Origin: Gemmatimonadota bacterium | GTDB taxonomy: Bacteria; Gemmatimonadota; Gemmatimonadetes; Gemmatimonadales; GWC2-71-9 | Direction of reading: 5' to 3' | NCBI GenBank assembly: GCA_016209985.1 | Contig: JACQVB010000115.1 | Span: 7,210 to 71,209, forward strand | DNA length: 64,000 nt | Part shown: positions 1-64,000 of the stretch, piece by piece | Numbering within the stretch: position 1 is the first letter of the stretch | Layout of the letters: the number at the start of each line of letters is the position of its first letter | Position numbers and translations under genes: made by a program | Notes under the pieces: generated by a model | What the model was told of the DNA's origin: nothing | What the model saw: only the letters and a program-made list of their open reading frames with translations | The model's database searches: none

Positions 1-2575
1 GCTGGCCGGAGCGCAGATCTCGCAGAACAGCGGTGCGCCGGGGGGGGGCTCCATCGTGCGCATGCGGGGCGTGACGTCGATTACCGGCTCGATCGCACCG
101 CTCTACGTGGTGGACGGCGTCATCGTGAGCGATCGATCGCTGGGCACGGGTACCAACTTGATCATCGACGCGTTCCGGAGCGCCGGTATCTCGCCCAAGA
201 CCGACAACCAGGACAACGCGGTGGATCGGATCGCCGATCTCAATCCCGAGGCCATTGCGAGTGTCGAGGTGTTGAAGGGCGCGGCGGCGTCGGCCATCTA
301 CGGTTCCAAGGCCTCGAATGGAGTGATCCTGATCACGACCAAACGGGGTCGGGTGGGAGCGCCTCAATTCAGTGTAGGCCAGCGGTTCGGCTTTTCCTCC
401 CTCAGCAGGAAAATCGGAGTTCGGAGGTTTTCCCAGGCGGACGCCGTGGCCGCCCTGGGACCTGCGGGGCAAGCGAGCTGGACGGCCGACTTTCACGACT
501 TCGAGCAGGAACTCTACGGCGGCAAGCCCCTGTCGTACCAGACCGACGGCTCGATGAGCGGGGGAACCGAGACCAGCCAGTACTTCGCCTCGGTCCTGGT
601 CAAGCATGAAGGTGGCATCCTGCCCAACACCTTCGCGGACAAGCAATCGTTGCGGCTGAACCTGGATCAGGCCGTCGGTGGTCGCCTGAAGATCTCCCTG
701 AGCTCGGAGGTGATCCGCTCGGCCAACGACCGGGGCCTGACCCAGAACGAGAACAACGGTGCGGTGGTAGGGTCGGCGCTGGGCTACACCGGATTCTCCT
801 GGCTGGACCTGCGGGCGACCTGTCCCGATGGATCGAGGAAGGTCCAATGCGAGGGCGGGCTCTACGCTCCGAATCCCTTTGGCAGGAGCAACCCCTTTCA
901 GACGGTCGCCCTCTTCAAGAACCGCGAGGGTGTGTGGCGGGTGATCGGTACCGGCCGCATGAGCCTGGACGCGGTCTCCACCGCGCAACACACGCTCTCC
1001 CTGATTGCCACCGGTGGTGGCGACGTTTTCACTCAAAAGAACGAGGTGTTCTCGCCGCCGGAGCTGTTCTTCGAGCAGGTGGCCGGGAACCCCGGGTCGT
1101 CGGCGCTCTCGTATTCACAGAATCAGAACTTCAACGTCAACGGCAACGTGGTGGACAAGTACCGGCTGGAGAACGGAACCTCGTTCACCACGCAGGCCGG
1201 CGTGCAGCTCGAGACGCAGCACCTGAACGAAGACCGCACCCTGGCGCGCGGCCTGATCGGTGGACTCACCAACATCGACCGGGCCGTCACCGTCCAGGTG
1301 AACGAGAACCGCGAGCGGGTCCGTGACCTGGGATTCTTCGCGCAGGAGGAGTTGCTCGCGCTCAACGAACGCCTCCTGCTCACGGTCGGGGCGCGGGCGG
1401 ACCAGAGCAGCAGCAACGCCGACACCAAGAAACTCTATGTCTACCCCAAGGCGGCGGCCTCCTACCGGCTGCCGGTCGGAGGTCTGGTTGACGAACTGAA
1501 GCTGCGCGCCGCCTTCGGGCAGTCGGGAAACCAGCCGGTCTACGGGCGAAAGTTCACGCCACTCGCCGCGGGGAACCTGAACGGCAAAACGGCGACGACT
1601 GTGATCGGGGGCGTGGCGGGTGCTCCGGACTTGCGGCCCGAGCGAGAGCGAGAAATCGAGGGTGGGGCGGATGTCACCCTCTTCGGGAGCCGCGCGAATC
1701 TGGAAGCCACCGTGTATGAGAAACGGGTCACGGATTTGCTGTTGCAGCGCACCCTCGCCCCAACCACCGGCCTGAGCCAGCTGTTCTTCAATGGCGGGGT
1801 GATGCGCACCCGCGGTCTCGAGCTCGCCCTGAACGTGCTGCCGGTTCAGACCACGAAGTTCCAGTGGAACGCGCGGGGGACCTTCTCCCTCAGCCGCTGC
1901 AAGATCGTGTCGCTGCCGATTCCGGCGTTTCGCCCGATCGCGTTCCTGAACGCCCCGGTGTTCGGCTCGACCTTTATCGAGCCCGGGAAGTCGTGTACCC
2001 AGCTGATCGGCGACGACACGCTGGGCACGCTACCCGGTGATGCGGCGCTGGGAGCGATCGGCACGCACGTTCAGCGCGCGGTCGCGGACGCCAACCCGAA
2101 GTACAATTTCTCTATCGCGAACGATCTCACCTACCGTTCGCTTGAGCTGCGCTTCCTCTGGGACCGCCAAGTGGGCGGGGTGCTCTCCAACATCACCCAG
2201 CTCGAGTACGACGCCAACCAGACGTCGATCGATTATTCCCAGCCGGCGAAGCCGGGGGCCTTGACCGGCGAGCAGCGCATCAACGCGCTCGGGCTGGTAG
2301 CACGCCCCTACCTGCAGGACGTGAGTTATCTGAGGCTCCGAGAAGTCACGCTCACGCTCGACCTACCGGCGGCCACGCTCCGGAAAATCTGGACCGGGGC
2401 CCGCACCGCCCGATTGAGCCTGAGCGGCCGAAACTTGCTCACGTTCACTCCCTACCAGGGCTACGATCCGGAGAACAATCAGATTGTCCGCTCGGCGGCA
2501 CAAGGAACACCTTGGGATATCTGGGCCTATCCGCCCAGCCGCAGCTTCTGGCTCTCTCTCAGCCTGGGGTTCTAG
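1..2575 (+). CDS. SusC/RagA-type TonB-dependent outer-membrane transporter, copy 1 (5' end outside window)
   Basis: ORF 56..2575 stays open in the same frame back to position 2 (LAGAQISQNSGAPGGGSIVRMRGVTS...). This aligns with the plug region of the full-length copies at 29815, 41799c and 45042 (RIADLNP..I.SVEVLKGAAASAIYGSKASNGVILITTKRGR). It ends ...SFWLSLSLGF, an aromatic beta-barrel terminus. A SusD-like gene starts 2 nt after its stop. Confidence 0.9.
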   Translation, partial: LAGAQISQNSGAPGGGSIVRMRGVTSITGSIAPLYVVDGVIVSDRSLGTGTNLIIDAFRSAGISPKTDNQDNAVDRIADLNPEAIASVEVLKGAAASAIYGSKASNGVILITTKRGRVGAPQFSVGQRFGFSSLSRKIGVRRFSQADAVAALGPAGQASWTADFHDFEQELYGGKPLSYQTDGSMSGGTETSQYFASVLVKHEGGILPNTFADKQSLRLNLDQAVGGRLKISLSSEVIRSANDRGLTQNENNGAVVGSALGYTGFSWLDLRATCPDGSRKVQCEGGLYAPNPFGRSNPFQTVALFKNREGVWRVIGTGRMSLDAVSTAQHTLSLIATGGGDVFTQKNEVFSPPELFFEQVAGNPGSSALSYSQNQNFNVNGNVVDKYRLENGTSFTTQAGVQLETQHLNEDRTLARGLIGGLTNIDRAVTVQVNENRERVRDLGFFAQEELLALNERLLLTVGARADQSSSNADTKKLYVYPKAAASYRLPVGGLVDELKLRAAFGQSGNQPVYGRKFTPLAAGNLNGKTATTVIGGVAGAPDLRPEREREIEGGADVTLFGSRANLEATVYEKRVTDLLLQRTLAPTTGLSQLFFNGGVMRTRGLELALNVLPVQTTKFQWNARGTFSLSRCKIVSLPIPAFRPIAFLNAPVFGSTFIEPGKSCTQLIGDDTLGTLPGDAALGAIGTHVQRAVADANPKYNFSIANDLTYRSLELRFLWDRQVGGVLSNITQLEYDANQTSIDYSQPAKPGALTGEQRINALGLVARPYLQDVSYLRLREVTLTLDLPAATLRKIWTGARTARLSLSGRNLLTFTPYQGYDPENNQIVRSAAQGTPWDIWAYPPSRSFWLSLSLGF

Positions 2576-2577
2576 CC

Positions 2578-3975
2578 ATGACACGGCCAGAGAAGTCTCG
2601 CACCATGCGACCGATCAGGACACTCGGCTACCTGGTAGCCCTCGGCGGCCTGCTGACGACGGGCTGCAGTACGCTGGATGTTCCCAACCTCAACGACAAC
2701 ACCCTGGACGGACTGACCGGCGCCCCCACCGCGAGCGCGGTCGCCACCGCCACGCAGGGCCTCGTCCGAGGCATGCGGGGCAATGCGTCGAGTACCCTCA
2801 GCATCTTCGGAAGGCTGGGACGAGAAGGGTACATCCTCGACCCCGGCAACCCCCAGAACACCCCGGCATTGTACGTGGTGCTGGGCAATATCGGCATATG
2901 GGCCGGACCGTACAGCAACATCAAGCTCGCCAACGTCGTGCTTGAGGCCGTGGACAAGGTGGCCACGCTTTCGACCGCCGAGAAAGAGGGGATTAAGGGC
3001 TTTGCCAAGACGGTCAAGGCGATCGAATTGATGAACGTGATCAACAGTATGGATCAGAATGGTGCTGCGCTCGACGTGACCGCCGGCCCCACCGATCCCT
3101 TGCCACCGATCGCGACCAAGGCTGAGGTGTGGGCCCGCATCCTCCAGCTGTTCGACGAGGGCCGAACCCACCTTCTCGCGGCGGGGACCAAGTTCGCCTT
3201 CGACCCGGGCGACGGCCTTGCCAGCTTCAATACGCCAGCCGGAATGGTCAAGGTCAACCGGGCGATGAAAGCGCGAGCCGACGTTCTCACCTCCAGCTAC
3301 GCCGCTGCGCTGACGGATCTCACCGGGTCGTTCCTGGACGTCACCCAGCCACTCACGTTGGGCGTATACAACACGTTCAGCACGGCTTCGGGGGACGCGA
3401 TCAACCAGACGTTCTACGATCCCACCGCGCGCCAGGTGTTCGCGCGGCCCTGGCTGGCCACCAATGCCCAGTCCAAGGCAAACGGCGACCTCGACGATCG
3501 ATTCACCAGCAAGGTGTTCCCGGTGACCCCCTCGTTCCAGCGGCAGGGATTCCTGGTGTCCTGGACGTTCCGCATTTACAACAGTCCTTCCGCCCCCATT
3601 CCCCTGATTCGCAACGAGGAGTTGATCCTCCTCCGGGCGGAAGCGAACCTCGGGCTGGGCAACACCTCCACGGCGATCCAGGACATCAACTTCATCCGGG
3701 CGCAAGCGGGCGGACTGCCGGCCATCTCCGACCCATACGTCCCCGTGGGGAACCAACCTGCCACGCTGCTCGACGAATTGCTCTACGAGAAGCGCTATTC
3801 ACTATTGTGGGAGATTGGGACCACGTGGCTCGATGCCCGGCACTACGGGAAGCTGGCGCAGTTGCCCAAAGAGATCACGGGCGAGGTGGTGTTCCCTTAC
3901 ACGCGCATCCCTGATGCCGAATGCGATGCGCGGAGTCCCAAGCCCGCTGGGTGTACGTCGCCCGCTGGGCTGTAG
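2578..3975 (+). CDS. SusD/RagB-family outer-membrane lipoprotein, copy 1
   Basis: ORF 2512..3975, with the start moved to ATG 2578 (junction TAGCCATG). The Cys-containing signal is MTRPEKSRTMRPIRTLGYLVALGGLLTTGC. The C-terminal region ...LLYEKRYSLLWE.G..W.D.RHYGKL is shared with the other SusD-like genes here. Confidence 0.85.
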   Translation: MTRPEKSRTMRPIRTLGYLVALGGLLTTGCSTLDVPNLNDNTLDGLTGAPTASAVATATQGLVRGMRGNASSTLSIFGRLGREGYILDPGNPQNTPALYVVLGNIGIWAGPYSNIKLANVVLEAVDKVATLSTAEKEGIKGFAKTVKAIELMNVINSMDQNGAALDVTAGPTDPLPPIATKAEVWARILQLFDEGRTHLLAAGTKFAFDPGDGLASFNTPAGMVKVNRAMKARADVLTSSYAAALTDLTGSFLDVTQPLTLGVYNTFSTASGDAINQTFYDPTARQVFARPWLATNAQSKANGDLDDRFTSKVFPVTPSFQRQGFLVSWTFRIYNSPSAPIPLIRNEELILLRAEANLGLGNTSTAIQDINFIRAQAGGLPAISDPYVPVGNQPATLLDELLYEKRYSLLWEIGTTWLDARHYGKLAQLPKEITGEVVFPYTRIPDAECDARSPKPAGCTSPAGL

Positions 3976-4096
3976 GCCTACTCGGCTGTAGGCCTGCTAA
4001 TCAATGCACCTCGGGCCGCCGAGACGGTTGAGCGTCCGTCTCGAGCGGCCCGTACCGGTTTACCCACCTGCACGGAATCACGCACCGGAGGTTGCC

Positions 4097-5473
4097 ATGA
4101 GAATGACGAGCGTCCTGGTCGCCCTTGCCGCATTGGTGCTGGGAACCCTGCCGGTCGGGGCGCAGCATCCGCCAGGTCAACAGGGGAGCGCCAACGTGCA
4201 CATCATGTCCCACATTCCGCTTCCTGGCGGCGGGAACCATGGCGTGCCCAACCTGGGCGGGATCGAGATCCGCACCGCCGACGTCGAGATCGAACAGGAA
4301 CTGTCCCGGCCCTACGCCTACGTCCCGATGTGGGGGGCGCCGTCCCTGCTGCATATCATCAGCCTCAAGGATCCCGCGAAAGCGAAGATCCTGTATACCT
4401 GGACGATCGAGAACCCCGAACTGCACCGGCCGGCCGGCGGGCTGGCGCCCTCCTACTTCAAGACCCACGGACGGTACTATCTCGTCAACGGCTTCCAATT
4501 CGGAAAGGGCGGTCCCGACAACGATCTCGGGGCTGTGGTGTGGGATGTGACCGGCCTCCCGGATACGACCACCATCAAGGAAGCCGGCCGGGTCCGCCTG
4601 CCCGAGGTGCCCGGCGGGTTCCACGAGACCTTCACCTACAAGCACTCGAGCGGCGCGCCGCTCCTCGTGGTCACGACGGCCTCCTCCGTCGGGAACATCT
4701 ACGACATGGACAAGTTCCTGGCCAAGGCACCCAATCAGGGGCTCGTGGGCCGGGTGCCGATTCCCGATTCCACGGGATACCAGTGGCAGGGCTACCACGA
4801 CTTCTACGTCGCGTACGACCCCGCGACACACCAGGACAAGCTCTATGGGGCGGGTTGGGGCGGGTATTATGTCTATGACATCACCGACCTGGCGAACCCC
4901 AAGCTGATCACCTCGATCACCGGCATGGCCGGCATCACCTTCGGGCATTCCATTCAGGCGACGCCCGAGGGGCGGTATGCGGTGGTGCAGAGCGAGTATC
5001 AGTGGGCCCCGATCCGGATCGTGGACCTGAAGCCCGGGCTCGAGGGAACCGTCAAGAACATTTCCCGTCCCATCGGGGCGTGGACCGCGTCCTGGGACGG
5101 CAACCCCCATAACTACGAAGTTCGCTGGCCCTACGTGTTTGTCGCGGCCTTCGAAGACGGATTCCACGTGTTCAACATGATGGACCCGACCAACCCCTAC
5201 ACCGTCGGATTCTACGACACCTATGACAAGCCGAAGCCACCCGGCGCCGAGGGAAACGGAATGGTCGGTGGGATGCCAGGAGGGTGGGGTGCCGATGTCC
5301 GCAACGCCGACGGCCTCATCGTGATCAGCGACATGCTCACGGGCTTCTGGGCGTTCAAGATGGACGGCTTCGACGGGTGGAACGGCCACCAGTGGGGACT
5401 GCCCAACGTTTCCAGCGCCCAGGATTGGGACAACGGGCCGGAAGGCGCGCCGAAACCGGCCAGGGTGAGCTGA
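4097..5473 (+). CDS. Secreted LVIVD-repeat-like seven-bladed beta-propeller protein, paralog P1 (function unknown)
   Basis: ORF 4004..5473, with the start moved to ATG 4097 (GGAGG 7 nt upstream). This gives the Sec signal MRMTSVLVALAALVLGTLPVGA/QH. It has repeated strand + D(V/I).DP..P blades (e.g. WPYVFVAAFEDGFHVFNMMDPTNPYTVGFYDTY; ADGLIVISDM) and the family tail GFDGWNGHQWGLPNVSSAQDWDNGPEGAPKP. Confidence 0.85.
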   Translation: MRMTSVLVALAALVLGTLPVGAQHPPGQQGSANVHIMSHIPLPGGGNHGVPNLGGIEIRTADVEIEQELSRPYAYVPMWGAPSLLHIISLKDPAKAKILYTWTIENPELHRPAGGLAPSYFKTHGRYYLVNGFQFGKGGPDNDLGAVVWDVTGLPDTTTIKEAGRVRLPEVPGGFHETFTYKHSSGAPLLVVTTASSVGNIYDMDKFLAKAPNQGLVGRVPIPDSTGYQWQGYHDFYVAYDPATHQDKLYGAGWGGYYVYDITDLANPKLITSITGMAGITFGHSIQATPEGRYAVVQSEYQWAPIRIVDLKPGLEGTVKNISRPIGAWTASWDGNPHNYEVRWPYVFVAAFEDGFHVFNMMDPTNPYTVGFYDTYDKPKPPGAEGNGMVGGMPGGWGADVRNADGLIVISDMLTGFWAFKMDGFDGWNGHQWGLPNVSSAQDWDNGPEGAPKPARVS

Positions 5474-5501
5474 CACCTCGCGCGAGTCATCGGCCGGCTC
5501 C

Positions 5502-6806
5502 GTGAGCAAGGATCGCTCCTCCGTCCGCTGGGTGATCGTCTCCTTGCTCACCGGCGTCAGCTTTGTGAGCTACGTGGAGCGGATGAACATCTCCGTGGCC
5601 GCAAAGTTCATGGCGCCCGAGTTCGGACTGACCCAGATCCAGATGGGCCAGGTGTTCTCGAGCTTCATGCTGGGCTACGCCCTGTTCCAGGTGCCCGCGG
5701 GCAGGCTGGGTGATCTCTTCGGACCGCGCCTGGTCCTCACGGTGGCCGCCCTGTGGTGGGGTGTGGCCACGCTCTTCACCGGGCTGCTTCCTGGAGTCCT
5801 GGTGCCGAGTGGCGTGGGCGTTTTCTTTACGCTCGTGGCCCTGCGGTTCCTGCTGGGAGTGGGGGAGGCCGCCACCTACCCGGTGGCGGCGCGCACCGTG
5901 GCTAACTGGATGCCCGACTCCCAGCGGGCGATCTCGATCGCGATCCTTACCGCGGGCCTCTCCCTGGGGTCGGCCGTCACCCCACCCCTCATCTCCTGGC
6001 TCATGGTCAACCTGGGCTGGCGCCAGTCGTTCTACCTCGCGTCCCTATTCGCGTTTGCCATGGCCATCGTCTGGCGTTTCTACGCGACGGATTACCCGCG
6101 GCAACACCCCCGGGTGAGCCCGGCGGAGCTGGCGTTCATCACGGCCGGTCAGGACGCGGCGTCGTCCCTGAAGCCGGGCTCCGCGTCCTGGTGGCAACTG
6201 TTCAAGAACCGGAACGTGCTCCTGGTGTCGACGAGCTACTTCGTCGAAGGCTACGTGTTGTTCTTCTTCGTGTTTTGGTTGTACACCTATCTCGTGGACG
6301 TGCGAAAGTTCAGCATTCTAGGCGGCGGGGTTTTCGCGAGCTTGCCGTTCATAGTCTCGGCGGTGACCACGCCGCTGGGTGGATGGGTGTCCGACGGGCT
6401 CTCCGTGCGGCTGGGCCGGCGGTGGGGACGGCGGGTACCCGCGATGGTGGGCTTCACTGCCTCCGCAGCGTGCCTTTGGTTCGGGGCCACGGTGAACAGC
6501 CCCTATTGGGCCGTTGCCGGCCTCTCCCTGGCGGCGGGCATGGTCGAGTTTACCGAGGGAACGTACTGGGCCACCGCGGTGGACGTGGCCGGTCCGCACG
6601 CCGGCGCCTCGGGCGGGATCATGAACACGGTGGGAAACCTGGGCGGCGTGGTTTCCACCGCGCTGGTGCCGGTGCTGGTCAAATACTTCGGGTGGCTGGC
6701 CGCCATCGGCACCGGTTCGGCGCTGGCGATCGCCGCCGCGCTGCTCTGGTTTGGGATCCGCGCCGACGAGCCGTTCGAAGAGCTGGCTACCGCGAAAGGC
6801 GATTAG
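5502..6806 (+). CDS. MFS transporter (anion:cation symporter / ACS-like)
   Basis: 434-aa ORF with a GTG start and about 12 hydrophobic segments. It carries MFS motif A (GRLGDLFGPR). N-terminal similarity is to hexuronate/glucarate-type ACS transporters (VSFVSYVERMNISVAA...). Confidence 0.8.
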   Translation: MSKDRSSVRWVIVSLLTGVSFVSYVERMNISVAAKFMAPEFGLTQIQMGQVFSSFMLGYALFQVPAGRLGDLFGPRLVLTVAALWWGVATLFTGLLPGVLVPSGVGVFFTLVALRFLLGVGEAATYPVAARTVANWMPDSQRAISIAILTAGLSLGSAVTPPLISWLMVNLGWRQSFYLASLFAFAMAIVWRFYATDYPRQHPRVSPAELAFITAGQDAASSLKPGSASWWQLFKNRNVLLVSTSYFVEGYVLFFFVFWLYTYLVDVRKFSILGGGVFASLPFIVSAVTTPLGGWVSDGLSVRLGRRWGRRVPAMVGFTASAACLWFGATVNSPYWAVAGLSLAAGMVEFTEGTYWATAVDVAGPHAGASGGIMNTVGNLGGVVSTALVPVLVKYFGWLAAIGTGSALAIAAALLWFGIRADEPFEELATAKGD

Positions 6807-6814
6807 CGCAACGA

Positions 6815-6877
6815 TTACTTTCTGCGGCTTCGCATGTCGCTGATCACGATCTCGCCGTCGGCATTGCGTACCTCGGC
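6815..6877 (-). pseudogene. Decayed 3' fragment of an eighth propeller paralog
   Basis: The reverse strand reads AEVRNADGEIVISDM|RSRRK*. The first part matches the family motif DVRNADGLIVISDM. The sequence cgaagccgcagaaa matches the PKPQK-coding 3' end of P2/P3 but out of frame, implying loss of roughly 38 codons. Nothing propeller-like lies further upstream. Confidence 0.6.
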
Positions 6878-7051
6878 CGCGAGAGGAATGTTTGGCGTCC
6901 TCCTCGGCTGGATTTCTTTGGGGGCGTGTTAAGGCGCGTTCACGGCTGCCACGCAGGCTTAGTAGGCCACGACGCGTGGGGGCTTGTGCGATGGGCTAGC
7001 AACGGTGTAGCCTAAAAACGCAATTGTCTACGAGATCGTATGCAATAAGGT

Positions 7052-7801
7052 ATGCTTCAAAGAACTGCTAAGAAAGCCATGCCGAACAAGAAACTGACTG
7101 AATCGACCCACCACGTCCGCGGTGATCGTACAGCGCGAGTTTACAACACGCTCCGCGACTTGATCGTACGTGGGACGCTCGCACCAGGGACCAGAATCAC
7201 CGAACCTGACGTTGTGAGTCGTTTAGGCGTAAGTCGAACTCCGGTACGCTCTGCTCTAGAAAAGCTGTACCACGAGGGTTACGTGGTGGTGCAGCGCGAT
7301 GGCGGTCGCTCCCAACTGGCTGTGGCGCCGCTCACGGAAGCCGACCTTAGAGAGCTCCTTTACGTCATGGGCGTGAACGAGGGTCTGGCGGGCCGTTATG
7401 CGGCCCTGCTGCCGCCCGGGGAACGATCCGTACTCGTTCGGCAACTCAGAAAGCTGAATGCGCACCTGAGGCGTGCGGCAGAAGCAGCCCCTGCGGATGC
7501 ATATCGGTTCTATCAGCTGGACCAGGATTTTCATGCGTCTTACGTAGACGTCGCTGCTGGCCCCCGGTTACGGGAGCTGCTTCGGTCGATCAGGCCACAG
7601 GCCGACCGGTACATTTGGGTATACGTCAGTGCCCTTCAAAGCGAGATCCTAACCTCGGTGCGGGAGCATCGGCGGATCATTGCGGCCATTGATCGTGGGA
7701 AGTCGAACGCCGCTCAGCAGGCCGTGCAGACCAACTGGTGGAACGCCGCGGAGCGCTTGAGCAGGGTTGTTCGGCGGGTCGGGGAGCGCGGACGCTGGTA
7801 G
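7052..7801 (+). CDS. GntR-family transcriptional regulator (FadR/FCD-type C-terminal domain)
   Basis: Winged-HTH segment RVYNTLRDLIVRGTLAPGTRITEPDVVSRLGVSRTPVRSALEKLYHEGYVV, followed by a helical effector domain. The alternative start ATG 7079 cannot be excluded. Confidence 0.85.
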   Translation: MLQRTAKKAMPNKKLTESTHHVRGDRTARVYNTLRDLIVRGTLAPGTRITEPDVVSRLGVSRTPVRSALEKLYHEGYVVVQRDGGRSQLAVAPLTEADLRELLYVMGVNEGLAGRYAALLPPGERSVLVRQLRKLNAHLRRAAEAAPADAYRFYQLDQDFHASYVDVAAGPRLRELLRSIRPQADRYIWVYVSALQSEILTSVREHRRIIAAIDRGKSNAAQQAVQTNWWNAAERLSRVVRRVGERGRW

Positions 7802-8365
7802 CGGGTGACGCCGCATCCCTTTCCGGATGGAGCAGACGATTCCGAACGTCGTTTATGTATGGGAAAGCTCTGCTTACTGTCCCCTTCGGGGAGGAAAGCC
7901 CTCGCCTTTAGGCGAAGAAAGATTCGCGACATGGTCGCGGAGCGACTATGAGCGAGCAGTTGCCGTTAGGTTGTGGCGAGATGTTGGGGACCTCGCTGCC
8001 GACTTCCAGTCGGCCTTCACTTTCACTGCGTTAGGCAACCCCCCGGCTTCAAGCCGGGGGTGCGGATTAGTCCTGGGTCCTCATCTGTAGCATTCGTGTC
8101 CCACATTTATTCCCGAGCAAGGCGCATCCCCATTTTGGTCCGCCCGGCCATCGGACCGGACCCCGCTATAGAGATTAGAGTCAGCCCCCGGTTCTGGGCT
8201 GGCGGCCCCCACGCATGTTGCTGGGGTGCCGCGGCTTCTCTGCCCGTAGGTCACGATTGAATTGTGTTCGGCTTTAATTCGGGTGGAGCGGTGCGGGTCG
8301 GGCGGAGCACCCCTGAACCTATTGCGCGCCTAAAGCCCAATTACTAGTATGGCCCTTGAGAAATG

Positions 8366-8496
8366 CGTATACGTCAACGTATACGAACTTGCCCCAGGCG
8401 ATTCCGGCCGTCCCCATTGAGGGCTTCTAGCGCGGGCACATACTGAGTTCGTCTCATAGCTGCGGTGTCCCGCTTGATGTATGCGTCAGCGTATAC
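8366..8496. promoter_or_regulatory. Candidate GntR operator set: CGTATACG palindromes at 8366-8373 and 8378-8385, GTATAC at 8491-8496
   Basis: Perfect 8-bp palindromes lie 12 bp apart. A related copy (ATGCGTCAGCGTATAC) is also present. All are upstream of the preferred SusC start at 8570 and downstream of the GntR gene. GT-N-AC cores are the generic GntR-family operator pattern. Confidence 0.35.
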
Positions 8497-8569
8497 TGCG
8501 ACGAAGACAACGGTACAGCCAAGCGACCAGATGGTCCCGAAATCGGCTGATCTGGAAGGGAGTCACCTT

Positions 8570-11500
8570 ATGGCGATCCGGCGGATAGCGCTTTGTTTCA
8601 CTCTGGGCGGGCTGGCCTTCCTGGTGCTCACCATTCCCGCTCTCTCGCAGACGGGCCCGATCGTGGGTAGCGTCGTAGACTCCCGTTCACAGCCGGTGGC
8701 GAACGCTCGTGTTGCGGTCGAGGGTGCAGGTCTGCAAACGCAGACCAACGCCAGCGGCCAGTTTCGGCTCGGTGAGGTTCAGGGACCCGAAGTCACGCTT
8801 CGCGTGACAAGAATCGGATACACGCCGCTTTTGGAGAAGGTTCTAGTGGGACGAGCCGATCTCCGCTTGGTTCTGGCCGACGCCGCGATTCAGCTCAACG
8901 CCATTGTGGTTACCGGTACGGCCGGAGCGGTTGAGCGACGAACCGTGGGGAACGCGATCTCGACGGTGAACGTAGCCGACTTGGTCAGACTAGCCTCTGC
9001 GCCTGACATCACCAGGCTGATTAATGGCCGTGCTACCGGCGTCACCGTCGTGCCCGGAACCGGTGTAGTGGGGGCCGGGCCACGGGTGAATATCCGCGGC
9101 CAGAAGAGCCTGTCGCTCAGCGATCAGCCGTTGGTCTATGTAGACGGAGTGCGGGTCAATAACGACATATCCGCGGGGCCCAAGACACAGGGATTCGGCT
9201 CCGGCGTGATCTCCCGCCTGGGTGATTTCGCTCCCGAGGATATCGAAAGTATTGAAATCATCAAAGGACCGGCTGCCGCGACGCTTTATGGAACTGAGGC
9301 GTCGAATGGCGTGATTCAAATCATCACCAAGCGAGGGCAGGTAAGTCGCCCCACCCTGGATCTCGCCGTGCGACAGGGTACGACGTGGTTCATGAATCCC
9401 CAGGGTCGCATTCCGCACAATTTCGGGATCAATCCCGCCGATGGCAGCCTCATCGAATTGGACTATGTCAAGCAGGAAAGCGATCGCGGCACGCCCATTT
9501 TCACCAATGGGTACCTATCGGGATACAACGGCAACTTGAGTGGAGGTACTGAGCTCGCACGATACAATTTCAATGCCGGCTATGACCGTGATAACGGCAT
9601 CGAGTGGACCAACCGGGTAAGACGCTTTACCGGGCGCGCCAATGTCCAGGCCACCCCATCGAAGAATCTCGATCTCAGCGCGAATCTGGGAACTGTTCGA
9701 TCAGATATCTACCTCGCCAATGACATCGGCAATGGGGCGCTTTTCAACACGCTTTACGGGTTCCCGTCCACGAGGGACACGTTTCGAAGAGGGTTCTTCC
9801 GTGCTCCTCCTGATGTGCTGAGGCGAACGATCGAACAGGCCCAGTTTTTGAATCGCTTCACCGGCAGCTTCCAGATCAACTATCGCGCGACGCCATGGTT
9901 GAGCCAGCGACTCGTGGCGGGGCTGGATCAAACTAACGAACGAAACCAGGATTTCAGGCCGCACCTTTCGCCCGACGATGCAAAGTTCTACTCGCCAACG
10001 GCGGCGCTCGGAAGCCGGACGGTTCAGTTTCAAGGGACTACCTACCATTCCATTGACTACGGTGCGACTGCGAACCTCAAGCTCTCTGGCCGCCTTACCT
10101 CTGCTACTTCGGTCGGCGCTCAGCTCTATCGCAGGCGAACAGAATCCGCCACGGCCATCGGGCAACAGTTTCCTGCATCAGGGCTAAGCGCTGTTTCGGC
10201 GGCGGCGGTCACGTTCGGCAGCGAAGATTTTGTTACGAATACGACTGTCGGCACATACGTCCAGGAGCAGTTCGGGCTTAACGGGCGAGTCTATCTGACT
10301 GGAGCCGTTCGCTTCGACGAAAACAGCGCTTTCGGGAAGAATCGCCATTTGGCCAGGTACCCGAAATTCAGCGGCACGTGGGTAATCAGTGAAGAACCAT
10401 TCTGGCCGCTTTCGTTCGTCAACACGCTCAAGTTGCGCGGTGCTTACGGCCAGTCGGGAATACAGCCCGACGCGTTTGCCGCCCTTCGCACCTTCCAGGC
10501 GGTGTCAGCTGGCGGCGGGGCCGCTGTGAGTCCTCAATTCATTGGCAATCCAGATCTGGGTCCCGAACGCAGCACCGAGTGGGAAGGCGGATTCGAGACG
10601 GCCCTTCTGAATGAGCGACTCACACTCGACGTCACCGGCTACTACACCAAAACTACCGATGCCATCTTGTTGCGCAATCAAGCTCCTTCCCTGGGATTCC
10701 CGGGAGCTCAGTTCGTCAACATTGGTGCCCTGCGGAATCAGGGATTCGAAATACAACTCAATACCACCATTCTGAACACGTCCGACGTAACCTGGAACCT
10801 TGGCTTTAACATCTCGCAAAACGACAACAAGATCCTGGACTTGGGTGGCCTGGGGACTACCGTCGCCCTGGGAGGCGGGGGCACCACGCAGGCCATCGTG
10901 GTACCAAGCCTGGTGGACAATCCGGGCATCGTGTTGCGACATCAGGTTGGGCTTCCGGCTGGTTCCTGGTTCGGGAAGAAGATCATAAGTGCCACACTAG
11001 ATGCGAACGGCATAGCGCAAAATATCAAGTGCGACGGTGGTCTTCCCAATAGCAGCATGCCTGGTGGGCCAGCGGTCGATTGTGATGTTGCACCGCAGCT
11101 CTATCTGGGGCGGTCCGACCCGAGGCGGCAAGGAGCGGCCAACGCGAAAGTCACGCTCTTTAAGCGACTGACACTCTATGGTCAAGTGGATTTCAAACTG
11201 GATGTCAGGCACGCCGATAACGACACCAACATTCGCTGTTCGCTCTTCTTCGTGTGCGAAGCCAACTTCAGACCGGAGAAGTACGACCCGGCATTGATCG
11301 CGGAATACCAGAGCGGCTTTATCGGCTCGTTCGTTGCTGCCAACGCGGCCTTTGCCAAGTTGCGGGAGGTGTCGGCCAGCCTGGTCCTCCCGACTTCCTG
11401 GGCCCATCGCATCGGAGCCCGGAGCGCGAGCATCTCGGTCGCGGGTCGGAACCTCCACACCTGGACCAGCTTCACCAGCTTGGACCCGGAGACACTGTGG

Positions 11501-11599
11501 ATCGGCGCCGGAGCGTCGCGCTTCACCTTTGACAAGACGGTTCAAGCATTCGTCCCGCAGCTGGCATCCGTCACAGCCACCATGAATTTGCGCTTCTAG
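8570..11599 (+). CDS. SusC/RagA-type TonB-dependent transporter, copy 2 (divergent lineage)
   Basis: ORF 8465..11599, with the start moved to ATG 8570 (GGAAGGGAG 7 nt upstream). The signal is MAIRRIALCFTLGGLAFLVLTIPALSQ. It has a CarboxypepD_reg-like N-domain (GSVVDSRSQPVANARVAVEG...), a plug (IESIEIIKGPAAATLYGTEASNGVIQIITKRG) and a barrel ending ATMNLRF. Confidence 0.9.
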   Translation: MAIRRIALCFTLGGLAFLVLTIPALSQTGPIVGSVVDSRSQPVANARVAVEGAGLQTQTNASGQFRLGEVQGPEVTLRVTRIGYTPLLEKVLVGRADLRLVLADAAIQLNAIVVTGTAGAVERRTVGNAISTVNVADLVRLASAPDITRLINGRATGVTVVPGTGVVGAGPRVNIRGQKSLSLSDQPLVYVDGVRVNNDISAGPKTQGFGSGVISRLGDFAPEDIESIEIIKGPAAATLYGTEASNGVIQIITKRGQVSRPTLDLAVRQGTTWFMNPQGRIPHNFGINPADGSLIELDYVKQESDRGTPIFTNGYLSGYNGNLSGGTELARYNFNAGYDRDNGIEWTNRVRRFTGRANVQATPSKNLDLSANLGTVRSDIYLANDIGNGALFNTLYGFPSTRDTFRRGFFRAPPDVLRRTIEQAQFLNRFTGSFQINYRATPWLSQRLVAGLDQTNERNQDFRPHLSPDDAKFYSPTAALGSRTVQFQGTTYHSIDYGATANLKLSGRLTSATSVGAQLYRRRTESATAIGQQFPASGLSAVSAAAVTFGSEDFVTNTTVGTYVQEQFGLNGRVYLTGAVRFDENSAFGKNRHLARYPKFSGTWVISEEPFWPLSFVNTLKLRGAYGQSGIQPDAFAALRTFQAVSAGGGAAVSPQFIGNPDLGPERSTEWEGGFETALLNERLTLDVTGYYTKTTDAILLRNQAPSLGFPGAQFVNIGALRNQGFEIQLNTTILNTSDVTWNLGFNISQNDNKILDLGGLGTTVALGGGGTTQAIVVPSLVDNPGIVLRHQVGLPAGSWFGKKIISATLDANGIAQNIKCDGGLPNSSMPGGPAVDCDVAPQLYLGRSDPRRQGAANAKVTLFKRLTLYGQVDFKLDVRHADNDTNIRCSLFFVCEANFRPEKYDPALIAEYQSGFIGSFVAANAAFAKLREVSASLVLPTSWAHRIGARSASISVAGRNLHTWTSFTSLDPETLWIGAGASRFTFDKTVQAFVPQLASVTATMNLRF

Positions 11600-11625
11600 C
11601 CACCGCGCGTGTGCGAGGGGGAAAC

Positions 11626-12918
11626 ATGAAACACGGACGGCCATTGGAAATTCCGGCGCGGCTCGTCAGAACAGCAGGCACCTGCGTGGGGGTGATCGGA
11701 CTGGCCGCGACCACAGGGTGCATCAACGACCTTCTCAACGTCGAGACGCCGACCAGTGTACTTGCCGACAGTCTGACCGGGCCGGCTAGTGTGCCACTAC
11801 TCGTGGCGGGTGCCGTAGCCGATTTCGAGTGCGCCCTGGGTGCCCATATCTACGTGACCGGCCTGCTGACCGACGAGCTCATGGATACGCAATTGCAGGG
11901 GGCCGAGTCCTTCAACTACGATCGCCGGACCGTGTCCCCGGCAGGCAAGGAGTACGCGACCCAGCCCTGCGACTTCTTCGGCGGGATCTATCAACCGATC
12001 AGCACCGCGCGGTGGTCTGCAGACAATGCCCTCAAGCAGCTGGATGCCTACTCGGATGCCGAGATTACCGGCCGCACGGCCCTGATTGCCAAGGCGGCTG
12101 CCTATTCGGCGTACAGCCTCGTGCTGCTGGGCGAGGCGTTTTGCACCGCCGCGATCGATGCCGGCCCCGAGCTAACGTCCGCCCAAGTGCTCGCCCTGGC
12201 CGAGACAAAATTCACCCGCGCCATCGACGCGGCCACAACCGCAGGTACCACCGACATCCGGAACATGGCGTTGGTAGGACGGGCGCGCGCGCGGCGCGAC
12301 CTCAAGAAGACGGCCGAGGCGGTGCAAGATGCTCAGTCGGTACCCGCTGGGTTCGTCAAGAATGCGACGTACTCGGCTGCGGCAAGTCGCGCCTTCAATC
12401 GAGTCTATCAGATGAATGTACGCGACCTGAGAGTGTCGATTGACGCCCCGTTCCGTGGCGTCACCTACCAGGGCACACCTGATCCGCGGGTGCCGGTTGT
12501 CAACAGTGGAGTCCAGTCCGGAGATGGCGGTCAGTATACCGTCTGGATCACCACCAAATACAAGTCGCTGAGCGATCCAATTCCCATTGCCCGGTGGGCA
12601 GAAGTCCAGCTGATCATTGCCGAAGCTCTGGGAGGCCAAACTGCGGTGAACATCATTAACGCGCTGCACGCGGCCGCCGGACTGCCCAGCTTCAGCAGCA
12701 GCGATCCAGTAGAGATTGCCAATCAAGTGCTTGAGGAGCGGAGAAGAGAGCTGTTCCTCGAGGGACAGCATCTGTTCGATACCATCCTCTACAATTTGCC
12801 ACTGATACCGCCTCCCGGCACCTCGTATGGTTTCAAGGGAGGATCGTACGGGTCCACGAGGTGCATGCCTTTGCCGGATGCCGAGAGGGATAACAACCCC
12901 ACGCTCAGCGGTCGATAG
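11626..12918 (+). CDS. SusD/RagB-family lipoprotein, copy 2
   Basis: ORF 11611..12918. ATG 11626 is preferred (GAGGGGG upstream). The Cys signal is ...VIGLAATTGC. It lies directly downstream of SusC copy 2, with SusD-like C-terminal helices (LEERRRELFLEGQHLFD). Confidence 0.8.
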   Translation: MKHGRPLEIPARLVRTAGTCVGVIGLAATTGCINDLLNVETPTSVLADSLTGPASVPLLVAGAVADFECALGAHIYVTGLLTDELMDTQLQGAESFNYDRRTVSPAGKEYATQPCDFFGGIYQPISTARWSADNALKQLDAYSDAEITGRTALIAKAAAYSAYSLVLLGEAFCTAAIDAGPELTSAQVLALAETKFTRAIDAATTAGTTDIRNMALVGRARARRDLKKTAEAVQDAQSVPAGFVKNATYSAAASRAFNRVYQMNVRDLRVSIDAPFRGVTYQGTPDPRVPVVNSGVQSGDGGQYTVWITTKYKSLSDPIPIARWAEVQLIIAEALGGQTAVNIINALHAAAGLPSFSSSDPVEIANQVLEERRRELFLEGQHLFDTILYNLPLIPPPGTSYGFKGGSYGSTRCMPLPDAERDNNPTLSGR

Positions 12919-13007
12919 TCCGCAAAGGCACTCGGTGCGGCGGGTGCCAGACGCAGCCGGAAAGGTGAGAAGTGAAAAACGGGGTTTCCAAAGGGAGTGA
13001 TGACTCC

Positions 13008-14447
13008 ATGCGAAAGACACTGATTTCCGCCGGAGCGCTTTGCCTGTACGCTGCGAGTTTGCTGGCTCAGGCGGCATCTACCTTGTCACCCAGGGTGCGG
13101 GAGTACGTCAGCGTCGATGCGCCCGTGGTCGCCCTCACCCATACCCGGGTGATGGACGGCACGGGTGGGCCCCTACTTGCCGACCAGACCATCGTAATCG
13201 CCAATGGCCGCATTCAGTCAGTCGGCGGTTCTGGTACCGTCCAAGTCCCGGCGGGAGCGAGGGCACTGGACCTCTCGGGGCACACCGTGATTCCAGGGAT
13301 GGTCGGTTTGCACGACCACATCGTCTACGAGACCAACAATCGCATCGTTAACCTGAACTTCAGCGCTCCCCGGTTGTACCTCGCGAGCGGGGTTACCACC
13401 ATCCGGACCACGGGGGCTCTGGAGCCGTATTCGGAATTGAGCCTGAAGCACGAAATCGAACGAGGGCGGATTCCCGGCCCGCGAATGCACCTCACCGGTC
13501 CCCATATCTCGGATGGTGAACCGTTCGATCTAGGCCTTCCGGGGAACACGGTACTCTGGTTCCGCTTCGTAAAGACTCCGGAGGAGGCCCGCCGTGTCGT
13601 GGCCTACTGGGCCGAGGAGGGCGCCGATTGGATCAAGCTGTACACGAGAATCACCCGGGCGGAGGCAGCGGCGGTCGTCGATGAGGCACATAAACGCGGA
13701 GTTAAGGTGACCGGCCACCTTTGCTCGGTCAGCTTTCGCGAGGCCGCTGCGCTGGGAATGGACAACGTAGACCACGGGTTCCTGGTGAATACAGACTACG
13801 ACCCGTTGAAGCAACCAGATCAGTGCCCCCCCGATTTCCGTCAGCGGCTGCTCGGCGTTGACCTCAACTCCGACGAGGTCCGGGCGACGTTCCGGGACCT
13901 AGTGGCCAAGCACGTCGCGATGACATCGACACTCGCGGTGTTCGAGCCGTCGGTTCCCAATCGTCCGCCGATGGATCAGCGGGTGCTGGACGCCTTAGAC
14001 CCCGAGGTTCGAGCGGAGTTCCTCGGGGTCCGAAACCAGCGAGCAATGAGCAGGGATACGACCGCGCTCCTTCTCTTTCGGAAAGCGCAACAGTACGAGG
14101 TCGCCTTTGTAAAGGCTGGGGGCCTGCTGGCGGCTGGGATGGACCCGAACAACGGCAATCTCCCGGGCTTCGGCGACCAGCGCAACTACGAATTGTACAT
14201 CGAAGCTGGATTCACTCCGGCCCAGGCGGTGCAGATCCTGAGCGCCAATGGGGCCAAGGTGCTTGGTGTATCTGATTCGCTTGGCACGGTGGCGGCTGGC
14301 AAGCTGGCCGATCTGGTAGTAATCCGAGGAGACCCGGCGAGCAATCCGGCGGACATCCGGAACGTAACGATCGTATTCAAGGACGGGGTGGGGTACGACT
14401 CAGCGAAGTTAATCGAATCGGTCCGCGGATTAGTCGGCGTACGTTGA
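13008..14447 (+). CDS. Secreted amidohydrolase-superfamily metallohydrolase A (COG1228-like)
   Basis: ORF 12972..14447, with the start at ATG 13008 (AAGGGAG upstream). The signal is MRKTLISAGALCLYAASLLAQA. It has the HxH metal motif (GLHDHIVYE). It is a paralog of 18405..19835. Confidence 0.85.
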   Translation: MRKTLISAGALCLYAASLLAQAASTLSPRVREYVSVDAPVVALTHTRVMDGTGGPLLADQTIVIANGRIQSVGGSGTVQVPAGARALDLSGHTVIPGMVGLHDHIVYETNNRIVNLNFSAPRLYLASGVTTIRTTGALEPYSELSLKHEIERGRIPGPRMHLTGPHISDGEPFDLGLPGNTVLWFRFVKTPEEARRVVAYWAEEGADWIKLYTRITRAEAAAVVDEAHKRGVKVTGHLCSVSFREAAALGMDNVDHGFLVNTDYDPLKQPDQCPPDFRQRLLGVDLNSDEVRATFRDLVAKHVAMTSTLAVFEPSVPNRPPMDQRVLDALDPEVRAEFLGVRNQRAMSRDTTALLLFRKAQQYEVAFVKAGGLLAAGMDPNNGNLPGFGDQRNYELYIEAGFTPAQAVQILSANGAKVLGVSDSLGTVAAGKLADLVVIRGDPASNPADIRNVTIVFKDGVGYDSAKLIESVRGLVGVR

Positions 14448-14532
14448 AGATCCCCTGATATCGCATGGGTGATCGGCCGACCAGCGTCACTGATTCGTGG
14501 TCGTGCGCGAGGTCTCAGTCTAGGAGCACCGC

Positions 14533-15501
14533 ATAAAACTCCAGATTCTTACCGCGGAAGATGTGCGCGCAGCTATTGACATGCGGGAAGCAATCGCTGC
14601 GATGGGTGAGGCATTCGGCCAGCTATCTGCGGGGCTGGCCCGGGTACCGGTGCGCTTGCGGCTGGAGGCGGCGGCCGGGGTTACGCTGTTCATGCCTGCG
14701 TATCTGGGACGCACTCAGGATCTCGGCGCCAAGATCGTTTCGTTTTACGGCGACAATCCTCGGCGGGGGTTGCCGGCGATCAGTGCCGTGGTGCTGGTAT
14801 TCGATAGTGAGACTGGAATGCCAAAGGCCCTGATGGATGCCGGGTACCTGACGGCGCTGCGGACGGGAGCTGCTTCCGGCCTGGCCACGGAACTGCTGGC
14901 GCGGCGGGATGCAACCGTGCTGACCATATTCGGCGCGGGTGCTCAAGCGCCGCTACAGATAGACGCCATTCGTTGCGTTCGGCCAATCCGAGAGGTCCGT
15001 GTGGTATCACGCCGGCGGGAGTCGGCCCAGCGTCTCGCGGACCAAATCCAGGGAGTCGAGGTGCGGGTCTTCGAGGACCGTTCGGCTGCCGTTGCGGGCG
15101 CCCACATCATTATCGCCGCCACTACCAGCACAACTCCTGTATTCGATGGTCACGACGTTGAGCCTGGGACGCATATCAACGGGATTGGCTCTTATACCCC
15201 AGAGATGCAAGAGGTGGACGCCACGGTCGTTCAGCGTGCCAAGATCGTCGTCGATTCGCGCGAGGCCGCACTCGCCGAAGCAGGGGACCTGATCATTCCC
15301 TTGCGTCAGAAGACGATCCGGCAGGACCAGGTATACGCCGAACTGGGAGAGATTGTGAATGGCACAAAACCCGGCCGGACGTCGGACACCGAAATCACGT
15401 TTTTTAAGTCGGTCGGCGTCGCGGTGCAGGATGTCGCGGTGGCGCGACGCGTACTTCGCGCGGCGGAGTCGCAGGCACACCTGGCAGTGGTCGATCTCTG
15501 A
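14533..15501 (+). CDS. Ornithine cyclodeaminase / mu-crystallin family protein (start proposed at ATA 14533)
   Basis: The tool ORF starts at GTG 14563, but the frame is open from TAG 14521. AGGAG (14522-14526) sits 6 nt before ATA 14533, giving [17 protein letters not shown]..., a typical family N-terminus. The Rossmann motif IFGAGAQA is present. Confidence 0.8.
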
Positions 15502-15555
15502 GACGCTGGATCGGCTGCGAATGATCGAAACGCGGGCAGGTGGTTGGGGTCAGGC

Positions 15556-16746
15556 ATGAAGATCACCGAACTCAAAACCACGATCGTCTGCGTGCCCTTC
15601 TGCAAGCTCTATCCGTGGCGCCTGGGAGTGGCGCACGGGATTACGGTCGTGCTCGTGGAACTTGCCACCGATGTCGGGCTGGTGGGCATCGGGGAATCCC
15701 CCTGCTTCTTTCCGCCTGCTGAGGCGACGAAGGGGATCCTGGATGCAGCCGCTCCATTGTTGGCAGGCGAAGACCCCTTTGACCACGAGCGCATTTACCG
15801 GCGAATCCTGGTGCAGAACGGTCTCTACTATGACCGGGTTTTCGCTGGCCTGGCTCTCTCAGGACTGGATTTGGCTCTCTGGGATCTGATGGGCAAAGCC
15901 ACCGGACAGCCGCTCTACAAGCTCATTGGGGGGCGAGTGCACCAGGTAGCTCGCTTCATCTCCATCGTACCGCTCGCGGAGCCTTCGCTCATGGCCGACA
16001 CAGCTCGCGAGGTGGTTGCCGCCGGCTGCAAAACCGTATACCTGAAATACGACGGTGACGATAGGGCACTCGTGGCCCGGTTGAAGGCGGTCCGCCAGGC
16101 AGTCGGACCAGATGTGAAGATCAGAGTGGACTTCAACCAAGGATTGTCAGCAGGCTACGCCGTCAAGTTTCTGCGATCACTGGAACTCCTAGATCTCGAA
16201 GCGGTGGAGCAGCCCTGCGGGGAAGATGACCTTGATGGAATGCGCTATGTCCGACAGTCAATCGGTACGCCGGTTATTTCGGATGAGAGTTCCAAGACAC
16301 TTCACCGAGCCTACGCCACGATCAAGGCTGAAGCGGCTGATGTCATTCAGGTGGAACCGTACTCCAGCGACGGGATTTGGGGCGCCCGGAAAGTGTGTGG
16401 GATGGCGGAGGCCGGTGGATTGCCGGTGGTCTTCCACTCGGTGGGCGAACTCGGTCTGAATCAAATGAAGTTGGTCCATCTTGCCGTCTCGACACCCAAC
16501 GCCACGCTCGATCACCAGACGCTATACGACTATAACAGCGACGATGTCATCCAGGGCGGGCTTATGCCGTTCGATGAGTGGACGATGAGTCCGCCAGATC
16601 GGCCTGGCCTAGGGGTGGAGCTGGATGTGGATCGGGTTCGTGAGTACGCCGCGTGCTACCGTGAAGGCGGCGGGCTGTACGTGACGGGCCGGACGAGTGG
16701 AACTCGGATTCGGCGTGCGGTTGGACCCGCGAAGATAGTGGCCTGA
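15556..16746 (+). CDS. Enolase-superfamily enzyme (mandelate racemase / muconate lactonizing enzyme subgroup)
   Basis: ORF 15544..16746, with ATG 15556 ([15 protein letters not shown]). It shows the metal-ligand pattern RVDFNQ ... VEQP ... ISDES typical of MR/MLE members. Confidence 0.85.
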
Positions 16747-16751
16747 TCCAC

Positions 16752-18176
16752 TTGCTCATCGCTACGATCGTTGCCTACCTCGGAGCCTGCATCGCCGTAG
16801 GCGTCTATTACGCCAACAAGATGCAGAGCGTGGAGGATTGGGCGGTGGCCGGACGCCGCCTCCCCTGGCTGATCGTGCTCGGTACGACCGCCGCGACGTT
16901 GATCGGCGGCGGGGCGACGGTCGGATCCATCGCCACCGGGTACACCGTGGGACTGGCCATCGCGATCGTGACGACGGGGTGGCATCTCCAAACCATCTTC
17001 GCGGGTCTGTTTATCGCGCCACATTTTCGCCGACTGCCATTCTACACGGTGGCGGATTTCTTCGGATATCGATATGGAGAGTTCGCCCGGATCCTGGTCA
17101 GCTGTCTGTCGCTCGCTTTTTGCATCGGCGTCTTGGGCGCGCAGATCGTCGCCATGGGCCGGATAGCCGAACCGATACTGGGCATGCCGTTCATTTGGGC
17201 CGCGATAGTGGGGGCCGGTGTCGTCACGCTCTACTCGTTCTTGGGCGGTTATTGGGCCGTGACGCAGACCGATATGCTGCAATTCGTCATTCTGGTATTT
17301 GGTTTTCTCACGGCTGCGCTCCTCGGTCTTAAGGCCGTCGGTGGTTATGAAGGTCTTGCCGCCGAGCTGCCGGCCGGGCATTTGCGCCTGTTTGGCCACT
17401 GGACGCCGCAAAAAGTTCTGGGTGTGTGGTTGGCCATGCTGCTGGGCGAGACTTTTTCGCCGATCTACGTGCAGCGGTACTACTCGGCTCAGGATGATCG
17501 CCAAGCACGGTGGGGTACATTAGGCGCCGGCTTGTTCATGCTTTTCTTCCTCCCAATAACGGTGGTAACGCTCGGGATGGTGGCGCGCGTGACATTTCCC
17601 AATATCACGGCGCCCGACCAGGCCTGGGCCCTACTGGTCACCCGGCTGTTTCCCCCCGCGCTGACCGGACTCTTCATTGCGGCCGCCCTGGCGGCGGTCA
17701 TGTCGTCAGCGTCATCCGTACTGGGCAGCGCGGCCACAATTGTGGTACGAGACTTCTATCAGAAACTGGTGCGACCCGGGGGGAAACAGCACCGGCTCGT
17801 GAGGGTGGCGCGCGGCGCTACCCTGATAGTCGCTGCCGTTGCCACCGTCGTCGCGCTGCTCGTTCCGAACGTGCTGAACTTACTTCTCTACTCATACAAT
17901 CTCTGGGCACCGGCGATCGTGTTACCGGTACTGATCGGTGTGCTCTGGTACCGGAGAGAGACGATCTACCCGGTAGTCACGTCCATGCTAGTCGGACTGG
18001 TAACAGCCGTCACGTGGCTAAGCATGCACGAGCCACTCGATTTGCAGGCTTCGGTGGCTGGTTTCCTTGCGGCGCTGGTCACTTTTGTCCTGAGCCGGCA
18101 TCTGCTTGGCCGATTGGCGTTGAGGAAGAATTTCCGACCACATGAACTCGACCCCGTAGCTGCGGTGGAGGGATAG
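16752..18176 (+). CDS. Sodium:solute symporter family (SSF) transporter
   Basis: 474-aa polytopic ORF with a TTG start. The N-terminal pattern is IVAYLGACIAVGVYYANKMQSVEDWAVAGRRLPW...GGGATVG, characteristic of SSF/PutP-PanF-like carriers. Confidence 0.85.
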   Translation: MLIATIVAYLGACIAVGVYYANKMQSVEDWAVAGRRLPWLIVLGTTAATLIGGGATVGSIATGYTVGLAIAIVTTGWHLQTIFAGLFIAPHFRRLPFYTVADFFGYRYGEFARILVSCLSLAFCIGVLGAQIVAMGRIAEPILGMPFIWAAIVGAGVVTLYSFLGGYWAVTQTDMLQFVILVFGFLTAALLGLKAVGGYEGLAAELPAGHLRLFGHWTPQKVLGVWLAMLLGETFSPIYVQRYYSAQDDRQARWGTLGAGLFMLFFLPITVVTLGMVARVTFPNITAPDQAWALLVTRLFPPALTGLFIAAALAAVMSSASSVLGSAATIVVRDFYQKLVRPGGKQHRLVRVARGATLIVAAVATVVALLVPNVLNLLLYSYNLWAPAIVLPVLIGVLWYRRETIYPVVTSMLVGLVTAVTWLSMHEPLDLQASVAGFLAALVTFVLSRHLLGRLALRKNFRPHELDPVAAVEG

Positions 18177-18179
18177 CCG

Positions 18180-18293
18180 GTGTTCTGGTGGAACGTAGCG
18201 ATGACTGTGGCCTCCGTCCTCGGGTACGGGGTCGTCATCGTGACAACCCTCTACTACCTCAGCCCGCTGAGACGACGAGCGTCCGGGAAGTAG
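18180..18293 (+). CDS. Possible 37-aa single-pass membrane peptide coupled to the symporter
   Basis: GTG 18180 lies 3 nt after the symporter stop. The product is VFWWNVAMTVASVLGYGVVIVTTLYYLSPLRRRASGK*, one hydrophobic helix plus a basic tail. It is below the ORF-track size cutoff. Small subunits accompany some SSF carriers. Confidence 0.35.
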   Translation: MFWWNVAMTVASVLGYGVVIVTTLYYLSPLRRRASGK

Positions 18294-18404
18294 CCGCAGT
18301 CTTGGGCGCTCCGGCGGACGAAGGGGGCATTGAGCTCAAAGGGTGCGTCAACCAGTCAGCCACGGCAGCAACTGATGGCCAGTACTTCGAAAGGAGATTC
18401 CACG

Positions 18405-19835
18405 ATGCGCGCGCTCATGGTTGTGCTGGCGACCGTAACCCTGGTAGGCCGTGCGTCTGCGCAAAGGGCGGCTTCTCTATCCCCTACCGTGCGAGAGGTT
18501 GTTAGCGTGGACGCGCCCGTGGTGGCCCTCACGCACGTACGCGTCATCGACGGCACCGGTGGGCCGATCGCCAACGACCAAACCGTTGTCATCGCCAATG
18601 GAAGAATCCAGGCGGTCGGGCGCACCGGCGCGGTCCAGGTTCCGGGGGCAGCTAGGGTCTTGGACCTCTCGGGACACACGGTGTTCCCCGGGTTCGTGGG
18701 AATGCACGATCACATTGTCTACGAGACGACCAACCGTATCGTGTCTCTGGGTTTCAGTGCCCCTCGGCTGTACTTCGCGAGCGGCGTTACCACCATCAAG
18801 ACCACCGGGGCCGCCGATCCCTACGGGGAGATCAACATCAAACGGGAGATCGATCAGGGCCGCTCTCCCGGCCCACGGATGCACCTGGCCGGCCCGCACA
18901 TCACGGGCGGCAGACCATGGGATTTGGGCAACCCGGGGAACCGTGTGCTGTGGATGCGCCACGTCTCGACGCCTGAGGAGGCACGCCGGGTAGTGGACTA
19001 CTGGGCCGATGAGGGTGCCACCTTCTTCAAGGTGTATACCGACATCTCTCGGCGAGAGCTGGCGGCGGTCATCGACCAGGCGCACAAAAGAGGCCTGAAG
19101 GTCTCCGGCCACCTCTGCTCGGTCACGTTTCGCGAAGCGGTCGCCCTAGGCATCGACCTTCTCGAACATGGGCTCACTGCCAATACTGACTACCACCCGC
19201 GCAAGGTACCGGACGTTTGCCCTCCCGACAGGGCGGCCGGGCTGGCGGAGCTGGACCTCACCAGCGAAGCCGTGAAGGCCACCTTCCGCGACATGATGGC
19301 CAAGGGCGTCGGGATGACCTCGAACCTGGCAGGGGCTGAGTTGGCGGCTAATCTCGCGCCGATGGATGAACGGGTGGTTGTCGCCCTATCTCCGGAGACG
19401 CTGGCGGAAGCGCTGGCGGCGCGCGCTAATATCGCTGCTACGCAGGCGGAAGCGCGTCAGTTGTTCAAGCAGCGAGTGCGGTACGAGATGGAATTCGTGA
19501 AGGCCGGCGGATTGCTTATGGGCGCTTCCGACCCGAATGGTCTAAACCTGCCGGGCTTTGGAGATCAGCGTGAGTTCGAATTGCTGGTGCAAGCGGGCCT
19601 CACTCCGGCGCAAGTAGTGCAGATTATGAGCGCAAATGGCGCCAAGGTGCTCGGAGTCCTCGACAGCCTTGGCACCGTCACCCAGGGGAAACTGGCGGAT
19701 CTCATCGTCATTCAAGGAGATCCAGCGACGAACCCGGCCGACATCAAGAGGATAACGATCGTTTTCAAGGATGGGGTGGGCTACGACTCGGCAAAGTTGA
19801 TTGCGTCAGTTCGAGGTCTGGTAGGAGTGCGGTGA
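18405..19835 (+). CDS. Secreted amidohydrolase-superfamily metallohydrolase B (paralog of 13008..14447)
   Basis: ORF 18330..19835, with ATG 18405 (AAGGAG upstream). The signal is MRALMVVLATVTLVGRASAQ. It is colinear with copy A over its whole length (SPTVREVVSVDAPVVALTHVRVIDGTGGP..., GMHDHIVYE, ...KDGVGYDSAKLI.SVRGLVGVR). Confidence 0.85.
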   Translation: MRALMVVLATVTLVGRASAQRAASLSPTVREVVSVDAPVVALTHVRVIDGTGGPIANDQTVVIANGRIQAVGRTGAVQVPGAARVLDLSGHTVFPGFVGMHDHIVYETTNRIVSLGFSAPRLYFASGVTTIKTTGAADPYGEINIKREIDQGRSPGPRMHLAGPHITGGRPWDLGNPGNRVLWMRHVSTPEEARRVVDYWADEGATFFKVYTDISRRELAAVIDQAHKRGLKVSGHLCSVTFREAVALGIDLLEHGLTANTDYHPRKVPDVCPPDRAAGLAELDLTSEAVKATFRDMMAKGVGMTSNLAGAELAANLAPMDERVVVALSPETLAEALAARANIAATQAEARQLFKQRVRYEMEFVKAGGLLMGASDPNGLNLPGFGDQREFELLVQAGLTPAQVVQIMSANGAKVLGVLDSLGTVTQGKLADLIVIQGDPATNPADIKRITIVFKDGVGYDSAKLIASVRGLVGVR

Positions 19836-19908
19836 AATAGAATCTCCGCTGGCGATCTTGATCACGCCCGGCGCCTCGCTCCGTCCTTCGTCTAGAAAGG
19901 TGGTGCCC

Positions 19909-21654
19909 ATGCGCGCGCTCATGGTTCTGCTGTCCCTGTTCATCCTCGTAGCTCGAGCGTCTGCCCAAACGACGGGTTTACTCTTCCCTCTCGGCTTTTC
20001 GGCTATCTCGATGGCGACAGCGATGCCTTCGAGGGCCGCCAGCCTTCCGGTGGTGCCGGCTCCTCCGGCAGGAGGTACGGTGCACGAAACGGTGTTTACT
20101 CCGCCGGCGTGGGCCGTGCCACTGGGAGTCGATGCGAAGGCGGAAGCTGCCGTTCTCGCAGCGGACTGCCCAGCGCTCGCGACCGCGGATTTCTCAAAGA
20201 TCCAGGATGCGCCAACGCGAGTGATCAGTGCGAGGCTCGTGGAAGCGAGTGGCGAGCTGCCCGCCTATTGCCAGGTGCAGGGCCTGGTCCTGCCCAGCGT
20301 CGGTTTTGAGCTCCGATTGCCCACGTCCAATTGGAACGGAAAACTATTTGAAGCCGGTTGCGGAGGCTTCTGCGGCAACATTCCCATAGCGGCCTGCGAA
20401 GTTCCCCTGAGAAGGGGCTATGCCTGCATTGCGACCGACATGGGCAACAAGGGCGGACGGACCAATGGTCTGGTGTTCTATAACAACCTCCAAGCGCAAA
20501 TTGACTTTGGCTTTCGCGGCGCGCACGTGACGGCGGTGGCGGGCAAGGCGATCACCGAATCTTACTACGCCAAAGCACCCAGCAAAGCGTACTTCATGGG
20601 ATGTTCCTCGGGTGGCCAGCAGGCGTTTGCGGAGGCGCAGCGCTTCCCGTGGGATTTTGATGGCATCATTGCCGGCGCTCCGTCTCCGACGTTCTCCGGC
20701 CCTATGATGTATTACGAATGGGCGGGCCGGCAGCTGGTAGGCAAGCTGACTCCCGCCAATCTTCAACTCCTTCATGAAAAGGCGGTAGCGAAGTGTGATC
20801 TGGACGATGGACTGAAGGATGGACTCATCGGTTATCCGCCGAGCTGCAAGTTCGACCCGGCTGAGCTCCGGTGCCGTTCCGGGGGACAAAGCGCCTGCTT
20901 GACTGGGGAGCAGGTGGAAGCCGTGAAGAAGGTGTATGCCGGTCCCATGACGTCGAAAGGTGAAAAGATCTACACCGGTGGGCCTATGGTCGGTTCGGAG
21001 CTCAACTGGTTCGGTCCCGGCCCGGCGTACGGCAACAGCTCCATTACCGGCGCCTATGGTAATAGCGATGGCAGCGCCATGTCCGCCTGGCCCAGCGAGT
21101 ACTTCCGTTACGTCGGCTTCATGCCCGCTCAGGGTCCGGAGGGGGAATACCGCGCCTTTGACTTCGATCGCGATTACAAGCGCTTAGGAATGGCAGAGGC
21201 CCTCTTCGGCTATGCGATGAACCCTGACCTGCGGAAGTTCGCGGCCGCGGGCGGCAAGATGATCCTGTACAATGGATGGGCGGATCAGTCGGACATTCCC
21301 TCCGATGCCATCGATTACTACGAGATGGCCGAAAGGACCATGGGCGGCCGCGCGGCGACGCAGCAGTTCTTCCGTCTCTTCCTGATTCCCGGCATGAATC
21401 ACTGCTGGGGCGGGGAAGGCGCATTTGCCATCGATTATCTGAGCTATTTGGAAGCGTGGGTTGAACGGGGTCAAGCACCCGATGTGATGATCGGGGCGCA
21501 TCTCACTGGAGAACCCGGGCCTGCGTACAAGTTCCCGCTGGACCAGAGCAAAGTGAGTTTCACCCGTCCGGTATATCCCTATCCGCTTCAGGCGAGATAC
21601 CAGGGCACCGGAGATCCCAACAACGCCGCCAACTTCCGCCCGGTCGGGCCGTAA
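19909..21654 (+). CDS. Tannase/feruloyl-esterase-family alpha/beta hydrolase (secreted)
   Basis: ORF 19858..21654, with ATG 19909. The signal is MRALMVLLSLFILVARASAQ. The family nucleophile motif is GCSSGGQQAFAEAQRFPWDFDGIIAGAPS. Confidence 0.8.
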   Translation: MRALMVLLSLFILVARASAQTTGLLFPLGFSAISMATAMPSRAASLPVVPAPPAGGTVHETVFTPPAWAVPLGVDAKAEAAVLAADCPALATADFSKIQDAPTRVISARLVEASGELPAYCQVQGLVLPSVGFELRLPTSNWNGKLFEAGCGGFCGNIPIAACEVPLRRGYACIATDMGNKGGRTNGLVFYNNLQAQIDFGFRGAHVTAVAGKAITESYYAKAPSKAYFMGCSSGGQQAFAEAQRFPWDFDGIIAGAPSPTFSGPMMYYEWAGRQLVGKLTPANLQLLHEKAVAKCDLDDGLKDGLIGYPPSCKFDPAELRCRSGGQSACLTGEQVEAVKKVYAGPMTSKGEKIYTGGPMVGSELNWFGPGPAYGNSSITGAYGNSDGSAMSAWPSEYFRYVGFMPAQGPEGEYRAFDFDRDYKRLGMAEALFGYAMNPDLRKFAAAGGKMILYNGWADQSDIPSDAIDYYEMAERTMGGRAATQQFFRLFLIPGMNHCWGGEGAFAIDYLSYLEAWVERGQAPDVMIGAHLTGEPGPAYKFPLDQSKVSFTRPVYPYPLQARYQGTGDPNNAANFRPVGP

Positions 21655-21655
21655 G

Positions 21656-22906
21656 ATCGGCAGCCGCATAGCCGTCGTCGGCGCGGGGGTGATCGGTCTC
21701 GCCGCCGCCTACGCGTTCCGCCACCGGCAGCACACGGTAACGGTGATCGACCGAGGGCCGCCCGGAGGCGAGTGCTCGCGTGGCAACGCCGGTTGGGTCG
21801 TGCCGTTCCTTTCCGGCCCACTGCCGGCCCCCGGCCTTGGACTTCGCTCGCTCGGGTGGATGCTACGCCGCGACAGCCCGCTGCACGTCGATCTGCGGGC
21901 GTTGCCCGGTCTGGCGCCGTGGCTCTGGCGCTTCTGGCGACACTGTAACGCCCGGGACTACGCCCACGGGCTTGAGGCGGTGGCGACGCTGAACGGCGCC
22001 ACCATGCGGCTGTTCGATGCCTGGGCTGCCGATGGCGTAGCGTTTGAAATGCACCAGTCGGGTCTTCTCGTCGTCTTCCTCGACCGCGCCCATGCGCCGG
22101 AGGCGATGGTAGACTTCGCGGCGCTGGAGGATCTCGGCTACGCGGTGCCTAAGCTGCTCACCGGGGATGCGCTTCGCGCCATTGAGCCCGACCTCAGCGA
22201 GCAAGTCACCGGAGGCTTCCTGGTGGAGAGCGAACGCCACGTGCGGCCAGAGAGCCTAACCGCGGGCCTGGCCCGCCGGGTGGAGGAGCTCGGCGTCACG
22301 GTCCGTTCCGGTGTGGGGGTGCTGGGGGCAGTCGGCGGGGGCCGAGTGATACGGGCGCTGCGTACCTCGGAGGGCGAGCTCGCCGCAGACCGCTTCCTGA
22401 TCGCCGCAGGCGCCTGGAGCGGTCGGCTCGCCGCCACCATGGGAGCGGCGCTCCCGGTCGAGGCCGGCAAGGGCTACAGTATCACCGTGGCAGATCCCGC
22501 GCTGAGCCTTCGCCGACCCCTCTATTTCGGAGAGGCGAAGATCGGCGTTTCTCCGTTCCGGAACAGTGTACGGGTGGCGGGGACCATGGAACTCTCGGGC
22601 ATGAACACCCGCCTCCACGTGCGGCGGCTCGCGGCGCTTCGGCGGAGCGCCGAGCGCTACCTCCGGGTACGGCCGGCCTGGGAACGAGGCGAGGAATGGG
22701 TGGGACTGCGAGCGATCACGCCGGATGGCCTTCCGCTAATCGGCCGCCTTCCCGGCTACGATAACGTCTACGTCGCGACGGGCCACGGGATGCTGGGCGT
22801 GACCCTGGCACCCGCCACCGCCGAGCTCGTGGCAGACCTCATGGATGGCTGCACGGACGACGTTGCCGCGTCGTTCGATCCGGCGCGCTTCGCCCGCCGG
22901 ACCTAG
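21656..22906 (+). CDS. FAD-dependent oxidoreductase, D-amino-acid dehydrogenase (DadA)-like; start uncertain (ATC 21656 or ATA 21668)
   Basis: The tool ORF starts at GTG 21689, inside the dinucleotide-binding motif. The frame is open from 21557 and reads ...KIGSRIAVVGAGVIGLAAAYAF. No ATG/GTG/TTG lies upstream of the GxGxxG motif. Confidence 0.75.
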   Translation: MGSRIAVVGAGVIGLAAAYAFRHRQHTVTVIDRGPPGGECSRGNAGWVVPFLSGPLPAPGLGLRSLGWMLRRDSPLHVDLRALPGLAPWLWRFWRHCNARDYAHGLEAVATLNGATMRLFDAWAADGVAFEMHQSGLLVVFLDRAHAPEAMVDFAALEDLGYAVPKLLTGDALRAIEPDLSEQVTGGFLVESERHVRPESLTAGLARRVEELGVTVRSGVGVLGAVGGGRVIRALRTSEGELAADRFLIAAGAWSGRLAATMGAALPVEAGKGYSITVADPALSLRRPLYFGEAKIGVSPFRNSVRVAGTMELSGMNTRLHVRRLAALRRSAERYLRVRPAWERGEEWVGLRAITPDGLPLIGRLPGYDNVYVATGHGMLGVTLAPATAELVADLMDGCTDDVAASFDPARFARRT

Positions 22907-23065
22907 GCATGAGCGGGCGTTCTATACAGCTCGCACGACAAGGAGCAGGATATCGACCCCGCACGCATCACAAGATCCTGAACGTGCTCGACCAGGTGCC
23001 CTTGAAGAAGAAGGCGGCACCGACGAGCCTTAAAGTAGTGAGGTGACACCATAGCGGGGGGACGC

Positions 23066-23827
23066 ATGTTGATGCTCTTACTGATAGTGCTCCTCGGCAG
23101 TTTCCCGGCCGCTGCCTTCGCTCAGACGATGGGAAGCCTCCAGGGACATGTGTACGACGGCCGGACCCAGCAGCCGCTGGCAGATGCCGTCGTTTCCCTG
23201 GTTGGAGGCATTACCCAAGCCCGCACCAACGATTCCGGCTTCTTCCATCTGGCACCTCTTCCCACTGGAGGTATCAACGTGCGGATCGCACGGAGCGGGT
23301 ATGCCGCCGCAATCGAGCGGGTTGAAGTTGCCGAAGGATCCGGGGCGGACTTCAAGCTATTCTCCTCCACCACCGTCCTGGATGCGATCATGGTGAACGC
23401 TCGGACTATGCGAGAATCCTCCTCCAGGGACGGCGCGAAGACGACCACCGTACATCCGGACGAGCGCGGCAGGTCGTCGGCATCGGCACCCAATGATCTG
23501 GTGGCACGCGTTCCTGGAGCGCTGGTCCTCTCGGGCGGACAGCTGGGTTCGGGATCGACCATTCAACTGCGAGGTTTGAAGAGCCTAACCGGCACCGGCA
23601 ACCCGCTCATCTACGTCGATGGCGCACGCGTATCGGGAGGGGAACCACGTAGGGGCGGAGAGGTTGGGGCCGGAGCGAATGGAAGGCCCGGGAGGTACAG
23701 CACGGTGATCGATCAGTTGGATCCTGCCACGATCGATCACATCGAGGTCTTGCCGGGTGCGGCGGCAACATCGTTATACGGTACCGGCGCCGCCGACGGC
23801 GTGATTCTGATCTACACCAAGAGGTAG
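23066..23827 (+). CDS. Stand-alone CarboxypepD_reg-like + TonB-receptor plug-domain protein (no barrel)
   Basis: It has a signal MLMLLLIVLLGSFPAAAFAQ and a CarboxypepD_reg-like segment (GHVYDGRTQQPLADAVVSLVGG...NDSGFFHL). Plug motifs are LRGLKSLTGTGNPLIYVDGARV and IDHIEVLPGAAATSLYGTGAADGVILIYTKR*. The stop falls exactly at the plug/barrel boundary. Confidence 0.7.
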   Translation: MLMLLLIVLLGSFPAAAFAQTMGSLQGHVYDGRTQQPLADAVVSLVGGITQARTNDSGFFHLAPLPTGGINVRIARSGYAAAIERVEVAEGSGADFKLFSSTTVLDAIMVNARTMRESSSRDGAKTTTVHPDERGRSSASAPNDLVARVPGALVLSGGQLGSGSTIQLRGLKSLTGTGNPLIYVDGARVSGGEPRRGGEVGAGANGRPGRYSTVIDQLDPATIDHIEVLPGAAATSLYGTGAADGVILIYTKR

Positions 23828-23925
23828 CCGCGCGCCTTCCACTGTGGACCGGTCCTGCCAGTGCGCAGCGGCGGGCGCGACGGCGCGACCAGGTGATTTC
23901 GGGCAGGCCGAAGGAGTGTTAAGGT

Positions 23926-23960
23926 GACCGCTCCCCGCCGCACTCCAGCGGGGAGCGGTC
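23926..23960. terminator. Convergent-gene hairpin (12-bp stem GACCGCTCCCCG / CGGGGAGCGGTC)
   Basis: Perfect inverted repeat with an 11-nt loop between the ends of 23066..23827(+) and P2(-). It has no U-tract. Confidence 0.4.
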
Positions 23961-23981
23961 CGTCGCGGCCGACGTGGCCTC

Positions 23982-25367
23982 TCAGCGCAACGACACCTTC
24001 TGCGGCTTCGGCGCACCGTCAGGCCCATTGTCCCAGTCCTGCGCCGAGCTGATGTTGGGCAGACCCCACTGATGGCCGTTCCATCCGTCGAACCCATCCA
24101 TCTTGAACGCCCAGAAGCCGGTCAGCATATCGCTGATCACGATCACCCCGTCGGCGTTGCGAACGTCGGCCCCCCACGCGCCCGGCATCCCGCCGACCAG
24201 ACCCTGGCCCAATGCTCCCGGCGCGTGCGGCTTGTCGTAGGTGTCGTAGTAGCCCACGGTGTAGGGATTCGTCGGGTCCATCATGTTGAACACATGGAAT
24301 CCGTCTTCGAAGGCCGCGACGAAGACGTAGGGCCAGCGGACCTCGTAGTTATGCGGGTTGCCGTCCCATGAGGCAGTCCAGGCGCCGATGGGCCGCGAGA
24401 TGTTCTTCACCGTTCCCTCGAGACCCGGCTTCAAATCCACGATCCGGATCGGGGCCCACTGGTACTCGCTCTGGACGACCGTGTAGCGCGCATCCGGGGT
24501 GGTCTGGATGCTGTGCCCGCGCTGCATGCCGGCCATGCCGGTGACGGATGTCAGCAACTTGGGGTTCGCGAGATCGGTGATGTCGTAGACGTAGAATCCG
24601 CCGGCGCCCGCGCCGTAGAGCACGTCGCGCTTGGTGGCGGCATCGTAGGCCACATAGAAATCGTGAAAGGCGCGCGAGGAGCCGCCGTTCGCGGTGTCCG
24701 GCACCAGCACTTTGCCGACCAGCCCCTGGTTCGGATCTTTGGCGAGCAGCTTATCGACATCGTAGAGGTGGCCGTAGGCGGATTGGGTCGTCGCAACAAT
24801 CAGCGGCGCTCCACTCGAATGCTTGTAGGCGAAGATTTCATGGAACCCACCCGGAATCTCCGGGTGCCGAATGCGGGCCACTTCCTTGATGGTCGAGGTG
24901 TCCGGTAGCCCGGTGACGTCCCAGACGATCGCACCCAGGTCATTGTCCGGGCCACCCCTTCCGTACTGAAAACCATTCACGAAGTAGTAGCGCCCGTGAG
25001 TTTTCACGTACGCTGGCGCGAGCGCGCCCGCGGTCTGATGAAGCTCCACGTTGTCGACCGTCCAGGTATAGAGAATCTTCGCTCGCGCCGGGTCCTTGAG
25101 ACTGATGATGTGGATCTGCGAGGGTGTGCCCCACATGGGGACGTAGGCGTAGGGACGGGAGAGCTCCTGCTCCATTTCGACGTCCGCGGTGCGGATTTCG
25201 ATGCCGCCGAGGTTGGGCACGCCTTTGTTGCCGCCCCCCGGAAGCGGGATGTGCGACATGATCTTGACGTTGCGGCTGCCTTGTTCACCTGGGGCGTGCT
25301 GGGCGAGTGCCGGCAGGGCGAGCGCGATGCTCAAGCCTGCGAAGGCGCGTGCGATTCTCCCGGTCAT
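23982..25367 (-). CDS. LVIVD-like beta-propeller paralog P2
   Basis: ORF 23982..25403, with ATG 25367 (AAGGAG upstream). The signal is MTGRIARAFAGLSIALALPALAQ. It is the closest relative of P1 along its whole length and has the same C-terminal tail. Confidence 0.85.
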   Translation of the reverse strand: MTGRIARAFAGLSIALALPALAQHAPGEQGSRNVKIMSHIPLPGGGNKGVPNLGGIEIRTADVEMEQELSRPYAYVPMWGTPSQIHIISLKDPARAKILYTWTVDNVELHQTAGALAPAYVKTHGRYYFVNGFQYGRGGPDNDLGAIVWDVTGLPDTSTIKEVARIRHPEIPGGFHEIFAYKHSSGAPLIVATTQSAYGHLYDVDKLLAKDPNQGLVGKVLVPDTANGGSSRAFHDFYVAYDAATKRDVLYGAGAGGFYVYDITDLANPKLLTSVTGMAGMQRGHSIQTTPDARYTVVQSEYQWAPIRIVDLKPGLEGTVKNISRPIGAWTASWDGNPHNYEVRWPYVFVAAFEDGFHVFNMMDPTNPYTVGYYDTYDKPHAPGALGQGLVGGMPGAWGADVRNADGVIVISDMLTGFWAFKMDGFDGWNGHQWGLPNISSAQDWDNGPDGAPKPQKVSLR

Positions 25368-25437
25368 CGAAGCTCCTTGAGAGGCGGTGGTGTGCGGTCC
25401 CACACACTAATCACGATGCGCGGCGAATGGTACGGGG

Positions 25438-25482
25438 GAACCCTTACAACCCTTAGATCCCTTAGAACCCATAGAACCTCTC
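25438..25482. repeat. 9-bp tandem repeat x5 (GAACCCTTA-like)
   Basis: gaaccctta caaccctta gatccctta gaacccata gaacctctc. It abuts and overlaps the P3 stop codon, in the P3-P2 spacer. Confidence 0.8.
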
Positions 25483-26830
25483 AGCTCGTTTTCTGCGGCT
25501 TCGGTGCTCCTTCCGGCCCATTATCCCAATCCTGGGCGCTCGATACGTTGGGCAGTCCCCACTGGTGACCGTTCCAGCCGTCGAAGCCTTCCATCTTGAA
25601 GGCCCAGACCCCGGTGCGGAAATCCTCGATCACGATGAGGCCGTCGGCGTTGCGGACGTCGACGCCGAAGGCGCCGTTGAACACGCTGCTGCCGCCGAAG
25701 CCTTTCTGGTTGGGACCGTCGTACGTGTCGTGGTAGCCGACCGTGTAGGGGTTGGTCGGGTCCATCATGTTGAAGATCTGCAAACCGTCTTCGTAGCCTG
25801 ACACGAACACGTAGGGCCACCGGACCTCGTGGTTGTGCACCAGTCCCTGCCAGCGAGCGGTCCAGGCGCCAATGGGACGGGTGATCGTCTTTACCGTGCC
25901 ATCGAGACCCGGCTTGAGATCGTAGATCCGCAGCGGCGCGTACTGGTATTCGGTTTCCGCCACGACGTAGCGGCCGGTGGGATCGGGCGTGAAGGTGTGC
26001 GCGACATCGATGCCGGCGCCGCCGATCGAGGTCAGCAGCTTCGGCTCTTCCGGCCGAGTGACGTCATAGATGAAGTATCCCACGAAGCCGGCCCCGTAGA
26101 ACACGTCCCGCTTGTTGGCCGGATCGTAGCCCACGTACATGTCGTGGTAACCACGCCAGCGGGTATTGCCGTTCGCGGTTTCCGGATTGGGAATCCTGGC
26201 GATCAATCCCTGCTGCGGATCGCCTCCCAGGTACTTCTCCATGTCATAGACGTTGACGTTGTGCGTCGTTGTGGTGGTGAAGAGCAGCACGCGTCCGTCA
26301 GCATGTTTGTAGGCGAACATGTTGTGGAAGCCGCCGGGGCCTTCGGGAAATCGGATATAACCTTTGTCGGCGATCCTGGACGTGTCGGGAAGCGTGGTGA
26401 CGTCGAGGACATGTGCGCCGGCATCGGCATCGGGTCCCTGTTGGCCAAACTGGAGCGACTGCACGTCGTAGTAACGCCCCTTGAGCTTGAAGTACTTGTT
26501 GTCCATCGCGCCGGTGCCCTTGTGCAGGTCGGCGTCGCCCACCCGCCAGGAATAGACCAGCTGCGGCCGGGCGGGGTCCTTGATGTCGACGATGTCCGTA
26601 CCGTGCACCAGCATGCGGGACAAATAGATGTACGGCCGCGAAAGCTCCTGCTCGATTTCCAGATCGGAACTGGTGAATTCGCCTCCCAGGGGAAGATGGG
26701 AGACGATCTTGACGTTGCGGCTGCCCTGGGTCCCCGGGACGAAATCCGCGGCGGGTGGAAATCCCTGAGCCAAGGCCATTGAAGCGCTCAGTGACGCGGT
26801 CAGCATGACCGCAAACGGCGATGATCTCAT
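25481..26830 (-). CDS. LVIVD-like beta-propeller paralog P3
   Basis: 449-aa ORF with the signal MRSSPFAVMLTASLSASMALAQ. Family motifs are LEIEQELSRPYIYL, GGFHNMFAYKH, GYHDMYVGYDP and WPYVFVSGYEDGLQIFNMMDPTNPYTVGYHDTY. The tail is ...GWNGHQWGLPNVSSAQDWDNGPEGAPKPQKTS. Confidence 0.9.
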   Translation of the reverse strand: MRSSPFAVMLTASLSASMALAQGFPPAADFVPGTQGSRNVKIVSHLPLGGEFTSSDLEIEQELSRPYIYLSRMLVHGTDIVDIKDPARPQLVYSWRVGDADLHKGTGAMDNKYFKLKGRYYDVQSLQFGQQGPDADAGAHVLDVTTLPDTSRIADKGYIRFPEGPGGFHNMFAYKHADGRVLLFTTTTTHNVNVYDMEKYLGGDPQQGLIARIPNPETANGNTRWRGYHDMYVGYDPANKRDVFYGAGFVGYFIYDVTRPEEPKLLTSIGGAGIDVAHTFTPDPTGRYVVAETEYQYAPLRIYDLKPGLDGTVKTITRPIGAWTARWQGLVHNHEVRWPYVFVSGYEDGLQIFNMMDPTNPYTVGYHDTYDGPNQKGFGGSSVFNGAFGVDVRNADGLIVIEDFRTGVWAFKMEGFDGWNGHQWGLPNVSSAQDWDNGPEGAPKPQKTS

Positions 26831-26866
26831 CGATAGGTCTCCTGCAAGAAAGTGGTCGTTGTGGTG

Positions 26867-28255
26867 TCAGCTCACCTTACTCTTTGGCACGCCCTCCGGT
26901 CCGTTATCCCAATCCTGCGCCGACGAAACGTCGGGCATTCCCCACTGATGCCCGTTCCAGCCGTCGAAGCCGTCCATCCTGAATGCCCAGAAACCGGTGG
27001 TGCCGTCGCTCAGGACAATGAGACCGTCAGCGTTGCGCACATCAATGCCCCATGCGCCGTTGTGTGAGGTAGAGGGACCGCGGGATTCATGCGGTCCGTC
27101 GTAACTGTCAAAGAAACCGACCGTATATGGGCTAGCGGGGTCCATGAAGTTGAAAATCTGGAGACCATCCTCGTACGACGAGATGAACGCGTAAGGCCAG
27201 CGGACCTCGATGTTGTGCAGGGTATTGAGCCAATCTGCGGTCCAGGCCCCGACCGGGCGCGAGATGTTGATCTGCTGTCCCTGCCATGCCGGCTGCATGT
27301 CGAAGATGCGGATGGGCTGATGGTCGCCATTGGTGCGAATGATGGCGTAGCGGTTGTCGGGCGACGGAATGAAGGTGTGAGTCCCCGTCTGCCCGGCAAA
27401 CCCGACCACCGACGCGACGAGTCTGGGATTGGCGGGATCGGTCACGTCGTAGACGTAATTCCCGCCGGCCATGGTCACCTCGGGCCCGTTCCCCCAGAAC
27501 CGGTCTTGATGTGTCACCGGATCGTAGCCCACGTAGATGTCGTGATAGCCGCCCGGAGTGCCGCGCGGCTCGGGAAGAGGGACCCGCCCTAGCAGGCCGT
27601 TGTTCGCCGCACCCGCGAGAAACTTCTCCATGTCGTAAATGTCGGCGTACGGCTTGTTCGCCACACAGGCGAAGAACAGCACGGTCCCGTTGGAGTGCTG
27701 GTAGGCAAACGAGTTGTGAAAGCCTCCCGGTGCGTCGGGCAGGCGAAGCCGCCGAACCTCGCGAACCGACGCCGTATCCGGCAGCCCGGTCACGTCGAAT
27801 ACGATCGCCCCCAGGTCGGCGTCGGCTCCGCTCTTCTGATAGGCAACTCCGGCCGTGAGATAATAGCGCGATTTGAGCTTGAAATACTTGACGTCATCAG
27901 GACCCCATCCTTCGTGCAACTCGGGGTTCTCGATTCGCCACGAGTAAATGATCCGTGCCCGGGCTGGATCCTTGACGCTCACGACGTCCACGCCGCTCGG
28001 TTTCCACCGGACGCCCAGGTACACGTAGGGGCGTGACAGCTCCTGCTCGATGTCCAGGTTGGTGAGACGGGTGAACCCGCCGCCCGGGATATGCGACAGC
28101 ACCTTCAGATTGGGCGACCCCTGCTGCCCGGGTGCTCGGATGTGGGTCCGGCCGCTGAGATAGGCGGGGAAAGGGCCGGGGTTGCTGGGATCCTGGCCCG
28201 CAGCCGGCGAAGCGATCAGCGATCCAACAGCGAGGAAACAAAGTACCAGGCGCAT
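26867..28255 (-). CDS. LVIVD-like beta-propeller paralog P4
   Basis: 462-aa ORF with the signal MRLVLCFLAVGSLIASPAAGQ. It carries the family motifs and tail (...GFDGWNGHQWGMPDVSSAQDWDNGPEGVPKSKVS). Confidence 0.9.
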   Translation of the reverse strand: MRLVLCFLAVGSLIASPAAGQDPSNPGPFPAYLSGRTHIRAPGQQGSPNLKVLSHIPGGGFTRLTNLDIEQELSRPYVYLGVRWKPSGVDVVSVKDPARARIIYSWRIENPELHEGWGPDDVKYFKLKSRYYLTAGVAYQKSGADADLGAIVFDVTGLPDTASVREVRRLRLPDAPGGFHNSFAYQHSNGTVLFFACVANKPYADIYDMEKFLAGAANNGLLGRVPLPEPRGTPGGYHDIYVGYDPVTHQDRFWGNGPEVTMAGGNYVYDVTDPANPRLVASVVGFAGQTGTHTFIPSPDNRYAIIRTNGDHQPIRIFDMQPAWQGQQINISRPVGAWTADWLNTLHNIEVRWPYAFISSYEDGLQIFNFMDPASPYTVGFFDSYDGPHESRGPSTSHNGAWGIDVRNADGLIVLSDGTTGFWAFRMDGFDGWNGHQWGMPDVSSAQDWDNGPEGVPKSKVS

Positions 28256-28272
28256 CCGATCCTCCGCGAAAC

Positions 28273-28361
28273 GGCGTGAAGAGGGAAGAGTAAAGCACGC
28301 GTATGCTGTTCGGACTAGCTGGCCGAACCTAGGGACGAGGTCTCACGCTTCCCGCTTCCCC
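28273..28361 (-). promoter_or_regulatory. GA-box/CT-box inverted repeat in the P5-P4 spacer
   Basis: Plus-strand GGCGTGAAGAGGGAAGAG (28273-28290) and CTCACGCTTCCCGCTTCCCC (28342-28361). The 13-nt cores are complementary at 11 of 13 positions. In mRNA sense the CT arm ends 17 nt before the P4 ATG. Confidence 0.45.
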
Positions 28362-28370
28362 ATTGTTACC

Positions 28371-29705
28371 TCAGCTCACTTTCTTCTTCTGCAATCCGTC
28401 CGGTCCGTTATCCCAATCCTGCGCGCTGGAGTTGTTCGGCATGCCCCATTGGTGCCCGTTCCAGCCGTCAAACCCGTCCATCTTCAAGGCCCAGAACCCG
28501 GTGGTCATGTCGCTGATGACGATCAGCCCATCGGCGTTTCGCACGTCGACGCCGAATGCGCCGTTGTTGACGCCACCGACGCCCGAGGGATGGTTGATGT
28601 AGGCCAGCCGGTTCTGGTGCGGCCCGTCATAGGTGTCGTAGTAGCCCACCGTGTAGGGGTTGGTGGGGTCCATCATGTTGAAGACGGACAATCCATCCTC
28701 GTAATCGGAAACGAAGACGTAGGGCCAGCGCACCTCGTGGTTGTGCGGCAAGTTCTTCCAGTCGGTCATCCAGGCGCCGATGGGGCGGCTGATCGCTTTC
28801 ACGTCGCCATCGAGCCCGGGTTTCAGGTCGAAGATGCGGAGTGGGGAATACTGATACTCGAGTTCCGCCACCGCGTAGCGGCCATCGGGGGTGGGGGTGA
28901 AGGTGTGACCACTGGTGAGACCCGCGAAACCGGTGACTGAGGTTAGCAGTCGCGGCGCGTCCAGGTTGGTGATGTCGTAGACGTGATAGCCGCCGGTTCC
29001 GGCCCCGTAGAATCGATCCTGCTGCGACGCGGGATCGAATCCGACATAGAAATCATGGTAGCTCCCCCGAGCCGGATCGCTGGGATTGGGCACCCGGGCG
29101 ACCATGCCGAATCCGGAATCGCCGCTCACCGTCCTGCCGATGTCGTAGACCCGGGCTCCCGGGTTGCCACCGGTGGTGAACACCAGGGCGCGGGCGGTGG
29201 AATGCTTGTAGGCGAAGATCTCGTGGAACCCGCCGCGGGTGTCCGGCGTGCGAACCCGCGCCACCTCTCTCACTTTCGACGTGTCGGGCAATCCGGTCAC
29301 GTCGAAGACGCTCATGCCCAGGTCGCCGTCCACCCCAGTCGACGTGTACTGATAGGATTGCACGAAGTAGTACCGGCCACCGGTCTTGACGTAGGCGGGC
29401 GCCAGGGCTCCTGAGCCGGTGTGGAGCTCGGGATTCTCCATCCGCCAGGAGTACATCACGTACGCTTTGGAGGGGTCCCGGAGGCTGACGACGTCGAAAC
29501 CGCTGAACTGGTAGCGCCGGGTGACATAGGCGTACGGGCGCGAGAGCTCCTGTTCGATCTCGATGTCGGTGGTGCTGAAGTCGCCGCCGAGCGGGATATG
29601 GACCACCGCGCGGATATTGGTGCTGCCCTGCTTGCCGGGAGGGTGCTGGGCGAGAAGGGGGGGAACCGCCAGGCCGAGCGCAAGGGACGTGACCAGGATG
29701 CGCAT
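28371..29705 (-). CDS. LVIVD-like beta-propeller paralog P5
   Basis: ORF 28371..29759, with ATG 29705 (GGAG upstream). The signal is MRILVTSLALGLAVPPLLAQ. It carries the family motifs and tail. Confidence 0.85.
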   Translation of the reverse strand: MRILVTSLALGLAVPPLLAQHPPGKQGSTNIRAVVHIPLGGDFSTTDIEIEQELSRPYAYVTRRYQFSGFDVVSLRDPSKAYVMYSWRMENPELHTGSGALAPAYVKTGGRYYFVQSYQYTSTGVDGDLGMSVFDVTGLPDTSKVREVARVRTPDTRGGFHEIFAYKHSTARALVFTTGGNPGARVYDIGRTVSGDSGFGMVARVPNPSDPARGSYHDFYVGFDPASQQDRFYGAGTGGYHVYDITNLDAPRLLTSVTGFAGLTSGHTFTPTPDGRYAVAELEYQYSPLRIFDLKPGLDGDVKAISRPIGAWMTDWKNLPHNHEVRWPYVFVSDYEDGLSVFNMMDPTNPYTVGYYDTYDGPHQNRLAYINHPSGVGGVNNGAFGVDVRNADGLIVISDMTTGFWALKMDGFDGWNGHQWGMPNNSSAQDWDNGPDGLQKKKVS

Positions 29706-29723
29706 GGATGCTCCGGTTACGGG

Positions 29724-29753
29724 TTGACAGAAGATTGACCGCACCGAATATAT
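29724..29753 (+). promoter_or_regulatory. Candidate sigma70-like promoter for SusC copy 3 (TTGACA-N17/18-AATATAT)
   Basis: TTGACA at 29724-29729 is followed 17-18 nt later by an AT-only stretch aatatat, in the 109-bp divergent spacer between P5 and SusC copy 3. Confidence 0.3.
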
Positions 29754-29814
29754 GGGCAAGGTAAACCCTGCCGGGCAGTACCAGATCTACTCGTTTGCCG
29801 ACCAGGAGATGGAT

Positions 29815-32800
29815 ATGCGACAAAAACTCGTTTGGCTGTTCGCGGTGCTCTGGCTGGTCCCCATGCTTTCGGCGTCGGCCCAAACCCGCATCGTCACGGG
29901 ACGCGTAGCCGATTCCCTCACCGGTGAGCCGGTCACGTCCGGGCAAGTCGCGGTTCAGGGGACCACCGTAGCCACCACCATCAAGGACGACGGCACCTTC
30001 ACCCTCCCGGTGCCGGTACGGGACGTGACGCTTTCCATCCGGAGCATCGGTTTCAAGCGCAAAGACGTCGCGGTGCCGGTCAGCCTGGCCACGGTAGCCG
30101 TGTCCATGGAGCGGGACTACTTCCAGCTCGAGGCCATCGTGGTGACCGGCCAGGCCACCGGGGTGGAGAAGCGCAACCTGGCCAATGCGGTCTCGACAGT
30201 GAGCGCCGCCCAATTGGCGGCAGTCCCGGCGCAGAGCATCGAGCACGCGCTCACCGGCAAGATGGCGGGCGCCGACATCCAGCAGAACACCAACGCCCCG
30301 GGTGGCGGCACGCGGGTCAAGCTGCGGGGCATGACGACGCTGACGGGCGCCTACACGCCCCTGTATGTGGTGGACGGCGTGATTGTGAGCGACGCGTCCA
30401 TCTCCGGCGGCGTCAACATCGTGACCAAGGCCTCCACCGCGGGCGGCGTGATCGCCGTGAGCGCGGAGAACAACACCAACCGCATCGCCGATCTCAATCC
30501 CAACGACATCGAGAGTGTCGAGGTGATGAAAGGCGCGGCGGCGTCTGCCGTTTACGGCTCCAAAGCGTCCAACGGCGTGATCCTGATTACCACCAAGCGG
30601 GGCAGGGTGGGCGCCCCTCAGTTTTCACTCACCCAGCGCTTTGGCGTATCGCAGATTTCCCGGAAGATGGGCCTGCGGGATTTCTCCACTGATTCCGCCG
30701 GTGCGGTGGAAGCCAAAGGTCCGCTCGCCTCGAGCGTGTGGAAGGCGAACACGTTTTTCGATCATGAGGAGGAGCTGTACGGGCGCGAGCCGCTCTCCTA
30801 TGAGACCGACGCCAACGTCAGCGGCGGAACCGAGAACACCCGGTACTTCGCTTCCGGGCTGGTGAAGCATGACGGCGGCATCGTCAATCACACCTACTAC
30901 GACAAACAGTCGCTGCGGCTCAACCTGGATCAGACGGTCGGTTCCCGGGTGAGCTTCGGCGCCGGCGCCCAGGTGATCCACTCGGTGGCGGCGCGCGGGC
31001 TGTTCCACAACGACAACTCCGGCACCAGCTACGGCATGGTGCTGCCCCACACCCCCAGTTACGTGGACCTGCGGGCGGTCTGCCCCGACGGGAGCCGCCA
31101 GGTCGAATGCGAGGGCGGGGTATACCCGGCTAACCCGTTCGTGGCCAGTAATCCACTCCAGACCGCGGCCCTGCTGGACTATACGGAAGGCGTCTGGCGC
31201 AGCATCCTGTCGGGTAACGGGAGCGTCGATCTGGTGAAGACGCCCCAGCACAACCTCCGCTTCCTCACCAACGGCGGCGTGGATTTCTTCAACCAGAAGG
31301 ACTACCTGTATTCGCCGCCCGAGCTGCTGTATGAAGACGACGATGGGCTGCTCGGCACCGTCAGTACCACCAATGCCCAAAACGTGAACCTCAATCTGAA
31401 CACCAACCTGGTCCACGTATTGAAGCCGAGCAGCGGCAGCTTTTCCGCGACCACCTCAGCCGGCCTGCAAATGGAGTGGCGCGATCTGGACATCATCCGC
31501 AACGTGGCCCAGAACTTGTTGGGCGGGCTGGCGGAGGTGAACAGCGGATCCGTGGCCCTGCTCGACGAAGACCGGAGCTACGTCAAGGATCAGGGCCTGT
31601 TCGTGCAAGAGGAGGTGCTGACTCTGCGCGAGCGGCTGCTGGTTACCGGCGGGCTCCGTGCCGACCGCAGCAGCAACAATGCCGATGCCGAGAAGTGGCT
31701 CTTCTATCCCAAGGCGTCCGCCTCCTACCGGCTGGCCGTCGGCGGCGGGGCCCTGACCGAGCTCAAGCTGCGGGCCGCCTTCGGACAATCCGGCAATCAG
31801 CCGTTGTACGGCCAGAAGTTCACCGAGCTGGCCGGCGGCAACATTGCGGGCATCAACGCCTTCAGGGTGGGCGGGACCCGCGGGGCGGTGGACTTGCGTC
31901 CTGAGCGCCAGCGCGAGATTGAGGCGGGGTTCGACGCCACGTTGTTCAGCGGCCGGACGACTCTGGAAGTCACCGGCTTCGAAAAGAAGATCACCGACCT
32001 GCTGCTGCGCCGCAGTCTCCCCCCCTATAGCGGATTCACCATCGAAATCTTCAACGGGGGCGCCATGCGGACGCGCGGCATCGAGACGGCCCTGAACATC
32101 GCGGCGGTGCAGAAGCCAAATCTCCAGTGGAGCGCCCGCTTCACGTTCGCGAAGACGCGGGCCATCATCACCAGCCTGCCAGTGCCGGAGTACCGCACCG
32201 GCGGTACGCTGACTGGCTTCCATATCATCAAGGAAGGCTACTCGCCCACCGACGTGTTCGGATTCGACTCCACCGCCACCACGGCCGATCCGGTCTTTGC
32301 CGCGACCGGGCTGGTCAAGATCGGCGACAAGGAGCCGACCTTCACCATGGGTCTCTCCAACGACCTCAACGTGAAGCGGTTCCACTTGTATTTCCTGTGG
32401 GACTGGAAAAAGGGTGGGTCGGCCGGCAACGGCGCCCAGCGGCACTTCGACCTGTCACTCAATGCCGTAGGGTCCTGCAACGTGCGGGTTCCCAGCGGAT
32501 CGACCACGAAGTGCATTGGGACCGCGCGCATCGACCCACTGTACACGCGCAAGATGTCCAGCACGCTGGTCATGGATAACAGTTGGGTGAAACTCCGCGA
32601 GCTCACGCTGTCGTTCGACCTGCCACAGTCGCTGACTCGCAGCCTGTGGAGCGGGGCACGCTACATCCGGGCCAGCTTGAGCGGCCGCAATCTGCTCATG
32701 TTCACGCCCTGGCTGGGCTACGATCCCGAAGGCGTGGAGACCGGCTTCAATGCCTCTCCCACCCGCGAGCTGGGGCCCTATCCCCCGCAGCGCAGCCTTT

Positions 32801-32826
32801 GGTTCTCCCTCGACTTTGGATTCTGA
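29815..32826 (+). CDS. SusC/RagA-type TonB-dependent transporter, copy 3
   Basis: ORF 29752..32826, with ATG 29815 (AGGAG 6-7 nt upstream). The signal is MRQKLVWLFAVLWLVPMLSASA/QTRIVTGRVADSLTGE. It has CarboxypepD_reg-like and plug domains and a large barrel ending WFSLDFGF. Confidence 0.9.
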   Translation: MRQKLVWLFAVLWLVPMLSASAQTRIVTGRVADSLTGEPVTSGQVAVQGTTVATTIKDDGTFTLPVPVRDVTLSIRSIGFKRKDVAVPVSLATVAVSMERDYFQLEAIVVTGQATGVEKRNLANAVSTVSAAQLAAVPAQSIEHALTGKMAGADIQQNTNAPGGGTRVKLRGMTTLTGAYTPLYVVDGVIVSDASISGGVNIVTKASTAGGVIAVSAENNTNRIADLNPNDIESVEVMKGAAASAVYGSKASNGVILITTKRGRVGAPQFSLTQRFGVSQISRKMGLRDFSTDSAGAVEAKGPLASSVWKANTFFDHEEELYGREPLSYETDANVSGGTENTRYFASGLVKHDGGIVNHTYYDKQSLRLNLDQTVGSRVSFGAGAQVIHSVAARGLFHNDNSGTSYGMVLPHTPSYVDLRAVCPDGSRQVECEGGVYPANPFVASNPLQTAALLDYTEGVWRSILSGNGSVDLVKTPQHNLRFLTNGGVDFFNQKDYLYSPPELLYEDDDGLLGTVSTTNAQNVNLNLNTNLVHVLKPSSGSFSATTSAGLQMEWRDLDIIRNVAQNLLGGLAEVNSGSVALLDEDRSYVKDQGLFVQEEVLTLRERLLVTGGLRADRSSNNADAEKWLFYPKASASYRLAVGGGALTELKLRAAFGQSGNQPLYGQKFTELAGGNIAGINAFRVGGTRGAVDLRPERQREIEAGFDATLFSGRTTLEVTGFEKKITDLLLRRSLPPYSGFTIEIFNGGAMRTRGIETALNIAAVQKPNLQWSARFTFAKTRAIITSLPVPEYRTGGTLTGFHIIKEGYSPTDVFGFDSTATTADPVFAATGLVKIGDKEPTFTMGLSNDLNVKRFHLYFLWDWKKGGSAGNGAQRHFDLSLNAVGSCNVRVPSGSTTKCIGTARIDPLYTRKMSSTLVMDNSWVKLRELTLSFDLPQSLTRSLWSGARYIRASLSGRNLLMFTPWLGYDPEGVETGFNASPTRELGPYPPQRSLWFSLDFGF

Positions 32827-32828
32827 CC

Positions 32829-34310
32829 ATGCGCGCTCATATCTCGACTAACTGGACGCGGGTGGCGCGTGGCGCCGCCGGCGGGTGTGCGTTGGTGTTC
32901 CTGGGTGCCTGCATGGACCTCACCAACGTGCCAAACTATGACAACGAGAGCCTCGACGCTCTGACCAACGACCCGACCCCGGCGCGGGTGGCCACCGCAG
33001 CGCAGGGGATGATGGCAGGAATGCGCCAGAACCTGGTTGGAGGATTCAGCTATCTGTCGATGATGGCCTGGCGCGGACGGGACGGGTTCAACCTCGACCC
33101 GGCCACCCCGGGCCTGGTAACGGAAAACCTGGTCGGGCCCCTGGGGCCGGAATCCACGAACTATTGGGCGGAGGGTTATCGGGTCATCAAGTTGGGGAAC
33201 GTGATCCTGGCTGCGTTGGATAAGGTCACCGGCCTGACCGCGGCGGAAAAAGAGGCCACCAGGGGGTATGTGAAAACGATCCAGGCCCACGCCTTCCACC
33301 AGATCATTATCGTGCATGATCAGGCCGGTGCGGTCATCGACGTCGACGTGGACCCGAGTGCCGGAGCAGCCGCCGGCGTCGCCGGCCGAGACGCGGTCTA
33401 TACCAAAGTGACCGATCTGCTGGACCAGGCCAAAACTCACCTTCAGGCCGGCGGCAGCGCATTCCCGTTCAAGCTGAGCCCCGGATTTACCGGATTCTCC
33501 ACGCCTTCGACGTTCCTCAAGTTCAACCGCGCGTTGCGGGCACGGGTCGATGTGCATCGGGCTTCGCTGTTGACTCAGGCCGCGCGGTGGACCGAAGCGC
33601 TGAATGCGCTGACCGAGTCCTTCCTCGATACCACCCAGCCGCTCACGCTGGGTGTCTATCACTCGTTCAGCACCGGTTCGGGCGACATCAGCAACACGTC
33701 GTACGATCCCACCGGGCGCGCGCTGCTCGCGCATCCGAGTATCGAGGGAAAGTTCGACCGCACCACGCAGACGCTCACGACCCGAACCTATCAGCTGCGG
33801 GCCGACGGCAGCCCGGATCTCCGTTTTAGCAGCAAGATCGGCTTCCGGATCATCAACGGCGTCCGCACGCCGGTTTCGCAGTCCAACGTGTTCTCCGATC
33901 TGCTGATCAAGGTCTTCAGCAGCAACAACTCGGCGCTGCCGATCATTCGGAACGAGGATCTCATCCTGCTCCGTGCCGAAGCCCGGCTGGCGACCGGCGA
34001 TCGGGTGGGAGCGCTCGCCGACATCAACTTGATCCGAGTCAACTCGGGAGGGCTCACCGCTATCGCCGATCCCGGCGACCCCGGTTTGATGAACGAGCTG
34101 ATCTACAACCGGCGCTACTCGCTCTTCTACGAGGGATGGCGCTGGGTGGACATGCGGCGCTGGGGCCGGTTGAGCGAATTGGAGCAGGACCTGGCGTCGC
34201 ACCGGATCTTCCGGTGGTCGCCGCTCCCGCTGGCGGAATGCACCGCGCGGAGTCCGCAGCCGGGGGGCTGCGCGGCTGAAGCAGGGTTGACGGGCGTACC
34301 GCTGTTCTGA
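32829..34310 (+). CDS. SusD/RagB-family lipoprotein, copy 3
   Basis: ORF 32583..34310, with ATG 32829 (junction TGACCATG). The signal is ...GGCALVFLGAC. The C-terminus is IYNRRYSLFYEGWRWVDMRRWGRL. Confidence 0.85.
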   Translation: MRAHISTNWTRVARGAAGGCALVFLGACMDLTNVPNYDNESLDALTNDPTPARVATAAQGMMAGMRQNLVGGFSYLSMMAWRGRDGFNLDPATPGLVTENLVGPLGPESTNYWAEGYRVIKLGNVILAALDKVTGLTAAEKEATRGYVKTIQAHAFHQIIIVHDQAGAVIDVDVDPSAGAAAGVAGRDAVYTKVTDLLDQAKTHLQAGGSAFPFKLSPGFTGFSTPSTFLKFNRALRARVDVHRASLLTQAARWTEALNALTESFLDTTQPLTLGVYHSFSTGSGDISNTSYDPTGRALLAHPSIEGKFDRTTQTLTTRTYQLRADGSPDLRFSSKIGFRIINGVRTPVSQSNVFSDLLIKVFSSNNSALPIIRNEDLILLRAEARLATGDRVGALADINLIRVNSGGLTAIADPGDPGLMNELIYNRRYSLFYEGWRWVDMRRWGRLSELEQDLASHRIFRWSPLPLAECTARSPQPGGCAAEAGLTGVPLF

Positions 34311-34330
34311 CGGCCCGCTAGTTGGAAAGC

Positions 34331-34362
34331 AACGGCGGCCGGGAGTTCTTCCGGCCGCCGTT
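34331..34362. terminator. Bidirectional hairpin between SusD copy 3 and P6 (12-bp perfect stem)
   Basis: AACGGCGGCCGG gagttctt CCGGCCGCCGTT, lying between convergent stops at 34310 and 34390. Confidence 0.45.
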
Positions 34363-34389
34363 CGCGTTGATACTGTCCGGTTCTCTCGC

Positions 34390-35757
34390 TCAGGTCGTCT
34401 TCCCACCCTTGGGCGCTCCCTCCGGGCCGTTATCCCAGTCCTGGGCGGAGCTGATGTTGGGCATGCCCCAGTCATGGCCGTTCCAGCCGTCGAAGCCCTC
34501 CAGCCGGAAGGCCCAGAAACCGCTGTGCATGTCGGCCATCACAATGAGCCCGTCGGCGTTGCGCACGTCCACCCCGTAGCCTCCCCGCGCCTCGGTCCCT
34601 ACGCCGTAGGGAGTCCGGTAGATGAACGTATCATAGAAGCCGACCTGGACCGGATCGGTGGGATTCCGCAGGTCCAGCACGTGCAGGCCGTCCTCATACA
34701 TGGCGAGGAAGGCGTAGGGCCAGCGGACCTCGATCATGTGGCCGGACTTCTGGTAGTCGGGCGTCCATTCCGCGATTGGCTGGCGCACGACCTGTACCTG
34801 GCCCTCGAGTGCCGGCTTCAAGTCCCAGATCCGGACCGGCTGATGCCCCAGCGAGGTCATGAGGGTGAGCGCGTAGCGGCCATCGGGTGTCGCGACGAAC
34901 GTGTGCCCGCCCGATTGCATCGATGATTGGGCAATGACGGTCGCGAGCAATTTGGGTGCGCTCACGTTGGAAACGTCGTAGACGTAGTTCCCGCCGAGTG
35001 GCGTGGTCTCCGGGCCACCGCCGTAAAACACGTCGCGATGGTTTACGACGTCGTATGCCACATAGACATCGTGGTAACCGCGGGCGGCCCCGCGGGGCTC
35101 CGGCAGGGGAATTCCTCCGATCAGCCCGTGGTCCGCGGAGCCGGCGAGAAACTTCTCCATGTCGTAGACCAGGGCGCCGTGAGGATATCCGGCCGGTGTT
35201 TCCACGGTGAGAAACAGCAGGACTCGTCCATCCGAGTGCTTGTAGGTAAAGAGGTTGTGCGCACCGCCCTTGGCGTCCGGCACGTGTATCCGGCCGGCCT
35301 CCTTCACCCGGGTGGTATCGGGAAGGCTGGTGACATCCACCACCACCGCGGACAGATCCTGGTCGGGACCGCTGCCCCGGAATTGGAAGGCTTCGACATA
35401 GTAGTAGCGGCGATCGAGCTTGAAGTACTTACCGTTCACGCCGCGGCCCTGATGGAGCTCCGGGTTTTCGATGAACCAGGAATACAGCAAGCGCGCCCGG
35501 GTCGGCACGCGAAGATCGATGAAGTTGAACCCATCAGGCCGCCGGCCGCGCGACACGTAGGCGTAGGGCCGGGAAAGCTCCTGCTCGATTTCGATGTCGG
35601 CGATCTGGATCTCGGTGCCGTTGCGCGGGCCGGAGAGCGGGAGGTGCGACATCAAGGTGATGTTGGGGCTGCGGTTCTTTCCGGCGGGATACTGACCGAA
35701 GGCCGACCCTCCGAGCGGAAGCAGGATGACGACGCTCGCAAGAACAATCGGTCGCAT
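34390..35757 (-). CDS. LVIVD-like beta-propeller paralog P6
   Basis: 455-aa ORF with the signal MRPIVLASVVILLPLGGSAFGQ. It is the most divergent member but keeps IEIEQELSRPYAYV, RGYHDVYVAYD, WPYAFLAMYEDGLHVLDLRNPTDP and the tail ...GFDGWNGHDWGMPNISSAQDWDNGPEGAPKGGKTT. Confidence 0.9.
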   Translation of the reverse strand: MRPIVLASVVILLPLGGSAFGQYPAGKNRSPNITLMSHLPLSGPRNGTEIQIADIEIEQELSRPYAYVSRGRRPDGFNFIDLRVPTRARLLYSWFIENPELHQGRGVNGKYFKLDRRYYYVEAFQFRGSGPDQDLSAVVVDVTSLPDTTRVKEAGRIHVPDAKGGAHNLFTYKHSDGRVLLFLTVETPAGYPHGALVYDMEKFLAGSADHGLIGGIPLPEPRGAARGYHDVYVAYDVVNHRDVFYGGGPETTPLGGNYVYDVSNVSAPKLLATVIAQSSMQSGGHTFVATPDGRYALTLMTSLGHQPVRIWDLKPALEGQVQVVRQPIAEWTPDYQKSGHMIEVRWPYAFLAMYEDGLHVLDLRNPTDPVQVGFYDTFIYRTPYGVGTEARGGYGVDVRNADGLIVMADMHSGFWAFRLEGFDGWNGHDWGMPNISSAQDWDNGPEGAPKGGKTT

Positions 35758-35773
35758 GGATAATCTCCCGAAA

Positions 35774-35876
35774 GGCGTGAAGCGTAACTGCGAGTGAAGA
35801 GGGAGGAGTACTGCACCCCCAAACCGAGGCTGCGGGCGTCGTACTCTTCCCTCGTTTTTACTCTTCCCTCTTCCCT
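35774..35876 (-). promoter_or_regulatory. GA-box/CT-box inverted repeats in the P7-P6 spacer
   Basis: GGCGTGAAGCG (35774-35784) and GAGTGAAGAGGGAGGAGTAC (35792-35811) face GTACTCTTCCCTC (35841-35853) and TACTCTTCCCTCTTCCCT (35859-35876). GAGGGAGGAGTAC pairs with GTACTCTTCCCTC at 12 of 13 positions. Box 35774 lies 16 nt from the P6 ATG. Confidence 0.45.
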
Positions 35877-35880
35877 GTCG

Positions 35881-37257
35881 TTAGCTCACCTTCCCCGGTT
35901 TCGGCGCCCCGTCCGGTCCATTGTCCCAGTCCTGCGCACTCGACTGATTGGGCATGCCCCACTGGTGTCCGTTCCACCCGTCGAACCCCTCCAGCTTGAA
36001 GGCCCAGAATCCAGTATAGAGATCGGAGGTGACGATCAGACCATCGGCATTGCGGACGTCGATCCCGAAATTGCCGTTGGTGACGCTGCCTTCGCCGGGC
36101 TGGGCGCGCGGCTGGCCGATGGGATCGTTCTTGTTGATCAGGATCGGACCGTCGTACGTGTCGTAATAGCCCACGGTATACGGATTGGTGGGGTCCATCA
36201 TGTTGACGGCGTGAACGCCGTCTTCGTAACTCGAGACGAACACGTAGGGCCAGCGCACCTCGTGATTGTGAGGGAGTCCCTGCCAGCGCTGAGTCCAGGC
36301 GCCGATCGGCCGGGACACCGTCTTCACGGTTCCGTCATAGGCCGGCTTGAGATCGATGAACCGCAGCGGCGCGTACTGATATTCCGATTCGAGCACCGCG
36401 TAGCGGCCATCCGGGGTCGGGGTGAAGGTGTGGCCGCTCTGCATACCGGCGACGCCGGTGGCCGACGCGATCAGCTTGGGCTCGGCGAGATTGGTGACGT
36501 CGTACACGTAGTAGCCGCCGCCGCCCGCGCCGAAGAAACGGTCCTGCTTTGAGACCGGATCGTAGCCGACGTAGAAATCGTGATAGCCGCGGGTTACGCC
36601 GCTCGCGACCGATGTCGGGTTGGGAATCTTGCCGACCAGCCCATAGTCCTTGTCGCCCGCCACGGTCTTGGCGATGTCGTAGACCCGCGCGTGCGGCTGA
36701 CTGGAGGTGGTAAAGAGCAGGGCCCGGCCGTCGGAGTGCTTATAGGAATAGGTTTCGTGAAAACCACCGGGCGCGTCGAGCGCCCGAATCCGGGTCAGCT
36801 CGCGGATTTTGGTCGTGTCCGGGAGGCCGGTGATGTCGAACACGATCGCGCCCAAGTCCGCATCGGGGCTGCCCGGCTGGAATTGGAATGACTGGGTGAG
36901 ATAATACCGGCCGTTGATCTTCAAGTGCATGGCGGAGAGCGCCCGTCCTTGGTGAAGATCGGCGTTCTCGATCTTCCAGGTGTAGAGCAGGCGGGCCCTG
37001 CTCGGGTCCTTGAGATCGATGATGTAGTAGCCGAAATGGGACCGTCCCGAGACGTAGGCGTACGGCCGCGACAGCTCCTGTTCGATCTTGATGTCGTTGG
37101 CCTGGAGAGGACCGCCGAGCGGGATATGGGCCACCAGCTTCATGTTACGGCTGCCGGCGGTTCCGGGTGCGGGGTGCTGGTCCCCGCGCTGGGCGAAGAC
37201 CGGAACGCTGAATCCGAGCAAGCAGGCCAGCGCGGCGCAAAGGGATTTGCGTCTCAT
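35881..37257 (-). CDS. LVIVD-like beta-propeller paralog P7
   Basis: ORF 35881..37302, with ATG 37257 (GGGAGGA upstream). The signal is MRRKSLCAALACLLGFSVPVFAQ. It carries the family motifs and tail. Confidence 0.85.
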   Translation of the reverse strand: MRRKSLCAALACLLGFSVPVFAQRGDQHPAPGTAGSRNMKLVAHIPLGGPLQANDIKIEQELSRPYAYVSGRSHFGYYIIDLKDPSRARLLYTWKIENADLHQGRALSAMHLKINGRYYLTQSFQFQPGSPDADLGAIVFDITGLPDTTKIRELTRIRALDAPGGFHETYSYKHSDGRALLFTTSSQPHARVYDIAKTVAGDKDYGLVGKIPNPTSVASGVTRGYHDFYVGYDPVSKQDRFFGAGGGGYYVYDVTNLAEPKLIASATGVAGMQSGHTFTPTPDGRYAVLESEYQYAPLRFIDLKPAYDGTVKTVSRPIGAWTQRWQGLPHNHEVRWPYVFVSSYEDGVHAVNMMDPTNPYTVGYYDTYDGPILINKNDPIGQPRAQPGEGSVTNGNFGIDVRNADGLIVTSDLYTGFWAFKLEGFDGWNGHQWGMPNQSSAQDWDNGPDGAPKPGKVS

Positions 37258-37275
37258 ACGTCCTCCCGGGGAAAA

Positions 37276-37341
37276 GCGTGAAGAGGGAAGAGGGAAGAGC
37301 AAGATGTTTTGCTACTCCCTCTCCACTCACTTTCACTCCTC
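37276..37341 (-). promoter_or_regulatory. GA-box/CT-box inverted repeat in the SusD4-P7 spacer
   Basis: GCGTGAAGAGGGAAGAGGGAAGAG (37276-37299) faces the pyrimidine-rich GCTACTCCCTCTCCACTCACTTTCACTCCTC (37311-37341), with imperfect pairing. The box lies about 17 nt from the P7 ATG. Confidence 0.4.
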
Positions 37342-37345
37342 GGCG

Positions 37346-38767
37346 TCAGCTCGTGGTGCGGAATCCGCTGACCTGACTGCACCCCGTGGGCTTAGGGTCG
37401 GACCGCTGGTCGCACTCGGCCTGGGGCAAGGGAACCTTGTCGAACACCAAGTCCCCGGCGCCGCGGGGCCCCTTGAGATCGGTCAGCCGCCCAAACCGTC
37501 GCAGATCCACCCAGCGATGCCCGTACTCCAGGAGGAGCGAGTACCGGCGGTTGTACAGCAGTTCGTTGTCGAAGGCCGCGTCATCGGCGATCGATGGAAG
37601 GCCGGCCAGCCCCCCGGACCCCACCCGCACGGTATTGATGTCGCTGAGCGCCCCCGCCTGGTCGGCGGTGCGCCAGCGTGCTTCCGCCCGGATGAGCAGC
37701 AGCTCCTCGTTCTTGATGATCGGGATCGGGGAGGTCGACGTCGGATAAAGGGTCCAGCGCCACCCGGACTCCACGCCGGTGTGCTTCCGCGTCTGGAACA
37801 CGCCACCGGGGCCAACGATGCGTGCCATCTTGGTGGTGACCCGCAAGTCTTTGCTTCCATCCGGCCGGTTTTGGGCCTCCACGGGCAACATGGAGTCTGC
37901 CACGTACGAGAAGCCGTTGGGGTCGAAGAATCCGTTCACCGCGTCGCCGGAGGCCGTCGAGTAGATGTTCTTGGGCCCGAGGTCCATGGCCGCCGTTGCA
38001 CTAACAAAGGATCCTCCGAGGGCGGTGAGGGCGGCATTGTAGTCCCCCATCTCGATGGCCACCCGCGCGCGGAGCGCGCGATTGAACTGGATGAACGTGG
38101 CCGGGGTGTTGAACCCGGCGAATCCAGTACCGAGATTGAACGGGAAGGTCGTGCCCGCGTTGAGCAGGCGTTGGCGGGCGTCGTCCAGCCGGGTGGCGAT
38201 ATAAGTGAACGCCTGGGCCTTGGAGGCCACCGAAGGCAGCTGGATCGGGTCGATGCTTTCGGTAGCGGTGACGACGCCGAATACGTCCTGCGCCCGCAAC
38301 TGCCCGTGCAGCAGGAAGGCTTCCACCGTCATGGCCACGCCCCGGATGCCTTCCTTCTGCGCGTCGGTCATGGCGGTCCCGACTTTGTCCACGCCGGCGC
38401 GGATGGTGTTGGCCAGCCGCACACTCTGATAGGTGTTGCCCCAGCCGGCCCCGCCGCCGGTTCCGGGGGTCAGTACCACGTCGAATGCGTTGAGCGACGT
38501 TTGGGCGACGTCGATGTAATACCCCTCGCGTCCGTAGTGCGCGAAGGTGCTGATGTTGGTCGACGTTCCCGTCCGCATGGCCGCGAGCAGGCCCTGGGTC
38601 GCGCTGATCAGGATCGCGGGGGTGGGGTTGTCTTCGAGCGCGTTCAGGCTGGGATTGTCCGCGTTCGGGATTTCAAAATCCCCGCAAGCGGCGCTCATGG
38701 CAACCGCAGCGGCCACAATGATTCCGGTGATGGCTTGCATGGCTGTGTGCCTCGTGGCGGTTGTCAT
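37346..38767 (-). CDS. SusD/RagB-family lipoprotein, copy 4
   Basis: 473-aa ORF with the signal ...IVAAAVAMSAAC. The junction with SusC copy 4 is again TGACCATG. The C-terminus is LLYNRRYSLLLEYGHRWVDLRRFGRL. Confidence 0.85.
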   Translation of the reverse strand: MTTATRHTAMQAITGIIVAAAVAMSAACGDFEIPNADNPSLNALEDNPTPAILISATQGLLAAMRTGTSTNISTFAHYGREGYYIDVAQTSLNAFDVVLTPGTGGGAGWGNTYQSVRLANTIRAGVDKVGTAMTDAQKEGIRGVAMTVEAFLLHGQLRAQDVFGVVTATESIDPIQLPSVASKAQAFTYIATRLDDARQRLLNAGTTFPFNLGTGFAGFNTPATFIQFNRALRARVAIEMGDYNAALTALGGSFVSATAAMDLGPKNIYSTASGDAVNGFFDPNGFSYVADSMLPVEAQNRPDGSKDLRVTTKMARIVGPGGVFQTRKHTGVESGWRWTLYPTSTSPIPIIKNEELLLIRAEARWRTADQAGALSDINTVRVGSGGLAGLPSIADDAAFDNELLYNRRYSLLLEYGHRWVDLRRFGRLTDLKGPRGAGDLVFDKVPLPQAECDQRSDPKPTGCSQVSGFRTTS

Positions 38768-38769
38768 GG

Positions 38770-41700
38770 TCAGAAGCCCAGGTCCAGCGAGAACCAGAAC
38801 GAACGGGTGGATGGATACGCCGCGAACTCGCGGGTATACGCCACGTTGTTGGAGCGCTGGTTACCGCTGTGATAATTCGCGGCTGCCGGATCGGTGCCCT
38901 TGAACATATCCCCACCGATGATGCCCTGGAGATGGATGAGGTTTCGACCGGCGAGGGACACCCGCGCGCTCCGGATGCCGCTCCACAGGCGGTTGGTGAA
39001 CGATCGAGGCAGGTCCAGCCCGAGGGTTAATTCCCGCAACTTCACGTACCCCGCATTCCGCCAGTAATTCATCGGGACCTGGTTCTGCAGTCTGAGACGG
39101 CACTCGCCGATGGTGGTCGTTCCACCGCAGTCGCCGGGCTGCTCGAAATCGTACCCGTTGCGCGCGATGTCCCAATGCCGCCAGGTGCCGGCGTTCATTC
39201 GGCCGCCCCGGACCGCTTCGATACTGGTGGAGAGACTGATGGCCCGGTACTGGACGGTATTGAGCAGGCCGCCGGTCCAGCTCGGCGCGGCGTCAGCCTG
39301 GTACTTGAAGACCAGGGTAAACGGCGCGGTTGGGGAGCTGCGCGGCAGCGTGTCGTTGCTCCACAACGCCGTCGCCGATCCGCCCTCCACAATGCGGATC
39401 GCGCCGGAGGATCCACCGGCCGCGTTGAACGCGGGAACCGGCAGCTTGGTGATCTTGCTCCGGTTCATCGCCCAGTTGAGGCTCGAGGTCCAGGTGACGG
39501 TGCTGGTGCGGACCGGGGTCAGCGTCAGGCCCCACTCCAGCCCGCGCACCCGCATCTCCGCACCGTTGAAGATCTCGGACGAGAACCCGGTGACCGGCGC
39601 GAGGGTGCGCTGCAGCAACAGGTCTTTGCTGGACTTCTGGTAGACCGATACCTCCAGCAGTGCCCGGCCGCCCAACATCTGCGCGTCGAACCCCGCCTCG
39701 ATCTCGGTCTGCCGTTCCGGCTTTGCATCGGCGGCTCCGGCGGCCGCGGCGACGGACACGCCGCCGACGCCGCCGACGTTGGTCGCGTTGAGATTGGTGA
39801 ATTTCTGGCCGTACAGCGGGCGATTGCCCGTTTGGCCAAACGCCGTCCGGAGCTTCAGCTCGTCAATGGGCCCGGGGAAGGAGGTAAACCGGTACGAGGC
39901 CGAGGCTTTGGGATAGTAGAAGAACTTCTTGGTGTCCGCGTTGTTGCTGCTGCGATCCGCCCGGACGCCGACGGTGAGCAGGAGTTTTTCGCTCAACAGC
40001 AATTCCTCCTGTCCGAAGAAGCCGAAGTCCTTCACCCGGGTAAAGTCCTGCTCGACTTGAATGCGGGAGCCGGCGGCCACCGTGGGCGTGCCCGCGACGA
40101 GCCCCTTGGTGGCAGTCCGGTCCAGCATCAGCCGCTGGTATTCGTACTGCGTGCCGAACTGCGTTGTCGCGGACAGGAACCCGCCCGCGGACCGGTAGGA
40201 GTGCACGATGTTCGCGTTGACGTTCCCCTGGAAGCTGTTCCCGAAGGAGCGCACCACGGTTCCCGGCAACCCATCGTTCGGCTCGTACTGCAGCTCAGGT
40301 GGGGAAACGATGTTGTCTTCCTGGATGAACTGATCGAATCCGCCGGCCAGTATCAGCCGCAGCGTGTTCTGGGTGCTGGAAATGGCGTCGAGTTGGGCCC
40401 GGCCGGTGGTCAGCATGCGCCACACTTCTTCGTCCCGGGTCATGGCGACGGCGGAGTGGAGCGGATTGCTGGTGACGTACGGGTTCACCGGATAGACGCC
40501 ACCCTCGCACTTGGCCTGCCTGGTTCCGTCGGGGCAGGTGGCGCGGAGATCGAAGAAGTTCGGGTGGTGCATGAGCACGAAATAGTAGCTGGTACCCGCA
40601 TTGTCGTTGCCGAACATGCCGCGATCGTTCGCCGTGCGAATGACCTCGGTCCCGGTCGAGAGCTTGAGGCGCCGGCCCACTTGCTGGTCGAGATTGAGGC
40701 GAACGGACGCCTTGTCCGCAAAGGTCTCCAGCACGATGCCGCCTTCGTGCCGCACCAGGGCCGACGCGAAGTACTGGGTCGTCTCGGTACCGCCACTCAT
40801 GTTCACCGAGGTCTCGTACTGCAGCGGCTTGTAGCCGGAGATGTCGTCTTCGAGGTTGACGGCAGTGTAGCCCGGGGTCCAGTGTTGGCGGGCTGTCGCG
40901 CCGAATGCCTGGATCGCCGAGGTAGAGTCTGAGAAGTAGCGCGATCCGAAGGTGAACGACCGCATGGCCACGCCCACGCCCTGCCGGATCTGGAACCGCG
41001 GTGCGCCCAGGCGGCCGCGCTTGGTGGTGATCAGAATGACGCCGTTGGCCGCCTTGGAGCCGTAGATCGCGGCGGCGGACGCCCCCTTCAGAACTTCAAC
41101 GCTCTCGATGTCGTTCGGATTCAGATCGGCGATCCGATTGACGGGGTTCATCTGCTCGACGCTGGTGATGTTGTTGGCGCCCTGCGCCAGCGAGACCGCG
41201 TTCATGCCGCCTTCGATGCGCGCATCGCTGGCGATGACGCCGTCAACCACGTAGAGGGGATTGCCGCCTCCGATGATGGAGGTCGCGCCGCGGAGCCGGA
41301 CTCGCATGCCGCCACCGGGCGCGCCGGAATTCTCCTGGAGCTGCACTCCGGCCATCTTGCCCGAGAGCGCCTGTTCCAGGGTCGGGGCTGAGACCTTGGC
41401 CACCTCCGCGGCGTTTACGGTCGCGACCGCATTGGCCAGATTCCGCTTCTCGACTCCGGTGGCCTGGCCGGTGACAACGATCGCCTCGAGCTGGAAGTAG
41501 TCCCGCTCCAGGTTGACGTCCACGGCGTTCTGGCTCGCTGACACCGGCACGTCCCGGCGCTTGAACCCGATGCTGCGAATGGTCAGCACCACGTCGCGCG
41601 GCGGGACCGCAATGGTGAAAGTGCCGTCATCCTTCAGGGTCGTACCGATTGTGGTGTTCGCGACCGACACCTGGCCCGACGTCACCGTCTCTCCAGTGAG

Positions 41701-41799
41701 TGAATCGGTGACACGGCCGGTGACGATGCGGGTCTGCGCCGAGAGCGGCGCGCCGGTCAGCCAGGCCGCGACCAACAAGAAGCCAACAACAGTGCGCAT
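38770..41799 (-). CDS. SusC/RagA-type TonB-dependent transporter, copy 4
   Basis: 1009-aa ORF with the signal MRTVVGFLLVAAWLTGAPLSA/QTRIVTGRVTDSLTGE. It has the plug ...SVEVLKGASAAAIYGSKAANGVILITTKRGR and ends FWFSLDLGF. Confidence 0.9.
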   Translation of the reverse strand: MRTVVGFLLVAAWLTGAPLSAQTRIVTGRVTDSLTGETVTSGQVSVANTTIGTTLKDDGTFTIAVPPRDVVLTIRSIGFKRRDVPVSASQNAVDVNLERDYFQLEAIVVTGQATGVEKRNLANAVATVNAAEVAKVSAPTLEQALSGKMAGVQLQENSGAPGGGMRVRLRGATSIIGGGNPLYVVDGVIASDARIEGGMNAVSLAQGANNITSVEQMNPVNRIADLNPNDIESVEVLKGASAAAIYGSKAANGVILITTKRGRLGAPRFQIRQGVGVAMRSFTFGSRYFSDSTSAIQAFGATARQHWTPGYTAVNLEDDISGYKPLQYETSVNMSGGTETTQYFASALVRHEGGIVLETFADKASVRLNLDQQVGRRLKLSTGTEVIRTANDRGMFGNDNAGTSYYFVLMHHPNFFDLRATCPDGTRQAKCEGGVYPVNPYVTSNPLHSAVAMTRDEEVWRMLTTGRAQLDAISSTQNTLRLILAGGFDQFIQEDNIVSPPELQYEPNDGLPGTVVRSFGNSFQGNVNANIVHSYRSAGGFLSATTQFGTQYEYQRLMLDRTATKGLVAGTPTVAAGSRIQVEQDFTRVKDFGFFGQEELLLSEKLLLTVGVRADRSSNNADTKKFFYYPKASASYRFTSFPGPIDELKLRTAFGQTGNRPLYGQKFTNLNATNVGGVGGVSVAAAAGAADAKPERQTEIEAGFDAQMLGGRALLEVSVYQKSSKDLLLQRTLAPVTGFSSEIFNGAEMRVRGLEWGLTLTPVRTSTVTWTSSLNWAMNRSKITKLPVPAFNAAGGSSGAIRIVEGGSATALWSNDTLPRSSPTAPFTLVFKYQADAAPSWTGGLLNTVQYRAISLSTSIEAVRGGRMNAGTWRHWDIARNGYDFEQPGDCGGTTTIGECRLRLQNQVPMNYWRNAGYVKLRELTLGLDLPRSFTNRLWSGIRSARVSLAGRNLIHLQGIIGGDMFKGTDPAAANYHSGNQRSNNVAYTREFAAYPSTRSFWFSLDLGF

Positions 41800-41911
41800 G
41801 ATTTACCCCTCCAACGAGAGCCTGTGGGAAACCTTTCAAGACGGCGGGGTGAAGAGGTGTTGCCGAACGTATGCCAACCCCGCCCAAATATGAGGCGGGG
41901 GACCTAATTAG

Positions 41912-42730
41912 CTAGAGCCATTCCCGGTACAGCTCCGGCCTCCGATCTCTCCAGAAGAGGCGGCGCGCGGTGGAGCGATCGCATTGCGCGAGCTCGATAT
42001 CCACGACCACCAGGTCCTCTTCCAGGGACTTGCCGCGCGCCAGGACCTGGCCTTCCGGGTCGACCACGAAGGATTCACCGGAGAAGGTGAGTTTCTGCTC
42101 GGCGCCGACCCGGTTGCACAGCGCGGCGAAATAACCGTTCTGGAGCGCGGCGGTGCGAACCTCGGCCTCATACATCCCGGTGGGCCATTCGCCCACCGTT
42201 CCCGCCTGAGGAATGACGACCAGCTTTGCTCCCTGGACCCCCAGCGCCCTCACGTACTCGGGGAAATGACGATCATAGCAGATGCAGACACCGATACGGC
42301 CCACCCTGGTCTGGTAAACCGGGGCGCCATGGTCACCGGGGTGGTAGTAGATCCGTTCGTGGAAACCTTCATAGTCGGTGATGTGCACCATGCGCGTGAC
42401 GCCAAGGAGCGAGCCATCCGCATCGAAGACCGGCGAGCTGTCGAAGAACCGCCCGTCACCGTCGCTCTCGTACATGTTGAACACCGTGACCAGCGCATGC
42501 CGCCGTGCACGCTCAGCTACCAGGCCGGTGATGCGCCCGGGGATCGGCTCGGCCAGCTCGCGCGCCTTTGCATCGTTCGGCCGCTGAGGAAAGAACCGCT
42601 CGATCACCAGCTCAGGAAAGATGATGAGCTGGGCGCCGAGACCGGCCGCCCGATCCATCGCCTCGAGGGCACGCCGCAGGTTGGCTTCACGATCCCGGTC
42701 GGCTCGTTGCTGGGCGAGGGCGATCTTCAT
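41912..42730 (-). CDS. Carbon-nitrogen hydrolase (nitrilase-superfamily) protein
   Basis: 272-aa ORF with Glu-Lys-Cys triad context: LIIFPELV..., ...GVCICYDRHFPEYVRAL. It resembles carbamoylase/amidase branch members. Confidence 0.8.
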   Translation of the reverse strand: MKIALAQQRADRDREANLRRALEAMDRAAGLGAQLIIFPELVIERFFPQRPNDAKARELAEPIPGRITGLVAERARRHALVTVFNMYESDGDGRFFDSSPVFDADGSLLGVTRMVHITDYEGFHERIYYHPGDHGAPVYQTRVGRIGVCICYDRHFPEYVRALGVQGAKLVVIPQAGTVGEWPTGMYEAEVRTAALQNGYFAALCNRVGAEQKLTFSGESFVVDPEGQVLARGKSLEEDLVVVDIELAQCDRSTARRLFWRDRRPELYREWL

Positions 42731-42762
42731 GAGAGGAAGTGAGAGCGGGACGGTGCCACAGT

Positions 42763-42929
42763 GGGGAAAGGCGACGGTGGGAAAGGCGACGGTGGGAAAG
42801 GCGACGGCGCCAGAATGCGACGGCGGAATGCCGCGAGCCGTCGCCCACCCCCGCTGTCGTTTGGCCCTGCCGTCGCCTTACCCGCCGTCGCTTCACCCGC
42901 CCTCGCTCCAACGCTGTCGCATTTCCCCC
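42763..42929. repeat. Inverted array of about 15-bp GGGAAAGGCGACGGT-type units
   Basis: Three perfect tandem units lie at 42764-42778, 42779-42793 and 42794-42808, followed by two degenerate ones. About six units then follow in the opposite orientation (CCGTCGCCCACCC, ...CCGTCGCCTTACCC, GCCGTCGCTTCACCC ... GCTGTCGCATTTCCCCC). The array fills the spacer between the OMP gene and the C-N hydrolase gene. Confidence 0.85.
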
Positions 42930-42931
42930 GA

Positions 42932-43555
42932 CTACGGTGCGAACGACACCCCGGCCCGCCAGACGGCGTCGACCTGCACGTTATTATAGAATGGGTAGAC
43001 CGTCTGCTTGAAATCATAGACCAGCAGCAAGGTCTCGGCGAAGAACCCCAGGGGAGCGTTGGACCGCATGTAGCCAAGCCCGGCACCGAAGCGAGCGGTC
43101 GGTCGCGTCGCCGTGGGGATTCGCTGGCCGGACTCGTCCAGCCGCCCAGCGCCCAGGCCCAGGAAGCCATAAGGGTTGAGCCCGCCGGCGGTGACGCCGC
43201 GCAGCATCAAGTCCACGCCGAGGAAGAGCTTCTTCCAACTGGCGCCGGATTCCTGCGTGTAGCAGGCGTTAACCAATGCACCGGTTGGGCCGGGTATGGT
43301 TGCGCACTGCATCTTCGAGGTTGCAAAGTTACCATCCAGCCGGACCCCCAGATTCTGGTCCAGCCAAAACGCGACGGCCGCGCCAAGATCGATCCCGGCT
43401 TTGAATTGCCGGAAGCCTTCGACATCGAGATTGGTCAGCGGCGTGACGGCCCCGCCGTAGCCGAAGATCTGCACCCGGCGCTCCTGAGCGGCCAACGACG
43501 ACGCTGGTAACAAGATGGCCAGAAAGACAGCAGACACTAACGCTGTTCGAGTCAT
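42932..43555 (-). CDS. Small outer-membrane beta-barrel protein (OmpW/porin-like)
   Basis: ORF 42932..43600, with ATG 43555. The signal is MTRTALVSAVFLAILLPASSLAAQ. It shows an alternating amphipathic strand pattern, Gly/aromatic-rich, ending ...AVWRAGVSFAP. Confidence 0.7.
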   Translation of the reverse strand: MTRTALVSAVFLAILLPASSLAAQERRVQIFGYGGAVTPLTNLDVEGFRQFKAGIDLGAAVAFWLDQNLGVRLDGNFATSKMQCATIPGPTGALVNACYTQESGASWKKLFLGVDLMLRGVTAGGLNPYGFLGLGAGRLDESGQRIPTATRPTARFGAGLGYMRSNAPLGFFAETLLLVYDFKQTVYPFYNNVQVDAVWRAGVSFAP

Positions 43556-43657
43556 GGCGTGCTCCCGGAATCGGGTTGTCGCTGGTCGGCGATGTCCCAT
43601 AATGGGCCGTAACGCTGCTCATGGCAAGCGGCCCTCCCCGGTGCCGCGATCACATTC

Positions 43658-44803
43658 TCAAGCGCCCTTTACCGAGGACGCAGGCCTGGCGTCGGGAGCG
43701 AGAGCGGCGCCTGCGGGGTGGGGGCGAGGCAGCAACGGTCGCACCGCATCCACGAATTGGGACGCGGCACGCTCCACGCCGAATCGGACGGCCGCGTCGG
43801 CGCGATTGGCGTTTCCCATTCGGCGCCGGGCCTCGGGATCTCGCAAGAGAGCACTCAGCGCGTTGGCCAGCGCCTGATCATCACCGGGCGGGACGAGGTA
43901 ACCGTTCCGCACATGCGTCACGACTTCGGGCGTCGAGCTAGCGTCGCAAGCAACGATCGGTTTTCCGGCCACCATCGCCTCGGCGAAGACCAGACCGAAG
44001 CCCTCCTGGAGGCTCGGTAGACAGAACACATCACAGGACGCGTACTCGAGCGCCAAAACGCCAACCTGGACCTGGCCGAGGAACCGTACCGTGTCGCCGA
44101 GACCGAGCGCCACGGCCTGGGCTTCGAGGCGCGCCCGCTCCGGCCCGTCGCCGGCGATCCGAAATTCGACCGTGGGCAGGTCGCGCGCCAGCAGTGTTGC
44201 GGCGCGGAGCAGGGCGGCGTGGTTCTTCCGGGGGTACATCCTACCCACACAGAGGACGGTGGGTCGACCCGGGGGGTGGGGCACTGCCATCTCGGCCAGG
44301 ACCCGCCGCCAGCGCACCGCGTCGAAGGCGGGAGGCACGACGCGGACTTGGGATGACTCAACTCCGTAGAGCTCCGCGATCCGCCGCCGGCTATACTCAC
44401 TGGGTGCGAGAACGCGCGCCGCGCGCCGCGCGTTGGTGCATTCGGCCCGGGCCTGTAACGCCAGGGACCATCGAGTGGAGCCCTGTTCGAACCGGGCTTC
44501 GTCCGCGATCACACCGTGGAGGTACGCGACATAGGGGGCCGCCACTCGTTGGGCGATGGTCCAACCGTCGAGATCGAAGCCCGTGACCAGGTCGTAGCCG
44601 GACAGCCGGTCGGCTCGGAGTCGCCAGTTGAAGGCCAGCCGGGCGAAACCATACCCTCGGATCGGCAGCGGGCGGCGAGGCTGGATGACGACGACATCGT
44701 GTCCGAGCGCCTGGAGCCCGGTCCGTAGGTTCACGATACCCACGTAGGTTCCGCTTCCCAGGTCGACCCGGGCGGGCGTGGCTGTCACGAACGCGATCCG
44801 CAC
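43658..44803 (-). CDS. Glycosyltransferase family 4 (GT-B, group 1)
   Basis: 381-aa ORF with a GTG start. The donor-binding motif is PSLQEGFGLVFAEAMVAGKPIVACDASSTPEVV. Confidence 0.85.
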   Translation of the reverse strand: MRIAFVTATPARVDLGSGTYVGIVNLRTGLQALGHDVVVIQPRRPLPIRGYGFARLAFNWRLRADRLSGYDLVTGFDLDGWTIAQRVAAPYVAYLHGVIADEARFEQGSTRWSLALQARAECTNARRAARVLAPSEYSRRRIAELYGVESSQVRVVPPAFDAVRWRRVLAEMAVPHPPGRPTVLCVGRMYPRKNHAALLRAATLLARDLPTVEFRIAGDGPERARLEAQAVALGLGDTVRFLGQVQVGVLALEYASCDVFCLPSLQEGFGLVFAEAMVAGKPIVACDASSTPEVVTHVRNGYLVPPGDDQALANALSALLRDPEARRRMGNANRADAAVRFGVERAASQFVDAVRPLLPRPHPAGAALAPDARPASSVKGA

Positions 44804-44849
44804 GATCTAAACGTACCCGGCCGGGGCAACGCGCGGCTCACGCCGTGCA

Positions 44850-44878
44850 TTGACACCGTCTGGGCCGCGCATTAATAA
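44850..44878 (+). promoter_or_regulatory. Candidate sigma70-like promoter for SusC copy 5 (TTGACA-N17-TAATAA)
   Basis: TTGACA at 44850-44855, an exact 17-nt spacer, then TAATAA at 44873-44878. This would leave a leader of about 155-160 nt before ATG 45042. Confidence 0.4.
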
Positions 44879-45041
44879 GACGCGAGGATGGTGCGCCTGA
44901 ATCTTCCAGAATCGGCTTAAGTCCGGTCTGGATTACCAACCGGCGACGATCAGTGGGCGGATGGAGGATAGAAACGGACTGAGGTAGGATCGCCCACCGG
45001 TTCCCGCTACACCCTTGCTCACCTAGCCGGAGGATACGCTC

Positions 45042-48000
45042 ATGACGCGAAAAGCTGGTTTGTTAGGGGCTGCGTTGCTCCTTCTCACGGCGACCCAGGC
45101 TGCGGCTCAAACGCGTATCCTGACGGGGCGGGTGGTCGACTCTTTGTCGGGTGAGTTGGTAACGTCCGGGCAGGTGCTGATCCCGGGAACCACCATGAGC
45201 ACGACCATCAAGGATGACGGGACGTTCACGCTGGCGGCCCCGGCACGAGACGTCACGATCTCGATTCGAAGCATCGGCTACAAGCGCCGGGACGTCTCGG
45301 TACCGGCAGCGGCGAATACGGTGCAGGCGGCATTGGAACGGGACTACTTCCAGTTGGAAGCCATCGTGGTGACGGGGCAGGCCACCGGGGTCGAGCGCCG
45401 GAACCTGGCGAACGCCGTGTCCACGGTGACCGCCACAGACTTGAACAAAGCCCCCACCGGCAGCCTCGAGCAGTCGCTCCAGGGGAAGTTGACCGGCGCC
45501 CAGATCATGCAGACTTCGGGGGCCCCGGGTGGCGGGATGCGGGTGCGCTTGCGGGGGGTTACGTCGATCCTGGGCGAGGCACAGCCGCTTTACGTGGTGG
45601 ACGGCGTCATTATCAGCGACGTGGCGATTTCGCCCGGAACGAACATCGTGTCGCGCGCTTCCGGTGGAGCCGCGAACGCCGGGCGGGATGCCGGGCAGCA
45701 GGAGAGCCCGATCAACCGGGTTGCAGATCTCAATCCGAACGAGATCGAGAGCGTGGAGGTATTGAAGGGCGCCGCCGCGTCGGCGATCTATGGATCCAAG
45801 GCGTCGAATGGCGTCATCATCATTACCACCAAGCGGGGCCGGGTCGGCGCGCCGCAGTTCAGCATCACCCAACGGTTGGGGGTACCGGACCAGTCCTATC
45901 ACGGGGTCGGCTACCGCATGCTGCCGGACTCGGCCAGCGCTCGGAACGACTGGGGCGCTCTGGCCGATCAGTACTGGCGGCCCAACTACACCCCCTACAA
46001 CCACGAAGACTATATCTACAACAATCATCCGATTTCGTACGAGACCGCGCTCAGCGTCAACGGCGGCACCGAGACCACGCGCTATTTCGCCTCCGGGCTG
46101 GTGAAGCATGAGGGAGGCATCCTCACCAACACGTTTGCCGACAAGCAGTCGCTCCGGCTCAACCTCGACCAGACCGTCGGCTCCCGGCTCTCGTTCTCCG
46201 CGAACACCCAGGTGATTCGCAATGAGTCGGACCGCGGTCTCACCGGGAACGACAACGCGGGCACCAGCTACGGCATGACGGTCAACAAGACCCCGAACTT
46301 CATCGATCTCCGCCAGCGACCCGACGGGAGCTGGCCGGTAAATCCGTTTGCGTCGAGCAACTTCCTCCACACGGCCGCCCTCTTCAAGGCCAACGAGAGG
46401 GTGTGGCGGGTGCTGACCAGCGGGCGGATGCAGCTTGATGCGATCACTACCCCCCAGCATACCCTGCGGCTCCTGGCCAACGGCGGGGCGGACAACTTCA
46501 CCCAGAAGGACGTGGTGATCTCGCCCCCGGAGCTGCAGTACGAGGACGACGACGGGTTGCTGGGTACCTATTCCATCGCGTTCAGCCAGAACCTCAATCT
46601 CAACCTGAACGCCAACGCGGTGCACACCTTCAAACCGACGTCCGGCGCGTTCAGCGCGAGCACCTCCTTCGGCGTGCAGTACGAAACCCGTGATCTGAGC
46701 ACGTCCCGTAGTGTGGCGAGGAACCTCCTGGGTGGGGTGATGGCCGTGACCGCCGGAACTCAGGTCCTGGTCGCCGAGGACCACACCCGGGTGGAGGATT
46801 TCGGCATCTTCGCCCAGGAAGAATTCTTGACCTTGGGCGAGAAGCTGCTCCTCACGGTCGGTGGACGGGCGGACCAGAGCAGTAACAACGGTGACCCGAC
46901 CAAGCTTTTCTTCTATCCCAAGGCGTCGGCCTCCTACCGGTTCACCCGCATGCCGGGGCCGATTGACGAGTTGAAGTTGCGGGGTGCCTTCGGACAGTCC
47001 GGGAACCAGCCGCGATACGGACAGAAGTTCACCGAGCTTGCCTCCGGGTTGACTGGAGGCCTGGGCGGGTTCCAGGTGGGCACGACGGCGGGGGCGGCTG
47101 ACCTGCACCCGGAGCGACAACGTGAAATCGAGGGAGGATTCGACGCGACCCTCTTCGGCAGCCGGGCCAATCTTGAGGTCACCGCCTACGAGAAGAAAAT
47201 CACGGATCTCATCGCGACGAGATCTCTGGTCCCGACCACGGGGTTCACCTCCGAGACGTTCAACGGGGGCACGCTCCGTACGCGCGGCCTCGAGCTGTCG
47301 TTGAACCTGGTGCCGGTCCAGAAGACGACCAGCACCTGGAATACCCGGTTCAACTTCGCGATGACCCGAAGCAAGATCCTCGAGCTCGCGGTCCCGCCGT
47401 ACCAGCTCAGCTCGTTCCAGACCGGTGCATTCATTATCCAGACCGCCGATTGCGCGCTTCGCAAGCCTTGTACCGGGTCACCGACCCAGTTGTGGGGCAA
47501 CGACACGCTGCCCGGCGCGGCGCGAGGAACCATCGTGGTCCAACCGCGTCCCATCGGTGAGATGACACCGAAATTCACGCTGGGCATCGCGAACGACATT
47601 GGCTACAAGGCGACCAGGCTCTATGTGCTCTGGGACTGGCAGAATGGGGGCATGCTGGCGGCCGGCACCTGGCGCCACAACGACATCTCCCGCAACGCAC
47701 CGGACCATGACGTGATCAGCCCGATCAGCGGCAAGAAACTCGGGTTGGAGCGGATCGAGTGGTACCGCAACGTCACCACGGTGTACTTCCGACCAGCCTC
47801 GTTCCTGAAACTCCGGGAAGTTCAGCTCACCTACGACATTCCGATGTCGGTGGTGCGGAAGGTCTGGAACTCGGCCCGATACGTGCGGCTGGGCCTGTCC
47901 GGCCGGAACCTGCTCCAGTTCACTCCGTACCGGGGCGGCGATCCGGAAGCCGCGACCTTCCCGTTCAACTCGACGCTGCCCGGAGCCCGCGAGCTCGGAG

Positions 48001-48050
48001 CCTACCCGCCGAGCCGCAGCTTCTGGGTCAACATCGACCTGGGGTTCTGA
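45042..48050 (+). CDS. SusC/RagA-type TonB-dependent transporter, copy 5
   Basis: 1002-aa ORF with GGAGGA upstream. The signal is MTRKAGLLGAALLLLTATQAAA/QTRILTGRVVDSLSGE. It has plug and barrel and ends FWVNIDLGF. Confidence 0.9.
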   Translation: MTRKAGLLGAALLLLTATQAAAQTRILTGRVVDSLSGELVTSGQVLIPGTTMSTTIKDDGTFTLAAPARDVTISIRSIGYKRRDVSVPAAANTVQAALERDYFQLEAIVVTGQATGVERRNLANAVSTVTATDLNKAPTGSLEQSLQGKLTGAQIMQTSGAPGGGMRVRLRGVTSILGEAQPLYVVDGVIISDVAISPGTNIVSRASGGAANAGRDAGQQESPINRVADLNPNEIESVEVLKGAAASAIYGSKASNGVIIITTKRGRVGAPQFSITQRLGVPDQSYHGVGYRMLPDSASARNDWGALADQYWRPNYTPYNHEDYIYNNHPISYETALSVNGGTETTRYFASGLVKHEGGILTNTFADKQSLRLNLDQTVGSRLSFSANTQVIRNESDRGLTGNDNAGTSYGMTVNKTPNFIDLRQRPDGSWPVNPFASSNFLHTAALFKANERVWRVLTSGRMQLDAITTPQHTLRLLANGGADNFTQKDVVISPPELQYEDDDGLLGTYSIAFSQNLNLNLNANAVHTFKPTSGAFSASTSFGVQYETRDLSTSRSVARNLLGGVMAVTAGTQVLVAEDHTRVEDFGIFAQEEFLTLGEKLLLTVGGRADQSSNNGDPTKLFFYPKASASYRFTRMPGPIDELKLRGAFGQSGNQPRYGQKFTELASGLTGGLGGFQVGTTAGAADLHPERQREIEGGFDATLFGSRANLEVTAYEKKITDLIATRSLVPTTGFTSETFNGGTLRTRGLELSLNLVPVQKTTSTWNTRFNFAMTRSKILELAVPPYQLSSFQTGAFIIQTADCALRKPCTGSPTQLWGNDTLPGAARGTIVVQPRPIGEMTPKFTLGIANDIGYKATRLYVLWDWQNGGMLAAGTWRHNDISRNAPDHDVISPISGKKLGLERIEWYRNVTTVYFRPASFLKLREVQLTYDIPMSVVRKVWNSARYVRLGLSGRNLLQFTPYRGGDPEAATFPFNSTLPGARELGAYPPSRSFWVNIDLGF

Positions 48051-48052
48051 CC

Positions 48053-49498
48053 ATGCGGACCATACGACCAGCCCGCTGTGCGGGCATGACCCTGAGGCCA
48101 TTGGCGGTGGCGGTTGCGCTGGTACTGGGCTCGTGCAAGAGTCTCGACGTGCCCAACTACACGGGTGCGAGCATCGACCTGCTGGAGCAGAATCCTACGC
48201 CGAGCGTGATCAACTCCATGGCGATCGGAATGCTGATTGGGATCCGAGGCCTGGCCACCGGCCTGGAGACGCTCGACCTCTATGGACGTAACGCCTTCAA
48301 CCTGGACCCCACTGAGGTGCGGAGCATGACGACCCCGATGCTCGGGCCCCTGACGAGCGGGGGGTGGTGGGGCTATCGGAACATTCGGAACGGCAACTCT
48401 ATCCTGAAAGCGCTGGGCGTAGTTGGGGCCGCCATGACGGACCAGCAGAAAGAGGGGGTCCGCGGCTTCGTCAAGACCATCATGGCCTGGGAGTTCCACG
48501 CGCTGCTGCGCGTCCGGTTCCAGGACGGCGCGGCGATCGACGTAGATCGGCCGCGCTCGGAACTAGCCCCCATCGTGGGTGGGTCGCAGGTCTTGAGCCA
48601 TATCGTCAAGCTGCTGGATGAGGCTAAGACCCATCTCCAGGCGGCTGGGACCGCGTTCTCGTTCGCACCGCTGCCCTCCGGGTTCACCGGCTTCAACACG
48701 CCGGCCACGTTCCTGCGATTCAACCGGGCGCTGAAGGCCCGCGTGGAGGTATATGGTGCCACGTGGGAGACCGCCAACGCAGCCGCGCACTGGAACGCGG
48801 CGCTGCAGGCGATCACCGAGTCCTTCATAAGCACGTCGGGGTGCACGGGTAGCATTTCCGCCGCTTGCCTGACCACGCTCGGTGTCGGTCCCCAGCACAC
48901 GTACAGCACAGCCTCAGGAGACGCGCTGAACACCCTGTATGATCCCACCGGCCGGCAGCGGTTGGTTTCCCCCTCCTTCCTGGCGGATGCCGAGCGGCGG
49001 CCCAATGGCGCATATGATGACCGGCAGGTGCGCAAAGTAATTCAGTCGACCCCGCGGGCGCTGGTCGGGTATACGTCCGACTACCGGTGGGCCCTGGTAC
49101 CGACCAACACTACCGGCATCCCGATCATCCGGAATGAGGAGCTGATTCTGCTCCGGGCCGAGGCCAATCTCGGGCTGGGGAACACCTCGGCGGCAATACA
49201 GGACATCAACTTCATCCGGGCGAACTCGGGCGGGCTGGCGTCGATCTCGGATCCGTTCGTGCCGGCCGCTGGCCAGCAGCCGACGCTGCTCGACCAGTTG
49301 CTCTATGAGAAGCGGTATTCGCTGGTCTACGAGTTCGGCCACCGGTGGGTGGACGCCCTGCGATACAACAAGCTCGCCAGCCTGCCGAAGATCCAGCCAC
49401 TGGAACGGCTCTGGCTCCGGCTGCCGTTCCCCGAGGATGAGTGCGCACAGCGGACCGACCAGAACCTCTCTGGCTGCAAGCAGGAGGCAGGTATCTAG
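48053..49498 (+). CDS. SusD/RagB-family lipoprotein, copy 5
   Basis: ORF 47759..49498, with ATG 48053 (junction TGACCATG). The signal is ...AVALVLGSC. The C-terminus is LLYEKRYSLVYEFGHRWVDALRYNKL. Confidence 0.85.
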   Translation: MRTIRPARCAGMTLRPLAVAVALVLGSCKSLDVPNYTGASIDLLEQNPTPSVINSMAIGMLIGIRGLATGLETLDLYGRNAFNLDPTEVRSMTTPMLGPLTSGGWWGYRNIRNGNSILKALGVVGAAMTDQQKEGVRGFVKTIMAWEFHALLRVRFQDGAAIDVDRPRSELAPIVGGSQVLSHIVKLLDEAKTHLQAAGTAFSFAPLPSGFTGFNTPATFLRFNRALKARVEVYGATWETANAAAHWNAALQAITESFISTSGCTGSISAACLTTLGVGPQHTYSTASGDALNTLYDPTGRQRLVSPSFLADAERRPNGAYDDRQVRKVIQSTPRALVGYTSDYRWALVPTNTTGIPIIRNEELILLRAEANLGLGNTSAAIQDINFIRANSGGLASISDPFVPAAGQQPTLLDQLLYEKRYSLVYEFGHRWVDALRYNKLASLPKIQPLERLWLRLPFPEDECAQRTDQNLSGCKQEAGI

Positions 49499-49507
49499 GG
49501 CGTCTGC

Positions 49508-49582
49508 GGGGCAGAGGCAGGAGAGGCGGAGAGGCGAGCGGCAGTGTTACGGGATCTCTGCCGCTCTGCCTCTCTGCCTTTT
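49508..49582 (+). terminator. Long GC-rich hairpin built from GGCAGAG-type short repeats, followed by TTTT
   Basis: The left arm GGGGCAGAGGCAGGAGAGGCGGAGAGGCGAGCGGCAG pairs with the right arm CTCTGCCGCTCTGCCTCTCTGCC, including a 9-bp perfect core GAGCGGCAG/CTGCCGCTC. TTTT follows. It lies 10 nt after the SusD copy 5 stop. Confidence 0.55.
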
Positions 49583-49692
49583 GGCATCCAGCCTGTGTCA
49601 TTTTGCGACCGAACGCGTATTGACAGTGGGAAAAACGCCGCCTTATTGCCTTATTAGAGGATAGCAGAGAGACCCCGCAGGAGGAGTTGCAC

Positions 49693-49965
49693 ATGGGTCG
49701 CGCGTCGCTGGCATTGCTCGCGCTGTTACTCCCCGTTCGTGTCTCGGATGTGGCGACCCAAAGCCGCATGATCGTGGGGCGGGTCACTGACGAATTCGGC
49801 CAACGTTGGGTGGATCTCGCGCGGTACGGGAAGCTGCTCGAGCTTCCGCGAGACCAGCCCACGCACCGGATCTGGCCCGCGCTGCCGTTCGCTCAAACCG
49901 AGTGCAACTTCCGCCAGGCGGAGAATCTTACCGGTTGCCCTGCGGGAGGCGAATCCGGCATCTAG
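49693..49965 (+). pseudogene. In-frame SusC-N-terminus / SusD-C-terminus fusion remnant (90 aa)
   Basis: ORF 49687..49965, with ATG 49693 (GGAGGAG 6 nt upstream). MGRASLALLALLLPVRVSDVATQSRMIVGRVTD matches a SusC signal plus the first strand. EFGQRWVDLARYGKLLELPRDQPTHRIWPALPFAQTECNFRQAENLTGCPAGGESGI* is colinear with the last ~55 residues of SusD copy 5. Confidence 0.65.
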
Positions 49966-50030
49966 GGGAGGGTACGAGTCGGTAGGGACGGTAAGGGGCG
50001 GTAAGGGTGATTAATCCTTGCCGCCCTTCG
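49966..50030. repeat. CGGTAAGGG-type tandem repeats with inverted partner
   Basis: cggtaggga cggtaagggg cggtaagggtga, then ttaa, then TCCTTGCCGCCCTTC (complementary to AAGGGGCGGTAAGG with mismatches). Confidence 0.6.
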
Positions 50031-50115
50031 CTTGTCTGGTGGCCCGTGCGGTCGTGCTCTTCGGAGATGTCCTCCTTTCGTATTGACAGCCGGAAACGAG
50101 TCCGCATTCTCAGGT

Positions 50116-50901
50116 ATGCGGTTTTGGTATGTCGCGTATCTGTGTTTCGGCGCAACCACCTCCGTGGCCGCGCAGATCGCCGCTCCCACCGATCGAGTTG
50201 TCTCAGGGCGGGTTGTCGACTCGGTGTCCGGCCGTGCGCTCCCCCGCGCCGTTCTCTATTTCGAGCGTGTTAACCAGGAGTACCAATCCGGTCCCGATGG
50301 ACGGTTTCGGATCGAGGGCGTCCGGCCGCTCGATACGCTCTTGGTGGTCAGGCGAATCGGGTATGTGCCGGTCCGGGTGCCGGTTCCATTCTCGGTCTCG
50401 GCCGCTGAGATGGATGTGGGAACGGTCTGGTTGCGACCGGTCGCGACCAAGCTCGACGTCATCGCGGTGGAAGCGGAAGAGGTGCGACGGTATCCCCAGC
50501 TGGACGATTTCTATCGGCGCAAACACCTGGGCCGTGCCGGGTTTTTCCTGACTCCAGAGGAAATCGCCCGGGCGAACGCACGCAGAACCAGCAATCTGCT
50601 CGAGCGCAGCTCCAAGGTTAAAACCGAGTGCAACGATACCGGACGTTGGCAAAAAGGAGCGCCGTTCGATTGCACGGCGCAGAACAGCCGCCCACAGGGA
50701 GCGGGAGGCATGAGGGTCGAGCAATGCGCGCTCGAGGTCTGGGTCGATGGTGTCCGCACCGCCGTGAACGTGGACGACGTGCCGGTTCGGGAAATTCTGG
50801 CGATCGAGGTCTACAATGGGCCGGCGACCACGCCGACCGTGTTTGGCTCGGGGCATTGCGGCGTGGTTGCGATCTGGACCACGAGCGGGCGCGGCAGGTA
50901 G
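50116..50901 (+). CDS. Stand-alone CarboxypepD_reg-like + divergent plug-like domain protein
   Basis: ORF 50032..50901, with ATG 50116. The signal is MRFWYVAYLCFGATTSVAAQ. It has a CarboxypepD_reg-like segment (SGRVVDSVSGRALPRAVLYFERVNQEYQSGPDGRFRIEGV) and a plug-like end (VWVDGVR...VREILAIEVYNGPATTPTVFGSGHCGVVAIWTTSGRGR*). Confidence 0.65.
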   Translation: MRFWYVAYLCFGATTSVAAQIAAPTDRVVSGRVVDSVSGRALPRAVLYFERVNQEYQSGPDGRFRIEGVRPLDTLLVVRRIGYVPVRVPVPFSVSAAEMDVGTVWLRPVATKLDVIAVEAEEVRRYPQLDDFYRRKHLGRAGFFLTPEEIARANARRTSNLLERSSKVKTECNDTGRWQKGAPFDCTAQNSRPQGAGGMRVEQCALEVWVDGVRTAVNVDDVPVREILAIEVYNGPATTPTVFGSGHCGVVAIWTTSGRGR

Positions 50902-50986
50902 TCCTCTGCGGCAGGTAGTCCTCTGCGGCAGGTAGTCCTCTGAGGAAGGTTCCCCTCTCCCATCGGGGAGAGGGGACAGGGGAGAG
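50893..50986. repeat. 17-bp tandem repeat x3 overlapping the stop codon, followed by a 10-bp-stem hairpin and an extra half-copy
   Basis: GGCAGGTAGTCCTCTGC occurs at 50893-50909 and 50910-50926, with one mismatch at 50927-50943. The gene's TAG (50899-50901) lies in unit 1. Next comes CCCCTCTCCC atcg GGGAGAGGGG (50952-50975) and a repeat GGGGAGAGG (50978-50986). Confidence 0.85.
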
Positions 50987-50991
50987 GTGTA

Positions 50992-51020
50992 TTGACAGGG
51001 GAGCTTTATCTGCCTAATTC
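50992..51020 (+). promoter_or_regulatory. Candidate promoter for 51047 gene (TTGACA-N17-TAATTC)
   Basis: GTATTGACAG at 50990-50999, then after a 17-nt spacer TAATTC at 51015-51020. ATG 51047 is preceded by CCAGGAGG. Confidence 0.3.
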
Positions 51021-51046
51021 CCATTGGTAGGGAACCAGGAGGTCGT

Positions 51047-51850
51047 ATGATCCGCCGGTCGCTTTCCGCCATCGCCTTGCTACTCGCCGCTTGGTCCGCG
51101 AGCGCCTACGCGCAGAGCCGGGTGATCTTTGGCCGGGTGATCGATTCGACCACGACCGAGCCGCTGGATCATGGGCTCATCCGCGTCCTCGGCACTCCTA
51201 TTCAGGGCCAGGTACAGAAGGACGGCTCGTTCATCCTCTACGTGCCCATCCGCGAAGTGACGCTCAAGTTCGAAGGGTACAATTACCACAATAAGGAAGT
51301 AGTGGTGCCTTACCGGGAAGAGACCGTCATCCTGCCGGTGAGGCGGGACTACTTCCGGCTCTCCACCATGGTGGTGCTAGGCCAGTCTTCCGGTGTGGAG
51401 CGGCGGAACCTCCCGAACTCGATTGCCCAGGTGAGCAGTGAAGACCTCTCCCGCACGCCGTCTCCCTCGGTGGACGATGCGCTGCGGGGGAAGGTCAACG
51501 GCGCCATCATCAATCGCCGGTCAGGCGCGCCGGGGGGCGGGATCACCATGCGGCTGCGGGGGGTGAGCACGATTCTGGGAAATGCCGACCCGCTCTACAT
51601 CGTGGACGGCGTGATCGTGAGCAACGTGACAATTCCGGGTGGCGTGAACGCGGTGACCCAGGCGCAACGCGGGGCGATCGCCTCCGATCAGGAAGACTCG
51701 ATGAACCGCATCGCCGACCTCAATCCCAACGACATCGAGAGCGTGGAGATCCTGAAGGGTGCTTCGGCCGCCGCGATGTACGGATCGAAGGCGTCCAACG
51801 GGGTGGTGATCATCAAGACGAAGCACGGGCGGTTCATCGGGGAGAACTAG
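51047..51850 (+). CDS. SusC N-terminal half only: CarboxypepD_reg + plug domains, no barrel
   Basis: It is colinear with residues 1-~265 of SusC copies 1/3/4/5 (AQSRVIFGRVIDSTT..., RRDYFRLSTMVVLGQSSGVERRNL, GGGITMRLRGVSTILGNADPLYIVDGVIVS, NRIADLNPNDIESVEILKGASAAAMYGSKASNGVVIIKTKHGR). After that it reads FIGEN* and is followed by a strong terminator. Confidence 0.75.
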   Translation: MIRRSLSAIALLLAAWSASAYAQSRVIFGRVIDSTTTEPLDHGLIRVLGTPIQGQVQKDGSFILYVPIREVTLKFEGYNYHNKEVVVPYREETVILPVRRDYFRLSTMVVLGQSSGVERRNLPNSIAQVSSEDLSRTPSPSVDDALRGKVNGAIINRRSGAPGGGITMRLRGVSTILGNADPLYIVDGVIVSNVTIPGGVNAVTQAQRGAIASDQEDSMNRIADLNPNDIESVEILKGASAAAMYGSKASNGVVIIKTKHGRFIGEN

Positions 51851-51852
51851 CA

Positions 51853-51922
51853 GGGGCCAGGTGCCAGGTTTCAGGTGTCAGGGCTTAAATCTGATACGCC
51901 TGGACACCTGGCCCCTTTTTTT
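51853..51922 (+). terminator. Rho-independent-type terminator containing four CCAGGTG-like 7-mers
   Basis: The outer stem is GGGGCCAGGTG (51853-51863) / CACCTGGCCCC (51905-51915), followed by T7. The 5' arm continues as ccaggtg ccaggtt tcaggtg tcagggc (51857-51884). It sits between convergent genes. Confidence 0.7.
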
Positions 51923-51923
51923 G

Positions 51924-53663
51924 TTATTCCACCATCTCCCTCAACCAGCTGAACGGTCCTCCCGTCGCGCGCTTGAGGGCCTGCGCGTACTCCTCGGCGG
52001 AGGCGAAACGGTCGGCGGGGCGGGGAGCCGCGCCCTTGGCGATCATCGCGAGGATCCGCTCGGGCACATCGTCCCGTTGCTCTGAGATGTCGGGCAGCTC
52101 TCCCACCGTTTGCCGGGCGACGATCGATTCGACCGAGCCGCCGGAGAACGGGGGATAGCCGGACAACGCGAAGTAGGCCACTGCACTCAGCGAATAGAGG
52201 TCGGTGCGGGCATCTACCGGCTCTCCCAGTAGCTGCTCCGGCGCCGCGAATTCCGGCGTGCCCGCCCGCGACGCGGAGGCTCCGCCGAACCGGTCGGGTC
52301 CCTGGAAGGCGAGCGCCAGCCCGAAGTCCGCGATGCGTACCCCGCCGTCCACGCCGTCGATCAACACGTTTTCGGGTTTCAAGTCACGGTGTACCAGCCC
52401 CTGGGCGTGGGCGTGCTGGAGTGCCGCCAGGGACTCCACCAGCAGCCGAATGACCCGATCGACGGGCAGCGGTCCCGTATTCTGCACGATCTGGGCGAGA
52501 CTCTTTCCCGGCACGTACTCCATGGTATACCACTGCAGTCCCGCCCGTCCGCCGATGTCGAAGATCTGAACGATGTTCTGGTGGTCCAGCCGCGCGGCCA
52601 GCTGCGCCTCACGGCGAAACCGATCGACCACGGCGGGATCGGCCGTGAGGAACGGGTGGAGGATCTTGAGCGCGACTTCGCGCTCCAGCCGCAGGTCCCG
52701 CACCCGGTATACCCGGCCGAAGCCGCCAGCGCCCAGCTCGTTCAGCAGCTCGTACTCGTCGCCGAGTGCCCGCCGGAGGCGCTTCTCCCACGATCGGGAA
52801 TCCTCCGTTCCCGCGCCGAGCGGTGGCGCGACGGCTTGCGGGACCTCGAAGTCCCCGAGATCGGATGCGAGATCGTCGCCCATTTCCGCAGCGGTGTAAT
52901 AGCGCTCCGCCGGGTTGCGGCGCATGGCGCGGAGGATGATCCGCTCGATGACCTGCGGGCAGGCGGGCCGCAGCTCCCGGGGCTTCCGGATGGCGGACGG
53001 ATCGACCGCGGGCGTCTGGCCGGTGGCCGCATAGTAGAGGAGCGCGCCGGCGGTGTAGATGTCGGCGGCCGGCTCGCCCGGTCCGCCGGCGCGCGTTTCG
53101 GGCGCGAGGAAGGGTTCGCTGCTCGGGTCGTCTTCCTGTCCGGCGACGTCGAGACAGGGATTGGCAAAGCGAAGATCGGTAATCACCGCGCGGTTGGCGC
53201 GGTCGAGCATCAGGGTCGTGGGCAAAATGCGGCGCAAGACGACCCGTTCGGCGTGCGCGTACTCCAGCGCCGCGGTCAAATCCCGCGCCAGCTGCACCAC
53301 GGTGGGAATCGGCCGCTCTCCGCGCGCCACCGCGTCGTGCAGGCTCTCCCCGTCGATCCATTTGCTGGCGCGCCACGCGAGATCGCCACGAACCCCGGCG
53401 GCGTAGACCGCCCGGATGGTGGGGTGATCCAGTGCGGCGAGGAGCTCCGTCTCCCGCTCGAACCACCGGCGGGAGGTGGAATCCGGTCGCAGATGGAGCC
53501 GCAATGCGACGCGGCGCTTGAGGACCTGGTCCCGGGCCACGAAGAGCACCCGTTCGTCGCTGGTCGCCACGAGGCGCTCCACATCGAACAGGTCGCGCAA
53601 CGACCCCTCCGCGAGGGTGAACAGCGCGGCAGGATCGGCCGGCGAAGCGGAACCAATGGGCAT
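51924..53663 (-). CDS. Tandem pseudokinase + Ser/Thr protein kinase (Hanks-type), cytoplasmic
   Basis: The C-terminal half has all catalytic motifs (GAGGFGRVY, VALK, HRDLKPEN, DFG, APE). The N-terminal half is kinase-like but degenerate: it has no Gly loop, ALR replaces ALK, VLRRILPTT replaces HRDLKPEN, and DLR replaces DFG. No TM segment is present. Confidence 0.85.
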   Translation of the reverse strand: MPIGSASPADPAALFTLAEGSLRDLFDVERLVATSDERVLFVARDQVLKRRVALRLHLRPDSTSRRWFERETELLAALDHPTIRAVYAAGVRGDLAWRASKWIDGESLHDAVARGERPIPTVVQLARDLTAALEYAHAERVVLRRILPTTLMLDRANRAVITDLRFANPCLDVAGQEDDPSSEPFLAPETRAGGPGEPAADIYTAGALLYYAATGQTPAVDPSAIRKPRELRPACPQVIERIILRAMRRNPAERYYTAAEMGDDLASDLGDFEVPQAVAPPLGAGTEDSRSWEKRLRRALGDEYELLNELGAGGFGRVYRVRDLRLEREVALKILHPFLTADPAVVDRFRREAQLAARLDHQNIVQIFDIGGRAGLQWYTMEYVPGKSLAQIVQNTGPLPVDRVIRLLVESLAALQHAHAQGLVHRDLKPENVLIDGVDGGVRIADFGLALAFQGPDRFGGASASRAGTPEFAAPEQLLGEPVDARTDLYSLSAVAYFALSGYPPFSGGSVESIVARQTVGELPDISEQRDDVPERILAMIAKGAAPRPADRFASAEEYAQALKRATGGPFSWLREMVE

Positions 53664-53689
53664 CAGAGGCGTGAAAGATAATCGGGACC

Positions 53690-53737
53690 GTGCGTGGCAC
53701 GGGGCGTGGTCGTCGTCTCATACCACGCACCACGCAC
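53690..53737. promoter_or_regulatory. Inverted GTGCGTGG repeats in the kinase / FHA-protease divergent spacer
   Basis: GTGCGTGGcacggGGCGTGGT (53690-53710) faces ACCACGCACCACGCAC (53722-53737), within the 130-bp divergent intergenic region. Confidence 0.35.
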
Positions 53738-53793
53738 CCTGACCGTTCGTCCCGCTTCCGGCTCTGAGGTTCGCACCGCATATTTTCCCCCCC

Positions 53794-55908
53794 ATGACCT
53801 ACCTCTCGCTCCGTGAAATGCGCACCGGAGTGGTGCGCGAGTTCGAGACCCAGGAAGTCCGGCTCGGCCGGGATCCGGAATGCGAGTGGCCGATTGCCGG
53901 GGAGGGCAGCGACGTGGTTTCCGGTCACCACGCGCGGTTTCTCTACCGTGAGGGAAAGTGGTGGGTGGAGGACGTGGGAAGCCGTAACGGCACCGCGCTG
54001 AACGACCGGCACATCTCGCACGGGCAACCCGCACCGGTGTCTCAGGGAGGGGTGATCTCGCTGGGCGACCGCGGTCCCAAGTTCCGGGTCGAGGCGACCG
54101 AGAAGCGGCGGATCGCGGCCACGGTCATCGAGCCGCAGCGCGCCGTGCGACCCTCCGCCCCGACCATGCCGCTCACCGCGCTGAACGACAGCACGCTGCC
54201 GGTTCCCGGGCTCGCCGCCGACGACGCGAAAACCCTGCAGCAGCCGGTTCAGGCACCGCCCCGCGCCCCCGCCGCGCCGCGGCCCGCACCCCCGCCGCCG
54301 TCTCCGCCACGCTCGAACGTGCTCTCGATTGTGGTCCGGGACACCCGGACCGACGCGCGGTTCGAGGCCAAGGGCGGACGGATCCGGCTGGGCCGGGGGG
54401 ACGAGTGTGAGCTGCGGCCGGTGGACGCCGGCGATACGTCGGTATCGCGGGTACACGCGGAAATCGTTCTGATGCCGGACGGCCGGGCGGTCCTGCGCGA
54501 CGCCAAGAGCCGCAACGGCACGTACGCGAATGGGCGCGTGATCGTGGGCGATCACCCGCTGAAGCAGGGCGAGCGCATCATGCTGGGCGAAGGGGGACCG
54601 GATCTGGTGGTGGAGCAACTGATCCTGCCGGGGGCCAAGCCGGAGGCGGCGGCCGCCCCGCCGAAACCCGCAGCCCAGGCACCCGCCCCGCGCCGCAGCT
54701 TTGCCGGAAAAGGGAAGACGGTCTTCTTCCGCGAAATGATGGAGGAGACCACCCAGAAGAGCGCCAGCCGGTTGCGCGTGGTCGTGTGGTCGTTCGTCGT
54801 AGTCCTCGTGGCCGCCGCGGGCGGCGCCTACTGGTACATCACCCAGCAGGAGAAACAGACCACGGCCGCGATCGAGGAGCAGCGCAAGGCGATGGTCGCG
54901 CAGCAGGCGCAGACCGATTCTGCACGGCGCGCGGCGACCGCGGAGTACGAGCGGTTACGCCAGGAACTGGACGCGGCGCGCTCGTCGTCCGCTTCGCCCG
55001 CGGTGCTCGACAGCTTGCGACAGGCGTTCAACGCGGCGTCCAAGCGCACCGAGGCGCTCGAAGGCGCCCTCAAACGTGCCGAAACGCAGATGGCCCAGCA
55101 GATCGCGGCGGGAGATTCCGCCCGAAAGTCCGCCCAGGGGGACCTGGCGCGGGTTCGCGCCGAGCTCAGCCGCGCCAGCTCGGCGGGCGGGGAAGCATCC
55201 GGCGCCGTGCTGGACAGCCTGCGGGTCGCGTTCCGGCAGGCCCAGCAGCGCGCCGAGGCGGTCGAGGCGCAGGTGCGAGCGGTCAAGGGAGTCAATCTCG
55301 CTGCCATTGCGGAAGCGAACGGGTCGGCGATCGGAATGGTATGGACCTACAATCCCGACGAGGAGGGATCCGGATTCATGCTCACCCAATCGGGATACTT
55401 CGTGACCAATCGCCACGTCGTGATGGATGCGCAGGGAAAGCGGGCCGACTCGGCGACCATCATCATGGCGGACCAGCGGATCGAGACGGCGCGCAGGGCG
55501 GAGATCATCGCCGTCGCGCCGCTGAACGGTCCCGACCTGGCCATCCTGCGGATACGGGGATACCGGGGACCGTTTGCCCGACGGGTCGACTGGGGCCAGA
55601 TTCACGCCCGCCAGGGAGATCCCGCCGCGGTCATCGGCTTTCCCAGCGGATCGAAATACGCGTTCAAGGAGAGTCTGATCCCGCGCACCACCATGAGCTC
55701 CGGAATCCTCAGCAAGGTGACACCGGAGCTGGTTCAGTGGGAAGGCGTGAGCCTCCCCGGCTCGAGCGGGAGCCCGGTTTTCAACGGCGATGGCGAGGTG
55801 GTGGCGGTGCACCGGGCGTCCAGTGAGGGGCTCAAATTTGCGGTACCGATTTCCCTGTTGATCCCGCTGTTGCCGGCGGACGCGAAAGCAGAGCTTGAGT
55901 TGCGGTAA
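53794..55908 (+). CDS. FHA-FHA-TM-coiled-coil-trypsin-like serine protease
   Basis: There are two FHA cores (VRLGRDPECEW...SGHHARF...VEDVGSRNGTALN; IRLGRGDECEL...VSRVHAEI...LRDAKSRNGTYANG). One TM helix follows (LRVVVWSFVVVLVAAAGGAYWYI). The Q/A/R-rich coiled coil has an internal duplication (AVLDSLRQAF.../AVLDSLRVAF...). The protease triad context is VTNRHVV, DLAILRI and GSSGSPVF. Confidence 0.85.
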   Translation: MTYLSLREMRTGVVREFETQEVRLGRDPECEWPIAGEGSDVVSGHHARFLYREGKWWVEDVGSRNGTALNDRHISHGQPAPVSQGGVISLGDRGPKFRVEATEKRRIAATVIEPQRAVRPSAPTMPLTALNDSTLPVPGLAADDAKTLQQPVQAPPRAPAAPRPAPPPPSPPRSNVLSIVVRDTRTDARFEAKGGRIRLGRGDECELRPVDAGDTSVSRVHAEIVLMPDGRAVLRDAKSRNGTYANGRVIVGDHPLKQGERIMLGEGGPDLVVEQLILPGAKPEAAAAPPKPAAQAPAPRRSFAGKGKTVFFREMMEETTQKSASRLRVVVWSFVVVLVAAAGGAYWYITQQEKQTTAAIEEQRKAMVAQQAQTDSARRAATAEYERLRQELDAARSSSASPAVLDSLRQAFNAASKRTEALEGALKRAETQMAQQIAAGDSARKSAQGDLARVRAELSRASSAGGEASGAVLDSLRVAFRQAQQRAEAVEAQVRAVKGVNLAAIAEANGSAIGMVWTYNPDEEGSGFMLTQSGYFVTNRHVVMDAQGKRADSATIIMADQRIETARRAEIIAVAPLNGPDLAILRIRGYRGPFARRVDWGQIHARQGDPAAVIGFPSGSKYAFKESLIPRTTMSSGILSKVTPELVQWEGVSLPGSSGSPVFNGDGEVVAVHRASSEGLKFAVPISLLIPLLPADAKAELELR

Positions 55909-55991
55909 GGGCGGGTCGGCGGGTCGGCGGGTCGCGCCTTCGGTCGCCTGCCACCGTTCTAACCAGTTCGTCGGTTCCGGTCGGCGTTGCC

Positions 55992-58712
55992 ATCGGTGAG
56001 TGGCACGACCCAACCAGCGGACCGCCGACCCGCCGAACTCTCGTTGTCGTCGTCCCCCACACCCACTGGGATCGGGAGTGGTACGAGCCCGTCGCGCGGT
56101 TCCGGCAACGGTTAGTGGCGGTGCTGGACCAGACGGTTGCCGTCCTCACCCATGATCCCGCCTTCAGTTGTTTCCTGCTCGACGGCCAACTTGCGATGCT
56201 GGATGACTATCTCGCCATCCGGCCGGAGCAGCGAGCAGCGGTGGCCGAACTGGTCGAAGCGAATCGATTGTTGATCGGCCCGTGGTACGTGCTCGCGGAC
56301 GAGCTGCTGTCTTCTGATGAATCCCTGGTGCGGAACCTTCTCGCCGGGCGGCGGGCCGCGGAATCGCTCGGCGGATGGCTTCCCCTGGGATACAGCCCGG
56401 ATGCCTTCGGCCACCCGGCGGCCTTTCCCACCATCCTCGCGGGATTCGGCATCGAACACGGCATCCTCTGGCGGGGATACGGTGGAGAACCAGGCCAGGA
56501 GAAAGATCTTTTCCGCTGGATCGGTCCGGATGGTTCGGCAGTTCTGGTCCATCACCTCTCTGCGCCGGGCTACGAGGTCGGTGCCGCCCTGCCACCCGAT
56601 GGCACCGAGCTCGAGCGGCGGTGGCGTGAGCTGGAGAGTGCGTTTCAGCCCAGGGCCGGCGCACCGGTACGGTTGCTCATGGCCGGCGCGGACCACCATG
56701 CGCTCGATCCCGATCTTCCACAACGGGTCGCGCTGCTCAACACGCTGACTCGGGAATGTGCATTCCGGATCGGCAGCCCGCTGGACTATTTCGCGGCCGC
56801 CGGTGACGCCGAAGACATTCCGGAAGCCGGCGGCGAGCTCCGATTCTCCTACCGCTACACCTGGACGCTGCAGGGCGTGCACTCCGCCCGCACCGCGTTG
56901 AAACGCTCGATTGCCGAGGGGGATCGGCTGCTGCTCCGCTGGGCCGAGCCTCAAGCGGCGCTCGCCACCGCCGGTGGTGCGTCGGACCGTCGTCTACTGC
57001 TTCGAGCAGCATGGCGCGACCACCTGCTCAATCATCCGCATGATACGCTCGGTGGATGTGTCACCGATGACGTGGCGGCGGACGTCGCTGCACGGGCCTC
57101 GGCGGTCCTCGATCAGGCGCGTGGTGTGCTCGTGGATGCGCTGCACGATCGCCTGGGGCAGGACCGATCGCACGCTCGGCGAGCCCGGGACCGGTGGACG
57201 CCGGCGCTGGCAGTGATCAATCCGCGGCCGGTCGTCTACAGTGGCGTGGTCGAGACCACGATCACGGTGTTCGAAAGCGACGTGATCGTCGGTGCTCCTC
57301 GGACGACATCCGCCCGGCCGGGACGGATCGCCCCGCCAGCGGTCTTCACCGCGTCAGGCGATGCCGTGCCTCTGCAGATACTCCATTCGTACGATGCTTT
57401 CGAGCGACTCGACAGCCCGCGCGACTATCCGGATCAGGATCGGGTACGGGCTTTTCGGGTCGCACTTCGCGCTCACGATGTTCCGGCGCTTGGGCTACAG
57501 AGTCTCGCGGTGAAAGAGGCTCCCGGCGGCCGGCCATCAGCCATCAGCCATCAGTCATCAGCCATCGGCCGAGATGCCGATTTGGATTCTGAAGTGAGCG
57601 TCCTGAAGTCCGTCTTGCGAAGCCGGTGGTGCGAGGTGCACGGAGACGATAAGGCCTTCCTGCTCGAGGCGGGTGTGGAGAACCCGTTGCGCGGCCTGGG
57701 CGAATTGGTGAGCGAACGTGACGAAGGAGATCTCTATACGTTCCAGCTGGTGGAGAATGACCGGCCGGTGAGTGGTCGATGGTCCGTGGCTCGGCCGGTT
57801 TGGACCGGTCCGCTGGTGGCGGCGCTGTCACGCGCGGTCAGAGTGGGCGATCGGGTTCAGGGAACCGTCACTGCGCGGCTCGATGCCGGCTCGCACCTGC
57901 TGCGTCTGGTTGCCGAAGGCGTGAACCTGGCGGGCAATCACCGGCTGCGGATCCGGTTTCCTCTACCGGCTCCCGCCTCGTCGCGTCGCTCCATCGCCGA
58001 CATGCAGTACGGCCCGGTCACCCGGGAGCATCGCGCATACGACCCTCGCGAGTACCCGCGTGAGTGGCCGGTGGCGACCGCTCCAATGCATCGGTACGTG
58101 AGCGTCGAAACTGGGGCGGGCAAGGGAATGACCGTCTTTGCGCGGGGTGCCTTCGAGTACGAGCTGGCGGCAGATGCGATCGTGGTGACGCTGTTTCGTG
58201 CCGTGGGAGACTTCTCTCGCGATGACCTTGCCGCGCGTCCGGGCCACGCGGCCTGGCCCGCAATAGCGCCGGCGGCGCAGGAGCTCGGCCCCTTCCGCGC
58301 GGAATTCGGAATCGTGCTACGCGCGGTTCATCAGGGGAGCGCGGCGGAAGAATGGGGCGCGCTCGAGCAACTGGCCGAGGAGTTCCATGCACCCTGTGCC
58401 GGCCTGATGCTGCGATACGGCATCGACGTGCCGGCATCAGTGAACGGACCGGAGCTGCATGGGGCGGGGCTGGCGTTCAAGTCGCTCAAACCGGCAGAAT
58501 CTGGAACCGGAGTCGTGCTCCGCTGCGTGAACCTCACCGGCCAACCGGTGAAGGGAACGTGGCGATGGCCGACGCCAATCCATCAAGCGACCCTGGCTCG
58601 GCTGGACGAGACCCCGATCGGCGATTTGTCGCTGTCGCCGGATCGTCGGGACATTCCGTTTACCGCCCGGCCTCGGGAGATCGTGACGATTATTGTGGAG
58701 CCCGGATCATAG
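55992..58712 (+). CDS. Glycoside hydrolase family 38 (alpha-mannosidase-like); start proposed at ATC 55992
   Basis: The tool ORF starts at GTG 56115, but the frame is open from 55899. Upstream it encodes the GH38 catalytic N-terminal signature LVVVVPHTHWDREWYEPVARFRQRL. The only near-cognate start upstream is ATC 55992. Downstream GH38-like segments are present (GPWYVLADELL, GYSPDAFGHPAAFP). Confidence 0.8.
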   Translation: MGEWHDPTSGPPTRRTLVVVVPHTHWDREWYEPVARFRQRLVAVLDQTVAVLTHDPAFSCFLLDGQLAMLDDYLAIRPEQRAAVAELVEANRLLIGPWYVLADELLSSDESLVRNLLAGRRAAESLGGWLPLGYSPDAFGHPAAFPTILAGFGIEHGILWRGYGGEPGQEKDLFRWIGPDGSAVLVHHLSAPGYEVGAALPPDGTELERRWRELESAFQPRAGAPVRLLMAGADHHALDPDLPQRVALLNTLTRECAFRIGSPLDYFAAAGDAEDIPEAGGELRFSYRYTWTLQGVHSARTALKRSIAEGDRLLLRWAEPQAALATAGGASDRRLLLRAAWRDHLLNHPHDTLGGCVTDDVAADVAARASAVLDQARGVLVDALHDRLGQDRSHARRARDRWTPALAVINPRPVVYSGVVETTITVFESDVIVGAPRTTSARPGRIAPPAVFTASGDAVPLQILHSYDAFERLDSPRDYPDQDRVRAFRVALRAHDVPALGLQSLAVKEAPGGRPSAISHQSSAIGRDADLDSEVSVLKSVLRSRWCEVHGDDKAFLLEAGVENPLRGLGELVSERDEGDLYTFQLVENDRPVSGRWSVARPVWTGPLVAALSRAVRVGDRVQGTVTARLDAGSHLLRLVAEGVNLAGNHRLRIRFPLPAPASSRRSIADMQYGPVTREHRAYDPREYPREWPVATAPMHRYVSVETGAGKGMTVFARGAFEYELAADAIVVTLFRAVGDFSRDDLAARPGHAAWPAIAPAAQELGPFRAEFGIVLRAVHQGSAAEEWGALEQLAEEFHAPCAGLMLRYGIDVPASVNGPELHGAGLAFKSLKPAESGTGVVLRCVNLTGQPVKGTWRWPTPIHQATLARLDETPIGDLSLSPDRRDIPFTARPREIVTIIVEPGS
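57534..57568 (+). repeat. Heptanucleotide tandem repeat (CCATCAG x3 perfect + 2 variants) inside the GH38 CDS
   Basis: ccatcag ccatcag ccatcag tcatcag ccatcgg encodes SAISHQSSAIG. The unit length is not a multiple of 3. Confidence 0.85.
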
Positions 58713-58723
58713 AAAAAGAGAAC

Positions 58724-58748
58724 GCCCCCGAACCTGCGGTTCGGGGGC
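58724..58748. terminator. Hairpin after GH38 (11-bp perfect stem GCCCCCGAACC / GGTTCGGGGGC, loop tgc)
   Basis: It starts 12 nt after TAG 58710-58712, preceded by AAAAAGAG. No U-tract lies on the plus strand. Confidence 0.5.
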
Positions 58749-58758
58749 GTCGTCCGGA

Positions 58759-58796
58759 GATGCGGTAGCTCAATTGATAGAGCCCCAGCCTCGTAC
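58759..58796 (+). other. tRNA-Thr(CGU) 5'-half pseudo-copy (acceptor strand to anticodon loop)
   Basis: GATGCGG TA GCTC AATTGATA GAGC C CCAGC CTCGTAC aligns with the first 38 nt of the intact tRNA at 58842-58914c (about 31/39 identical, same CTCGTAC loop). It lacks the 3' anticodon stem, T-arm and acceptor 3' strand, and lies in inverted orientation. Confidence 0.5.
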
Positions 58797-58841
58797 GATA
58801 CGAATATGGTGGACAACCCCCAGAGGTGCAAGCGAAGGGCG

Positions 58842-58914
58842 GGTGCCGGACGGGACTCGAACCCGCATCCCCGGTGTACGAGGCCGGAGCTCTAACCAGT
58901 TGAGCTACCGGCAC
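58842..58914 (-). tRNA. tRNA-Thr, anticodon CGU
   Basis: The manual cloverleaf on the minus strand reads GTGCCGG TA GCTC AACTGGTTA GAGC T CCGGC CTCGTAC ACCGG GGAT GCGGG TTCGAGT CCCGT CCGGCAC C. It has a 7-bp acceptor, U8, U33, A37 and a TTCGAGT T-loop. There is one C-A mismatch at 31:39. CCA is not encoded. Confidence 0.8.
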
Positions 58915-59037
58915 CCCGGCAGCGAGACCGCTGCGGGTCGGTAGCCCCGCATCGCTGCCCACCCAAGCTCATGCGTTCAGAAGATGGGAACTACGACGAT
59001 CAGCGTGGTAGGCGAAAAAACGCCGGCAAGACCTAAA

Positions 59038-59892
59038 TCACGCGGGCCCATCCGACCGTTGAGGATTCAGCACACTCTGCAATCCATCCGCCAGCAGGTT
59101 GCACCCCAGCACAGCCAGCACGATCGCGAGTCCGGGGAAGGTGGCCACCCACGGCGCGTTGACGAGAACGTCTCGTCCGGCCGAGATCATGTTGCCCCAC
59201 GAGGGCGCCGGCGCCGGCACGCCGAGGCCGAGAAACGCGAGGCCGGCTTCGAGGGTGATGGCGTTTCCCACGCCGAGCGCGGCGGCGACCAGCAACGGGG
59301 CCAGCGAGTTCGGCACGACGTGCCGCCAGACCAGGCGGCGGGCCGGCAACCCCGCCGCCCGCGCCGCTTCCACGAAGGGGCGAGTCAGGATCGAGCGGGC
59401 TTCGGCGCGGGCCAGGCGCGCGATGCCCATCCACCCGGTGAGGCCGAGTACCAGCACCACGAGGAGCAGGCTCGGTTTCCAGAGACTGACCAGTGCGAGC
59501 AACAGGACGATCCGGGGGAACATAAGTGCGGTATCGGTGATGCCCATCAGCGTCCGCTCCACGATTCCCCCCACCGCCGCCGCGACGAAGCCGATGAGTC
59601 CGCCGAGCACCAGGGATACGGCCACCGCGAGCAAGCCAACGCTCAGCGATATGCGGGCACCGTAGATCACCCGGGACAGGAGATCGCGCCCGAGCTGATC
59701 CGTTCCCAGCCAATGGGTGCCGGCGCCGTGGGAAAGCGGAGCGAGGAAACGGTCGCGCACCACGTCCGGCTGGGCCAGCGGATCGTACGGGGCAAGCAGC
59801 GGCGCCAGGATCGCCAACCCGGCCAACCCGAGCAGAATGGCGAGTCCGATCGCGGCCCGGCGGTCTCGCAGCACCATCCGGAGGCCATTCAT
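59038..59892 (-). CDS. ABC transporter permease (DppC/OppC-like)
   Basis: This is the in-frame part of ORF 59038..60450 from ATG 59892 (MNGLRMVLRDRRAAIGLAILLGL...). It has a binding-protein-dependent transport inner-membrane motif region (ARLARAEARSILTRPFVEAARAAGLP). There is a 4-nt ATGA overlap with the upstream permease. Confidence 0.85.
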   Translation of the reverse strand: MNGLRMVLRDRRAAIGLAILLGLAGLAILAPLLAPYDPLAQPDVVRDRFLAPLSHGAGTHWLGTDQLGRDLLSRVIYGARISLSVGLLAVAVSLVLGGLIGFVAAAVGGIVERTLMGITDTALMFPRIVLLLALVSLWKPSLLLVVLVLGLTGWMGIARLARAEARSILTRPFVEAARAAGLPARRLVWRHVVPNSLAPLLVAAALGVGNAITLEAGLAFLGLGVPAPAPSWGNMISAGRDVLVNAPWVATFPGLAIVLAVLGCNLLADGLQSVLNPQRSDGPA

Positions 59893-60884
59893 CGATGGGC
59901 TTCCCGGAGTCGCGGGTCCACGACCAGGTACAGGAGATCGGCCGCCGCATTCCCGGCCACGACCAGCACGCCGAAAATCGCAGTCGTGGCCATGACCACC
60001 GGATAGTCCCGGGCGCCCACGGCATCGACCATCACGCGTCCCATTCCCGGCCAACCGAAGACGACCTCGACGAAGACCGTTCCGGAGAACAGCATGGGCA
60101 AGGAAAGTCCCAACAAGGTGATGACCGGGAGCAACGAATTCCGCAGCACATGGCCGATCAGGACCGCGCGGGACGGCAGTCCTTTGGCGCGGGCCGTGCG
60201 CACGAACTCCCGTTCGCGGACTTCCAGCACGGCCGAGCGGACGTAGCGAGCCGTCCCGGCGGCGCCGATCAGCGACAGGGTGGCGAGCGGAAGAATCAGG
60301 TGACGCACCCGATCCGCCGCTCGTGCCGCCGGTGAAAGAAATGGAGCGTTGAATGAGGACACGCCGAGGGCCGGGAAATGCAGCCATTCCGGCCAGCCGA
60401 ACTGAGCGGCGCCATAGGCGAACACCAGCACCAGCATGATCGCCAGCCAATAGGATGGCATGCCCAGGACGAACAGTGTGGCGACCGTCAGGCCGGTGTC
60501 GAGCGCGCTGCGCTGCTTGACTGCCTGAATCAGGCCAAGGATAATCCCGCCGAGGTAGGTGGCGAGCAACGAAAGGCTGGTGAGAACGAGGGTGTGGGGC
60601 AGGGCGTCCAGGATGATACTCGACACCGGGCGCTGCTGGGTCAGACTCAGTCCCCAGCGCCCCCGGAGGAATTCGCCGAGCCAGCTCAGGTAGCGCGCCG
60701 CGAGCGGCCGATCCAGACCCAGCGCGCGTCGGGCCGCGGCCAGCTCAGGCTCGCCGGCCCCGGGACCGACCCAGAACCGAGCCGGATCTCCTGGAGCCAG
60801 ATTCAGCAGCACAAAGGTCAGCGAGGCCACGGCAAGCACGAGCCCCAGGCCAACCACGGTGCGCCGCGTGAGGTGACGCAGCAT
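59889..60884 (-). CDS. ABC transporter permease (DppB/OppB-like)
   Basis: ORF 59889..61055, with ATG 60884 giving the canonical N-terminus MLRHLTRRTVVGLGLVLAVASLTFVLLNLAPGDP. It has the EAA-type loop ...EFVRTARAKGLPSRAVL. Confidence 0.85.
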   Translation of the reverse strand: MLRHLTRRTVVGLGLVLAVASLTFVLLNLAPGDPARFWVGPGAGEPELAAARRALGLDRPLAARYLSWLGEFLRGRWGLSLTQQRPVSSIILDALPHTLVLTSLSLLATYLGGIILGLIQAVKQRSALDTGLTVATLFVLGMPSYWLAIMLVLVFAYGAAQFGWPEWLHFPALGVSSFNAPFLSPAARAADRVRHLILPLATLSLIGAAGTARYVRSAVLEVREREFVRTARAKGLPSRAVLIGHVLRNSLLPVITLLGLSLPMLFSGTVFVEVVFGWPGMGRVMVDAVGARDYPVVMATTAIFGVLVVAGNAAADLLYLVVDPRLREAHR

Positions 60885-62478
60885 GTTCAAGAGTCGGGGC
60901 CGATACCTCGCCGAGTCAAGGCTGCTGCTCGGGCTTTGCCTGGGAGCGCTCTCCTGCGGTACCGGCACGGAGCAAGCCTCCGACGCGGTGCTCTTTGCCT
61001 CGGGCGCCGACCTCCAGTCGATCAACCCCCTGATCGCCGTGCATCCGCTCGCCAAGCAGGTGCAGAAGAACGTCCTCTTCGTGACGCTGGTGGCCTACGA
61101 CAGTGCTATGCGGCCGGTGCCGCGGCTGGCCACGCCCGAGTGGTCGGCGGGTCGGCGAGCGCTGACCTTTCGTTTGCGGCACGATGTATCCTGGCACGAC
61201 GGCTCGCTCACGACCGCAGAAGACGTGCGGTGGACGCTGGAGATGGCGCGCAATCCGGCGGTTGCCTACCCACGCTCCCGCGAGCTGGAAGCCGTGGCCG
61301 CGGTGGAGGCGTCCGACTCCTTTACCGTACGGGTGACTTTTTCGCGGTCCCAGCCTGTCTTCCCCGACGTGTTCACCGATCTCGCCATCCTGCCGGCGCA
61401 CCGTTTCCGGGGAGTGGCTCCGGCAGGGATTCGTACCGCCCCGTTCAACCGGGCCCCGGTTGGCAACGGACCATTCGAGTTCTCCGAATACCAGCCTGGC
61501 CAACGCTGGGTGTTTCGCCGCTCCCAGCGGTTTCCGGCGGAGCTGGGACGCCCCTCGATCGGCCGATTGGTGATCGTCGTGGTGGATGAGCCGGCGACCA
61601 AGCTCGCCGGTCTCACCTCCGGGGAGCTGGACTTCGCCGGCATCGCGGCCGCGCACGCCGAGATCGTGCGGAAGAATCCGCGACTGCGCGTGATCGATTA
61701 TCCGATCATGCTGGCCAACGCCGTCATCTGGAACCTGCGGCGGGCACCCTTCGATGATCCCGGGGTGAGACGGGCTCTCGATTTGGCGATCGATCGCCAG
61801 CTGATCGTGGATGGATTCATTCACGGGTTCGGCTCCGTCGCCGCGGGGCCGGTGCCGCCGGAGCATCCGTGGTACGAACCGGTCGCTCCCCCGCCGCACG
61901 ATACGGTCCAGGCGAACCGGCTGTTGTCGGAGGCGGGTTGGACCCGCGGCCCCGATGGAGTACGCCAGCGCGGCGGCCGGCGCCTCGCCTTCGATCTTCT
62001 CACTGTGGGCAGCGGCGACAACATCATGGAGCAGATGCTGCAAGCGCAGCTCAAGGCGGTTGGCGTCGAGATCCGCATCCGCCAGTTGGAGCTCTCCACG
62101 TTCCTCAGCGTGCTCCAGGGCTCGGCCCGCGATTTCGACGGGGCGGTGACCGGAATCGTCGGTGACTTGGCGCTGGGATATGTCGGCGCATTGCTCGGCT
62201 CACGCGAGGGGAATGCGTTGGCATATCCCGGGTACGCCAGCGAGGAGTTCGCGGCCGCTCTCAATCGCGCACGCACGGCAACCACCGAGTCCGCGCTGAT
62301 AGCCGCCTGGCGCGACGCGCAGCGCATTCTGGCGCGCGACCGGCCGGTCTCGTGGCTGTACCATTCACGAGGAGTTCAGGGCGTCAGTCGCCGCGTGGGA
62401 AACGTGGTGATCGATCTGCGGGGCGAGCTGGCGGGCGTCGCGCGCTGGACCCTCGCCGGCCAGGGCTCGGCCCGCTGA
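60883..62478 (+). CDS. ABC transporter substrate-binding lipoprotein, family 5 (peptide/nickel/oligosaccharide type)
   Basis: 531-aa ORF with the lipoprotein signal MFKSRGRYLAESRLLLGLCLGALSC. It has family-5 N-lobe features (FRLRHDVSWHDGSLTTAEDV). Confidence 0.85.
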   Translation: MFKSRGRYLAESRLLLGLCLGALSCGTGTEQASDAVLFASGADLQSINPLIAVHPLAKQVQKNVLFVTLVAYDSAMRPVPRLATPEWSAGRRALTFRLRHDVSWHDGSLTTAEDVRWTLEMARNPAVAYPRSRELEAVAAVEASDSFTVRVTFSRSQPVFPDVFTDLAILPAHRFRGVAPAGIRTAPFNRAPVGNGPFEFSEYQPGQRWVFRRSQRFPAELGRPSIGRLVIVVVDEPATKLAGLTSGELDFAGIAAAHAEIVRKNPRLRVIDYPIMLANAVIWNLRRAPFDDPGVRRALDLAIDRQLIVDGFIHGFGSVAAGPVPPEHPWYEPVAPPPHDTVQANRLLSEAGWTRGPDGVRQRGGRRLAFDLLTVGSGDNIMEQMLQAQLKAVGVEIRIRQLELSTFLSVLQGSARDFDGAVTGIVGDLALGYVGALLGSREGNALAYPGYASEEFAAALNRARTATTESALIAAWRDAQRILARDRPVSWLYHSRGVQGVSRRVGNVVIDLRGELAGVARWTLAGQGSAR

Positions 62479-63500
62479 GCTGGCACGCGCGCGCGCCGGC
62501 TCGCATCGATTTCGCGGGTGGCTGGACCGATGTTCCGGACTACGCGGAACCCGAAGGCGGGTTGGTGATCAATGGCGCGGTCGCCTGCTACGTGCAGGTG
62601 GACGTGCTGACCGGTGGGAAGGGCATTCGGCTCGGCGCGGAAGACCTCGGGATGCGCGTGCGGTACAACGGCTCCGGCGAGATGCGCTACGACGGACGCC
62701 TGGATCTCCACAAAGCGGCGCTCAATATGCTGCCGGTCACCGGGGGTGTCGAAGTCCTTTCTCACAGCCAGCTCCCGGCCGGATCCGGGCTCGGTGCGTC
62801 GGGTGCGCTGGACGTAGCACTCGTCGCGGCGCTGGCCCGGACCCGAGGAGAATGGTACGATCGCACCGAGCTGGCCGAGCTGGGTTTTCATCTGGAGCAC
62901 GTGGAGCTGAAGCAGCTCGGCGGACGTCAGGACCAGTACGCGGCCGCCCTGGGCGGATTCCACGCGCTCTCGTTCGACAAGTCCGGCGTGGCTCCCCGGT
63001 CGCTGGCCATCTCGCCGGAACAGGCGCAGGACCTCACCGAGCACTTGATGCTGGTGTACACCGGCGAATCTCATTTCTCTTCCGCGACTCATCAGACGGT
63101 ATGGGCAGGATATCACCAAGGTCGCCCCGAGATCATCGACGCGCTGCGTTCCATCAAACACATCGCCCGGGCGATCGTGGGACCGTTTGAGGCGGCAAAT
63201 TGGCGTGAGGTTGCGCGGCTGGTCGACGAGCATTGGGTGCAACAACAGCGACTCGATGCCACCATCTCCACCAGCGCGACCCAGACGATCGAACGCGCCG
63301 CACGTGCTGCCGGCGCCTGGGGCATCAAGGCGACGGGTGCGGGGGCGGGCGGTTGCCTCATTGCGATTGGGCCACCGGCCAGCCGGCCCGCTCTGGTTGA
63401 TGCGGTCACTCGGGCGGGCGGGACGCCGATGGACGTGGGGTTCGATTTCGACGGCGTGGCCACCTGGGAAGTGAGCGATGATGCCGGTGACGGCGGCTGA
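62475..63500 (+). CDS. GHMP-family sugar kinase; start proposed at CTG 62475
   Basis: The tool start GTG 62352 would overlap the binding-protein gene by 127 nt with an R/G/P-rich extension. CTG 62475 overlaps the upstream TGA (CTGA) and gives MSWHARAPARIDFAGGWTD..., the usual position of this motif. GHMP motif II is PAGSGLGASGA, and a C-terminal ATGAGAGG is present. Confidence 0.75.
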   Translation: MSWHARAPARIDFAGGWTDVPDYAEPEGGLVINGAVACYVQVDVLTGGKGIRLGAEDLGMRVRYNGSGEMRYDGRLDLHKAALNMLPVTGGVEVLSHSQLPAGSGLGASGALDVALVAALARTRGEWYDRTELAELGFHLEHVELKQLGGRQDQYAAALGGFHALSFDKSGVAPRSLAISPEQAQDLTEHLMLVYTGESHFSSATHQTVWAGYHQGRPEIIDALRSIKHIARAIVGPFEAANWREVARLVDEHWVQQQRLDATISTSATQTIERAARAAGAWGIKATGAGAGGCLIAIGPPASRPALVDAVTRAGGTPMDVGFDFDGVATWEVSDDAGDGG

Positions 63501-64000
63501 GCTATCCGAGCGCCGGGTGGCGATTGGCCGGACACCGGTGCTGGCCCGTCTGCGTGATCGGCTGCTCACCTTTCTCACCCCGCTGCTTCAACGGCCGATC
63601 TACCTGCCCGACCAGAAGGCGCTGCTTTCGCGAGACGGGGGCGTGTGCCCCGACGACGGCTCGCGGCTTGCCTTCGATCCGTTCCGTCCCCACCGGCATC
63701 ACTGCTCGCGATGCGGTCGGGTGCTGGAGGGAGAACGCCATCATCGCGCGTGGATCACCCGCTATCAAATCTGGCTTTCGGAACGGGCCATCCATCTCGC
63801 GCTCATAGGCGCTCTGGACCAGGATCCCGCGCTGTCCCGGCGCGCGGCCGACATTCTCGAGGCATACGCCGCGCGATATCGCGACTACCCCAACCGTGAC
63901 AATGTCCTCGGGCCGAGCCGGCTCTTCTTCTCCACTTATCTGGAATCCATCTGGCTCTGCCAGGTCGCGATTGCGGCGTCGCTGCTAGACGCGGTGCCGG
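63478..64000 (+). CDS. Heparinase II/III-like (alginate-lyase-fold) family protein, N-terminal part (3' end outside window)
   Basis: A stop-free frame runs from ATG 63478 to the window edge, so it is absent from the ORF track. It reads MMPVTAAELSERRVAIG...KALLSRDGGVCPDDGSRLAFDPFRPHRHHCSRCGRVLEGERHHRAWITRYQIWLSERA...YPNRDNVLGPSRLFFSTYLESIWL. I recall this pattern from heparinase II/III-family annotations, and the assignment comes from memory only. Confidence 0.5.
   Translation, partial: MMPVTAAELSERRVAIGRTPVLARLRDRLLTFLTPLLQRPIYLPDQKALLSRDGGVCPDDGSRLAFDPFRPHRHHCSRCGRVLEGERHHRAWITRYQIWLSERAIHLALIGALDQDPALSRRAADILEAYAARYRDYPNRDNVLGPSRLFFSTYLESIWLCQVAIAASLLDAVP

Follow-up and report, generated by a model that had tools for sequence, protein, structure and literature searches.

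A conserved non-glycan SusC/SusD locus of Gemmatimonadota that may import and convert an unusual amino acid in ester or amide linkage

We describe a locus of a soil-type Gemmatimonadota bacterium that most likely takes up an ester- or amide-linked compound, cleaves it in the periplasm and turns the unusual amino acid thus released (imino, D- or hydroxylated) into a normal one. With about even confidence, we favour reading it as a catabolic unit under GntR control and fed by SusCD, whose substrate would be a compound other than a carbohydrate, with an unusual amino acid bound in it through ester and/or amide bonds. The locus spans positions 7052-22906 of the window, i.e., of the whole stretch of 64,000 nucleotides that was analysed. 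Its eleven genes were confirmed at their coordinates with Pfam and NCBIfam and all lie on the + strand (Table 1). They are separated by 1 to 115 nt, the exception being the gap of 768 nt between gntR and susC.

Results

Table 1. Features of the locus and its surroundings (positions in the window)
Feature	Position	Strand	Evidence and remarks
Candidate GntR operator GTCTACGAGATCGTATGC	7026..7043	.	8 nt upstream of gntR start
GntR-family regulator, FadR/FCD subfamily	7052..7801	+	PF00392 53 bits, PF07729 52 bits
Candidate operator 1, susC upstream	8367..8384	.	Perfect inverted repeat GTATACG-TCAA-CGTATAC; predicted binding
Candidate operator 2 GTATGCGTCAGCGTATAC	8479..8496	.	74 nt upstream of susC ATG; 1 mismatch vs operator 1
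SusC/RagA-type TonB-dependent transporter (CarboxypepD_reg + Plug + barrel)	8570..11599	+	TIGR04056 407.7 bits (cut-off 368.25 bits), Pfam domains
SusD/RagB lipoprotein, short (430 aa)	11626..12918	+	PF07980 44.5 bits
Secreted amidohydrolase A (AmhA; binuclear-metal, Cc2672/ochratoxinase-like)	13008..14447	+	PF01979, signal peptide
OCD/mu-crystallin-family NAD(P)H enzyme	14563..15501	+	PF02423 267 bits
Enolase-superfamily enzyme (MR_MLE_N+C), uncharacterised subfamily	15556..16746	+	Tyr-x-Lys164; Asp192/Glu218/Glu244; Glu267; His294
Sodium:solute symporter (SSF), nearest PutP/PanF group	16752..18176	+	TIGR00813 187.1 bits (cut-off 184)
37-aa hydrophobic ORF	18180..18293	+	GTG start 3 nt past SSF stop
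Secreted amidohydrolase B (AmhB), AmhA paralog	18405..19835	+	68% identical to AmhA; 3mtw 97.7 bits
Secreted tannase/feruloyl-esterase/MHETase-family serine esterase	19909..21654	+	PF07519 357.6 bits
DadA-like FAD-dependent amino-acid dehydrogenase (DAO)	21656..22906	+	PF01266 199.7 bits; start codon uncertain
Stand-alone CarboxypepD_reg+Plug protein, 253 aa, no barrel	23066..23827	+	Unit membership uncertain

The same gene set is found, in another order, on a related contig of 32.6 kb (L114): SusC, SusD, tannase, two paralogous amidohydrolases, OCD-family enzyme, enolase, SSF with its 37-aa ORF, and DAO. Identities between the two loci range from 72 to 84% (SusC 77%, SusD 77%, tannase 75%, AmhA 75%, OCD 81%, enolase 84%, AmhB 72%, SSF 76%), and a DAO ortholog at 52% closes the L114 cluster. 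This contig also has a laccase-like multicopper oxidase, inserted beside the tannase, and a set resembling the sarcosine oxidase SoxDAGB, an N-methyl/secondary-amine oxidase. Partial sets occur in L086 (AmhA-OCD-enolase-AmhB), L087 (enolase-SSF-37aa), L112 and L113 (both SusC-SusD-tannase, with a GntR-FCD gene upstream in L113). The locus is thus a conserved unit and not a chance juxtaposition, which supports the earlier note in treating it as a single functional unit. The description of this unit in that note as a non-glycan SusC/SusD locus with secreted hydrolases also holds: none of the eleven genes has a glycoside hydrolase, lyase or carbohydrate esterase domain in Pfam or NCBIfam, i.e., there is no CAZyme, and AmhA, AmhB and the tannase-family esterase all carry signal peptides. 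The OCD-family enzyme, the enolase and the DadA-like protein are without one.

A GntR-FCD gene is likewise found beside the orthologous loci L113 (61% identity, C-terminal part) and L114. Sites resembling GTATACG-N4-CGTATAC occur four times in the window, against 0.065 expected in shuffles, and three operator-like palindromes are placed exactly in the upstream regions of gntR and susC. The one ahead of gntR (GTCTACGAGATCGTATGC) has two mismatches to this motif and suggests that the regulator may control its own gene. A similar element, GTATAC-TCAA-GTGCATAC, lies upstream of susC in L114.

At the outer membrane, SusC has orthologs at 77-79% in L112 and L114 and at 59% in L113. SusD has a lipoprotein-type N terminus (...GLAATTGC) and belongs to a large family of SusD proteins of about 425 aa, whose taxon-named matches are Gemmatimonadota/Longimicrobiales MAGs; it shares no more than a local match of about 90 aa (34-36% identity) with two of the window's four other SusD genes. 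The stand-alone Plug protein downstream of the DadA-like gene has a 40% homolog (259 aa) after the SSF-37aa pair in L087. Its homologs of about 250 aa are many, and a hairpin lies just beyond the end of its ORF.

Among the secreted hydrolases, AmhA has as its top PDB match 3mtw, an L-Xaa-L-Arg/Lys carboxypeptidase (107.7 bits), with which its metal ligands (HxH, Lys, His, His, Asp) align; the amidohydrolase ligands are intact. The PDB matches of AmhA and AmhB cover residues 52-275 and 380-473 only, a middle region of about 100 residues being divergent, and NF051886 scores 142 and 131 bits on them against a cut-off of 500. Their solved relatives include 9l2t and 8ihq, two amide hydrolases of the kind that degrades ochratoxin. 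Both paralogs are kept in L114 and L086, AmhA at 75% and AmhB with its own ortholog at 72%. The tannase-family esterase matches MHETase (6qz1) with 195.7 bits and has both the GCSSGG nucleophile motif and the NHC motif. Its ortholog is the gene directly 3' of SusD in L112, L113 and L114; another, 84% identical, lies in L115 away from any SusCD, with PaaABCD-like aromatic-ring oxygenase genes nearby.

The SSF symporter, whose gene comes after that of the enolase in L087 and lies inside the cluster in L114, scores 138.5 bits with the PutP model (cut-off 515.5). The 37-aa ORF, suspected earlier to be a subunit of this symporter, gives no match in Pfam or NCBIfam. It is a real partner ORF: its counterparts in L087 and L114 each sit immediately past the stop codon of the SSF gene, with the shared sequence V[FL]WW[NK][VL]AM..A.VLGYG, and this conserved position suggests that it is probably a small subunit of the symporter.

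In the cytoplasm, the OCD-family enzyme has as its best solved relative 6t3e, a delta1-pyrroline-2-carboxylate (Pyr2C) reductase (235.5 bits). It scores 274.5 bits on NF004793 (Pyr2C/Pip2C reductase; cut-off 322) and 150 bits on the true-OCD model (cut-off 350), and is probably a ketimine (imine) reductase. In the window, L086 and L114 alike, its gene immediately precedes that of the enolase. With NF001933 the DadA-like protein reaches 234.7 bits (cut-off 383). The first canonical start codon (GTG 21689) comes only after the stretch that encodes its Rossmann motif (IAVVGAGVIG), which implies either a non-canonical start (ATC 21656 or ATA 21668) or a gene damaged or mis-assembled in the MAG. 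No enzyme of the locus reaches an NCBIfam equivalog cut-off, including in the OCD, DadA, PutP and Xaa-Pro dipeptidase tests that correspond to the family hints of the earlier note, and all enzyme specificities are therefore extrapolated.

The enolase-superfamily enzyme was modelled with AlphaFold (pLDDT 90.6), and its key residues, including the metal ligands Asp192/Glu218/Glu244, stand at the C-terminal ends of barrel strands 2-7. The top Foldseek match is 2PGW (TM 0.89/0.95; 29% identity), followed in the PDB by N-succinyl Arg/Lys racemase and dipeptide epimerases. Where the MLE subgroup has its catalytic Lys on strand 6, this family has Glu/Asp, and a His stands on strand 7; the catalytic set is mandelate-racemase-like: Lys plus Glu/His instead of a second Lys. 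Membership in the hydroxyproline-betaine epimerase (HpbD) or cis-3-hydroxyproline dehydratase families, at which the earlier note had hinted, was rejected (NF043002 103.5 bits against a cut-off of 500; no strand-6 Lys). The L-Ala-D/L-Glu epimerase models give 85 and 50 bits (cut-offs 500 and 343), and the best NCBIfam scores, all weak, are those of galactonate and arabinonate dehydratases (130 and 129 bits; 130 against a cut-off of 311). The family is known from metagenomic contigs only, the best relative in GTDB species representatives being at 40%, i.e., not a close one. Its other orthologs at 64-71% lie in loci that have a TonB receptor together with peptidases (M19 and S15), permeases (MFS/PTR2 or amino-acid) and MlrC, and the peptidases recurring beside enolase orthologs are S15/CocE-NonD, M19, M24 and MlrC. 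Some orthologs at 64-72% neighbour DHDPS, SDR, Amidohydro_2 or GH67N-like genes, and a 33% homolog on a Roseibium plasmid has a clear sugar-acid context, in a KDG-kinase/DHDPS locus.

The pairing of enolase and reductase extends beyond this family. Pairs of 2PGW-type enolases with OCD genes occur in other lineages (L010, L011, L016, L030 and L036), L010 also having an M24 prolidase-like gene and a peptide ABC transporter, and an Ldh_2/MLD2 reductase partners related enolases in the S. meliloti 2PGW locus and in L119. The latter, an unrelated contig, again combines tannase, peptidase, enolase, D-amino-acid dehydrogenase and imine reductase, with Ldh_2 in place of OCD and S15 in place of the amidohydrolase: it has two CocE/NonD S15 hydrolases, two tannases, a 2PGW-type enolase, Ldh_2 and a DadA-subfamily DAO that passes NF001933 (400.9 bits, cut-off 383). 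Proline-ketimine reductases have been shown experimentally in both the OCD and the MLD2 (Ldh_2) superfamilies, and substrates of the former are alpha-amino-acid ketimines, with members including L-arginine dehydrogenase (PMC4113996). Since reduction of the proline/pipecolate ketimine is the one documented activity that the two superfamilies share, a cyclic ketimine intermediate is likely. DauA/DauB convert D- to L-amino acid via 2-ketoarginine (PMC5619798), and the enolase-type LhpJ dehydrates cis-3-hydroxy-L-proline to Pyr2C (PMC5144071).

Discussion

The route that we infer, with its substrates, the order of its steps and its regulation, would begin with binding of the compound by SusC/SusD and its passage across the outer membrane. 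In the periplasm, the serine esterase would open or remove an ester-linked group, probably of aromatic-acyl or depsipeptide type, and AmhA and AmhB, as Cc2672-like metallo-amidohydrolases, would cut C-terminal or N-acyl amide bonds to free the amino acid, which the symporter and its 37-aa partner would bring into the cytoplasm. There, by way of a 2-imino (ketimine) intermediate, it would be turned into an ordinary L-amino acid, the proline/pipecolate type being the most likely. The DadA-like dehydrogenase would oxidise a D- or secondary-amine form; the enolase, with its Mg2+ site, Lys164 and the His294-Glu267 pair, would abstract the alpha-proton next to the carboxylate, leading to 2-epimerisation of the acid or beta-elimination of a hydroxyl; and the ketimine so formed would be reduced by the OCD-family enzyme at the expense of NAD(P)H. 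As for regulation, the GTATACG-N4-CGTATAC sites are probably where the GntR/FCD protein keeps susC and gntR itself repressed, a block that would be lifted once it binds an acid intermediate.

These results modify the overall interpretation of the earlier note. The conserved non-glycan unit stands, and imino or D-amino-acid chemistry is still the best reading of the enolase-OCD-DadA trio, given the 6t3e match and the conserved enolase-reductase pairing. The family proposed for the enolase does not stand, and neither do collagen/hydroxyproline peptides as the most natural substrate, since the tannase directly follows SusD in L112, L113 and L114 and L114 adds the multicopper oxidase and SoxDAGB. 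An ester-linked conjugate, possibly aromatic, N-alkylated or depsipeptide-like, fits better.

Several known systems resemble parts of the locus. RagAB of Porphyromonas gingivalis is a peptide importer of the SusCD/RagAB kind, and the window locus likewise has an evidently non-glycan cargo. As in SusCD/RagAB utilisation loci (PULs), adjacent SusC and SusD lipoprotein genes are followed by secreted hydrolases, with a dedicated regulator. The differences lie in the host (Gemmatimonadota, not Bacteroidota), the short SusD, the lack of CAZymes, a GntR/FCD regulator instead of a hybrid two-component or ECF/anti-sigma system, and the complete cytoplasmic amino-acid conversion module within the run. 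Known Pyr2C-reductase pathways share the combination of enolase-superfamily enzyme, DAO-type FAD dehydrogenase and OCD-family reductase, and the swap of OCD for Ldh_2 from one related locus to another has its parallel in the two Pyr2C reductase families that are known (PMC4113996, PMC5144071). In contrast to these pathways, proline-racemase-family, DHDPS and aldehyde-dehydrogenase genes are missing from the window locus, its enolase fails NF043002, and SusCD, tannase and two periplasmic amidohydrolases are added. The DauA/DauB pair of P. aeruginosa and the D-Lys/D-Pro route of P. putida (DpkA) also join an FAD D-amino-acid dehydrogenase to an OCD/MLD2 NAD(P)H reductase, whereas here the DadA-like protein is below the NF001933 cut-off and the pair stands among genes for an enolase and secreted hydrolases. 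2PGW, a S. meliloti pSymA gene with unassigned function, shares the Tyr-x-Lys strand-2 motif, the strand-7 His and an imine-reductase-type partner (an Ldh-family oxidoreductase directly 3'), but has Gly on strand 6 where the window family has Glu/Asp, and its neighbours are a betaine-type ABC transporter, an M24 protein and an MttB-family methyltransferase, not SusCD. The hydrolases resemble Cc2672-type carboxypeptidases/ochratoxinase-like amidohydrolases and the tannase-MHETase family in motifs, catalytic residues and secretion, but are only about 25-35% identical to them.

It is possible, though rather unlikely, that the locus serves the utilisation of phenolic esters or aromatic conjugates, its primary target being a tannin, a hydroxycinnamate or another aromatic-acyl ester or amide (e.g., phenolamides, ochratoxin-like aryl-amino-acid amides or polyphenol-protein complexes). 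The tannase would strip aromatic acyl esters, the amidohydrolases would cut aryl-amino-acid amides and the amino-acid enzymes would serve in salvage only. This overlaps with our preferred explanation, from which it differs mainly in the part of the substrate that is valuable. It would account for the place of the tannase after SusD in three loci, the oxidase beside it in L114, the two tannases of L119 and the PaaABCD-like genes near the 84% ortholog, and it agrees with the aromatic-acid esters on which solved tannase relatives (MHETase, feruloyl esterases) act and with the ochratoxin-degrading type of amide hydrolase among the solved relatives of AmhA/AmhB. However, the locus in the window encodes neither aromatic ring-cleavage enzymes nor decarboxylases or CoA ligases, multicopper oxidase is absent from the window itself, the sole inner-membrane importer is the PutP/PanF-like SSF, and the cytoplasmic enzymes are all of amino-acid or ketimine types.

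We regard as improbable the salvage of peptides with D- or basic amino acids, in which Xaa-Arg/Lys-type carboxypeptidases would release D-Arg or D-Lys for inversion by DadA and OCD (DauA/DauB-like, or D-Lys to Pip2C to L-pipecolate) and the enolase would epimerise dipeptides or N-acyl-amino acids. The strand-6 Lys on which all characterised dipeptide and N-succinyl-amino-acid epimerases rely is missing from it, and its scores are far below the cut-offs of the L-Ala-D/L-Glu models. Such an enzyme would also work in the cytoplasm, away from the periplasmic hydrolases, and the tannase would have no role. In favour of this reading are Cc2672 as best solved relative of AmhA/AmhB, the racemase and epimerases that follow 2PGW, the DauA/DauB and DpkA precedents and the M19 dipeptidases adjoining enolase orthologs. 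More improbable still is a sugar-acid or uronate pathway, with the enolase as a mandelate-racemase-type acid-sugar dehydratase acting on an acidic glycan fragment and unrelated roles for OCD and DadA. The Lys/His-acid set of the enolase, its top NCBIfam scores, the DHDPS, SDR, Amidohydro_2, GH67N and Roseibium contexts and the frequent role of FCD-type GntR regulators as sugar-acid sensors point that way, but the dehydratase scores are far under the cut-off, no CAZyme, kinase, aldolase or sugar transporter is found in the window, L114 or L086 loci, the enolase-OCD adjacency is conserved with Ldh_2 replacing the reductase elsewhere, and peptidases dominate the neighbourhoods. Finally, the relative order of the SusCD-tannase and Amh-OCD-enolase-SSF parts varies and the tannase can stand alone, as expected of unrelated operons that are merely co-directional. 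This is very improbable, given the whole set in L114 despite rearrangement, the same functional set built from different families in L119, and the close spacing of all genes after gntR.

The enolase represents an uncharacterised subfamily within a non-glycan SusCD locus, and the pathway that it would serve is likewise uncharacterised.

A conserved SusC/SusD locus without carbohydrate-active enzymes

Pfam and NCBIfam scans recovered every gene that the earlier note had listed, all on the + strand of 7052-22906 in this metagenome-assembled Gemmatimonadetes sequence: a GntR/FCD regulator, SusC, SusD, secreted amidohydrolase A (AmhA), an OCD/mu-crystallin-family protein (OCD), an MR/MLE enolase-superfamily protein (enolase), a sodium:solute symporter (SSF), secreted amidohydrolase B (AmhB), a tannase-family secreted esterase (tannase) and a DadA-like FAD dehydrogenase of the DAO family. 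Using realistic starts, the intergenic gaps are 1-115 nt, except for the 768 nt between gntR and susC. SusC is full-length (CarboxypepD_reg, Plug and barrel) and belongs to the SusC/RagA family (TIGR04056, 407.7 bits; cut-off, 368.25), scoring slightly too low with the short signature TIGR04057 (41.9 vs 46.2). It is followed after 26 nt by a SusD/RagB protein (PF07980, 44.5 bits; gathering threshold, 23.1) with a lipoprotein-type N terminus (lipobox ...TTGC). AmhA, AmhB and the tannase have signal peptides; inspection of the N termini of OCD, enolase and the DadA-like protein revealed neither signal peptides nor lipoprotein features. A PUL is defined by SusC/SusD together with CAZymes. Here the pair is present and GH, PL and CE domains, like any other carbohydrate-active domain, are absent from all 11 genes in Pfam and NCBIfam, as had been claimed.

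The gene cluster is one unit. Its closest full-set relative, the 32.6-kb contig L114, has a divergent GntR, a SoxD-SoxA-(SoxG)-SoxB-like set and then SusC, SusD, tannase, multicopper oxidase, AmhA, OCD, enolase, AmhB, SSF, a 37-aa ORF and DAO. The proteins are 72-84% identical to those of the window (DAO, 52%), and the comparison shows eleven functions staying together despite differing gene order. Partial copies agree: L086 has AmhA-OCD-enolase-AmhB next to the multicopper-oxidase position, L087 has enolase-SSF-37aa, and L112 and L113 have SusC-SusD-tannase, in L113 with an upstream GntR-FCD gene. The reading of the run as one functional unit is supported. In the window, the Amh-OCD-enolase-SSF block sits between SusD and tannase, and one could regard it as a separate module inserted in a SusCD-tannase locus; we rejected this as the main reading, since L114 keeps all the genes together, reordered. 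The signal peptides of AmhB and tannase are almost identical, which may be the trace of a rearrangement that shifted gene blocks.

The heterotetrameric sarcosine-oxidase-like set of L114 comprises SoxD, a SoxA that contains a GCV_T domain, SoxB (448 bits, below the cut-off of 529) and, as a weak match, SoxG; the multicopper oxidase of L114 is a 739-aa laccase/CueO-like protein. No homologs of either were found in the window. The GC content of 8000-22000 is 0.59-0.63, below most flanks (0.63-0.70). Three locus genes pass the GC3 listing threshold of 0.72, with values of 0.73-0.74 (0.80 for dadA), and the remaining ones lie below it; flanking genes have a GC3 of 0.75-0.87. These low values relative to the flanks could indicate lateral acquisition.

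Coordinates of regulatory sites and accessory features (window unless another contig is named)
Feature	Position	Strand	Remarks
Candidate operator, 2 mismatches	7026-7043		8 nt before gntR start
gntR-susC spacer	7802-8569		768 nt
Perfect 10-bp GC-rich hairpin	8040-8060		in spacer
Candidate operator GTATACG-TCAA-CGTATAC	8367-8384		upstream of susC
Candidate operator GTATGCGTCAGCGTATAC	8479-8496		upstream of susC; near-identical to site 8367-8384
Locus SusD	11626-12918	+	
AmhB signal peptide	18405-18464	+	MRALMVVLATVTLVGRASAQ
Tannase signal peptide	19909-19968	+	MRALMVLLSLFILVARASAQ
Plug-only protein	23066-23827	+	CarboxypepD_reg + Plug, no beta-barrel; follows locus; hairpin after
Plug-only protein	50996-51847	+	hairpin, strong T-rich terminator after
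Plug-only homolog	L087 3924-4703		follows enolase-SSF-37aa; hairpin after
Other SusD	2512-3975		
Other SusD	32583-34310		
Other SusD	37346-38767	-	
Other SusD	47759-49498		
Secreted paralog	4004-5473	+	
Secreted paralog	23982-25403	-	
Secreted paralog	25481-26830	-	
Secreted paralog	26867-28255	-	
Secreted paralog	28371-29759	-	
Secreted paralog	34390-35757	-	
Secreted paralog	35881-37302	-	
Sarcosine-oxidase-like set	L114 750-5321		
Multicopper oxidase	L114 11756-13975		

Regulation and neighboring genes

The regulator combines an N-terminal GntR HTH domain (PF00392, 53 bits) with a C-terminal FCD domain (PF07729, 52.2 bits), which places it in the FadR/FCD subfamily. Four operator-like sites occur in the window at up to 2 mismatches, against 0.065 in shuffles, and L114 has a related GTATAC-TCAA-GTGCATAC upstream of susC. 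They match the GT-N-AC core typical of GntR operators, and the regulator is predicted to bind GTATACG-type sites. The long gntR-susC spacer has further stem-loops besides its perfect hairpin and contains no convincing ORF; the equivalent spacer of L113 has a 143-aa reverse-strand ORF. Searches of Rfam returned only a distant tRNA-Thr in the whole window, with no riboswitch or sRNA, and no known RNA element in the spacer at lax thresholds. A sigma-70 scan of the locus gave 0 sites for 4.3 expected, which is uninformative because the consensus does not apply to this DNA, and terminator-like matches in the locus are fewer than expected from shuffles.

The window has five SusC/SusD pairs. Four of their SusD proteins are 37-42% identical to each other; the SusD of the locus is shorter and of another type, sharing just a local match of about 90 aa (34-36%) with two of the four. 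The plug-only proteins (about 250-280 aa) correspond to the SusC N terminus alone, stopping just past the SusC signature. They look like a real family, because many proteins of 244-266 aa rank among the best matches in a whole-library search. Seven paralogous secreted proteins (450-490 aa, 46-82% identity, common N-terminal motif ...PG.QGS.N.K..SH.P) are arrayed next to the other SusC/SusD pairs. Their high GC3 identifies them as real genes. Pfam recognizes no domain in them, and the choice-of-anchor B model matches only weakly (TIGR04312, 29-40 bits; cut-off, 100).

The enzymes and the symporter

The enolase has both the N- and the C-terminal MR_MLE domain (PF02746 and PF13378) and belongs to the superfamily: the general base of strand 2 (K164) and the acidic metal ligands of strands 3-5 (D192, E218 and E244) are invariant among 26 homologs, as are Y162 and N194; H294 is nearly invariant. 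In its AlphaFold model (pLDDT 90.6), the catalytic and metal residues lie at the C-terminal ends of barrel strands 2-7. The set parallels K166/D195/E221/E247/D270/H297 of mandelate racemase, so the enzyme is predicted to be equipped for alpha-proton abstraction at both faces, leading to epimerization or beta-elimination. Members of the MR subgroup have a strand-2 Lys-x-Lys motif, an Asp (strand 6)-His (strand 7) dyad and an equivalog-level score; the window protein has the Lys and a Glu267/His294 dyad, and its strand-2 motif is Tyr-x-Lys. The amino-acid subgroup of MLE is marked by a second catalytic Lys ending barrel strand 6 and an equivalog-level score; here, that position is Glu or Asp, never Lys, among the aligned homologs. 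Given the absence of this Lys and the scores for NF043002 (103.5; cut-off, 500) and NF041118 (84.8; cut-off, 500), the enzyme is not a member of the families invoked in the earlier note, hydroxyproline-betaine epimerase (HpbD) and cis-3-hydroxyproline dehydratase (LhpJ). Dipeptide epimerase and N-succinyl-amino-acid epimerase were rejected on the same grounds.

This subfamily is small, with about 28 clusters at 59% identity or more, all metagenomic, and a metagenome scan with the close-family alignment gave at least three close loci. Scanning GTDB representatives with the enolase alignment yielded nothing closer than 40% identity; the scan patterns are generic for the superfamily, and most of the 80 loci are distant enolases used only as a background set. 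The closest solved structure is 2PGW from Sinorhizobium meliloti (167 bits; TM 0.89/0.95).

The OCD protein (PF02423) has as best solved relative the Thermococcus delta1-pyrroline-2-carboxylate (Pyr2C) reductase 6t3e (235 bits). The suggestion that it is a Pyr2C reductase agrees with the best PDB match; the family model NF004793 for Pyr2C/Pip2C reductases gives 274.5 for a cut-off of 322, near yet below. Ornithine cyclodeaminase proper was rejected (NF005762, 150.3; cut-off, 350). Reductase-type models thus outscore the true cyclodeaminase model, none reaching its cut-off. According to published work, OCD-superfamily enzymes generally have ketimines of alpha-amino acids as substrates, and proline-ketimine (Pyr2C) reductases come in two families, which belong to the OCD and MLD2(Ldh_2) superfamilies (PMC4113996; PMC5144071).

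The FAD dehydrogenase does not reach membership of DadA itself (NF001933, 234.7; cut-off, 383). Its gene lacks a canonical start codon (ATG, GTG or TTG) ahead of the FAD-binding GxGxxG motif (21652-21700), and only a non-canonical ATC or ATA start includes this motif. The ATC follows the tannase stop (TAA, 21652-21654) after one base; at the same place, the L114 ortholog begins with MSRVVVIGGG. This means one of three things: translationally coupled initiation at a non-canonical codon, a pseudogene or a misassembly.

Among the periplasmic hydrolases, AmhA and AmhB keep every binuclear-metal ligand of Cc2672 (3mtw), an L-Xaa-L-Arg/Lys carboxypeptidase, and also resemble ochratoxinase-type amide hydrolases in the PDB. 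Even though the ligands align with 3mtw, they do not qualify as the Xaa-Pro dipeptidases once suggested (NF051886, 142 and 131; cut-off, 500). They are paralogs (68% identical), and both L114 and L086 retain a separate ortholog of each, an argument for distinct specificities. The tannase (PF07519, 357.6 bits) has the motifs of the tannase/feruloyl esterase family, G-C-S-x-G around the nucleophile (here GCSSGG) and the paired His-Cys motif (here NHC); among solved structures, MHETase and fungal feruloyl esterases come closest. The symporter is a general SSF member (TIGR00813, 187.1; cut-off, 184) and is far from the PutP-type proline carrier that had been invoked (TIGR02121, 138.5; cut-off, 515.5). 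Its possible 37-aa subunit fared better: the ORF begins 3 nt past the SSF stop, has no match in Pfam or NCBIfam, and very probably encodes a genuine small membrane protein that partners the symporter, because its position and length are conserved in two related contigs.

Recurrence of the enzyme set

A tannase homolog (63% identity) led to L119, a contig that encodes Ldh_2, a DadA-subfamily dehydrogenase passing the NF001933 cut-off with 400.9 bits, a member of the enolase superfamily, two tannases and two CocE/NonD S15 hydrolases; three neighbors (u391, u322, u242) have no Pfam or NCBIfam matches. The enolase is of the 2PGW type, just 31% identical to that of the window. Hence, a set of esterase, peptidase, enolase, FAD dehydrogenase and imine reductase recurs with two non-orthologous replacements (Ldh_2 for OCD, S15 for amidohydrolase). 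The 2PGW gene itself, on pSymA (CP140953.1, 720290-722415), directly precedes an Ldh-family oxidoreductase; upstream are a glycine-betaine-type ABC transporter, an M24 protein (DddP/Xaa-Pro-like), an isochorismatase and an MttB-family methyltransferase. For the orphan structure, these neighbors could help in assigning a function. More 2PGW-type enolases, in Actinomycetota, Thermoleophilia and Pseudomonadota MAGs, directly precede OCD homologs with 38-47% identity to that of the window. Four of the five such loci also encode a fused Fe-S serine-dehydratase-like protein, the exception being a short contig (L011); the triad with this alpha+beta fusion of about 615-630 aa is kept in L010 (8075-12341), L016 (9863-13768), L030 and L036. 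Extra genes of L010 are those for an M24 prolidase-like protein and a peptide ABC transporter; those of L036 are MttB-like. The exchange of OCD and Ldh_2 beside related enolases is the strongest argument for a pathway via a cyclic or alpha-ketimine. Such recurrent replacements have earlier yielded new pathways through genome-neighborhood methods.

Could the enolase act on sugar acids instead? We surveyed other neighborhoods of its family (64-71% identity to the window enolase). L001, L121 and L122 have MFS/PTR2, M19 dipeptidase, S15 peptidase, HTH-cupin regulator, TonB-dependent receptor and enolase genes, L121 and L122 also a PLP threonine/serine-dehydratase-like one; L003 has adjacent GntR-FCD, amino-acid permease, TonB receptor, S15 and two GH67N-like genes. 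Peptide and amino-acid genes dominate, and the galactonate dehydratase model gives 130 for a cut-off of 311 (NF010624). A sugar-acid pathway has low probability, kept alive by the DHDPS, SDR and Amidohydro_2 contexts of orthologs: L004 (PhyH, DHDPS, PIG-L, MFS, MlrC and SDR) and L089 (MFS, DHDPS and Amidohydro_2).

A possible route for conjugated amino acids

The most economical model from these gene families, an amino-acid route, has five steps. SusCD would import a non-glycan conjugate, from which periplasmic de-esterification by the tannase-family enzyme and amide hydrolysis by AmhA and AmhB would free an unusual amino acid. The released acid would be taken up by SSF and its 37-aa partner. 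DadA-type oxidation and/or epimerization or dehydration by the enolase would then produce a ketimine, which the OCD-type enzyme would reduce. Two features, the SoxDAGB-like oxidase that L114 encodes and the MttB-family genes found next to 2PGW-type enzymes, give a hint of N-alkylated or imino acids. The tannase, the L114 multicopper oxidase and the Paa genes close to one ortholog of the tannase hint that the parent compound is aromatic or rich in esters. Hence, the general architecture proposed in the earlier note is supported, and its hydroxyproline/collagen-peptide framing and implied enzyme-family memberships are not.

Both parts have precedents: RagAB is a non-glycan SusCD system, and there are known imino-acid pathways that use enolase, DAO and OCD enzymes. 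Two elements are new, namely the joining of both parts in one conserved locus of Gemmatimonadota that also has a tannase-family esterase, and the uncharacterized enolase subfamily. Our literature searches on 2PGW, on SusD in Gemmatimonadota and on SusC with tannase found nothing relevant. More speculatively, and with considerable doubt, enolases of the window and 2PGW types could mark a widespread, unrecognized catabolic pathway in which a tannase-family esterase and a peptidase free an ester- or amide-conjugated cyclic or N-alkylated amino acid, converted via a ketimine to a standard amino acid. The enolase reaction would be new to the superfamily (Lys/His-Glu set on an MLE-like scaffold), and in Gemmatimonadota the pathway would be coupled to SusCD. 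If true, the locus would be among the first SusCD systems devoted to a small non-glycan, non-peptide natural product.

SusCD systems are understood mostly as glycan importers of Bacteroidota, and Gemmatimonadota are an abundant soil phylum that has been little studied. A conserved CAZyme-free SusCD locus with a full amino-acid conversion module widens the view of SusCD cargo. The locus is also an entry point for assigning functions to a metagenome-only enolase subfamily, to the long-orphan 2PGW and to tannase-family esterases beyond aromatic polyester and tannin chemistry.

What the first reader, a model, noticed from the sequence alone, without database searches (positions are those of the whole stretch)
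28273..41857. Conserved GA-box / CT-box intercistronic hairpins positioned 16-17 nt from propeller start codons
Seen: three spacers inside the minus-strand propeller operons carry the plus-strand motif G(G/A)CGTGAAG(A/C)G, extended to GTGAAGAGGGAAGAG-like purine runs. They lie at 28273-28290, 35774-35811 and 37276-37299. Each also carries a complementary pyrimidine-rich arm in the same spacer (28342-28361, 35841-35876, 37311-37341). Arm pairing is 11/13 and 12/13 in the first two cases and imperfect in the third. In mRNA sense, CTCTTCCCTCTTCACGC(C) ends 17, 16 and 17 nt before the ATGs of P4, P6 and P7, directly abutting their GGAGG-type Shine-Dalgarno sequences. The purine arm follows the preceding stop codon. 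A fourth copy (sense CCTCTTCACCCC, 41846-41857) precedes SusC copy 4. Inference: this is a family-specific RNA element, acting as a processing or stability hairpin. Alternatively it is a three-part switch in which the CU-rich arm pairs either with the GA arm or with the purine-rich SD. It could set the relative expression of paralogs within the operon. It could equally be a DNA site for a regulator.
Basis: partly seen in the sequence, partly recalled or inferred. Interest (0 to 1): 0.55.

Follow-up and report, generated by a model that had tools for sequence, protein, structure and literature searches.

The report
Repeat-built hairpins between operon genes
The purine-box/pyrimidine-box hairpins in front of three propeller genes are real. 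They are local copies of a general, fast-evolving class of intergenic hairpins built from 7-base tandem repeats in this group of Gemmatimonadota, not a conserved regulator specific to the propeller family.

Summary
Three minus-strand spacers (28256-28370, 35758-35880, 37258-37345) each carry a GGGAAGA-type arm after the upstream stop codon. Each also carries a CTCTTCC-type arm ending 16-18 nt before the next ATG, and each folds into a long stem-loop that leaves the Shine-Dalgarno sequence free. Four of the seven propeller paralogs in the window lack the element. Orthologous spacers in related genomes lack it or carry an unrelated hairpin. No Rfam family matches. The same architecture, meaning a tandem array of short units (mostly 7 nt) plus its inverted complement with the G-rich arm first, also occurs next to unrelated genes. 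Examples are CN-hydrolase, SusD, a protease/GH38 pair, aminotransferase and GreA, in the window and in four related lineages. The CT-box array also turns up at non-orthologous loci in other genomes. Close strains differ by gain or loss of a single 7-nt unit in one arm. The most likely role is an intra-operon RNA stem-loop that forms, processes or protects transcript 3' ends. The closest known cases are the Xanthomonas heptamer-repeat inverted pairs and the Haemophilus hmw repeat hairpin cut by RNase III. Interest is moderate to low: a new member of a known kind.

The parts
28270..28364 (-). S1 stem-loop in the D>C spacer. GA arm 28342-28361, CT arm 28273-28290, SD GGAGG 28261-28265, ATG 28255.
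35769..35880 (-). S2 stem-loop in the H>G spacer. GA blocks 35861-35875 and 35841-35853, CT arm 35794-35811, second degenerate unit CTTCACGCC 35774-35782, SD GGGAG 35765-35769.
   Evidence: (I13)
37266..37343 (-). S3 stem-loop in the SusD(I)>H spacer. GA arm 37311-37341, CT arm (CTCTTCC)x3 37276-37299, SD GGGAGG 37262-37267.
41846..41857 (-). Weak fourth match CCTCTTCACCCC in the CN-hydrolase>SusC spacer. It is predicted to pair with the SusC SD, but the fold is not significant and the motif is not conserved.
42764..42907 (-). Same class, different unit. The arms are 15-nt arrays, (TGAAGCGACGGCGGG)n and (ACCGTCGCCTTTCCC)n. The palindrome fills the spacer upstream of the CN-hydrolase ATG (42730).
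   Evidence: (I1)
49513..49579 (+). Same class: (AGAGGCGG)3 / (TCTCTGCC)3 hairpin followed by UUUU, after a plus-strand SusD gene.
49980..50028 (+). Same class: (CGGTAAGGG)n / CCTTGCCGCCCTTC hairpin.
51851..51917 (+). Same class and a canonical intrinsic terminator: (CAGGTGC)4.6 arms followed by U7.
55910..56036 (+). Same class: (GGCGGGTC)3 palindrome between an FHA/trypsin-like protease gene and a GH38 gene.
   Evidence: (I2)
53697..53738 (.). Same class: (ACCACGC)2.4 palindrome in a divergent spacer.
25438..25478 (-). Lone 9-nt array (GGGTTCTAA)x4.6 just after the stop codon of propeller B. It has no complementary arm, and four or five G3 tracts lie on the sense strand.

Best explanation
S1-S3 are three copies of one repeat family, with unit CTCTTCC and complement GGGAAGA. 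That family belongs to a lineage-wide class of intergenic palindromes. In this class each arm is a short tandem array, most often of 7-nt units, and the G-rich arm comes first. Shown: the elements are transcription-unit-internal spacers that fold into long imperfect stem-loops (29-40 pairs). The stem-loops begin 0-8 nt after the upstream stop codon and end just before an unpaired Shine-Dalgarno sequence. They turn over quickly: unit gain or loss in a single arm, replacement by other unit families, and presence or absence between orthologous spacers. The CT-box array recurs at non-orthologous loci in other genomes, so its 17/17 identity between S1 and S3 reflects recent copying or homogenisation rather than ancient conservation. 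Inferred: in the polycistronic mRNA these stem-loops act at cistron boundaries as 3'-end-forming or 3'-end-protecting structures. They could be partial terminators, or double-strand processing sites and 3'-exonuclease barriers. Either way, upstream segments (SusC/SusD, first paralog) and downstream paralogs would reach different steady-state levels. Slippage in the arrays changes stem length and could tune this effect. The effect would be generic to the class, not specific to propeller genes.
For: Anatomy and folds. Period-7 arrays. Class members beside unrelated genes in the window. Class members in L001 (aminotransferase>hydrolase (GGGAAAA)3; PROP>PROP 15-mer family). In L084/85/89 (GTGAGTN and GTAGGGA arrays in nearly every spacer). 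In L123 (GreA/cupin, M28 peptidase). In L126. An automated count found 21 array palindromes, 18 G-arm-first against 3 C-arm-first (p=0.0015), 13 with period 7, and 8 of 10 in the window non-coding. The hairpin starts 0-8 nt after the stop codon in 19 of 22 cases, while the distance to the next start ranges from 0 to 84 nt. Some class members are bona fide terminator-like: window 51851 with U7, 49513 with U4, and the L126 SusD>G' perfect 16-bp stem with U5 (z -5.9) directly before the SD. A hairpin after SusD recurs in four of five lineages with unrelated sequences. The CT-box is dispersed: L066 has (CCTCTTC)6.6-ACGCTTCAC between galactokinase and a xylose-isomerase-like gene. L126 has TTACTCTTCCCTCTTCCCT... 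directly before the CN-hydrolase ATG and shares 16 nt with S1. Analogy from the literature: the hmw (ATCTTTC)n/G-rich hairpin is cut by RNase III (PMC12721329). Intercistronic stem-loops set transcript ratios in the cip-cel operon (PMC4423207). High-GC species have longer terminator stems and shorter U tracts (PMC13613805).
Against: There are no transcript data. S1-S3 lack a U tract: 1-2 T in the 8 nt after the stem, and the terminator scan flags none of them. The stems start so close to the stop codon that a terminating ribosome would melt the 5' arm. Sense and antisense strands fold equally well, so nothing points specifically to the RNA level. S1 is no more stable than shuffled sequence. 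Rapid turnover and uncompensated unit indels fit equally well with elements under little or no selection.
Confidence: 0.5

Rival explanations
1. Non-functional by-product. Heptamer microsatellites arise by slippage in permissive spacers. They are turned into palindromes by template switching (quasi-palindrome correction) or spread as selfish dispersed repeats. They are tolerated because they leave the SD free.
For: Single-arm 7-nt indels between near-identical strains, and wholesale replacement of one spacer. Presence or absence at orthologous spacers. Many unrelated unit families per genome. Lone arrays without a partner (25438-25478; L066; L126 4463-4498). No sense/antisense asymmetry. The lower-GC PUL at 8465-21654 has none.
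Against: There is a strong G-arm-first bias, 18:3. The elements are anchored at the stop codon. Hairpins of unrelated sequence recur at the same gene junctions in several lineages. Some members carry proper U tracts.
Confidence: 0.27
2. The CU arm pairs either with the GA arm or with the downstream SD. A ribosome terminating on the upstream cistron melts the GA arm, and this couples or uncouples translation of neighbouring paralogs.
For: CU:SD duplexes of -10 to -15 kcal/mol are possible. The GA arm binds a generic anti-SD about as well as the real SD does, around -10 kcal/mol. The GA arm starts within ribosome reach of the stop codon. In S4 the CT-box pairs with the SD in the minimum-free-energy fold.
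Against: GA:CU is about twice as stable, and the SD is unpaired in all MFE and centroid folds of S1-S3. There is no conservation in orthologs. Class members with other unit sequences have no SD complementarity. The S4 fold is not significant (z -0.05).
Confidence: 0.08
3. DNA-level element. It could be a binding array for a regulator, a non-B DNA structure (cruciform or G-quadruplex), or a recombination hot spot that shuffles paralog cassettes.
For: A palindrome is strand-symmetric, and both strands fold equally well. Paralog number and order differ between close relatives, with breakpoints at spacers. A related class in Xanthomonas forms G4 in vitro (PMC4692102).
Against: S1-S3 contain no canonical G4 motif and no attC core sites. 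Unit sequences differ from locus to locus, which argues against one sequence-specific binding protein. No integrase or regulator gene lies beside the loci examined.
Confidence: 0.1

Closest known systems
GGGNATC heptamer repeats and their inverted pairs in Xanthomonas and Nostoc (Rehm et al. 2015, PMC4692102)
   Same: Tandem 7-nt G-rich units in non-coding DNA. [quoted passage not shown] Xanthomonas has 70-75 convergent inverted pairs able to form stem-loops. Unit number and sequence vary between close relatives while the type is kept. Function is unknown.
   Different: In Xanthomonas one consensus unit per genome dominates, with a preference for four units and for G4 formation. Here there are many unit families per genome (GGGAAGA, GTGAGTN, GTAGGGA, 8-, 9- and 15-mers). 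S1-S3 have two or three units and no canonical G4 motif. The phylum is Gemmatimonadota.
Haemophilus influenzae hmw1A 5'-UTR (ATCTTTC)n / G-rich hairpin processed by RNase III (PMC12721329)
   Same: A pyrimidine-rich heptamer array is transcribed upstream of a surface-protein gene and pairs with a purine/G-rich tract. This gives a long imperfect hairpin. Repeat number varies.
   Different: In hmw the repeat arm is 5' and the G-rich arm 3'. At least 11 units are needed and only one arm is a repeat array. The element lies downstream of a promoter, not between cistrons. RNase III cleavage and phase variation are demonstrated there and untested here.
Intercistronic stem-loops of selective RNA processing and stabilisation (Clostridium cellulolyticum cip-cel operon, PMC4423207)
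   Same: Stem-loops lie at the 3' ends of cistrons inside an operon of paralogous extracellular carbohydrate-related proteins. They are proposed to set transcript ratios.
   Different: Those stem-loops are not built from tandem repeats, and they are supported by mapped processing sites. No transcript data exist here.
REP / BIME / REPIN extragenic palindromes of proteobacteria (own knowledge)
   Same: Imperfect palindromes in spacers of co-directional or convergent genes. They occur in multiple copies and are known to protect upstream mRNA from 3' exonucleases.
   Different: REPs are near-identical copies of one 20-40 nt sequence, spread by a RAYT transposase. Here the arms are tandem arrays with many unit families. 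No RAYT was seen, and the copy number per genome could not be measured.
Intrinsic terminators of high-GC bacteria (PMC13613805)
   Same: Long G+C-rich stems with short U tracts. Some class members (51851, 49513, L126 SusD>G') fit fully.
   Different: S1-S3 lie inside operons, have 1-2 U after the stem, and are followed at once by an SD and a start codon.
Heptamer direct repeats upstream of start codons: TAACTGA in Beggiatoaceae (PMC4679880) and cyanobacterial STRR (own knowledge)
   Same: 7-nt tandem arrays lie a few nucleotides upstream of start codons of unrelated genes. Their phylogenetic distribution is patchy.
   Different: Those are direct repeats with no complementary arm and a single unit sequence.

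Membership tests
Conserved cis-regulatory RNA (riboswitch or leader type) specific to the propeller family | Present upstream of most family members | tested here: not met
   Three of seven paralogs in the window carry it. The spacers before 4004-5473 and before gene B are 28 and 36 nt, and B>A carries a different lone array.
Conserved cis-regulatory RNA (riboswitch or leader type) specific to the propeller family | Conserved at orthologous positions, with compensatory changes | tested here: not met
   Absent from the orthologous spacers in L001, L123 and L124/L125, and replaced by an unrelated hairpin in L126. The three-copy alignment shows no convincing covariation; the covariation term is +2.55.
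Conserved cis-regulatory RNA (riboswitch or leader type) specific to the propeller family | Match to a curated RNA family | tested here: not met
   Rfam 15 at gathering threshold finds only a tRNA. The E-value scan gives only spurious miRNA-type hits far below the gathering score.
Heptameric SSR inverted pairs (Xanthomonas type) | Tandem 7-nt units in both arms, in convergent (G-rich-first) orientation | tested here: met
   TRF reports period 7 at 28346-28360, 35861-35876 and 37280-37299. G-first against C-first is 18:3 across the class.
Heptameric SSR inverted pairs (Xanthomonas type) | [quoted passage not shown] | tested here: met
   The GA arms start 6-14 nt after the stop codon. The CT arms end 16-18 nt (S1, S3) or 36 nt (S2 main arm) before the ATG.
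Heptameric SSR inverted pairs (Xanthomonas type) | Unit-number polymorphism between close relatives | tested here: inconclusive
   Seen for sister elements in L084/L085/L089 as one 7-nt unit gained or lost. No close relative of the window genome could be retrieved for S1-S3.
Heptameric SSR inverted pairs (Xanthomonas type) | Four or more G3 tracts, giving G-quadruplex potential | tested here: not met
   No canonical G4 motif on either strand of S1-S4 or the element upstream of CN-hydrolase.
Intrinsic (Rho-independent) terminator | G+C-rich stem immediately followed by a U tract (at least 5 of 8) | tested here: not met
   S1-S3 have 1-2 T in the first 8 nt after the stem and are not flagged by the scan. 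The feature is met by class members 51851 and the L126 SusD>G' hairpin.
REP / REPIN | Tens to hundreds of near-identical copies genome-wide, with an associated RAYT gene | not testable with these tools
   The source MAG (protein MBI4501194.1, HY700_ locus tags) is absent from the searchable contig collections. No transposase was seen among the window proteins scanned.
RNase III-processed SSR hairpin (hmw type) / SRPS stem-loop | Mapped cleavage or stable 3' end at the stem, and an expression change when the stem is mutated | not testable with these tools
   The structural prerequisite is present: an imperfect duplex of 29-40 pairs. No transcript data are available.
Integron attC site | Inverse core RYYYAAC and core GTTRRRY at the ends of the palindrome | tested here: not met
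   Neither motif occurs on either strand of S1-S4 or the element upstream of CN-hydrolase.

The most novel reading that the evidence does not exclude
The array palindromes could be an actively propagated element class specific to this lineage. They have defined ends (TTAC-(TCTTCCC)n-TCTTCACGC), a G-arm-first rule and a 7-nt period. The cell may use them as evolvable 'rheostats': slippage changes stem length and so changes termination or RNase III-type processing at each cistron boundary. Dosage of SusC/SusD and of each propeller paralog could then drift quickly, which would be hmw-like contingency behaviour in a free-living soil phylum. The bare CT-box may also serve as an SD-independent, pyrimidine-rich translational leader, as seen directly in front of the CN-hydrolase start codon in three genomes.
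Probability: 0.12. Interest if true: 0.6.

Novelty: new member of a known kind. Interest (0 to 1): 0.35.

Why it matters
The analysis corrects an attractive but wrong reading of these hairpins as a paralog-specific riboregulator. It also documents that an under-studied phylum carries abundant, rapidly evolving hairpins built from tandem heptamers at cistron boundaries. Their positional rules match the unexplained Xanthomonas/Nostoc repeats. If the stems do set transcript 3' ends, they would be a simple and mutable way to tune gene dosage inside polysaccharide-utilisation-type operons. For annotation, such elements should be treated as generic intergenic repeats. They also cause gene callers to extend ORFs through them, for example the 50-55 aa ORFs in L084 and the end of the GT4 ORF in L126.

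Tried and rejected
1. Genome-wide positional bias of the 17-mer. The genome-contig scan returned 80 hits (the cap), about what chance predicts. Only two were Gemmatimonadota (L040, L066), and the window's genome was not among them.
2. A metagenome scan with CCCTCTTCACGCN{0,2}TTTCN{1,6}GGAG gave 33 hits. All were chance matches, mostly inside coding sequence, and none had a heptamer array.
3. Retrieving other contigs of the source MAG through its paralogs (P0094, P0142, P0114, and the window protein itself) failed. They are not in the index.
4. Rfam gave nothing.
5. Sense-versus-antisense stability was tried as a test for RNA-level selection. There is no asymmetry.
6. I first read 'G-arm first' as co-orientation with transcription. 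I rejected this because a palindrome shows the same arm order on both strands. Only the G-first versus C-first class bias is informative.
7. Covariation among the three copies could not be assessed. There are too few sequences and the alignment is poor.
8. Integron attC sites and G-quadruplexes are not supported.
9. Simple co-duplication of spacer and gene is unlikely. C, G and H are not each other's closest paralogs (51-56% identity, against 60-64% among H, D, B and A). Similarity stops at the ATG, and the 17/17 identity far exceeds the divergence of the genes.
10. A sigma-70 promoter reading finds no promoter-like sites in the spacers.
Full report
**Context**

The window comes from a Gemmatimonadota MAG. 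Gene G (34390-35757, minus strand) is 100% identical to NCBI protein MBI4501194.1, locus tag HY700_08535, on a 71.8-kb contig.

In mRNA sense, the minus-strand region reads as follows:
- glycosyltransferase (43658-44803)
- a 222-aa ORF
- CN-hydrolase K (41912-42730)
- SusC J (38770-41799)
- SusD I (37346-38767)
- propeller H (35881-37257)
- propeller G

A plus-strand SusC/SusD pair follows at 29752-34310. After it comes a second minus-strand operon, D (28371-29705), C (26867-28255), B (25481-26830) and A (23982-25367).

The 'propellers' are paralogs 50-64% identical to each other. They match TIGR04312 (choice-of-anchor B) weakly, and PF08309 (LVIVD repeat) is precomputed for several of their homologs. 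They belong to a very large Gemmatimonadota family. A seventh paralog lies at 4004-5473 on the plus strand.

Each of the spacers D>C (S1), H>G (S2) and I>H (S3) has the same layout in mRNA sense. A purine-rich block of GGGAAGA/GGGAAGC units comes shortly after the stop codon. A pyrimidine-rich block of CTCTTCC units ends in CTCTTCACGC. A short U-containing linker, a GGAGG-type Shine-Dalgarno sequence and the ATG follow.

- The 17-mer is exact in S1 and S3 and far above chance.
- TRF finds period-7 arrays in all three spacers.
- MFE folds give 29-40 pairs and leave the SD unpaired.
- Stability exceeds that of shuffled sequence for S2 and S3 (z -2.6 and -2.2) but not for S1 (z +1.1).
- The fourth 'copy' is only a 9-12 nt match. 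Its predicted pairing with the SusC SD is not better than chance.

**The element is not specific to the propeller family, nor conserved with it**

Four of the seven paralogs in the window lack it. Orthology can be established for several genes, and the hairpins do not follow it:
- Genes D and C are 83% identical to two adjacent genes of L001 (GCA_009692185.1). The spacer there is 32 nt with no hairpin.
- Orthologs of G (82-85% identical) follow an M28 peptidase with a 4-nt overlap in L123, and SusD with a 12-nt spacer in L124/L125.
- In L126 the G ortholog follows SusD after a 77-nt spacer. That spacer holds an unrelated perfect hairpin of CCGACGA units plus U5.
- The S4 motif is absent from the orthologous CN-hydrolase>SusC spacer of L126.
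- Rfam has no matching family.
- Scans of 596 Gb of genomes and of the JGI metagenome contigs found the motif only at chance level.

**What the hairpins are**

The same construction appears throughout the right-hand two thirds of the window, beside unrelated genes. It consists of a tandem array of short units plus the inverted complement of that array within about 150 nt. Examples:
- a 15-mer array palindrome that fills the spacer upstream of CN-hydrolase (42764-42907)
- (AGAGGCGG)3/(TCTCTGCC)3 followed by UUUU, after a plus-strand SusD (49513-49579)
- (CGGTAAGGG)n at 49980
- (CAGGTGC)4.6 followed by U7 at 51851, which is a textbook terminator
- (GGCGGGTC)3 between a protease gene and a GH38 gene (55910-56036)
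- (ACCACGC)n at 53697

Related genomes show the same construction:
- L001 has (GGGAAAA)3/(CCCCTTTT) between an aminotransferase and a hydrolase. It also has the 15-mer family between two propellers, a different spacer from the one that family occupies in the window.
- L084/L085/L089 have (GTGAGTN)n, (GTAGGGA)4 and GAGTGAG arrays in nearly every propeller spacer.
- L123 has them next to GreA/cupin and an M28 peptidase.
- L126 has four more.
- A more distant genome (L087) and the lower-GC PUL at 8465-21654 in the window have none.

An automated screen of eight Gemmatimonadota loci found 21 such palindromes:
- 13 have period 7.
- 18 have the G-rich arm first against 3 with the C-rich arm first (p=0.0015).
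- 8 of the 10 in the window lie in the roughly 7% of sequence that is non-coding.

The arm order is the same on both strands of any palindrome, so it says nothing about the direction of transcription. It does, however, match the 'convergent' rule reported for Xanthomonas.

**Evolution of the elements**

Near-identical strains (L084, L085, L089) differ by gain or loss of exactly one 7-nt unit in a single arm. In one spacer the whole array differs, (GTAGGGA)4 against GCAGTCA/GCTGTAA/GCAGTGA, while neighbouring spacers are about 98% identical. This indicates slippage and rapid replacement.

The CT-box array occurs at non-orthologous places:
- L066 has (CCTCTTC)6.6-ACGCTTCAC between galactokinase and a xylose-isomerase-like gene.
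- L126 has TTACTCTTCCCTCTTCCCT...CTCTTCCC directly in front of the CN-hydrolase ATG. It has no GA partner and shares 16 contiguous nt with S1, including the TTA flank.
- L040 has a single copy 17 nt before an ATG.

Genes C, G and H are not each other's closest paralogs, and sequence similarity stops at the ATG. The 17/17 identity between S1 and S3 is therefore best explained by recent copying or homogenisation of a dispersed repeat. Long-term constraint on a regulator is a poorer fit.

**Likely function**

Across 22 elements, the hairpin domain starts 0-8 nt after the upstream stop codon in 19 cases. The distance to the next start codon varies from 0 to 84 nt. The structures therefore belong to the 3' end of the upstream cistron.

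Some members are canonical terminators (51851; the L126 SusD>G' hairpin with z -5.9). A hairpin after SusD recurs in four of five lineages with unrelated sequences.

S1-S3 lack a U tract, so they are at best weak terminators. With 29-40 pairs they are plausible substrates for a double-strand endonuclease and plausible barriers to 3' exonucleases.

Published analogues:
- the H. influenzae hmw (ATCTTTC)n/G-rich hairpin cut by RNase III (PMC12721329)
- intercistronic stem-loops that set transcript ratios in the cip-cel operon (PMC4423207)
- the trend to long stems and short U tracts in high-GC bacteria (PMC13613805)

I therefore favour a generic stem-loop at the cistron boundary that forms or protects 3' ends (confidence 0.5).

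Rival explanations:
- Functionless microsatellite palindromes (0.27).
- A DNA-level element (0.10).
It is energetically possible but unsupported.

No test here separates the RNA level from the DNA level. Sense and antisense folds are equally stable.

**Comparison and novelty**

The nearest described phenomenon is the GGGNATC heptamer repeat of Xanthomonas/Nostoc and its 70-75 convergent inverted pairs. Those repeats show the same placement relative to stop and start codons, the same variability between relatives, and an equally unknown function (PMC4692102).

This case differs in three ways. There are many unit families per genome. S1-S3 have no G4 potential. The phylum is different. I found no paper describing such elements in Gemmatimonadota.

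I rate it a new member of a known kind. It is a real feature of moderate to low interest. What would raise the interest is transcript evidence that array length tunes expression.

Noticed in passing
window 25438-25478 (minus strand, B>A spacer): A lone 9-nt tandem array (GGGTTCTAA)x4.6 lies immediately after the stop codon of propeller B. It places four or five G3 tracts with 6-nt loops on the sense strand, which is a canonical G-quadruplex motif. It has no complementary arm.
   Followed up: partly
window 42731-42760; L126 4463-4501; L001 240-260: The CN-hydrolase start codon is preceded directly by a pyrimidine-rich tract and no Shine-Dalgarno sequence in three genomes (CTCTCACTTCCTCTC-ATG, CACTCTTCCCTGA-ATG, TTACCCCCCTC-ATG). 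This may be an SD-independent leader.
   Followed up: partly
window 23066-23827, 50032-50901, 51047-51850 (plus strand): Three stand-alone ORFs of 253-289 aa consist only of the SusC N-terminus (CarboxypepD_reg plus Plug). Each ends at a strong hairpin or repeat element. They are either truncated receptor remnants or genuine plug-only proteins.
   Followed up: partly
window 50891-50987: A 17-nt unit (GCGGCAGGTAGTCCTCT)x3.5 overlaps the end of ORF 50032-50901. It is followed by one of the rare C-arm-first palindromes, CCCCTCTCCC-ATC-GGGGAGAGGGG, and by (GGGGAGA)3.3.
   Followed up: no
window 8465-21654: The first PUL-like cluster has lower G+C (0.607 against 0.62-0.68) and lower GC3 (0.68-0.74 against about 0.8-0.86). 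It has no array palindromes in its spacers. It may have been acquired more recently.
   Followed up: no
L084 / L085 / L086 / L089 / L126 compared with the window: The number and order of tandem propeller paralogs differ between close relatives (8, 6 with fragments, 6, and 4+). The breakpoints lie at spacers. L086 carries a phage-integrase-like fragment where the array is interrupted.
   Followed up: partly
L001 9966-10003: The ortholog of gene C has no plausible start codon or full signal peptide after a 32-nt spacer; the called start is a GTG. Its 5' end, together with the hairpin, may have been deleted in that lineage.
   Followed up: no
L084 11390-11557 and 17804-17956; L126 3416-4498: Gene callers place 50-55 aa ORFs inside the repeat hairpins, or extend ORF ends through them. 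These are probably annotation artefacts caused by the elements.
   Followed up: no
window 58842-58914 (minus strand): A tRNA gene (Rfam RF00005, 60 bits) lies in a 271-nt spacer. The spacer also holds a C-arm-first terminator-like hairpin (CGCCCCCGAACC...GGTTCGGGGGCG).
   Followed up: no

What the first reader, a model, noticed from the sequence alone, without database searches (positions are those of the whole stretch)
49693..49965. In-frame SusC-N / SusD-C fusion ORF: scar of a deleted sixth SusC-SusD pair that may still be expressed
Seen: the 90-aa ORF begins with a SusC-type signal peptide and first strand, LALLALLLPVRVSDVATQSRMIVGRVTD. Compare ...AQTRIVTGRVTDSLTGE in copy 4 and AQSRVIFGRVID at 51047. 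It continues directly with EFGQRWVDLARYGKLLELPRDQPTHRIWPALPFAQTECNFRQAENLTGCPAGGESGI*. This is colinear with the end of SusD copy 5 (EFGHRWVDALRYNKLASLPKIQPLERLWLRLPFPEDECAQRTDQNLSGCKQEAGI*). It keeps a GGAGGAG Shine-Dalgarno 6 nt upstream and a GTATTGACAG box at 49618-49627. Inference: a single deletion of about 4 kb removed the barrel and most of SusD while preserving the reading frame. The product would be a small secreted peptide. The site lies directly after SusD copy 5, implying a former tandem of SusC/SusD pairs.
Basis: partly seen in the sequence, partly recalled or inferred. Interest (0 to 1): 0.55.

Follow-up and report, generated by a model that had tools for sequence, protein, structure and literature searches.

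The report
Chimeric SusC-start/SusD-end gene remnant
A 90-codon reading frame in a Gemmatimonadota genome is a leftover recombination junction that joins the start of a SusC-family gene to the stranded last 57 codons of a SusD gene; it is a one-lineage scar rather than a gene family, and probably not the remains of a deleted sixth gene pair.

Summary
ORF 49693-49965 (90 aa) is a two-part chimera. Residues 1-33 match SusC-family N-termini and residues 34-90 match SusD C-termini, both far above shuffled controls. The promoter-like box, GGAGGAG Shine-Dalgarno and flanking hairpins are present.

Five related lineages carry one SusC/SusD pair at this position (GT4 | SusC | SusD | X50 | plug-only gene | kinase). 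Their intact SusD ends with the ORF's tail (75-82% identity) directly upstream of the X50 ortholog, so the tail is a stranded orthologous SusD 3' end.

Three results argue against a simple 4-kb deletion in a vertically inherited sixth pair:
- The 5' half and its 5' UTR resemble the plug-only SusC-family gene that lies downstream of X50, not any full SusC in the window.
- The tail and X50 are as close to the relatives as the relatives are to each other. The flanking SusD of pair 5 and the plug-only gene lie clearly outside that group.
- GC3 drops across the tail and X50.

Best model (about 0.4): a head-to-tail copy of the segment SusD-tail, X50, plug-gene-5' from a related lineage was inserted at the resident plug-gene promoter. 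The ORF is its junction.

The ORF is found only in this population, with no evidence of function. Expression is plausible but untested. This is an ordinary kind of feature.

The parts
49693..49965 (+). Chimeric junction ORF, 90 aa (NCBI locus tag HY700_08580, hypothetical protein)
   Evidence: No Pfam or NCBIfam hit for the whole protein.
49693..49791 (+). 5' half: 33 codons holding a signal-peptide-like stretch and the first residues (QSRMIVGRVTD) of a SusC-family CarboxypepD_reg N-terminus
   Evidence: Best match is the N-terminus of the plug-only gene at 51047 (48% identity, z 11.7). SusC N-termini give z 5.6-6.7 and X50-type N-termini z 1.9-4.5.
49792..49965 (+). 3' half: the last 57 codons plus stop of a SusD gene, orthologous to the SusD tail found upstream of X50 in relatives
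   Evidence: 75-82% aa identity to the tails in L016, L003, L014 and L013, the same as those tails share with each other. Only 55% to the tail of the adjacent SusD. No excess of private substitutions.
49790..49793 (+). Junction, ...ACT GAC | GAA TTC... Relatives read TAC/TAT GAA TTC, which leaves a 2-nt 'AC' microhomology
   Evidence: Codon alignment.
49680..49686 (+). Shine-Dalgarno GGAGGAG, 6 nt before the ATG
   Evidence: The context CCCGCAGGAGG...GCACATG resembles the 5' UTR of the plug-only gene in L014.
49617..49626 (+). GTATTGACAG box 1 (contains TTGACA; TTATTG follows 17 nt later), promoter-like
   Evidence: Three exact copies in the window.
49521..49582 (+). Long hairpin followed by UUUU after the pair-5 SusD stop (terminator-like)
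   Evidence: -57.6 kcal/mol, z -4.7.
48056..49498 (+). Intact SusD of pair 5, with its own complete tail (49331-49498)
   Evidence: Pfam SusD_RagB. Body and tail are both sister to the relatives' SusD group, not inside it.
45042..48050 (+). Intact SusC of pair 5
   Evidence: TIGR04056 at 470 bits, above cut-off. 68% identity to the C-terminal half of L014's SusC.
49972..50049 (+). Hairpin after the chimeric ORF, the inherited SusD terminator
   Evidence: -47.2 kcal/mol, z -4.5. L003 has a hairpin at the same place.
50080..50089 (+). GTATTGACAG box 2, upstream of X50
   Evidence: L003 has GGTATTGAC at the same place.
50116..50901 (+). X50: 261-aa protein with CarboxypepD_reg and a weak Plug domain. 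It is the synteny anchor and belongs with the SusD tail in the island of different history.
   Evidence: Pfam. Orthologs at 69-74% identity in L014, L016 and L013. Quartet counts 7:8:4. GC3 0.74.
50989..50998 (+). GTATTGACAG box 3, upstream of the plug-only gene; proposed right edge of the island
   Evidence: Its role as the island's edge is an inference.
51047..51850 (+). Plug-only SusC-family gene (267 aa); resident, and outside the relatives' group
   Evidence: Pfam Plug, TIGR04057 signature above cut-off. Conserved as a standalone gene in L004, L013, L014 and L016. Quartet counts 27:1:2.

Best explanation
Robust part (confidence about 0.9). The ORF is a lineage-specific junction ORF, a chimeric gene remnant. 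Its last 57 codons are the stranded 3' end of the SusD type that, in related Gemmatimonadota, sits intact directly upstream of the X50 gene. Its first 33 codons, with promoter-like box and Shine-Dalgarno, come from the 5' end of a SusC-family gene.

Committed mechanism (inferred, about 0.4). The 5' donor is the plug-only SusC-family gene, which in relatives lies just downstream of X50. The ORF therefore joins the END of the roughly 1.37-kb segment [SusD tail, intergenic region, X50, intergenic region, plug-gene codons 1-33] to its BEGINNING. That is a head-to-tail junction, the signature of a tandem or circular intermediate rather than of a deletion.

One such unit, from a lineage close to L016/L003/L014, was inserted at the promoter of the resident plug-only gene. 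The resident locus would have read SusC-SusD(pair 5)-plug-only-kinase. The island (about 49627-50988) is now bracketed by two exact GTATTGACAG copies. The event brought in X50 and created the ORF as a by-product. The junction itself was an illegitimate join at a 2-nt microhomology that happened to fall in frame.

Consequence (inferred). The ORF inherits a complete plug-gene-type promoter and ribosome-binding site and is followed by the old SusD terminator. It is probably transcribed and may be translated into an exported 90-aa peptide. Nothing indicates that the peptide has a function.
For: Chimera:
- Both halves exceed shuffled controls.

Scar, not a gene family:
- A search of 5.8 billion protein clusters finds only the ORF itself and a SusD fragment.
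- The exact protein occurs only in the MAG and in two Logan contigs of the same population.

Orthologous tail:
- L003, L013, L014/L015 and L016 all have an intact SusD ending EFGHRWVDLARYGKLLTLPRDQPTHRIWP..., directly followed by the X50 ortholog.
- Tail identity to the ORF is 75-82%, the same as among the relatives (75-84%). The adjacent pair-5 SusD tail is 55% identical to the ORF tail and 58-60% to the relatives' tails.

One pair only in relatives:
- Gene order is GT4(-) | SusC 993 aa | SusD 503 aa | X50 | plug-only 265 aa | kinase(-) | FHA | GH38. The window has the same flanks.

Mosaic history:
- The pair-5 SusD is sister to the relatives' group in both body and tail.
- Quartet site counts for 'relatives together, window outside' against the two alternatives are 27:1:2 for the plug-only gene, 25:7:3 for pair-5 SusD and 7:8:4 for X50.
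- Fisher tests give p = 2e-4 for X50 against the plug-only gene and p = 0.02 for X50 against SusD.
- The plug-only gene and the kinase are closer to MAG HR33 (64% and 80%) than to L014 (56% and 71%), while X50 is 69-74% identical to L014/L016 and 59% to HR33.
- GC3 is 0.83-0.86 in SusC, SusD, the plug-only gene, the kinase and FHA. It is 0.74-0.76 in the ORF's two halves and in X50.

5' half of plug-gene type:
- Best N-terminal match is the neighbouring plug-only gene (z 11.7).
- The upstream 100 nt resemble the upstream regions of the window's plug-only and X50 genes and of L014's plug-only gene (z 4.7, 5.0, 2.9). They resemble none of the four SusC upstream regions tested (pairs 2-5) (z -1.0 to 0.5).
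- The Shine-Dalgarno context CCCGCAGGAGG..GCACATG matches L014's CCCGCAGGAAGG..GCACATG.

Other:
- Junction microhomology 'AC'.
- Exact 10-mer three times, against about 1.3 copies (allowing one mismatch) expected by chance.
Against: - The 33-codon 5' half is too short to assign to a lineage. Its nucleotide identity to relatives' plug-gene 5' ends (0.46-0.51) is below the within-group level (0.65).
- The 5' UTR similarity to L014 is modest (p about 0.007-0.015 before correction for about 10 comparisons).
- No relative's SusC 5' end was available. An origin of the 5' half from the ortholog of the relatives' SusC could therefore not be tested.
- HR33, the closest sampled relative by kinase and plug-gene identity, does have X50-type genes upstream of its plug-only gene. 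A resident locus lacking X50 is an extra assumption.
- X50's 'inside the group' status rests on an unresolved quartet (7:8:4) and pairwise identities, not on a resolved tree.
- The GC3 of X50 in the sampled relatives is 0.82-0.84, not 0.74. No sampled lineage is the donor.
- No recombinase or mobile-element gene was seen next to the island. A 10-bp crossover site is very short.
Confidence: 0.4

Rival explanations
1. First reader's model. This lineage once had two tandem pairs here: pair 5 and, after it, the ortholog of the relatives' pair. A single in-frame deletion of about 4.4 kb removed SusC codons 34 to the end and all of SusD except its last 57 codons.
For: - SusC followed by SusD is the natural order that gives an N(SusC)::C(SusD) fusion by one deletion.
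- The 33 N-terminal residues match full SusC N-termini significantly (z 5.6-6.7).
- The tail is orthologous to the relatives' SusD.
- The pair-5 SusD is a separate, complete lineage.
- Whole pairs are gained or lost in this genome: pair 4 is absent from the syntenic contig of a relative.
Against: - Relatives have only one pair, so both a gain and a loss are needed.
- The 5' half and its upstream region look like the plug-only gene's, not like any SusC's.
- It does not explain why the plug-only gene on the other side of X50 is also outside the relatives' group (27:1:2) while X50 is not.
- It does not explain the GC3 step at both edges.
Confidence: 0.22
2. Displacement model. An incoming module [SusC-SusD of pair 5, intergenic region, first 33 codons of the donor's next gene] replaced the resident pair. 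It recombined homologously upstream and joined illegitimately inside the resident SusD. The old SusD 3' end was pushed downstream as an orphan, as in Rhs, CDI and T6SS loci.
For: - The number of intact pairs (one) and their position right after GT4 are the same as in relatives.
- The pair-5 SusD is outside the relatives' group, while the orphan tail and X50 are inside it.
- The junction has 2-nt microhomology.
- This mechanism has been proposed for orphaned 3' regions in other loci (PMC5361080).
Against: - It requires the resident genome to belong to the relatives' group, yet the plug-only gene and the kinase are closer to HR33. A second replacement on the other side of a 1.1-kb island would be needed.
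- The left crossover could not be examined, because no relatives' DNA upstream of SusC was available.
Confidence: 0.15
3. Local tandem duplication of a roughly 461-bp unit [SusD tail, intergenic region, N-terminus of the next gene] within this lineage, followed by divergence.
For: - Tail-to-tail spacing is 461 bp and box-to-box spacing is 463 bp. The extended box matches at 16 of 18 positions (CGTATTGACAGnnGGAAA).
- The unit aligns to the next 256 nt at 62% identity.
Against: - The two tails are only 55% (aa) and 59% (nt) identical, while the downstream tail is 75-82% identical to relatives. No quartet site groups the two tails.
- The upstream, functional copy would have had to diverge very fast while the remnant stood still.
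- The N-terminus is not X50-like (z 2.4).
Confidence: 0.03
4. The ORF is a functional small exported protein gene that is kept by selection, whatever its origin.
For: - It has an intact promoter-like box, a strong Shine-Dalgarno sequence, an ATG, an open frame and a terminator hairpin.
- The tail shows no excess of private substitutions: 2, against 0-3 in functional tails.
- It is identical in three assemblies.
Against: - It is found in one population only.
- No family hit in Pfam or NCBIfam.
- 57 residues cut from a roughly 480-aa helical protein are unlikely to fold alone (inference).
- The predicted signal-peptidase site is poor, with D at -3 in SDVA|TQ where paralogs have AxA (reading of the sequence).
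- The lack of decay is equally explained by a recent event.
- Long open frames are common by chance at 64% GC.
Confidence: 0.06
5. Assembly chimera. The MAG contig joins reads of two related populations, and the ORF does not exist in any cell.
For: Mosaic affinity and a GC3 step are what a chimeric contig could show.
Against: - Two independent assemblies from different runs span pair-5 SusD, the ORF and X50 with 0-1 differences over 2327 and 1785 nt.
- The junction is not in a conserved stretch where assemblers switch strains.
Confidence: 0.03

Closest known systems
Orphaned 3' gene ends left by module displacement in Rhs, CDI and T6SS effector loci (homology-facilitated illegitimate recombination model; PMC5361080)
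   Same: - A stranded 3' end of an older gene copy lies just downstream of an intact gene of the same family.
- The intact gene and the orphan both start their divergent parts after the same conserved motif (here YEKRYSLVY-EFGHRWVD).
- One junction is illegitimate with microhomology.
- The orphan's affinity differs from that of the intact gene.
   Different: - This is a nutrient-uptake SusC/SusD locus, not a toxin/immunity system, so there is no immunity gene to select for retention.
- The orphan is fused in frame to the start of another gene and has its own promoter and ribosome-binding site.
- The evidence here favours insertion of the island that carries the orphan over displacement by the upstream gene.
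Tandem-duplication or circle-integration junctions (head-to-tail novel joints that create chimeric ORFs)
   Same: The ORF joins the 5' end of a gene that normally lies downstream (plug-only gene) to the 3' end of a gene that normally lies upstream (SusD). The segment between them (X50) follows, and short direct repeats bracket the island.
   Different: - Only one unit is present, and the flanks belong to a different lineage. A simple in-place duplication does not fit.
- The intermediate (donor tandem repeat or circle) is inferred, not seen.
SusC/SusD (RagA/RagB) outer-membrane uptake pairs of polysaccharide-utilisation-type loci
   Same: The two halves are homologous to the extreme N-terminus of SusC-family proteins and to the extreme C-terminus of SusD-family proteins. 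The locus holds five intact pairs.
   Different: The ORF has neither plug, barrel nor the SusD TPR-like body. It is not a member of either family in any functional sense.

Membership tests
SusD/RagB family (Pfam PF07980) | Significant match to the SusD_RagB domain model, with the roughly 450-550-aa helical body present | tested here: not met
   No Pfam or NCBIfam hit for the 90-aa product. Only the last 57 residues are homologous to SusD C-termini.
SusD/RagB family (Pfam PF07980) | Encoded immediately downstream of, and paired with, a SusC/RagA gene | tested here: not met
   The ORF follows an intact SusD and a terminator-like hairpin, not a SusC.
SusC/RagA TonB-linked outer membrane proteins (TIGR04056 / TIGR04057) | Plug domain, SusC/RagA signature and 22-strand barrel | tested here: not met
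   The ORF gives no hit. Only the signal-peptide-like stretch and about 12 residues of the CarboxypepD_reg start are present. The neighbouring gene at 51047 has the plug and the signature but no barrel.
   Relatives have one pair between GT4 and X50. Their only SusD carries the ORF-type tail.
   The match to SusC N-termini is significant but weaker than to the plug-only gene. The upstream region resembles none of the four SusC upstream regions tested in the window (pairs 2-5). The relatives' SusC 5' ends could not be obtained.
Orphan 3' remnant from recombinational replacement or insertion (HFIR-type) | The remnant's phylogenetic affinity differs from that of the adjacent intact gene of the same family | tested here: met
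   The ORF's tail falls inside the relatives' group (75-82%), while the adjacent SusD, body and tail, is sister to that group at 56-64%.
Orphan 3' remnant from recombinational replacement or insertion (HFIR-type) | Illegitimate junction at a short microhomology | tested here: met
   GAC|GAA in the ORF against TAC|GAA in relatives: 2-nt 'AC'. This is weak evidence on its own.
Orphan 3' remnant from recombinational replacement or insertion (HFIR-type) | Identified donor lineage and a homologous anchor on the other side | not testable with these tools
   No sampled lineage is closer than 74-82% aa. The right edge lies somewhere in 50902-51060 and could not be resolved.
Conserved small-protein (sORF) gene | Homologs of similar length in other genomes under purifying selection | tested here: not met
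   Only the query's own 90%-identity cluster (one member sequence) and one SusD fragment were found. The representative search with the neighbouring SusD tail returned the ORF only as a singleton.

The most novel reading that the evidence does not exclude
The three units here (chimeric ORF, X50, plug-only gene) are each bracketed by a strong hairpin and an exact GTATTGACAG box. They could be cassettes that move between Gemmatimonadota genomes as circles and integrate at that promoter box. In that reading the ORF is the circle junction of a cassette caught in the act. Such a promoter-targeting, integrase-less cassette exchange for SusC-family accessory genes has not been described. A milder variant is that the exported 90-aa peptide, made of SusD's last helices, acts on the pair-5 SusC/SusD complex.
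Probability: 0.06. Interest if true: 0.6.

Novelty: new member of a known kind. Interest (0 to 1): 0.3.

Why it matters
The ORF is an annotated 'hypothetical protein' that is best read as a recombination junction. That is useful for annotation (flag it as a remnant) and as a dated marker of gene flow into a SusC/SusD locus outside Bacteroidota. Together with a second pair that is present here and absent from a relative's syntenic contig, it shows that these uptake loci in Gemmatimonadota are rebuilt by recombination between related lineages, and that such events can leave promoter-equipped chimeric ORFs. It does not open a new mechanism or answer a long-standing question unless the cassette reading proves true.

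Tried and rejected
- Patch model: only the pair-5 SusD tail is foreign, with about 461 bp inserted into a resident SusD. I first favoured this because the 57 residues before the tail are 82% identical to L016 while the tail drops to 60%. I rejected it as unsupported. That pre-tail stretch is conserved even in distant SusD homologs such as P0122 and P0003. Over its whole length, the SusD body is as far from the relatives as its tail is.
- Local tandem duplication. Rejected on divergence grounds.
- Donor search for the pair-5 SusD tail in 1.84 billion representatives. Nothing is closer than 49-53%, and the ORF itself is among the best hits.
- Same-MAG paralogous locus (P0031, P0062). Only a 1-kb contig was returned, or no record.
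- Genome and metagenome scans with X50. HR33's contig starts at X50, so there is no upstream sequence. The metagenome hits were only 26-47% identical.
- P0022 turned out to be a paralog in an unrelated context.
- A repeat look-up of P0017 to obtain DNA of the 124-kb relative contig failed.
- Exact-protein look-ups for strain variants found none.
- Rfam scan of 49200-51200. Only sub-threshold hairpin look-alikes.
- Lineage assignment of the 33-codon 5' half by nucleotide identity was uninformative.
Full report
**Naming.** The window holds five SusC/SusD pairs:
- Pair 1: 56-3975.
- Pair 2: 8465-12918.
- Pair 3: 29752-34310.
- Pair 4: 37346-41799, minus strand.
- Pair 5: 45042-49498.

Downstream of pair 5 lie the following genes:
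- The 90-aa ORF (49693-49965).
- 'X50' (50116-50901; 261 aa; CarboxypepD_reg plus a weak Plug domain).
- A 'plug-only' SusC-family gene (51047-51850; 267 aa).
- A convergent Ser/Thr kinase (51924-53663, minus strand).
- An FHA-trypsin protein.
- A GH38 mannosidase.

The source is a Gemmatimonadota MAG. The ORF is annotated there as hypothetical protein HY700_08580.

The ORF, its GGAGGAG (49680-49686, 6 nt before the ATG) and the GTATTGACAG box (49617-49626) are present.
- Residues 34-90 align to the end of the pair-5 SusD at 53% identity, and to the ends of the pair-3 and pair-4 SusDs. Smith-Waterman scores of 154, 101 and 95 compare with 27 +/- 4 in shuffles. No shuffle reached them.
- Residues 1-33 align in register with residues 1-33 of SusC-family N-termini. 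None of 2000-3000 shuffles reached the scores against the SusCs of pairs 3-5 or against the plug-only gene.
- Two further assemblies from other sequencing runs reproduce the region at 99.96-100% identity. It is therefore not an assembly artefact.

**2. It is a scar, not a gene family.** A search of 5.8 billion protein clusters returned only the ORF itself and one other protein, P0002. P0002 is the C-terminal 113 residues of an intact SusD on a short contig (L003). Its last 57 residues are 79% identical to the ORF's second half. It is followed by a hairpin, a GGTATTGAC box and the X50 ortholog. The ORF has no Pfam or NCBIfam hit.

**3. What relatives have at this position.** X50 orthologs at 68-73% identity led to four more loci.
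- The gene order is GT4(-) | SusC (993 aa) | SusD (503 aa) | X50 | plug-only (265 aa) | kinase(-) | FHA | GH38. These are the same flanks as in the window.
- There is only one SusC/SusD pair, and no small ORF between SusD and X50.
- In L014/L015, L016, L013 and L003 the SusD ends with the ORF-type tail. L016, for example, reads EFGHRWVDLARYGKLLTLPRDQPTHRIWPALPFSEAECNFRRAANLSGCPVGGEGGI.
- The ORF's tail is 75-82% identical to these tails. They are 75-84% identical to each other. The tail of the window's own pair-5 SusD is 55% identical to the ORF's tail and 58-60% identical to the relatives' tails.

The ORF's second half is therefore the stranded ortholog of the relatives' SusD 3' end, still in its ancestral place next to X50.

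**4. The pair-5 SusD is a complete gene of another lineage.**
- Over body and tail alike it is 56-64% and 49-60% identical to the relatives' SusDs (L016, L014, P0111, P0109). Those are 66-75% and 64-82% identical to each other.
- It is sister to that group in both trees.
- A stretch of about 85 residues before the tail looks closer to the relatives. However, it is conserved even in distant homologs, so it carries no signal.
- A search of 1.84 billion representative proteins found nothing closer than 49-53% to the pair-5 tail.

**5. The neighbourhood is a mosaic.**

Pairwise identities:

| Gene | Window vs L014 / L016 | L014 vs L016 | Window vs HR33 |
|---|---|---|---|
| X50 | 69% / 74% | 72% | 59% |
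| Plug-only | 56% / 54% | 75% | 64% |
| Kinase | 71% / not available | not available | 80% |

Quartet-informative sites are counted as 'L014+L016 together, window outside' against the two alternatives:

| Gene | Counts |
|---|---|
| Plug-only | 27:1:2 |
| Pair-5 SusD | 25:7:3 |
| X50 | 7:8:4 |

- X50 differs from the plug-only gene at p = 2e-4 and from the SusD at p = 0.02.
- No quartet site groups the two SusD tails of the window.
- GC3 is 0.83-0.86 in SusC, SusD (body and tail), the plug-only gene, the kinase and FHA. It is 0.76, 0.76 and 0.74 in the ORF's 5' half, the ORF's tail and X50.

A contiguous island therefore runs from the ORF junction (49791|49792), or from the box at 49617, to somewhere between 50902 and about 51060. 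This island has a different history from both flanks.

**6. Where the first 33 codons come from.**
- The best match is the N-terminus of the adjacent plug-only gene (48% identity, z 11.7).
- Next come plug-only orthologs and full SusCs (z 4.3-6.9). X50-type N-termini match poorly (z 1.9-4.5).
- The 100 nt upstream of the ORF resemble the upstream regions of the window's plug-only gene (z 4.7), of X50 (z 5.0, through the extended box) and of L014's plug-only gene (z 2.9). They resemble none of the four complete SusC genes' upstream regions (pairs 2-5) (z -1.0 to 0.5).
- The Shine-Dalgarno context CCCGCAGGAGGAGTTGCACATG resembles L014's CCCGCAGGAAGGTGCCGCACATG.
- The plug-only gene is not a truncation. 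It is conserved at about 265 aa in L004, L013, L014 and L016, and carries the SusC/RagA signature above cut-off.
- The 33 codons are too short to assign to a lineage.

**7. Mechanism.**

*Shown.* There is a chimeric junction with 2-nt microhomology. The SusD tail is orthologous and stranded. Relatives have a single pair. The affinities are mosaic.

*Inferred.*
- The 5' partner is of the type that lies downstream of X50, and the 3' partner is the gene end that lies upstream of X50. The ORF therefore joins the end of the segment [SusD tail, X50, plug-gene 5' end] to its beginning. That is a head-to-tail junction.
- The simplest single event that also explains both switches of affinity is insertion of one such unit, from a tandem or circular form in a related lineage. 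The insertion site would be the promoter of a resident plug-only gene in a locus that read SusC-SusD(pair 5)-plug-only-kinase.
- Two exact GTATTGACAG copies (49617, 50989) bracket the island.
- I give this model about 0.4.

*Rivals.*
It needs a gain plus a loss, and it leaves the plug-only gene's affinity unexplained.
- Displacement of the resident pair by an incoming pair-5 module is the Rhs/T6SS-orphan-like model (PMC5361080; about 0.15). It needs a second replacement on the far side of a 1.1-kb island.
- A local 461-bp tandem duplication is rejected because the two tails are too different while the remnant is undiverged.

**8. Is it expressed or functional?**
- The ORF has a box with TTGACA, TTATTG 17 nt later, a strong Shine-Dalgarno sequence and an ATG.
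- It sits between two strong hairpins (-57.6 and -47.2 kcal/mol, z about -4.6). Transcription and translation are plausible but untested.
- The tail shows 2 private substitutions (H4Q, T17E) against 0-3 in functional tails. Either the event is recent or the tail is constrained, and recency is the simpler reading.
- The likely signal-peptidase site (SDVA|TQ) has D at -3 where paralogs have AxA (reading of the sequence).
- The ORF occurs in one population only. I put a real function at about 0.06.

**9. Comparison with what is known.**
- The ORF is not a member of the SusC or SusD families in any functional sense.
- As a kind of object it matches orphaned gene ends and novel-joint ORFs left by recombination, which are well known.
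- What is specific here is the setting (SusC/SusD loci in Gemmatimonadota), the in-frame fusion with a full expression signal, and the circularly permuted arrangement.

**Verdict.** It is a new member of a known kind, with interest about 0.3.

Noticed in passing
window 51047-51850: A 267-aa protein consisting only of the SusC-family N-terminal module: CarboxypepD_reg, Plug, and the SusC/RagA signature above cut-off, with no barrel. It is conserved as a standalone gene of about 265 aa, always before the convergent kinase, in L004, L013, L014 and L016. What a barrel-less SusC plug does is unclear.
   Followed up: partly
window 50116-50901; L004 45-833 and 851-1597: The X50 family (CarboxypepD_reg plus a weak Plug domain, about 260 aa, conserved C-terminal GHCGVVAIWT) has 96 homologs in the protein search. 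Every hit that carries a source name is from Gemmatimonadota. MAG HR33 has two tandem copies, and this MAG has further paralogs on another contig (P0031, P0062).
   Followed up: partly
window 49617-49626, 50080-50089, 50989-50998: Three exact copies of GTATTGACAG, each 26-66 nt upstream of the start codon of three consecutive small genes, and each gene followed by a strong hairpin. Relatives have GTGTTGACAG or GGTATTGAC at the corresponding places. This is read here as a shared promoter -35 region. A role as a recombination site is speculative.
   Followed up: partly
window 50891-50958: A 17-nt unit GCGGCAGGTAGTCCTCT repeated three times head to tail, overlapping the X50 stop codon and followed by an 11-bp GC-rich hairpin.
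   Followed up: no
window 37346-41799 (minus strand): SusC/SusD pair 4 lies between a 473-aa gene and the CN_hydrolase gene. The corresponding genes are adjacent in the relative's 124-kb contig (ERZ1305449 gene table). A whole pair has therefore been gained here or lost there.
   Followed up: partly
L003 1-80 and 793-818, and about 735: The ENA contig k141_693117 carries Illumina adapter sequence at both ends and an internal jump within X50. Its called 120-aa protein begins with adapter-derived residues (MCSSDL).
   Followed up: no
L013, L014, L016 (SusD stop to X50 start): In these relatives X50 starts with GTG directly after the SusD terminator-like hairpin, with a 52-60-nt intergenic region and no box. 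In the window and in L003 a TTGACA-type box lies 26 nt before the ATG with no Shine-Dalgarno sequence, which suggests a leaderless or very short-leader mRNA.
   Followed up: no
window 50116-50901 and 56115-58712: GC3 of X50 (0.74) and of the GH38 gene (0.72) is well below that of neighbouring genes (0.83-0.86). X50 orthologs in relatives have GC3 of 0.82-0.84.
   Followed up: partly
L007 8186-8734: A 182-aa SusD C-terminal fragment (P0003) is called as a separate gene on a 13.7-kb metagenome contig among several short genes without domains. This may be another decayed SusD locus.
   Followed up: no
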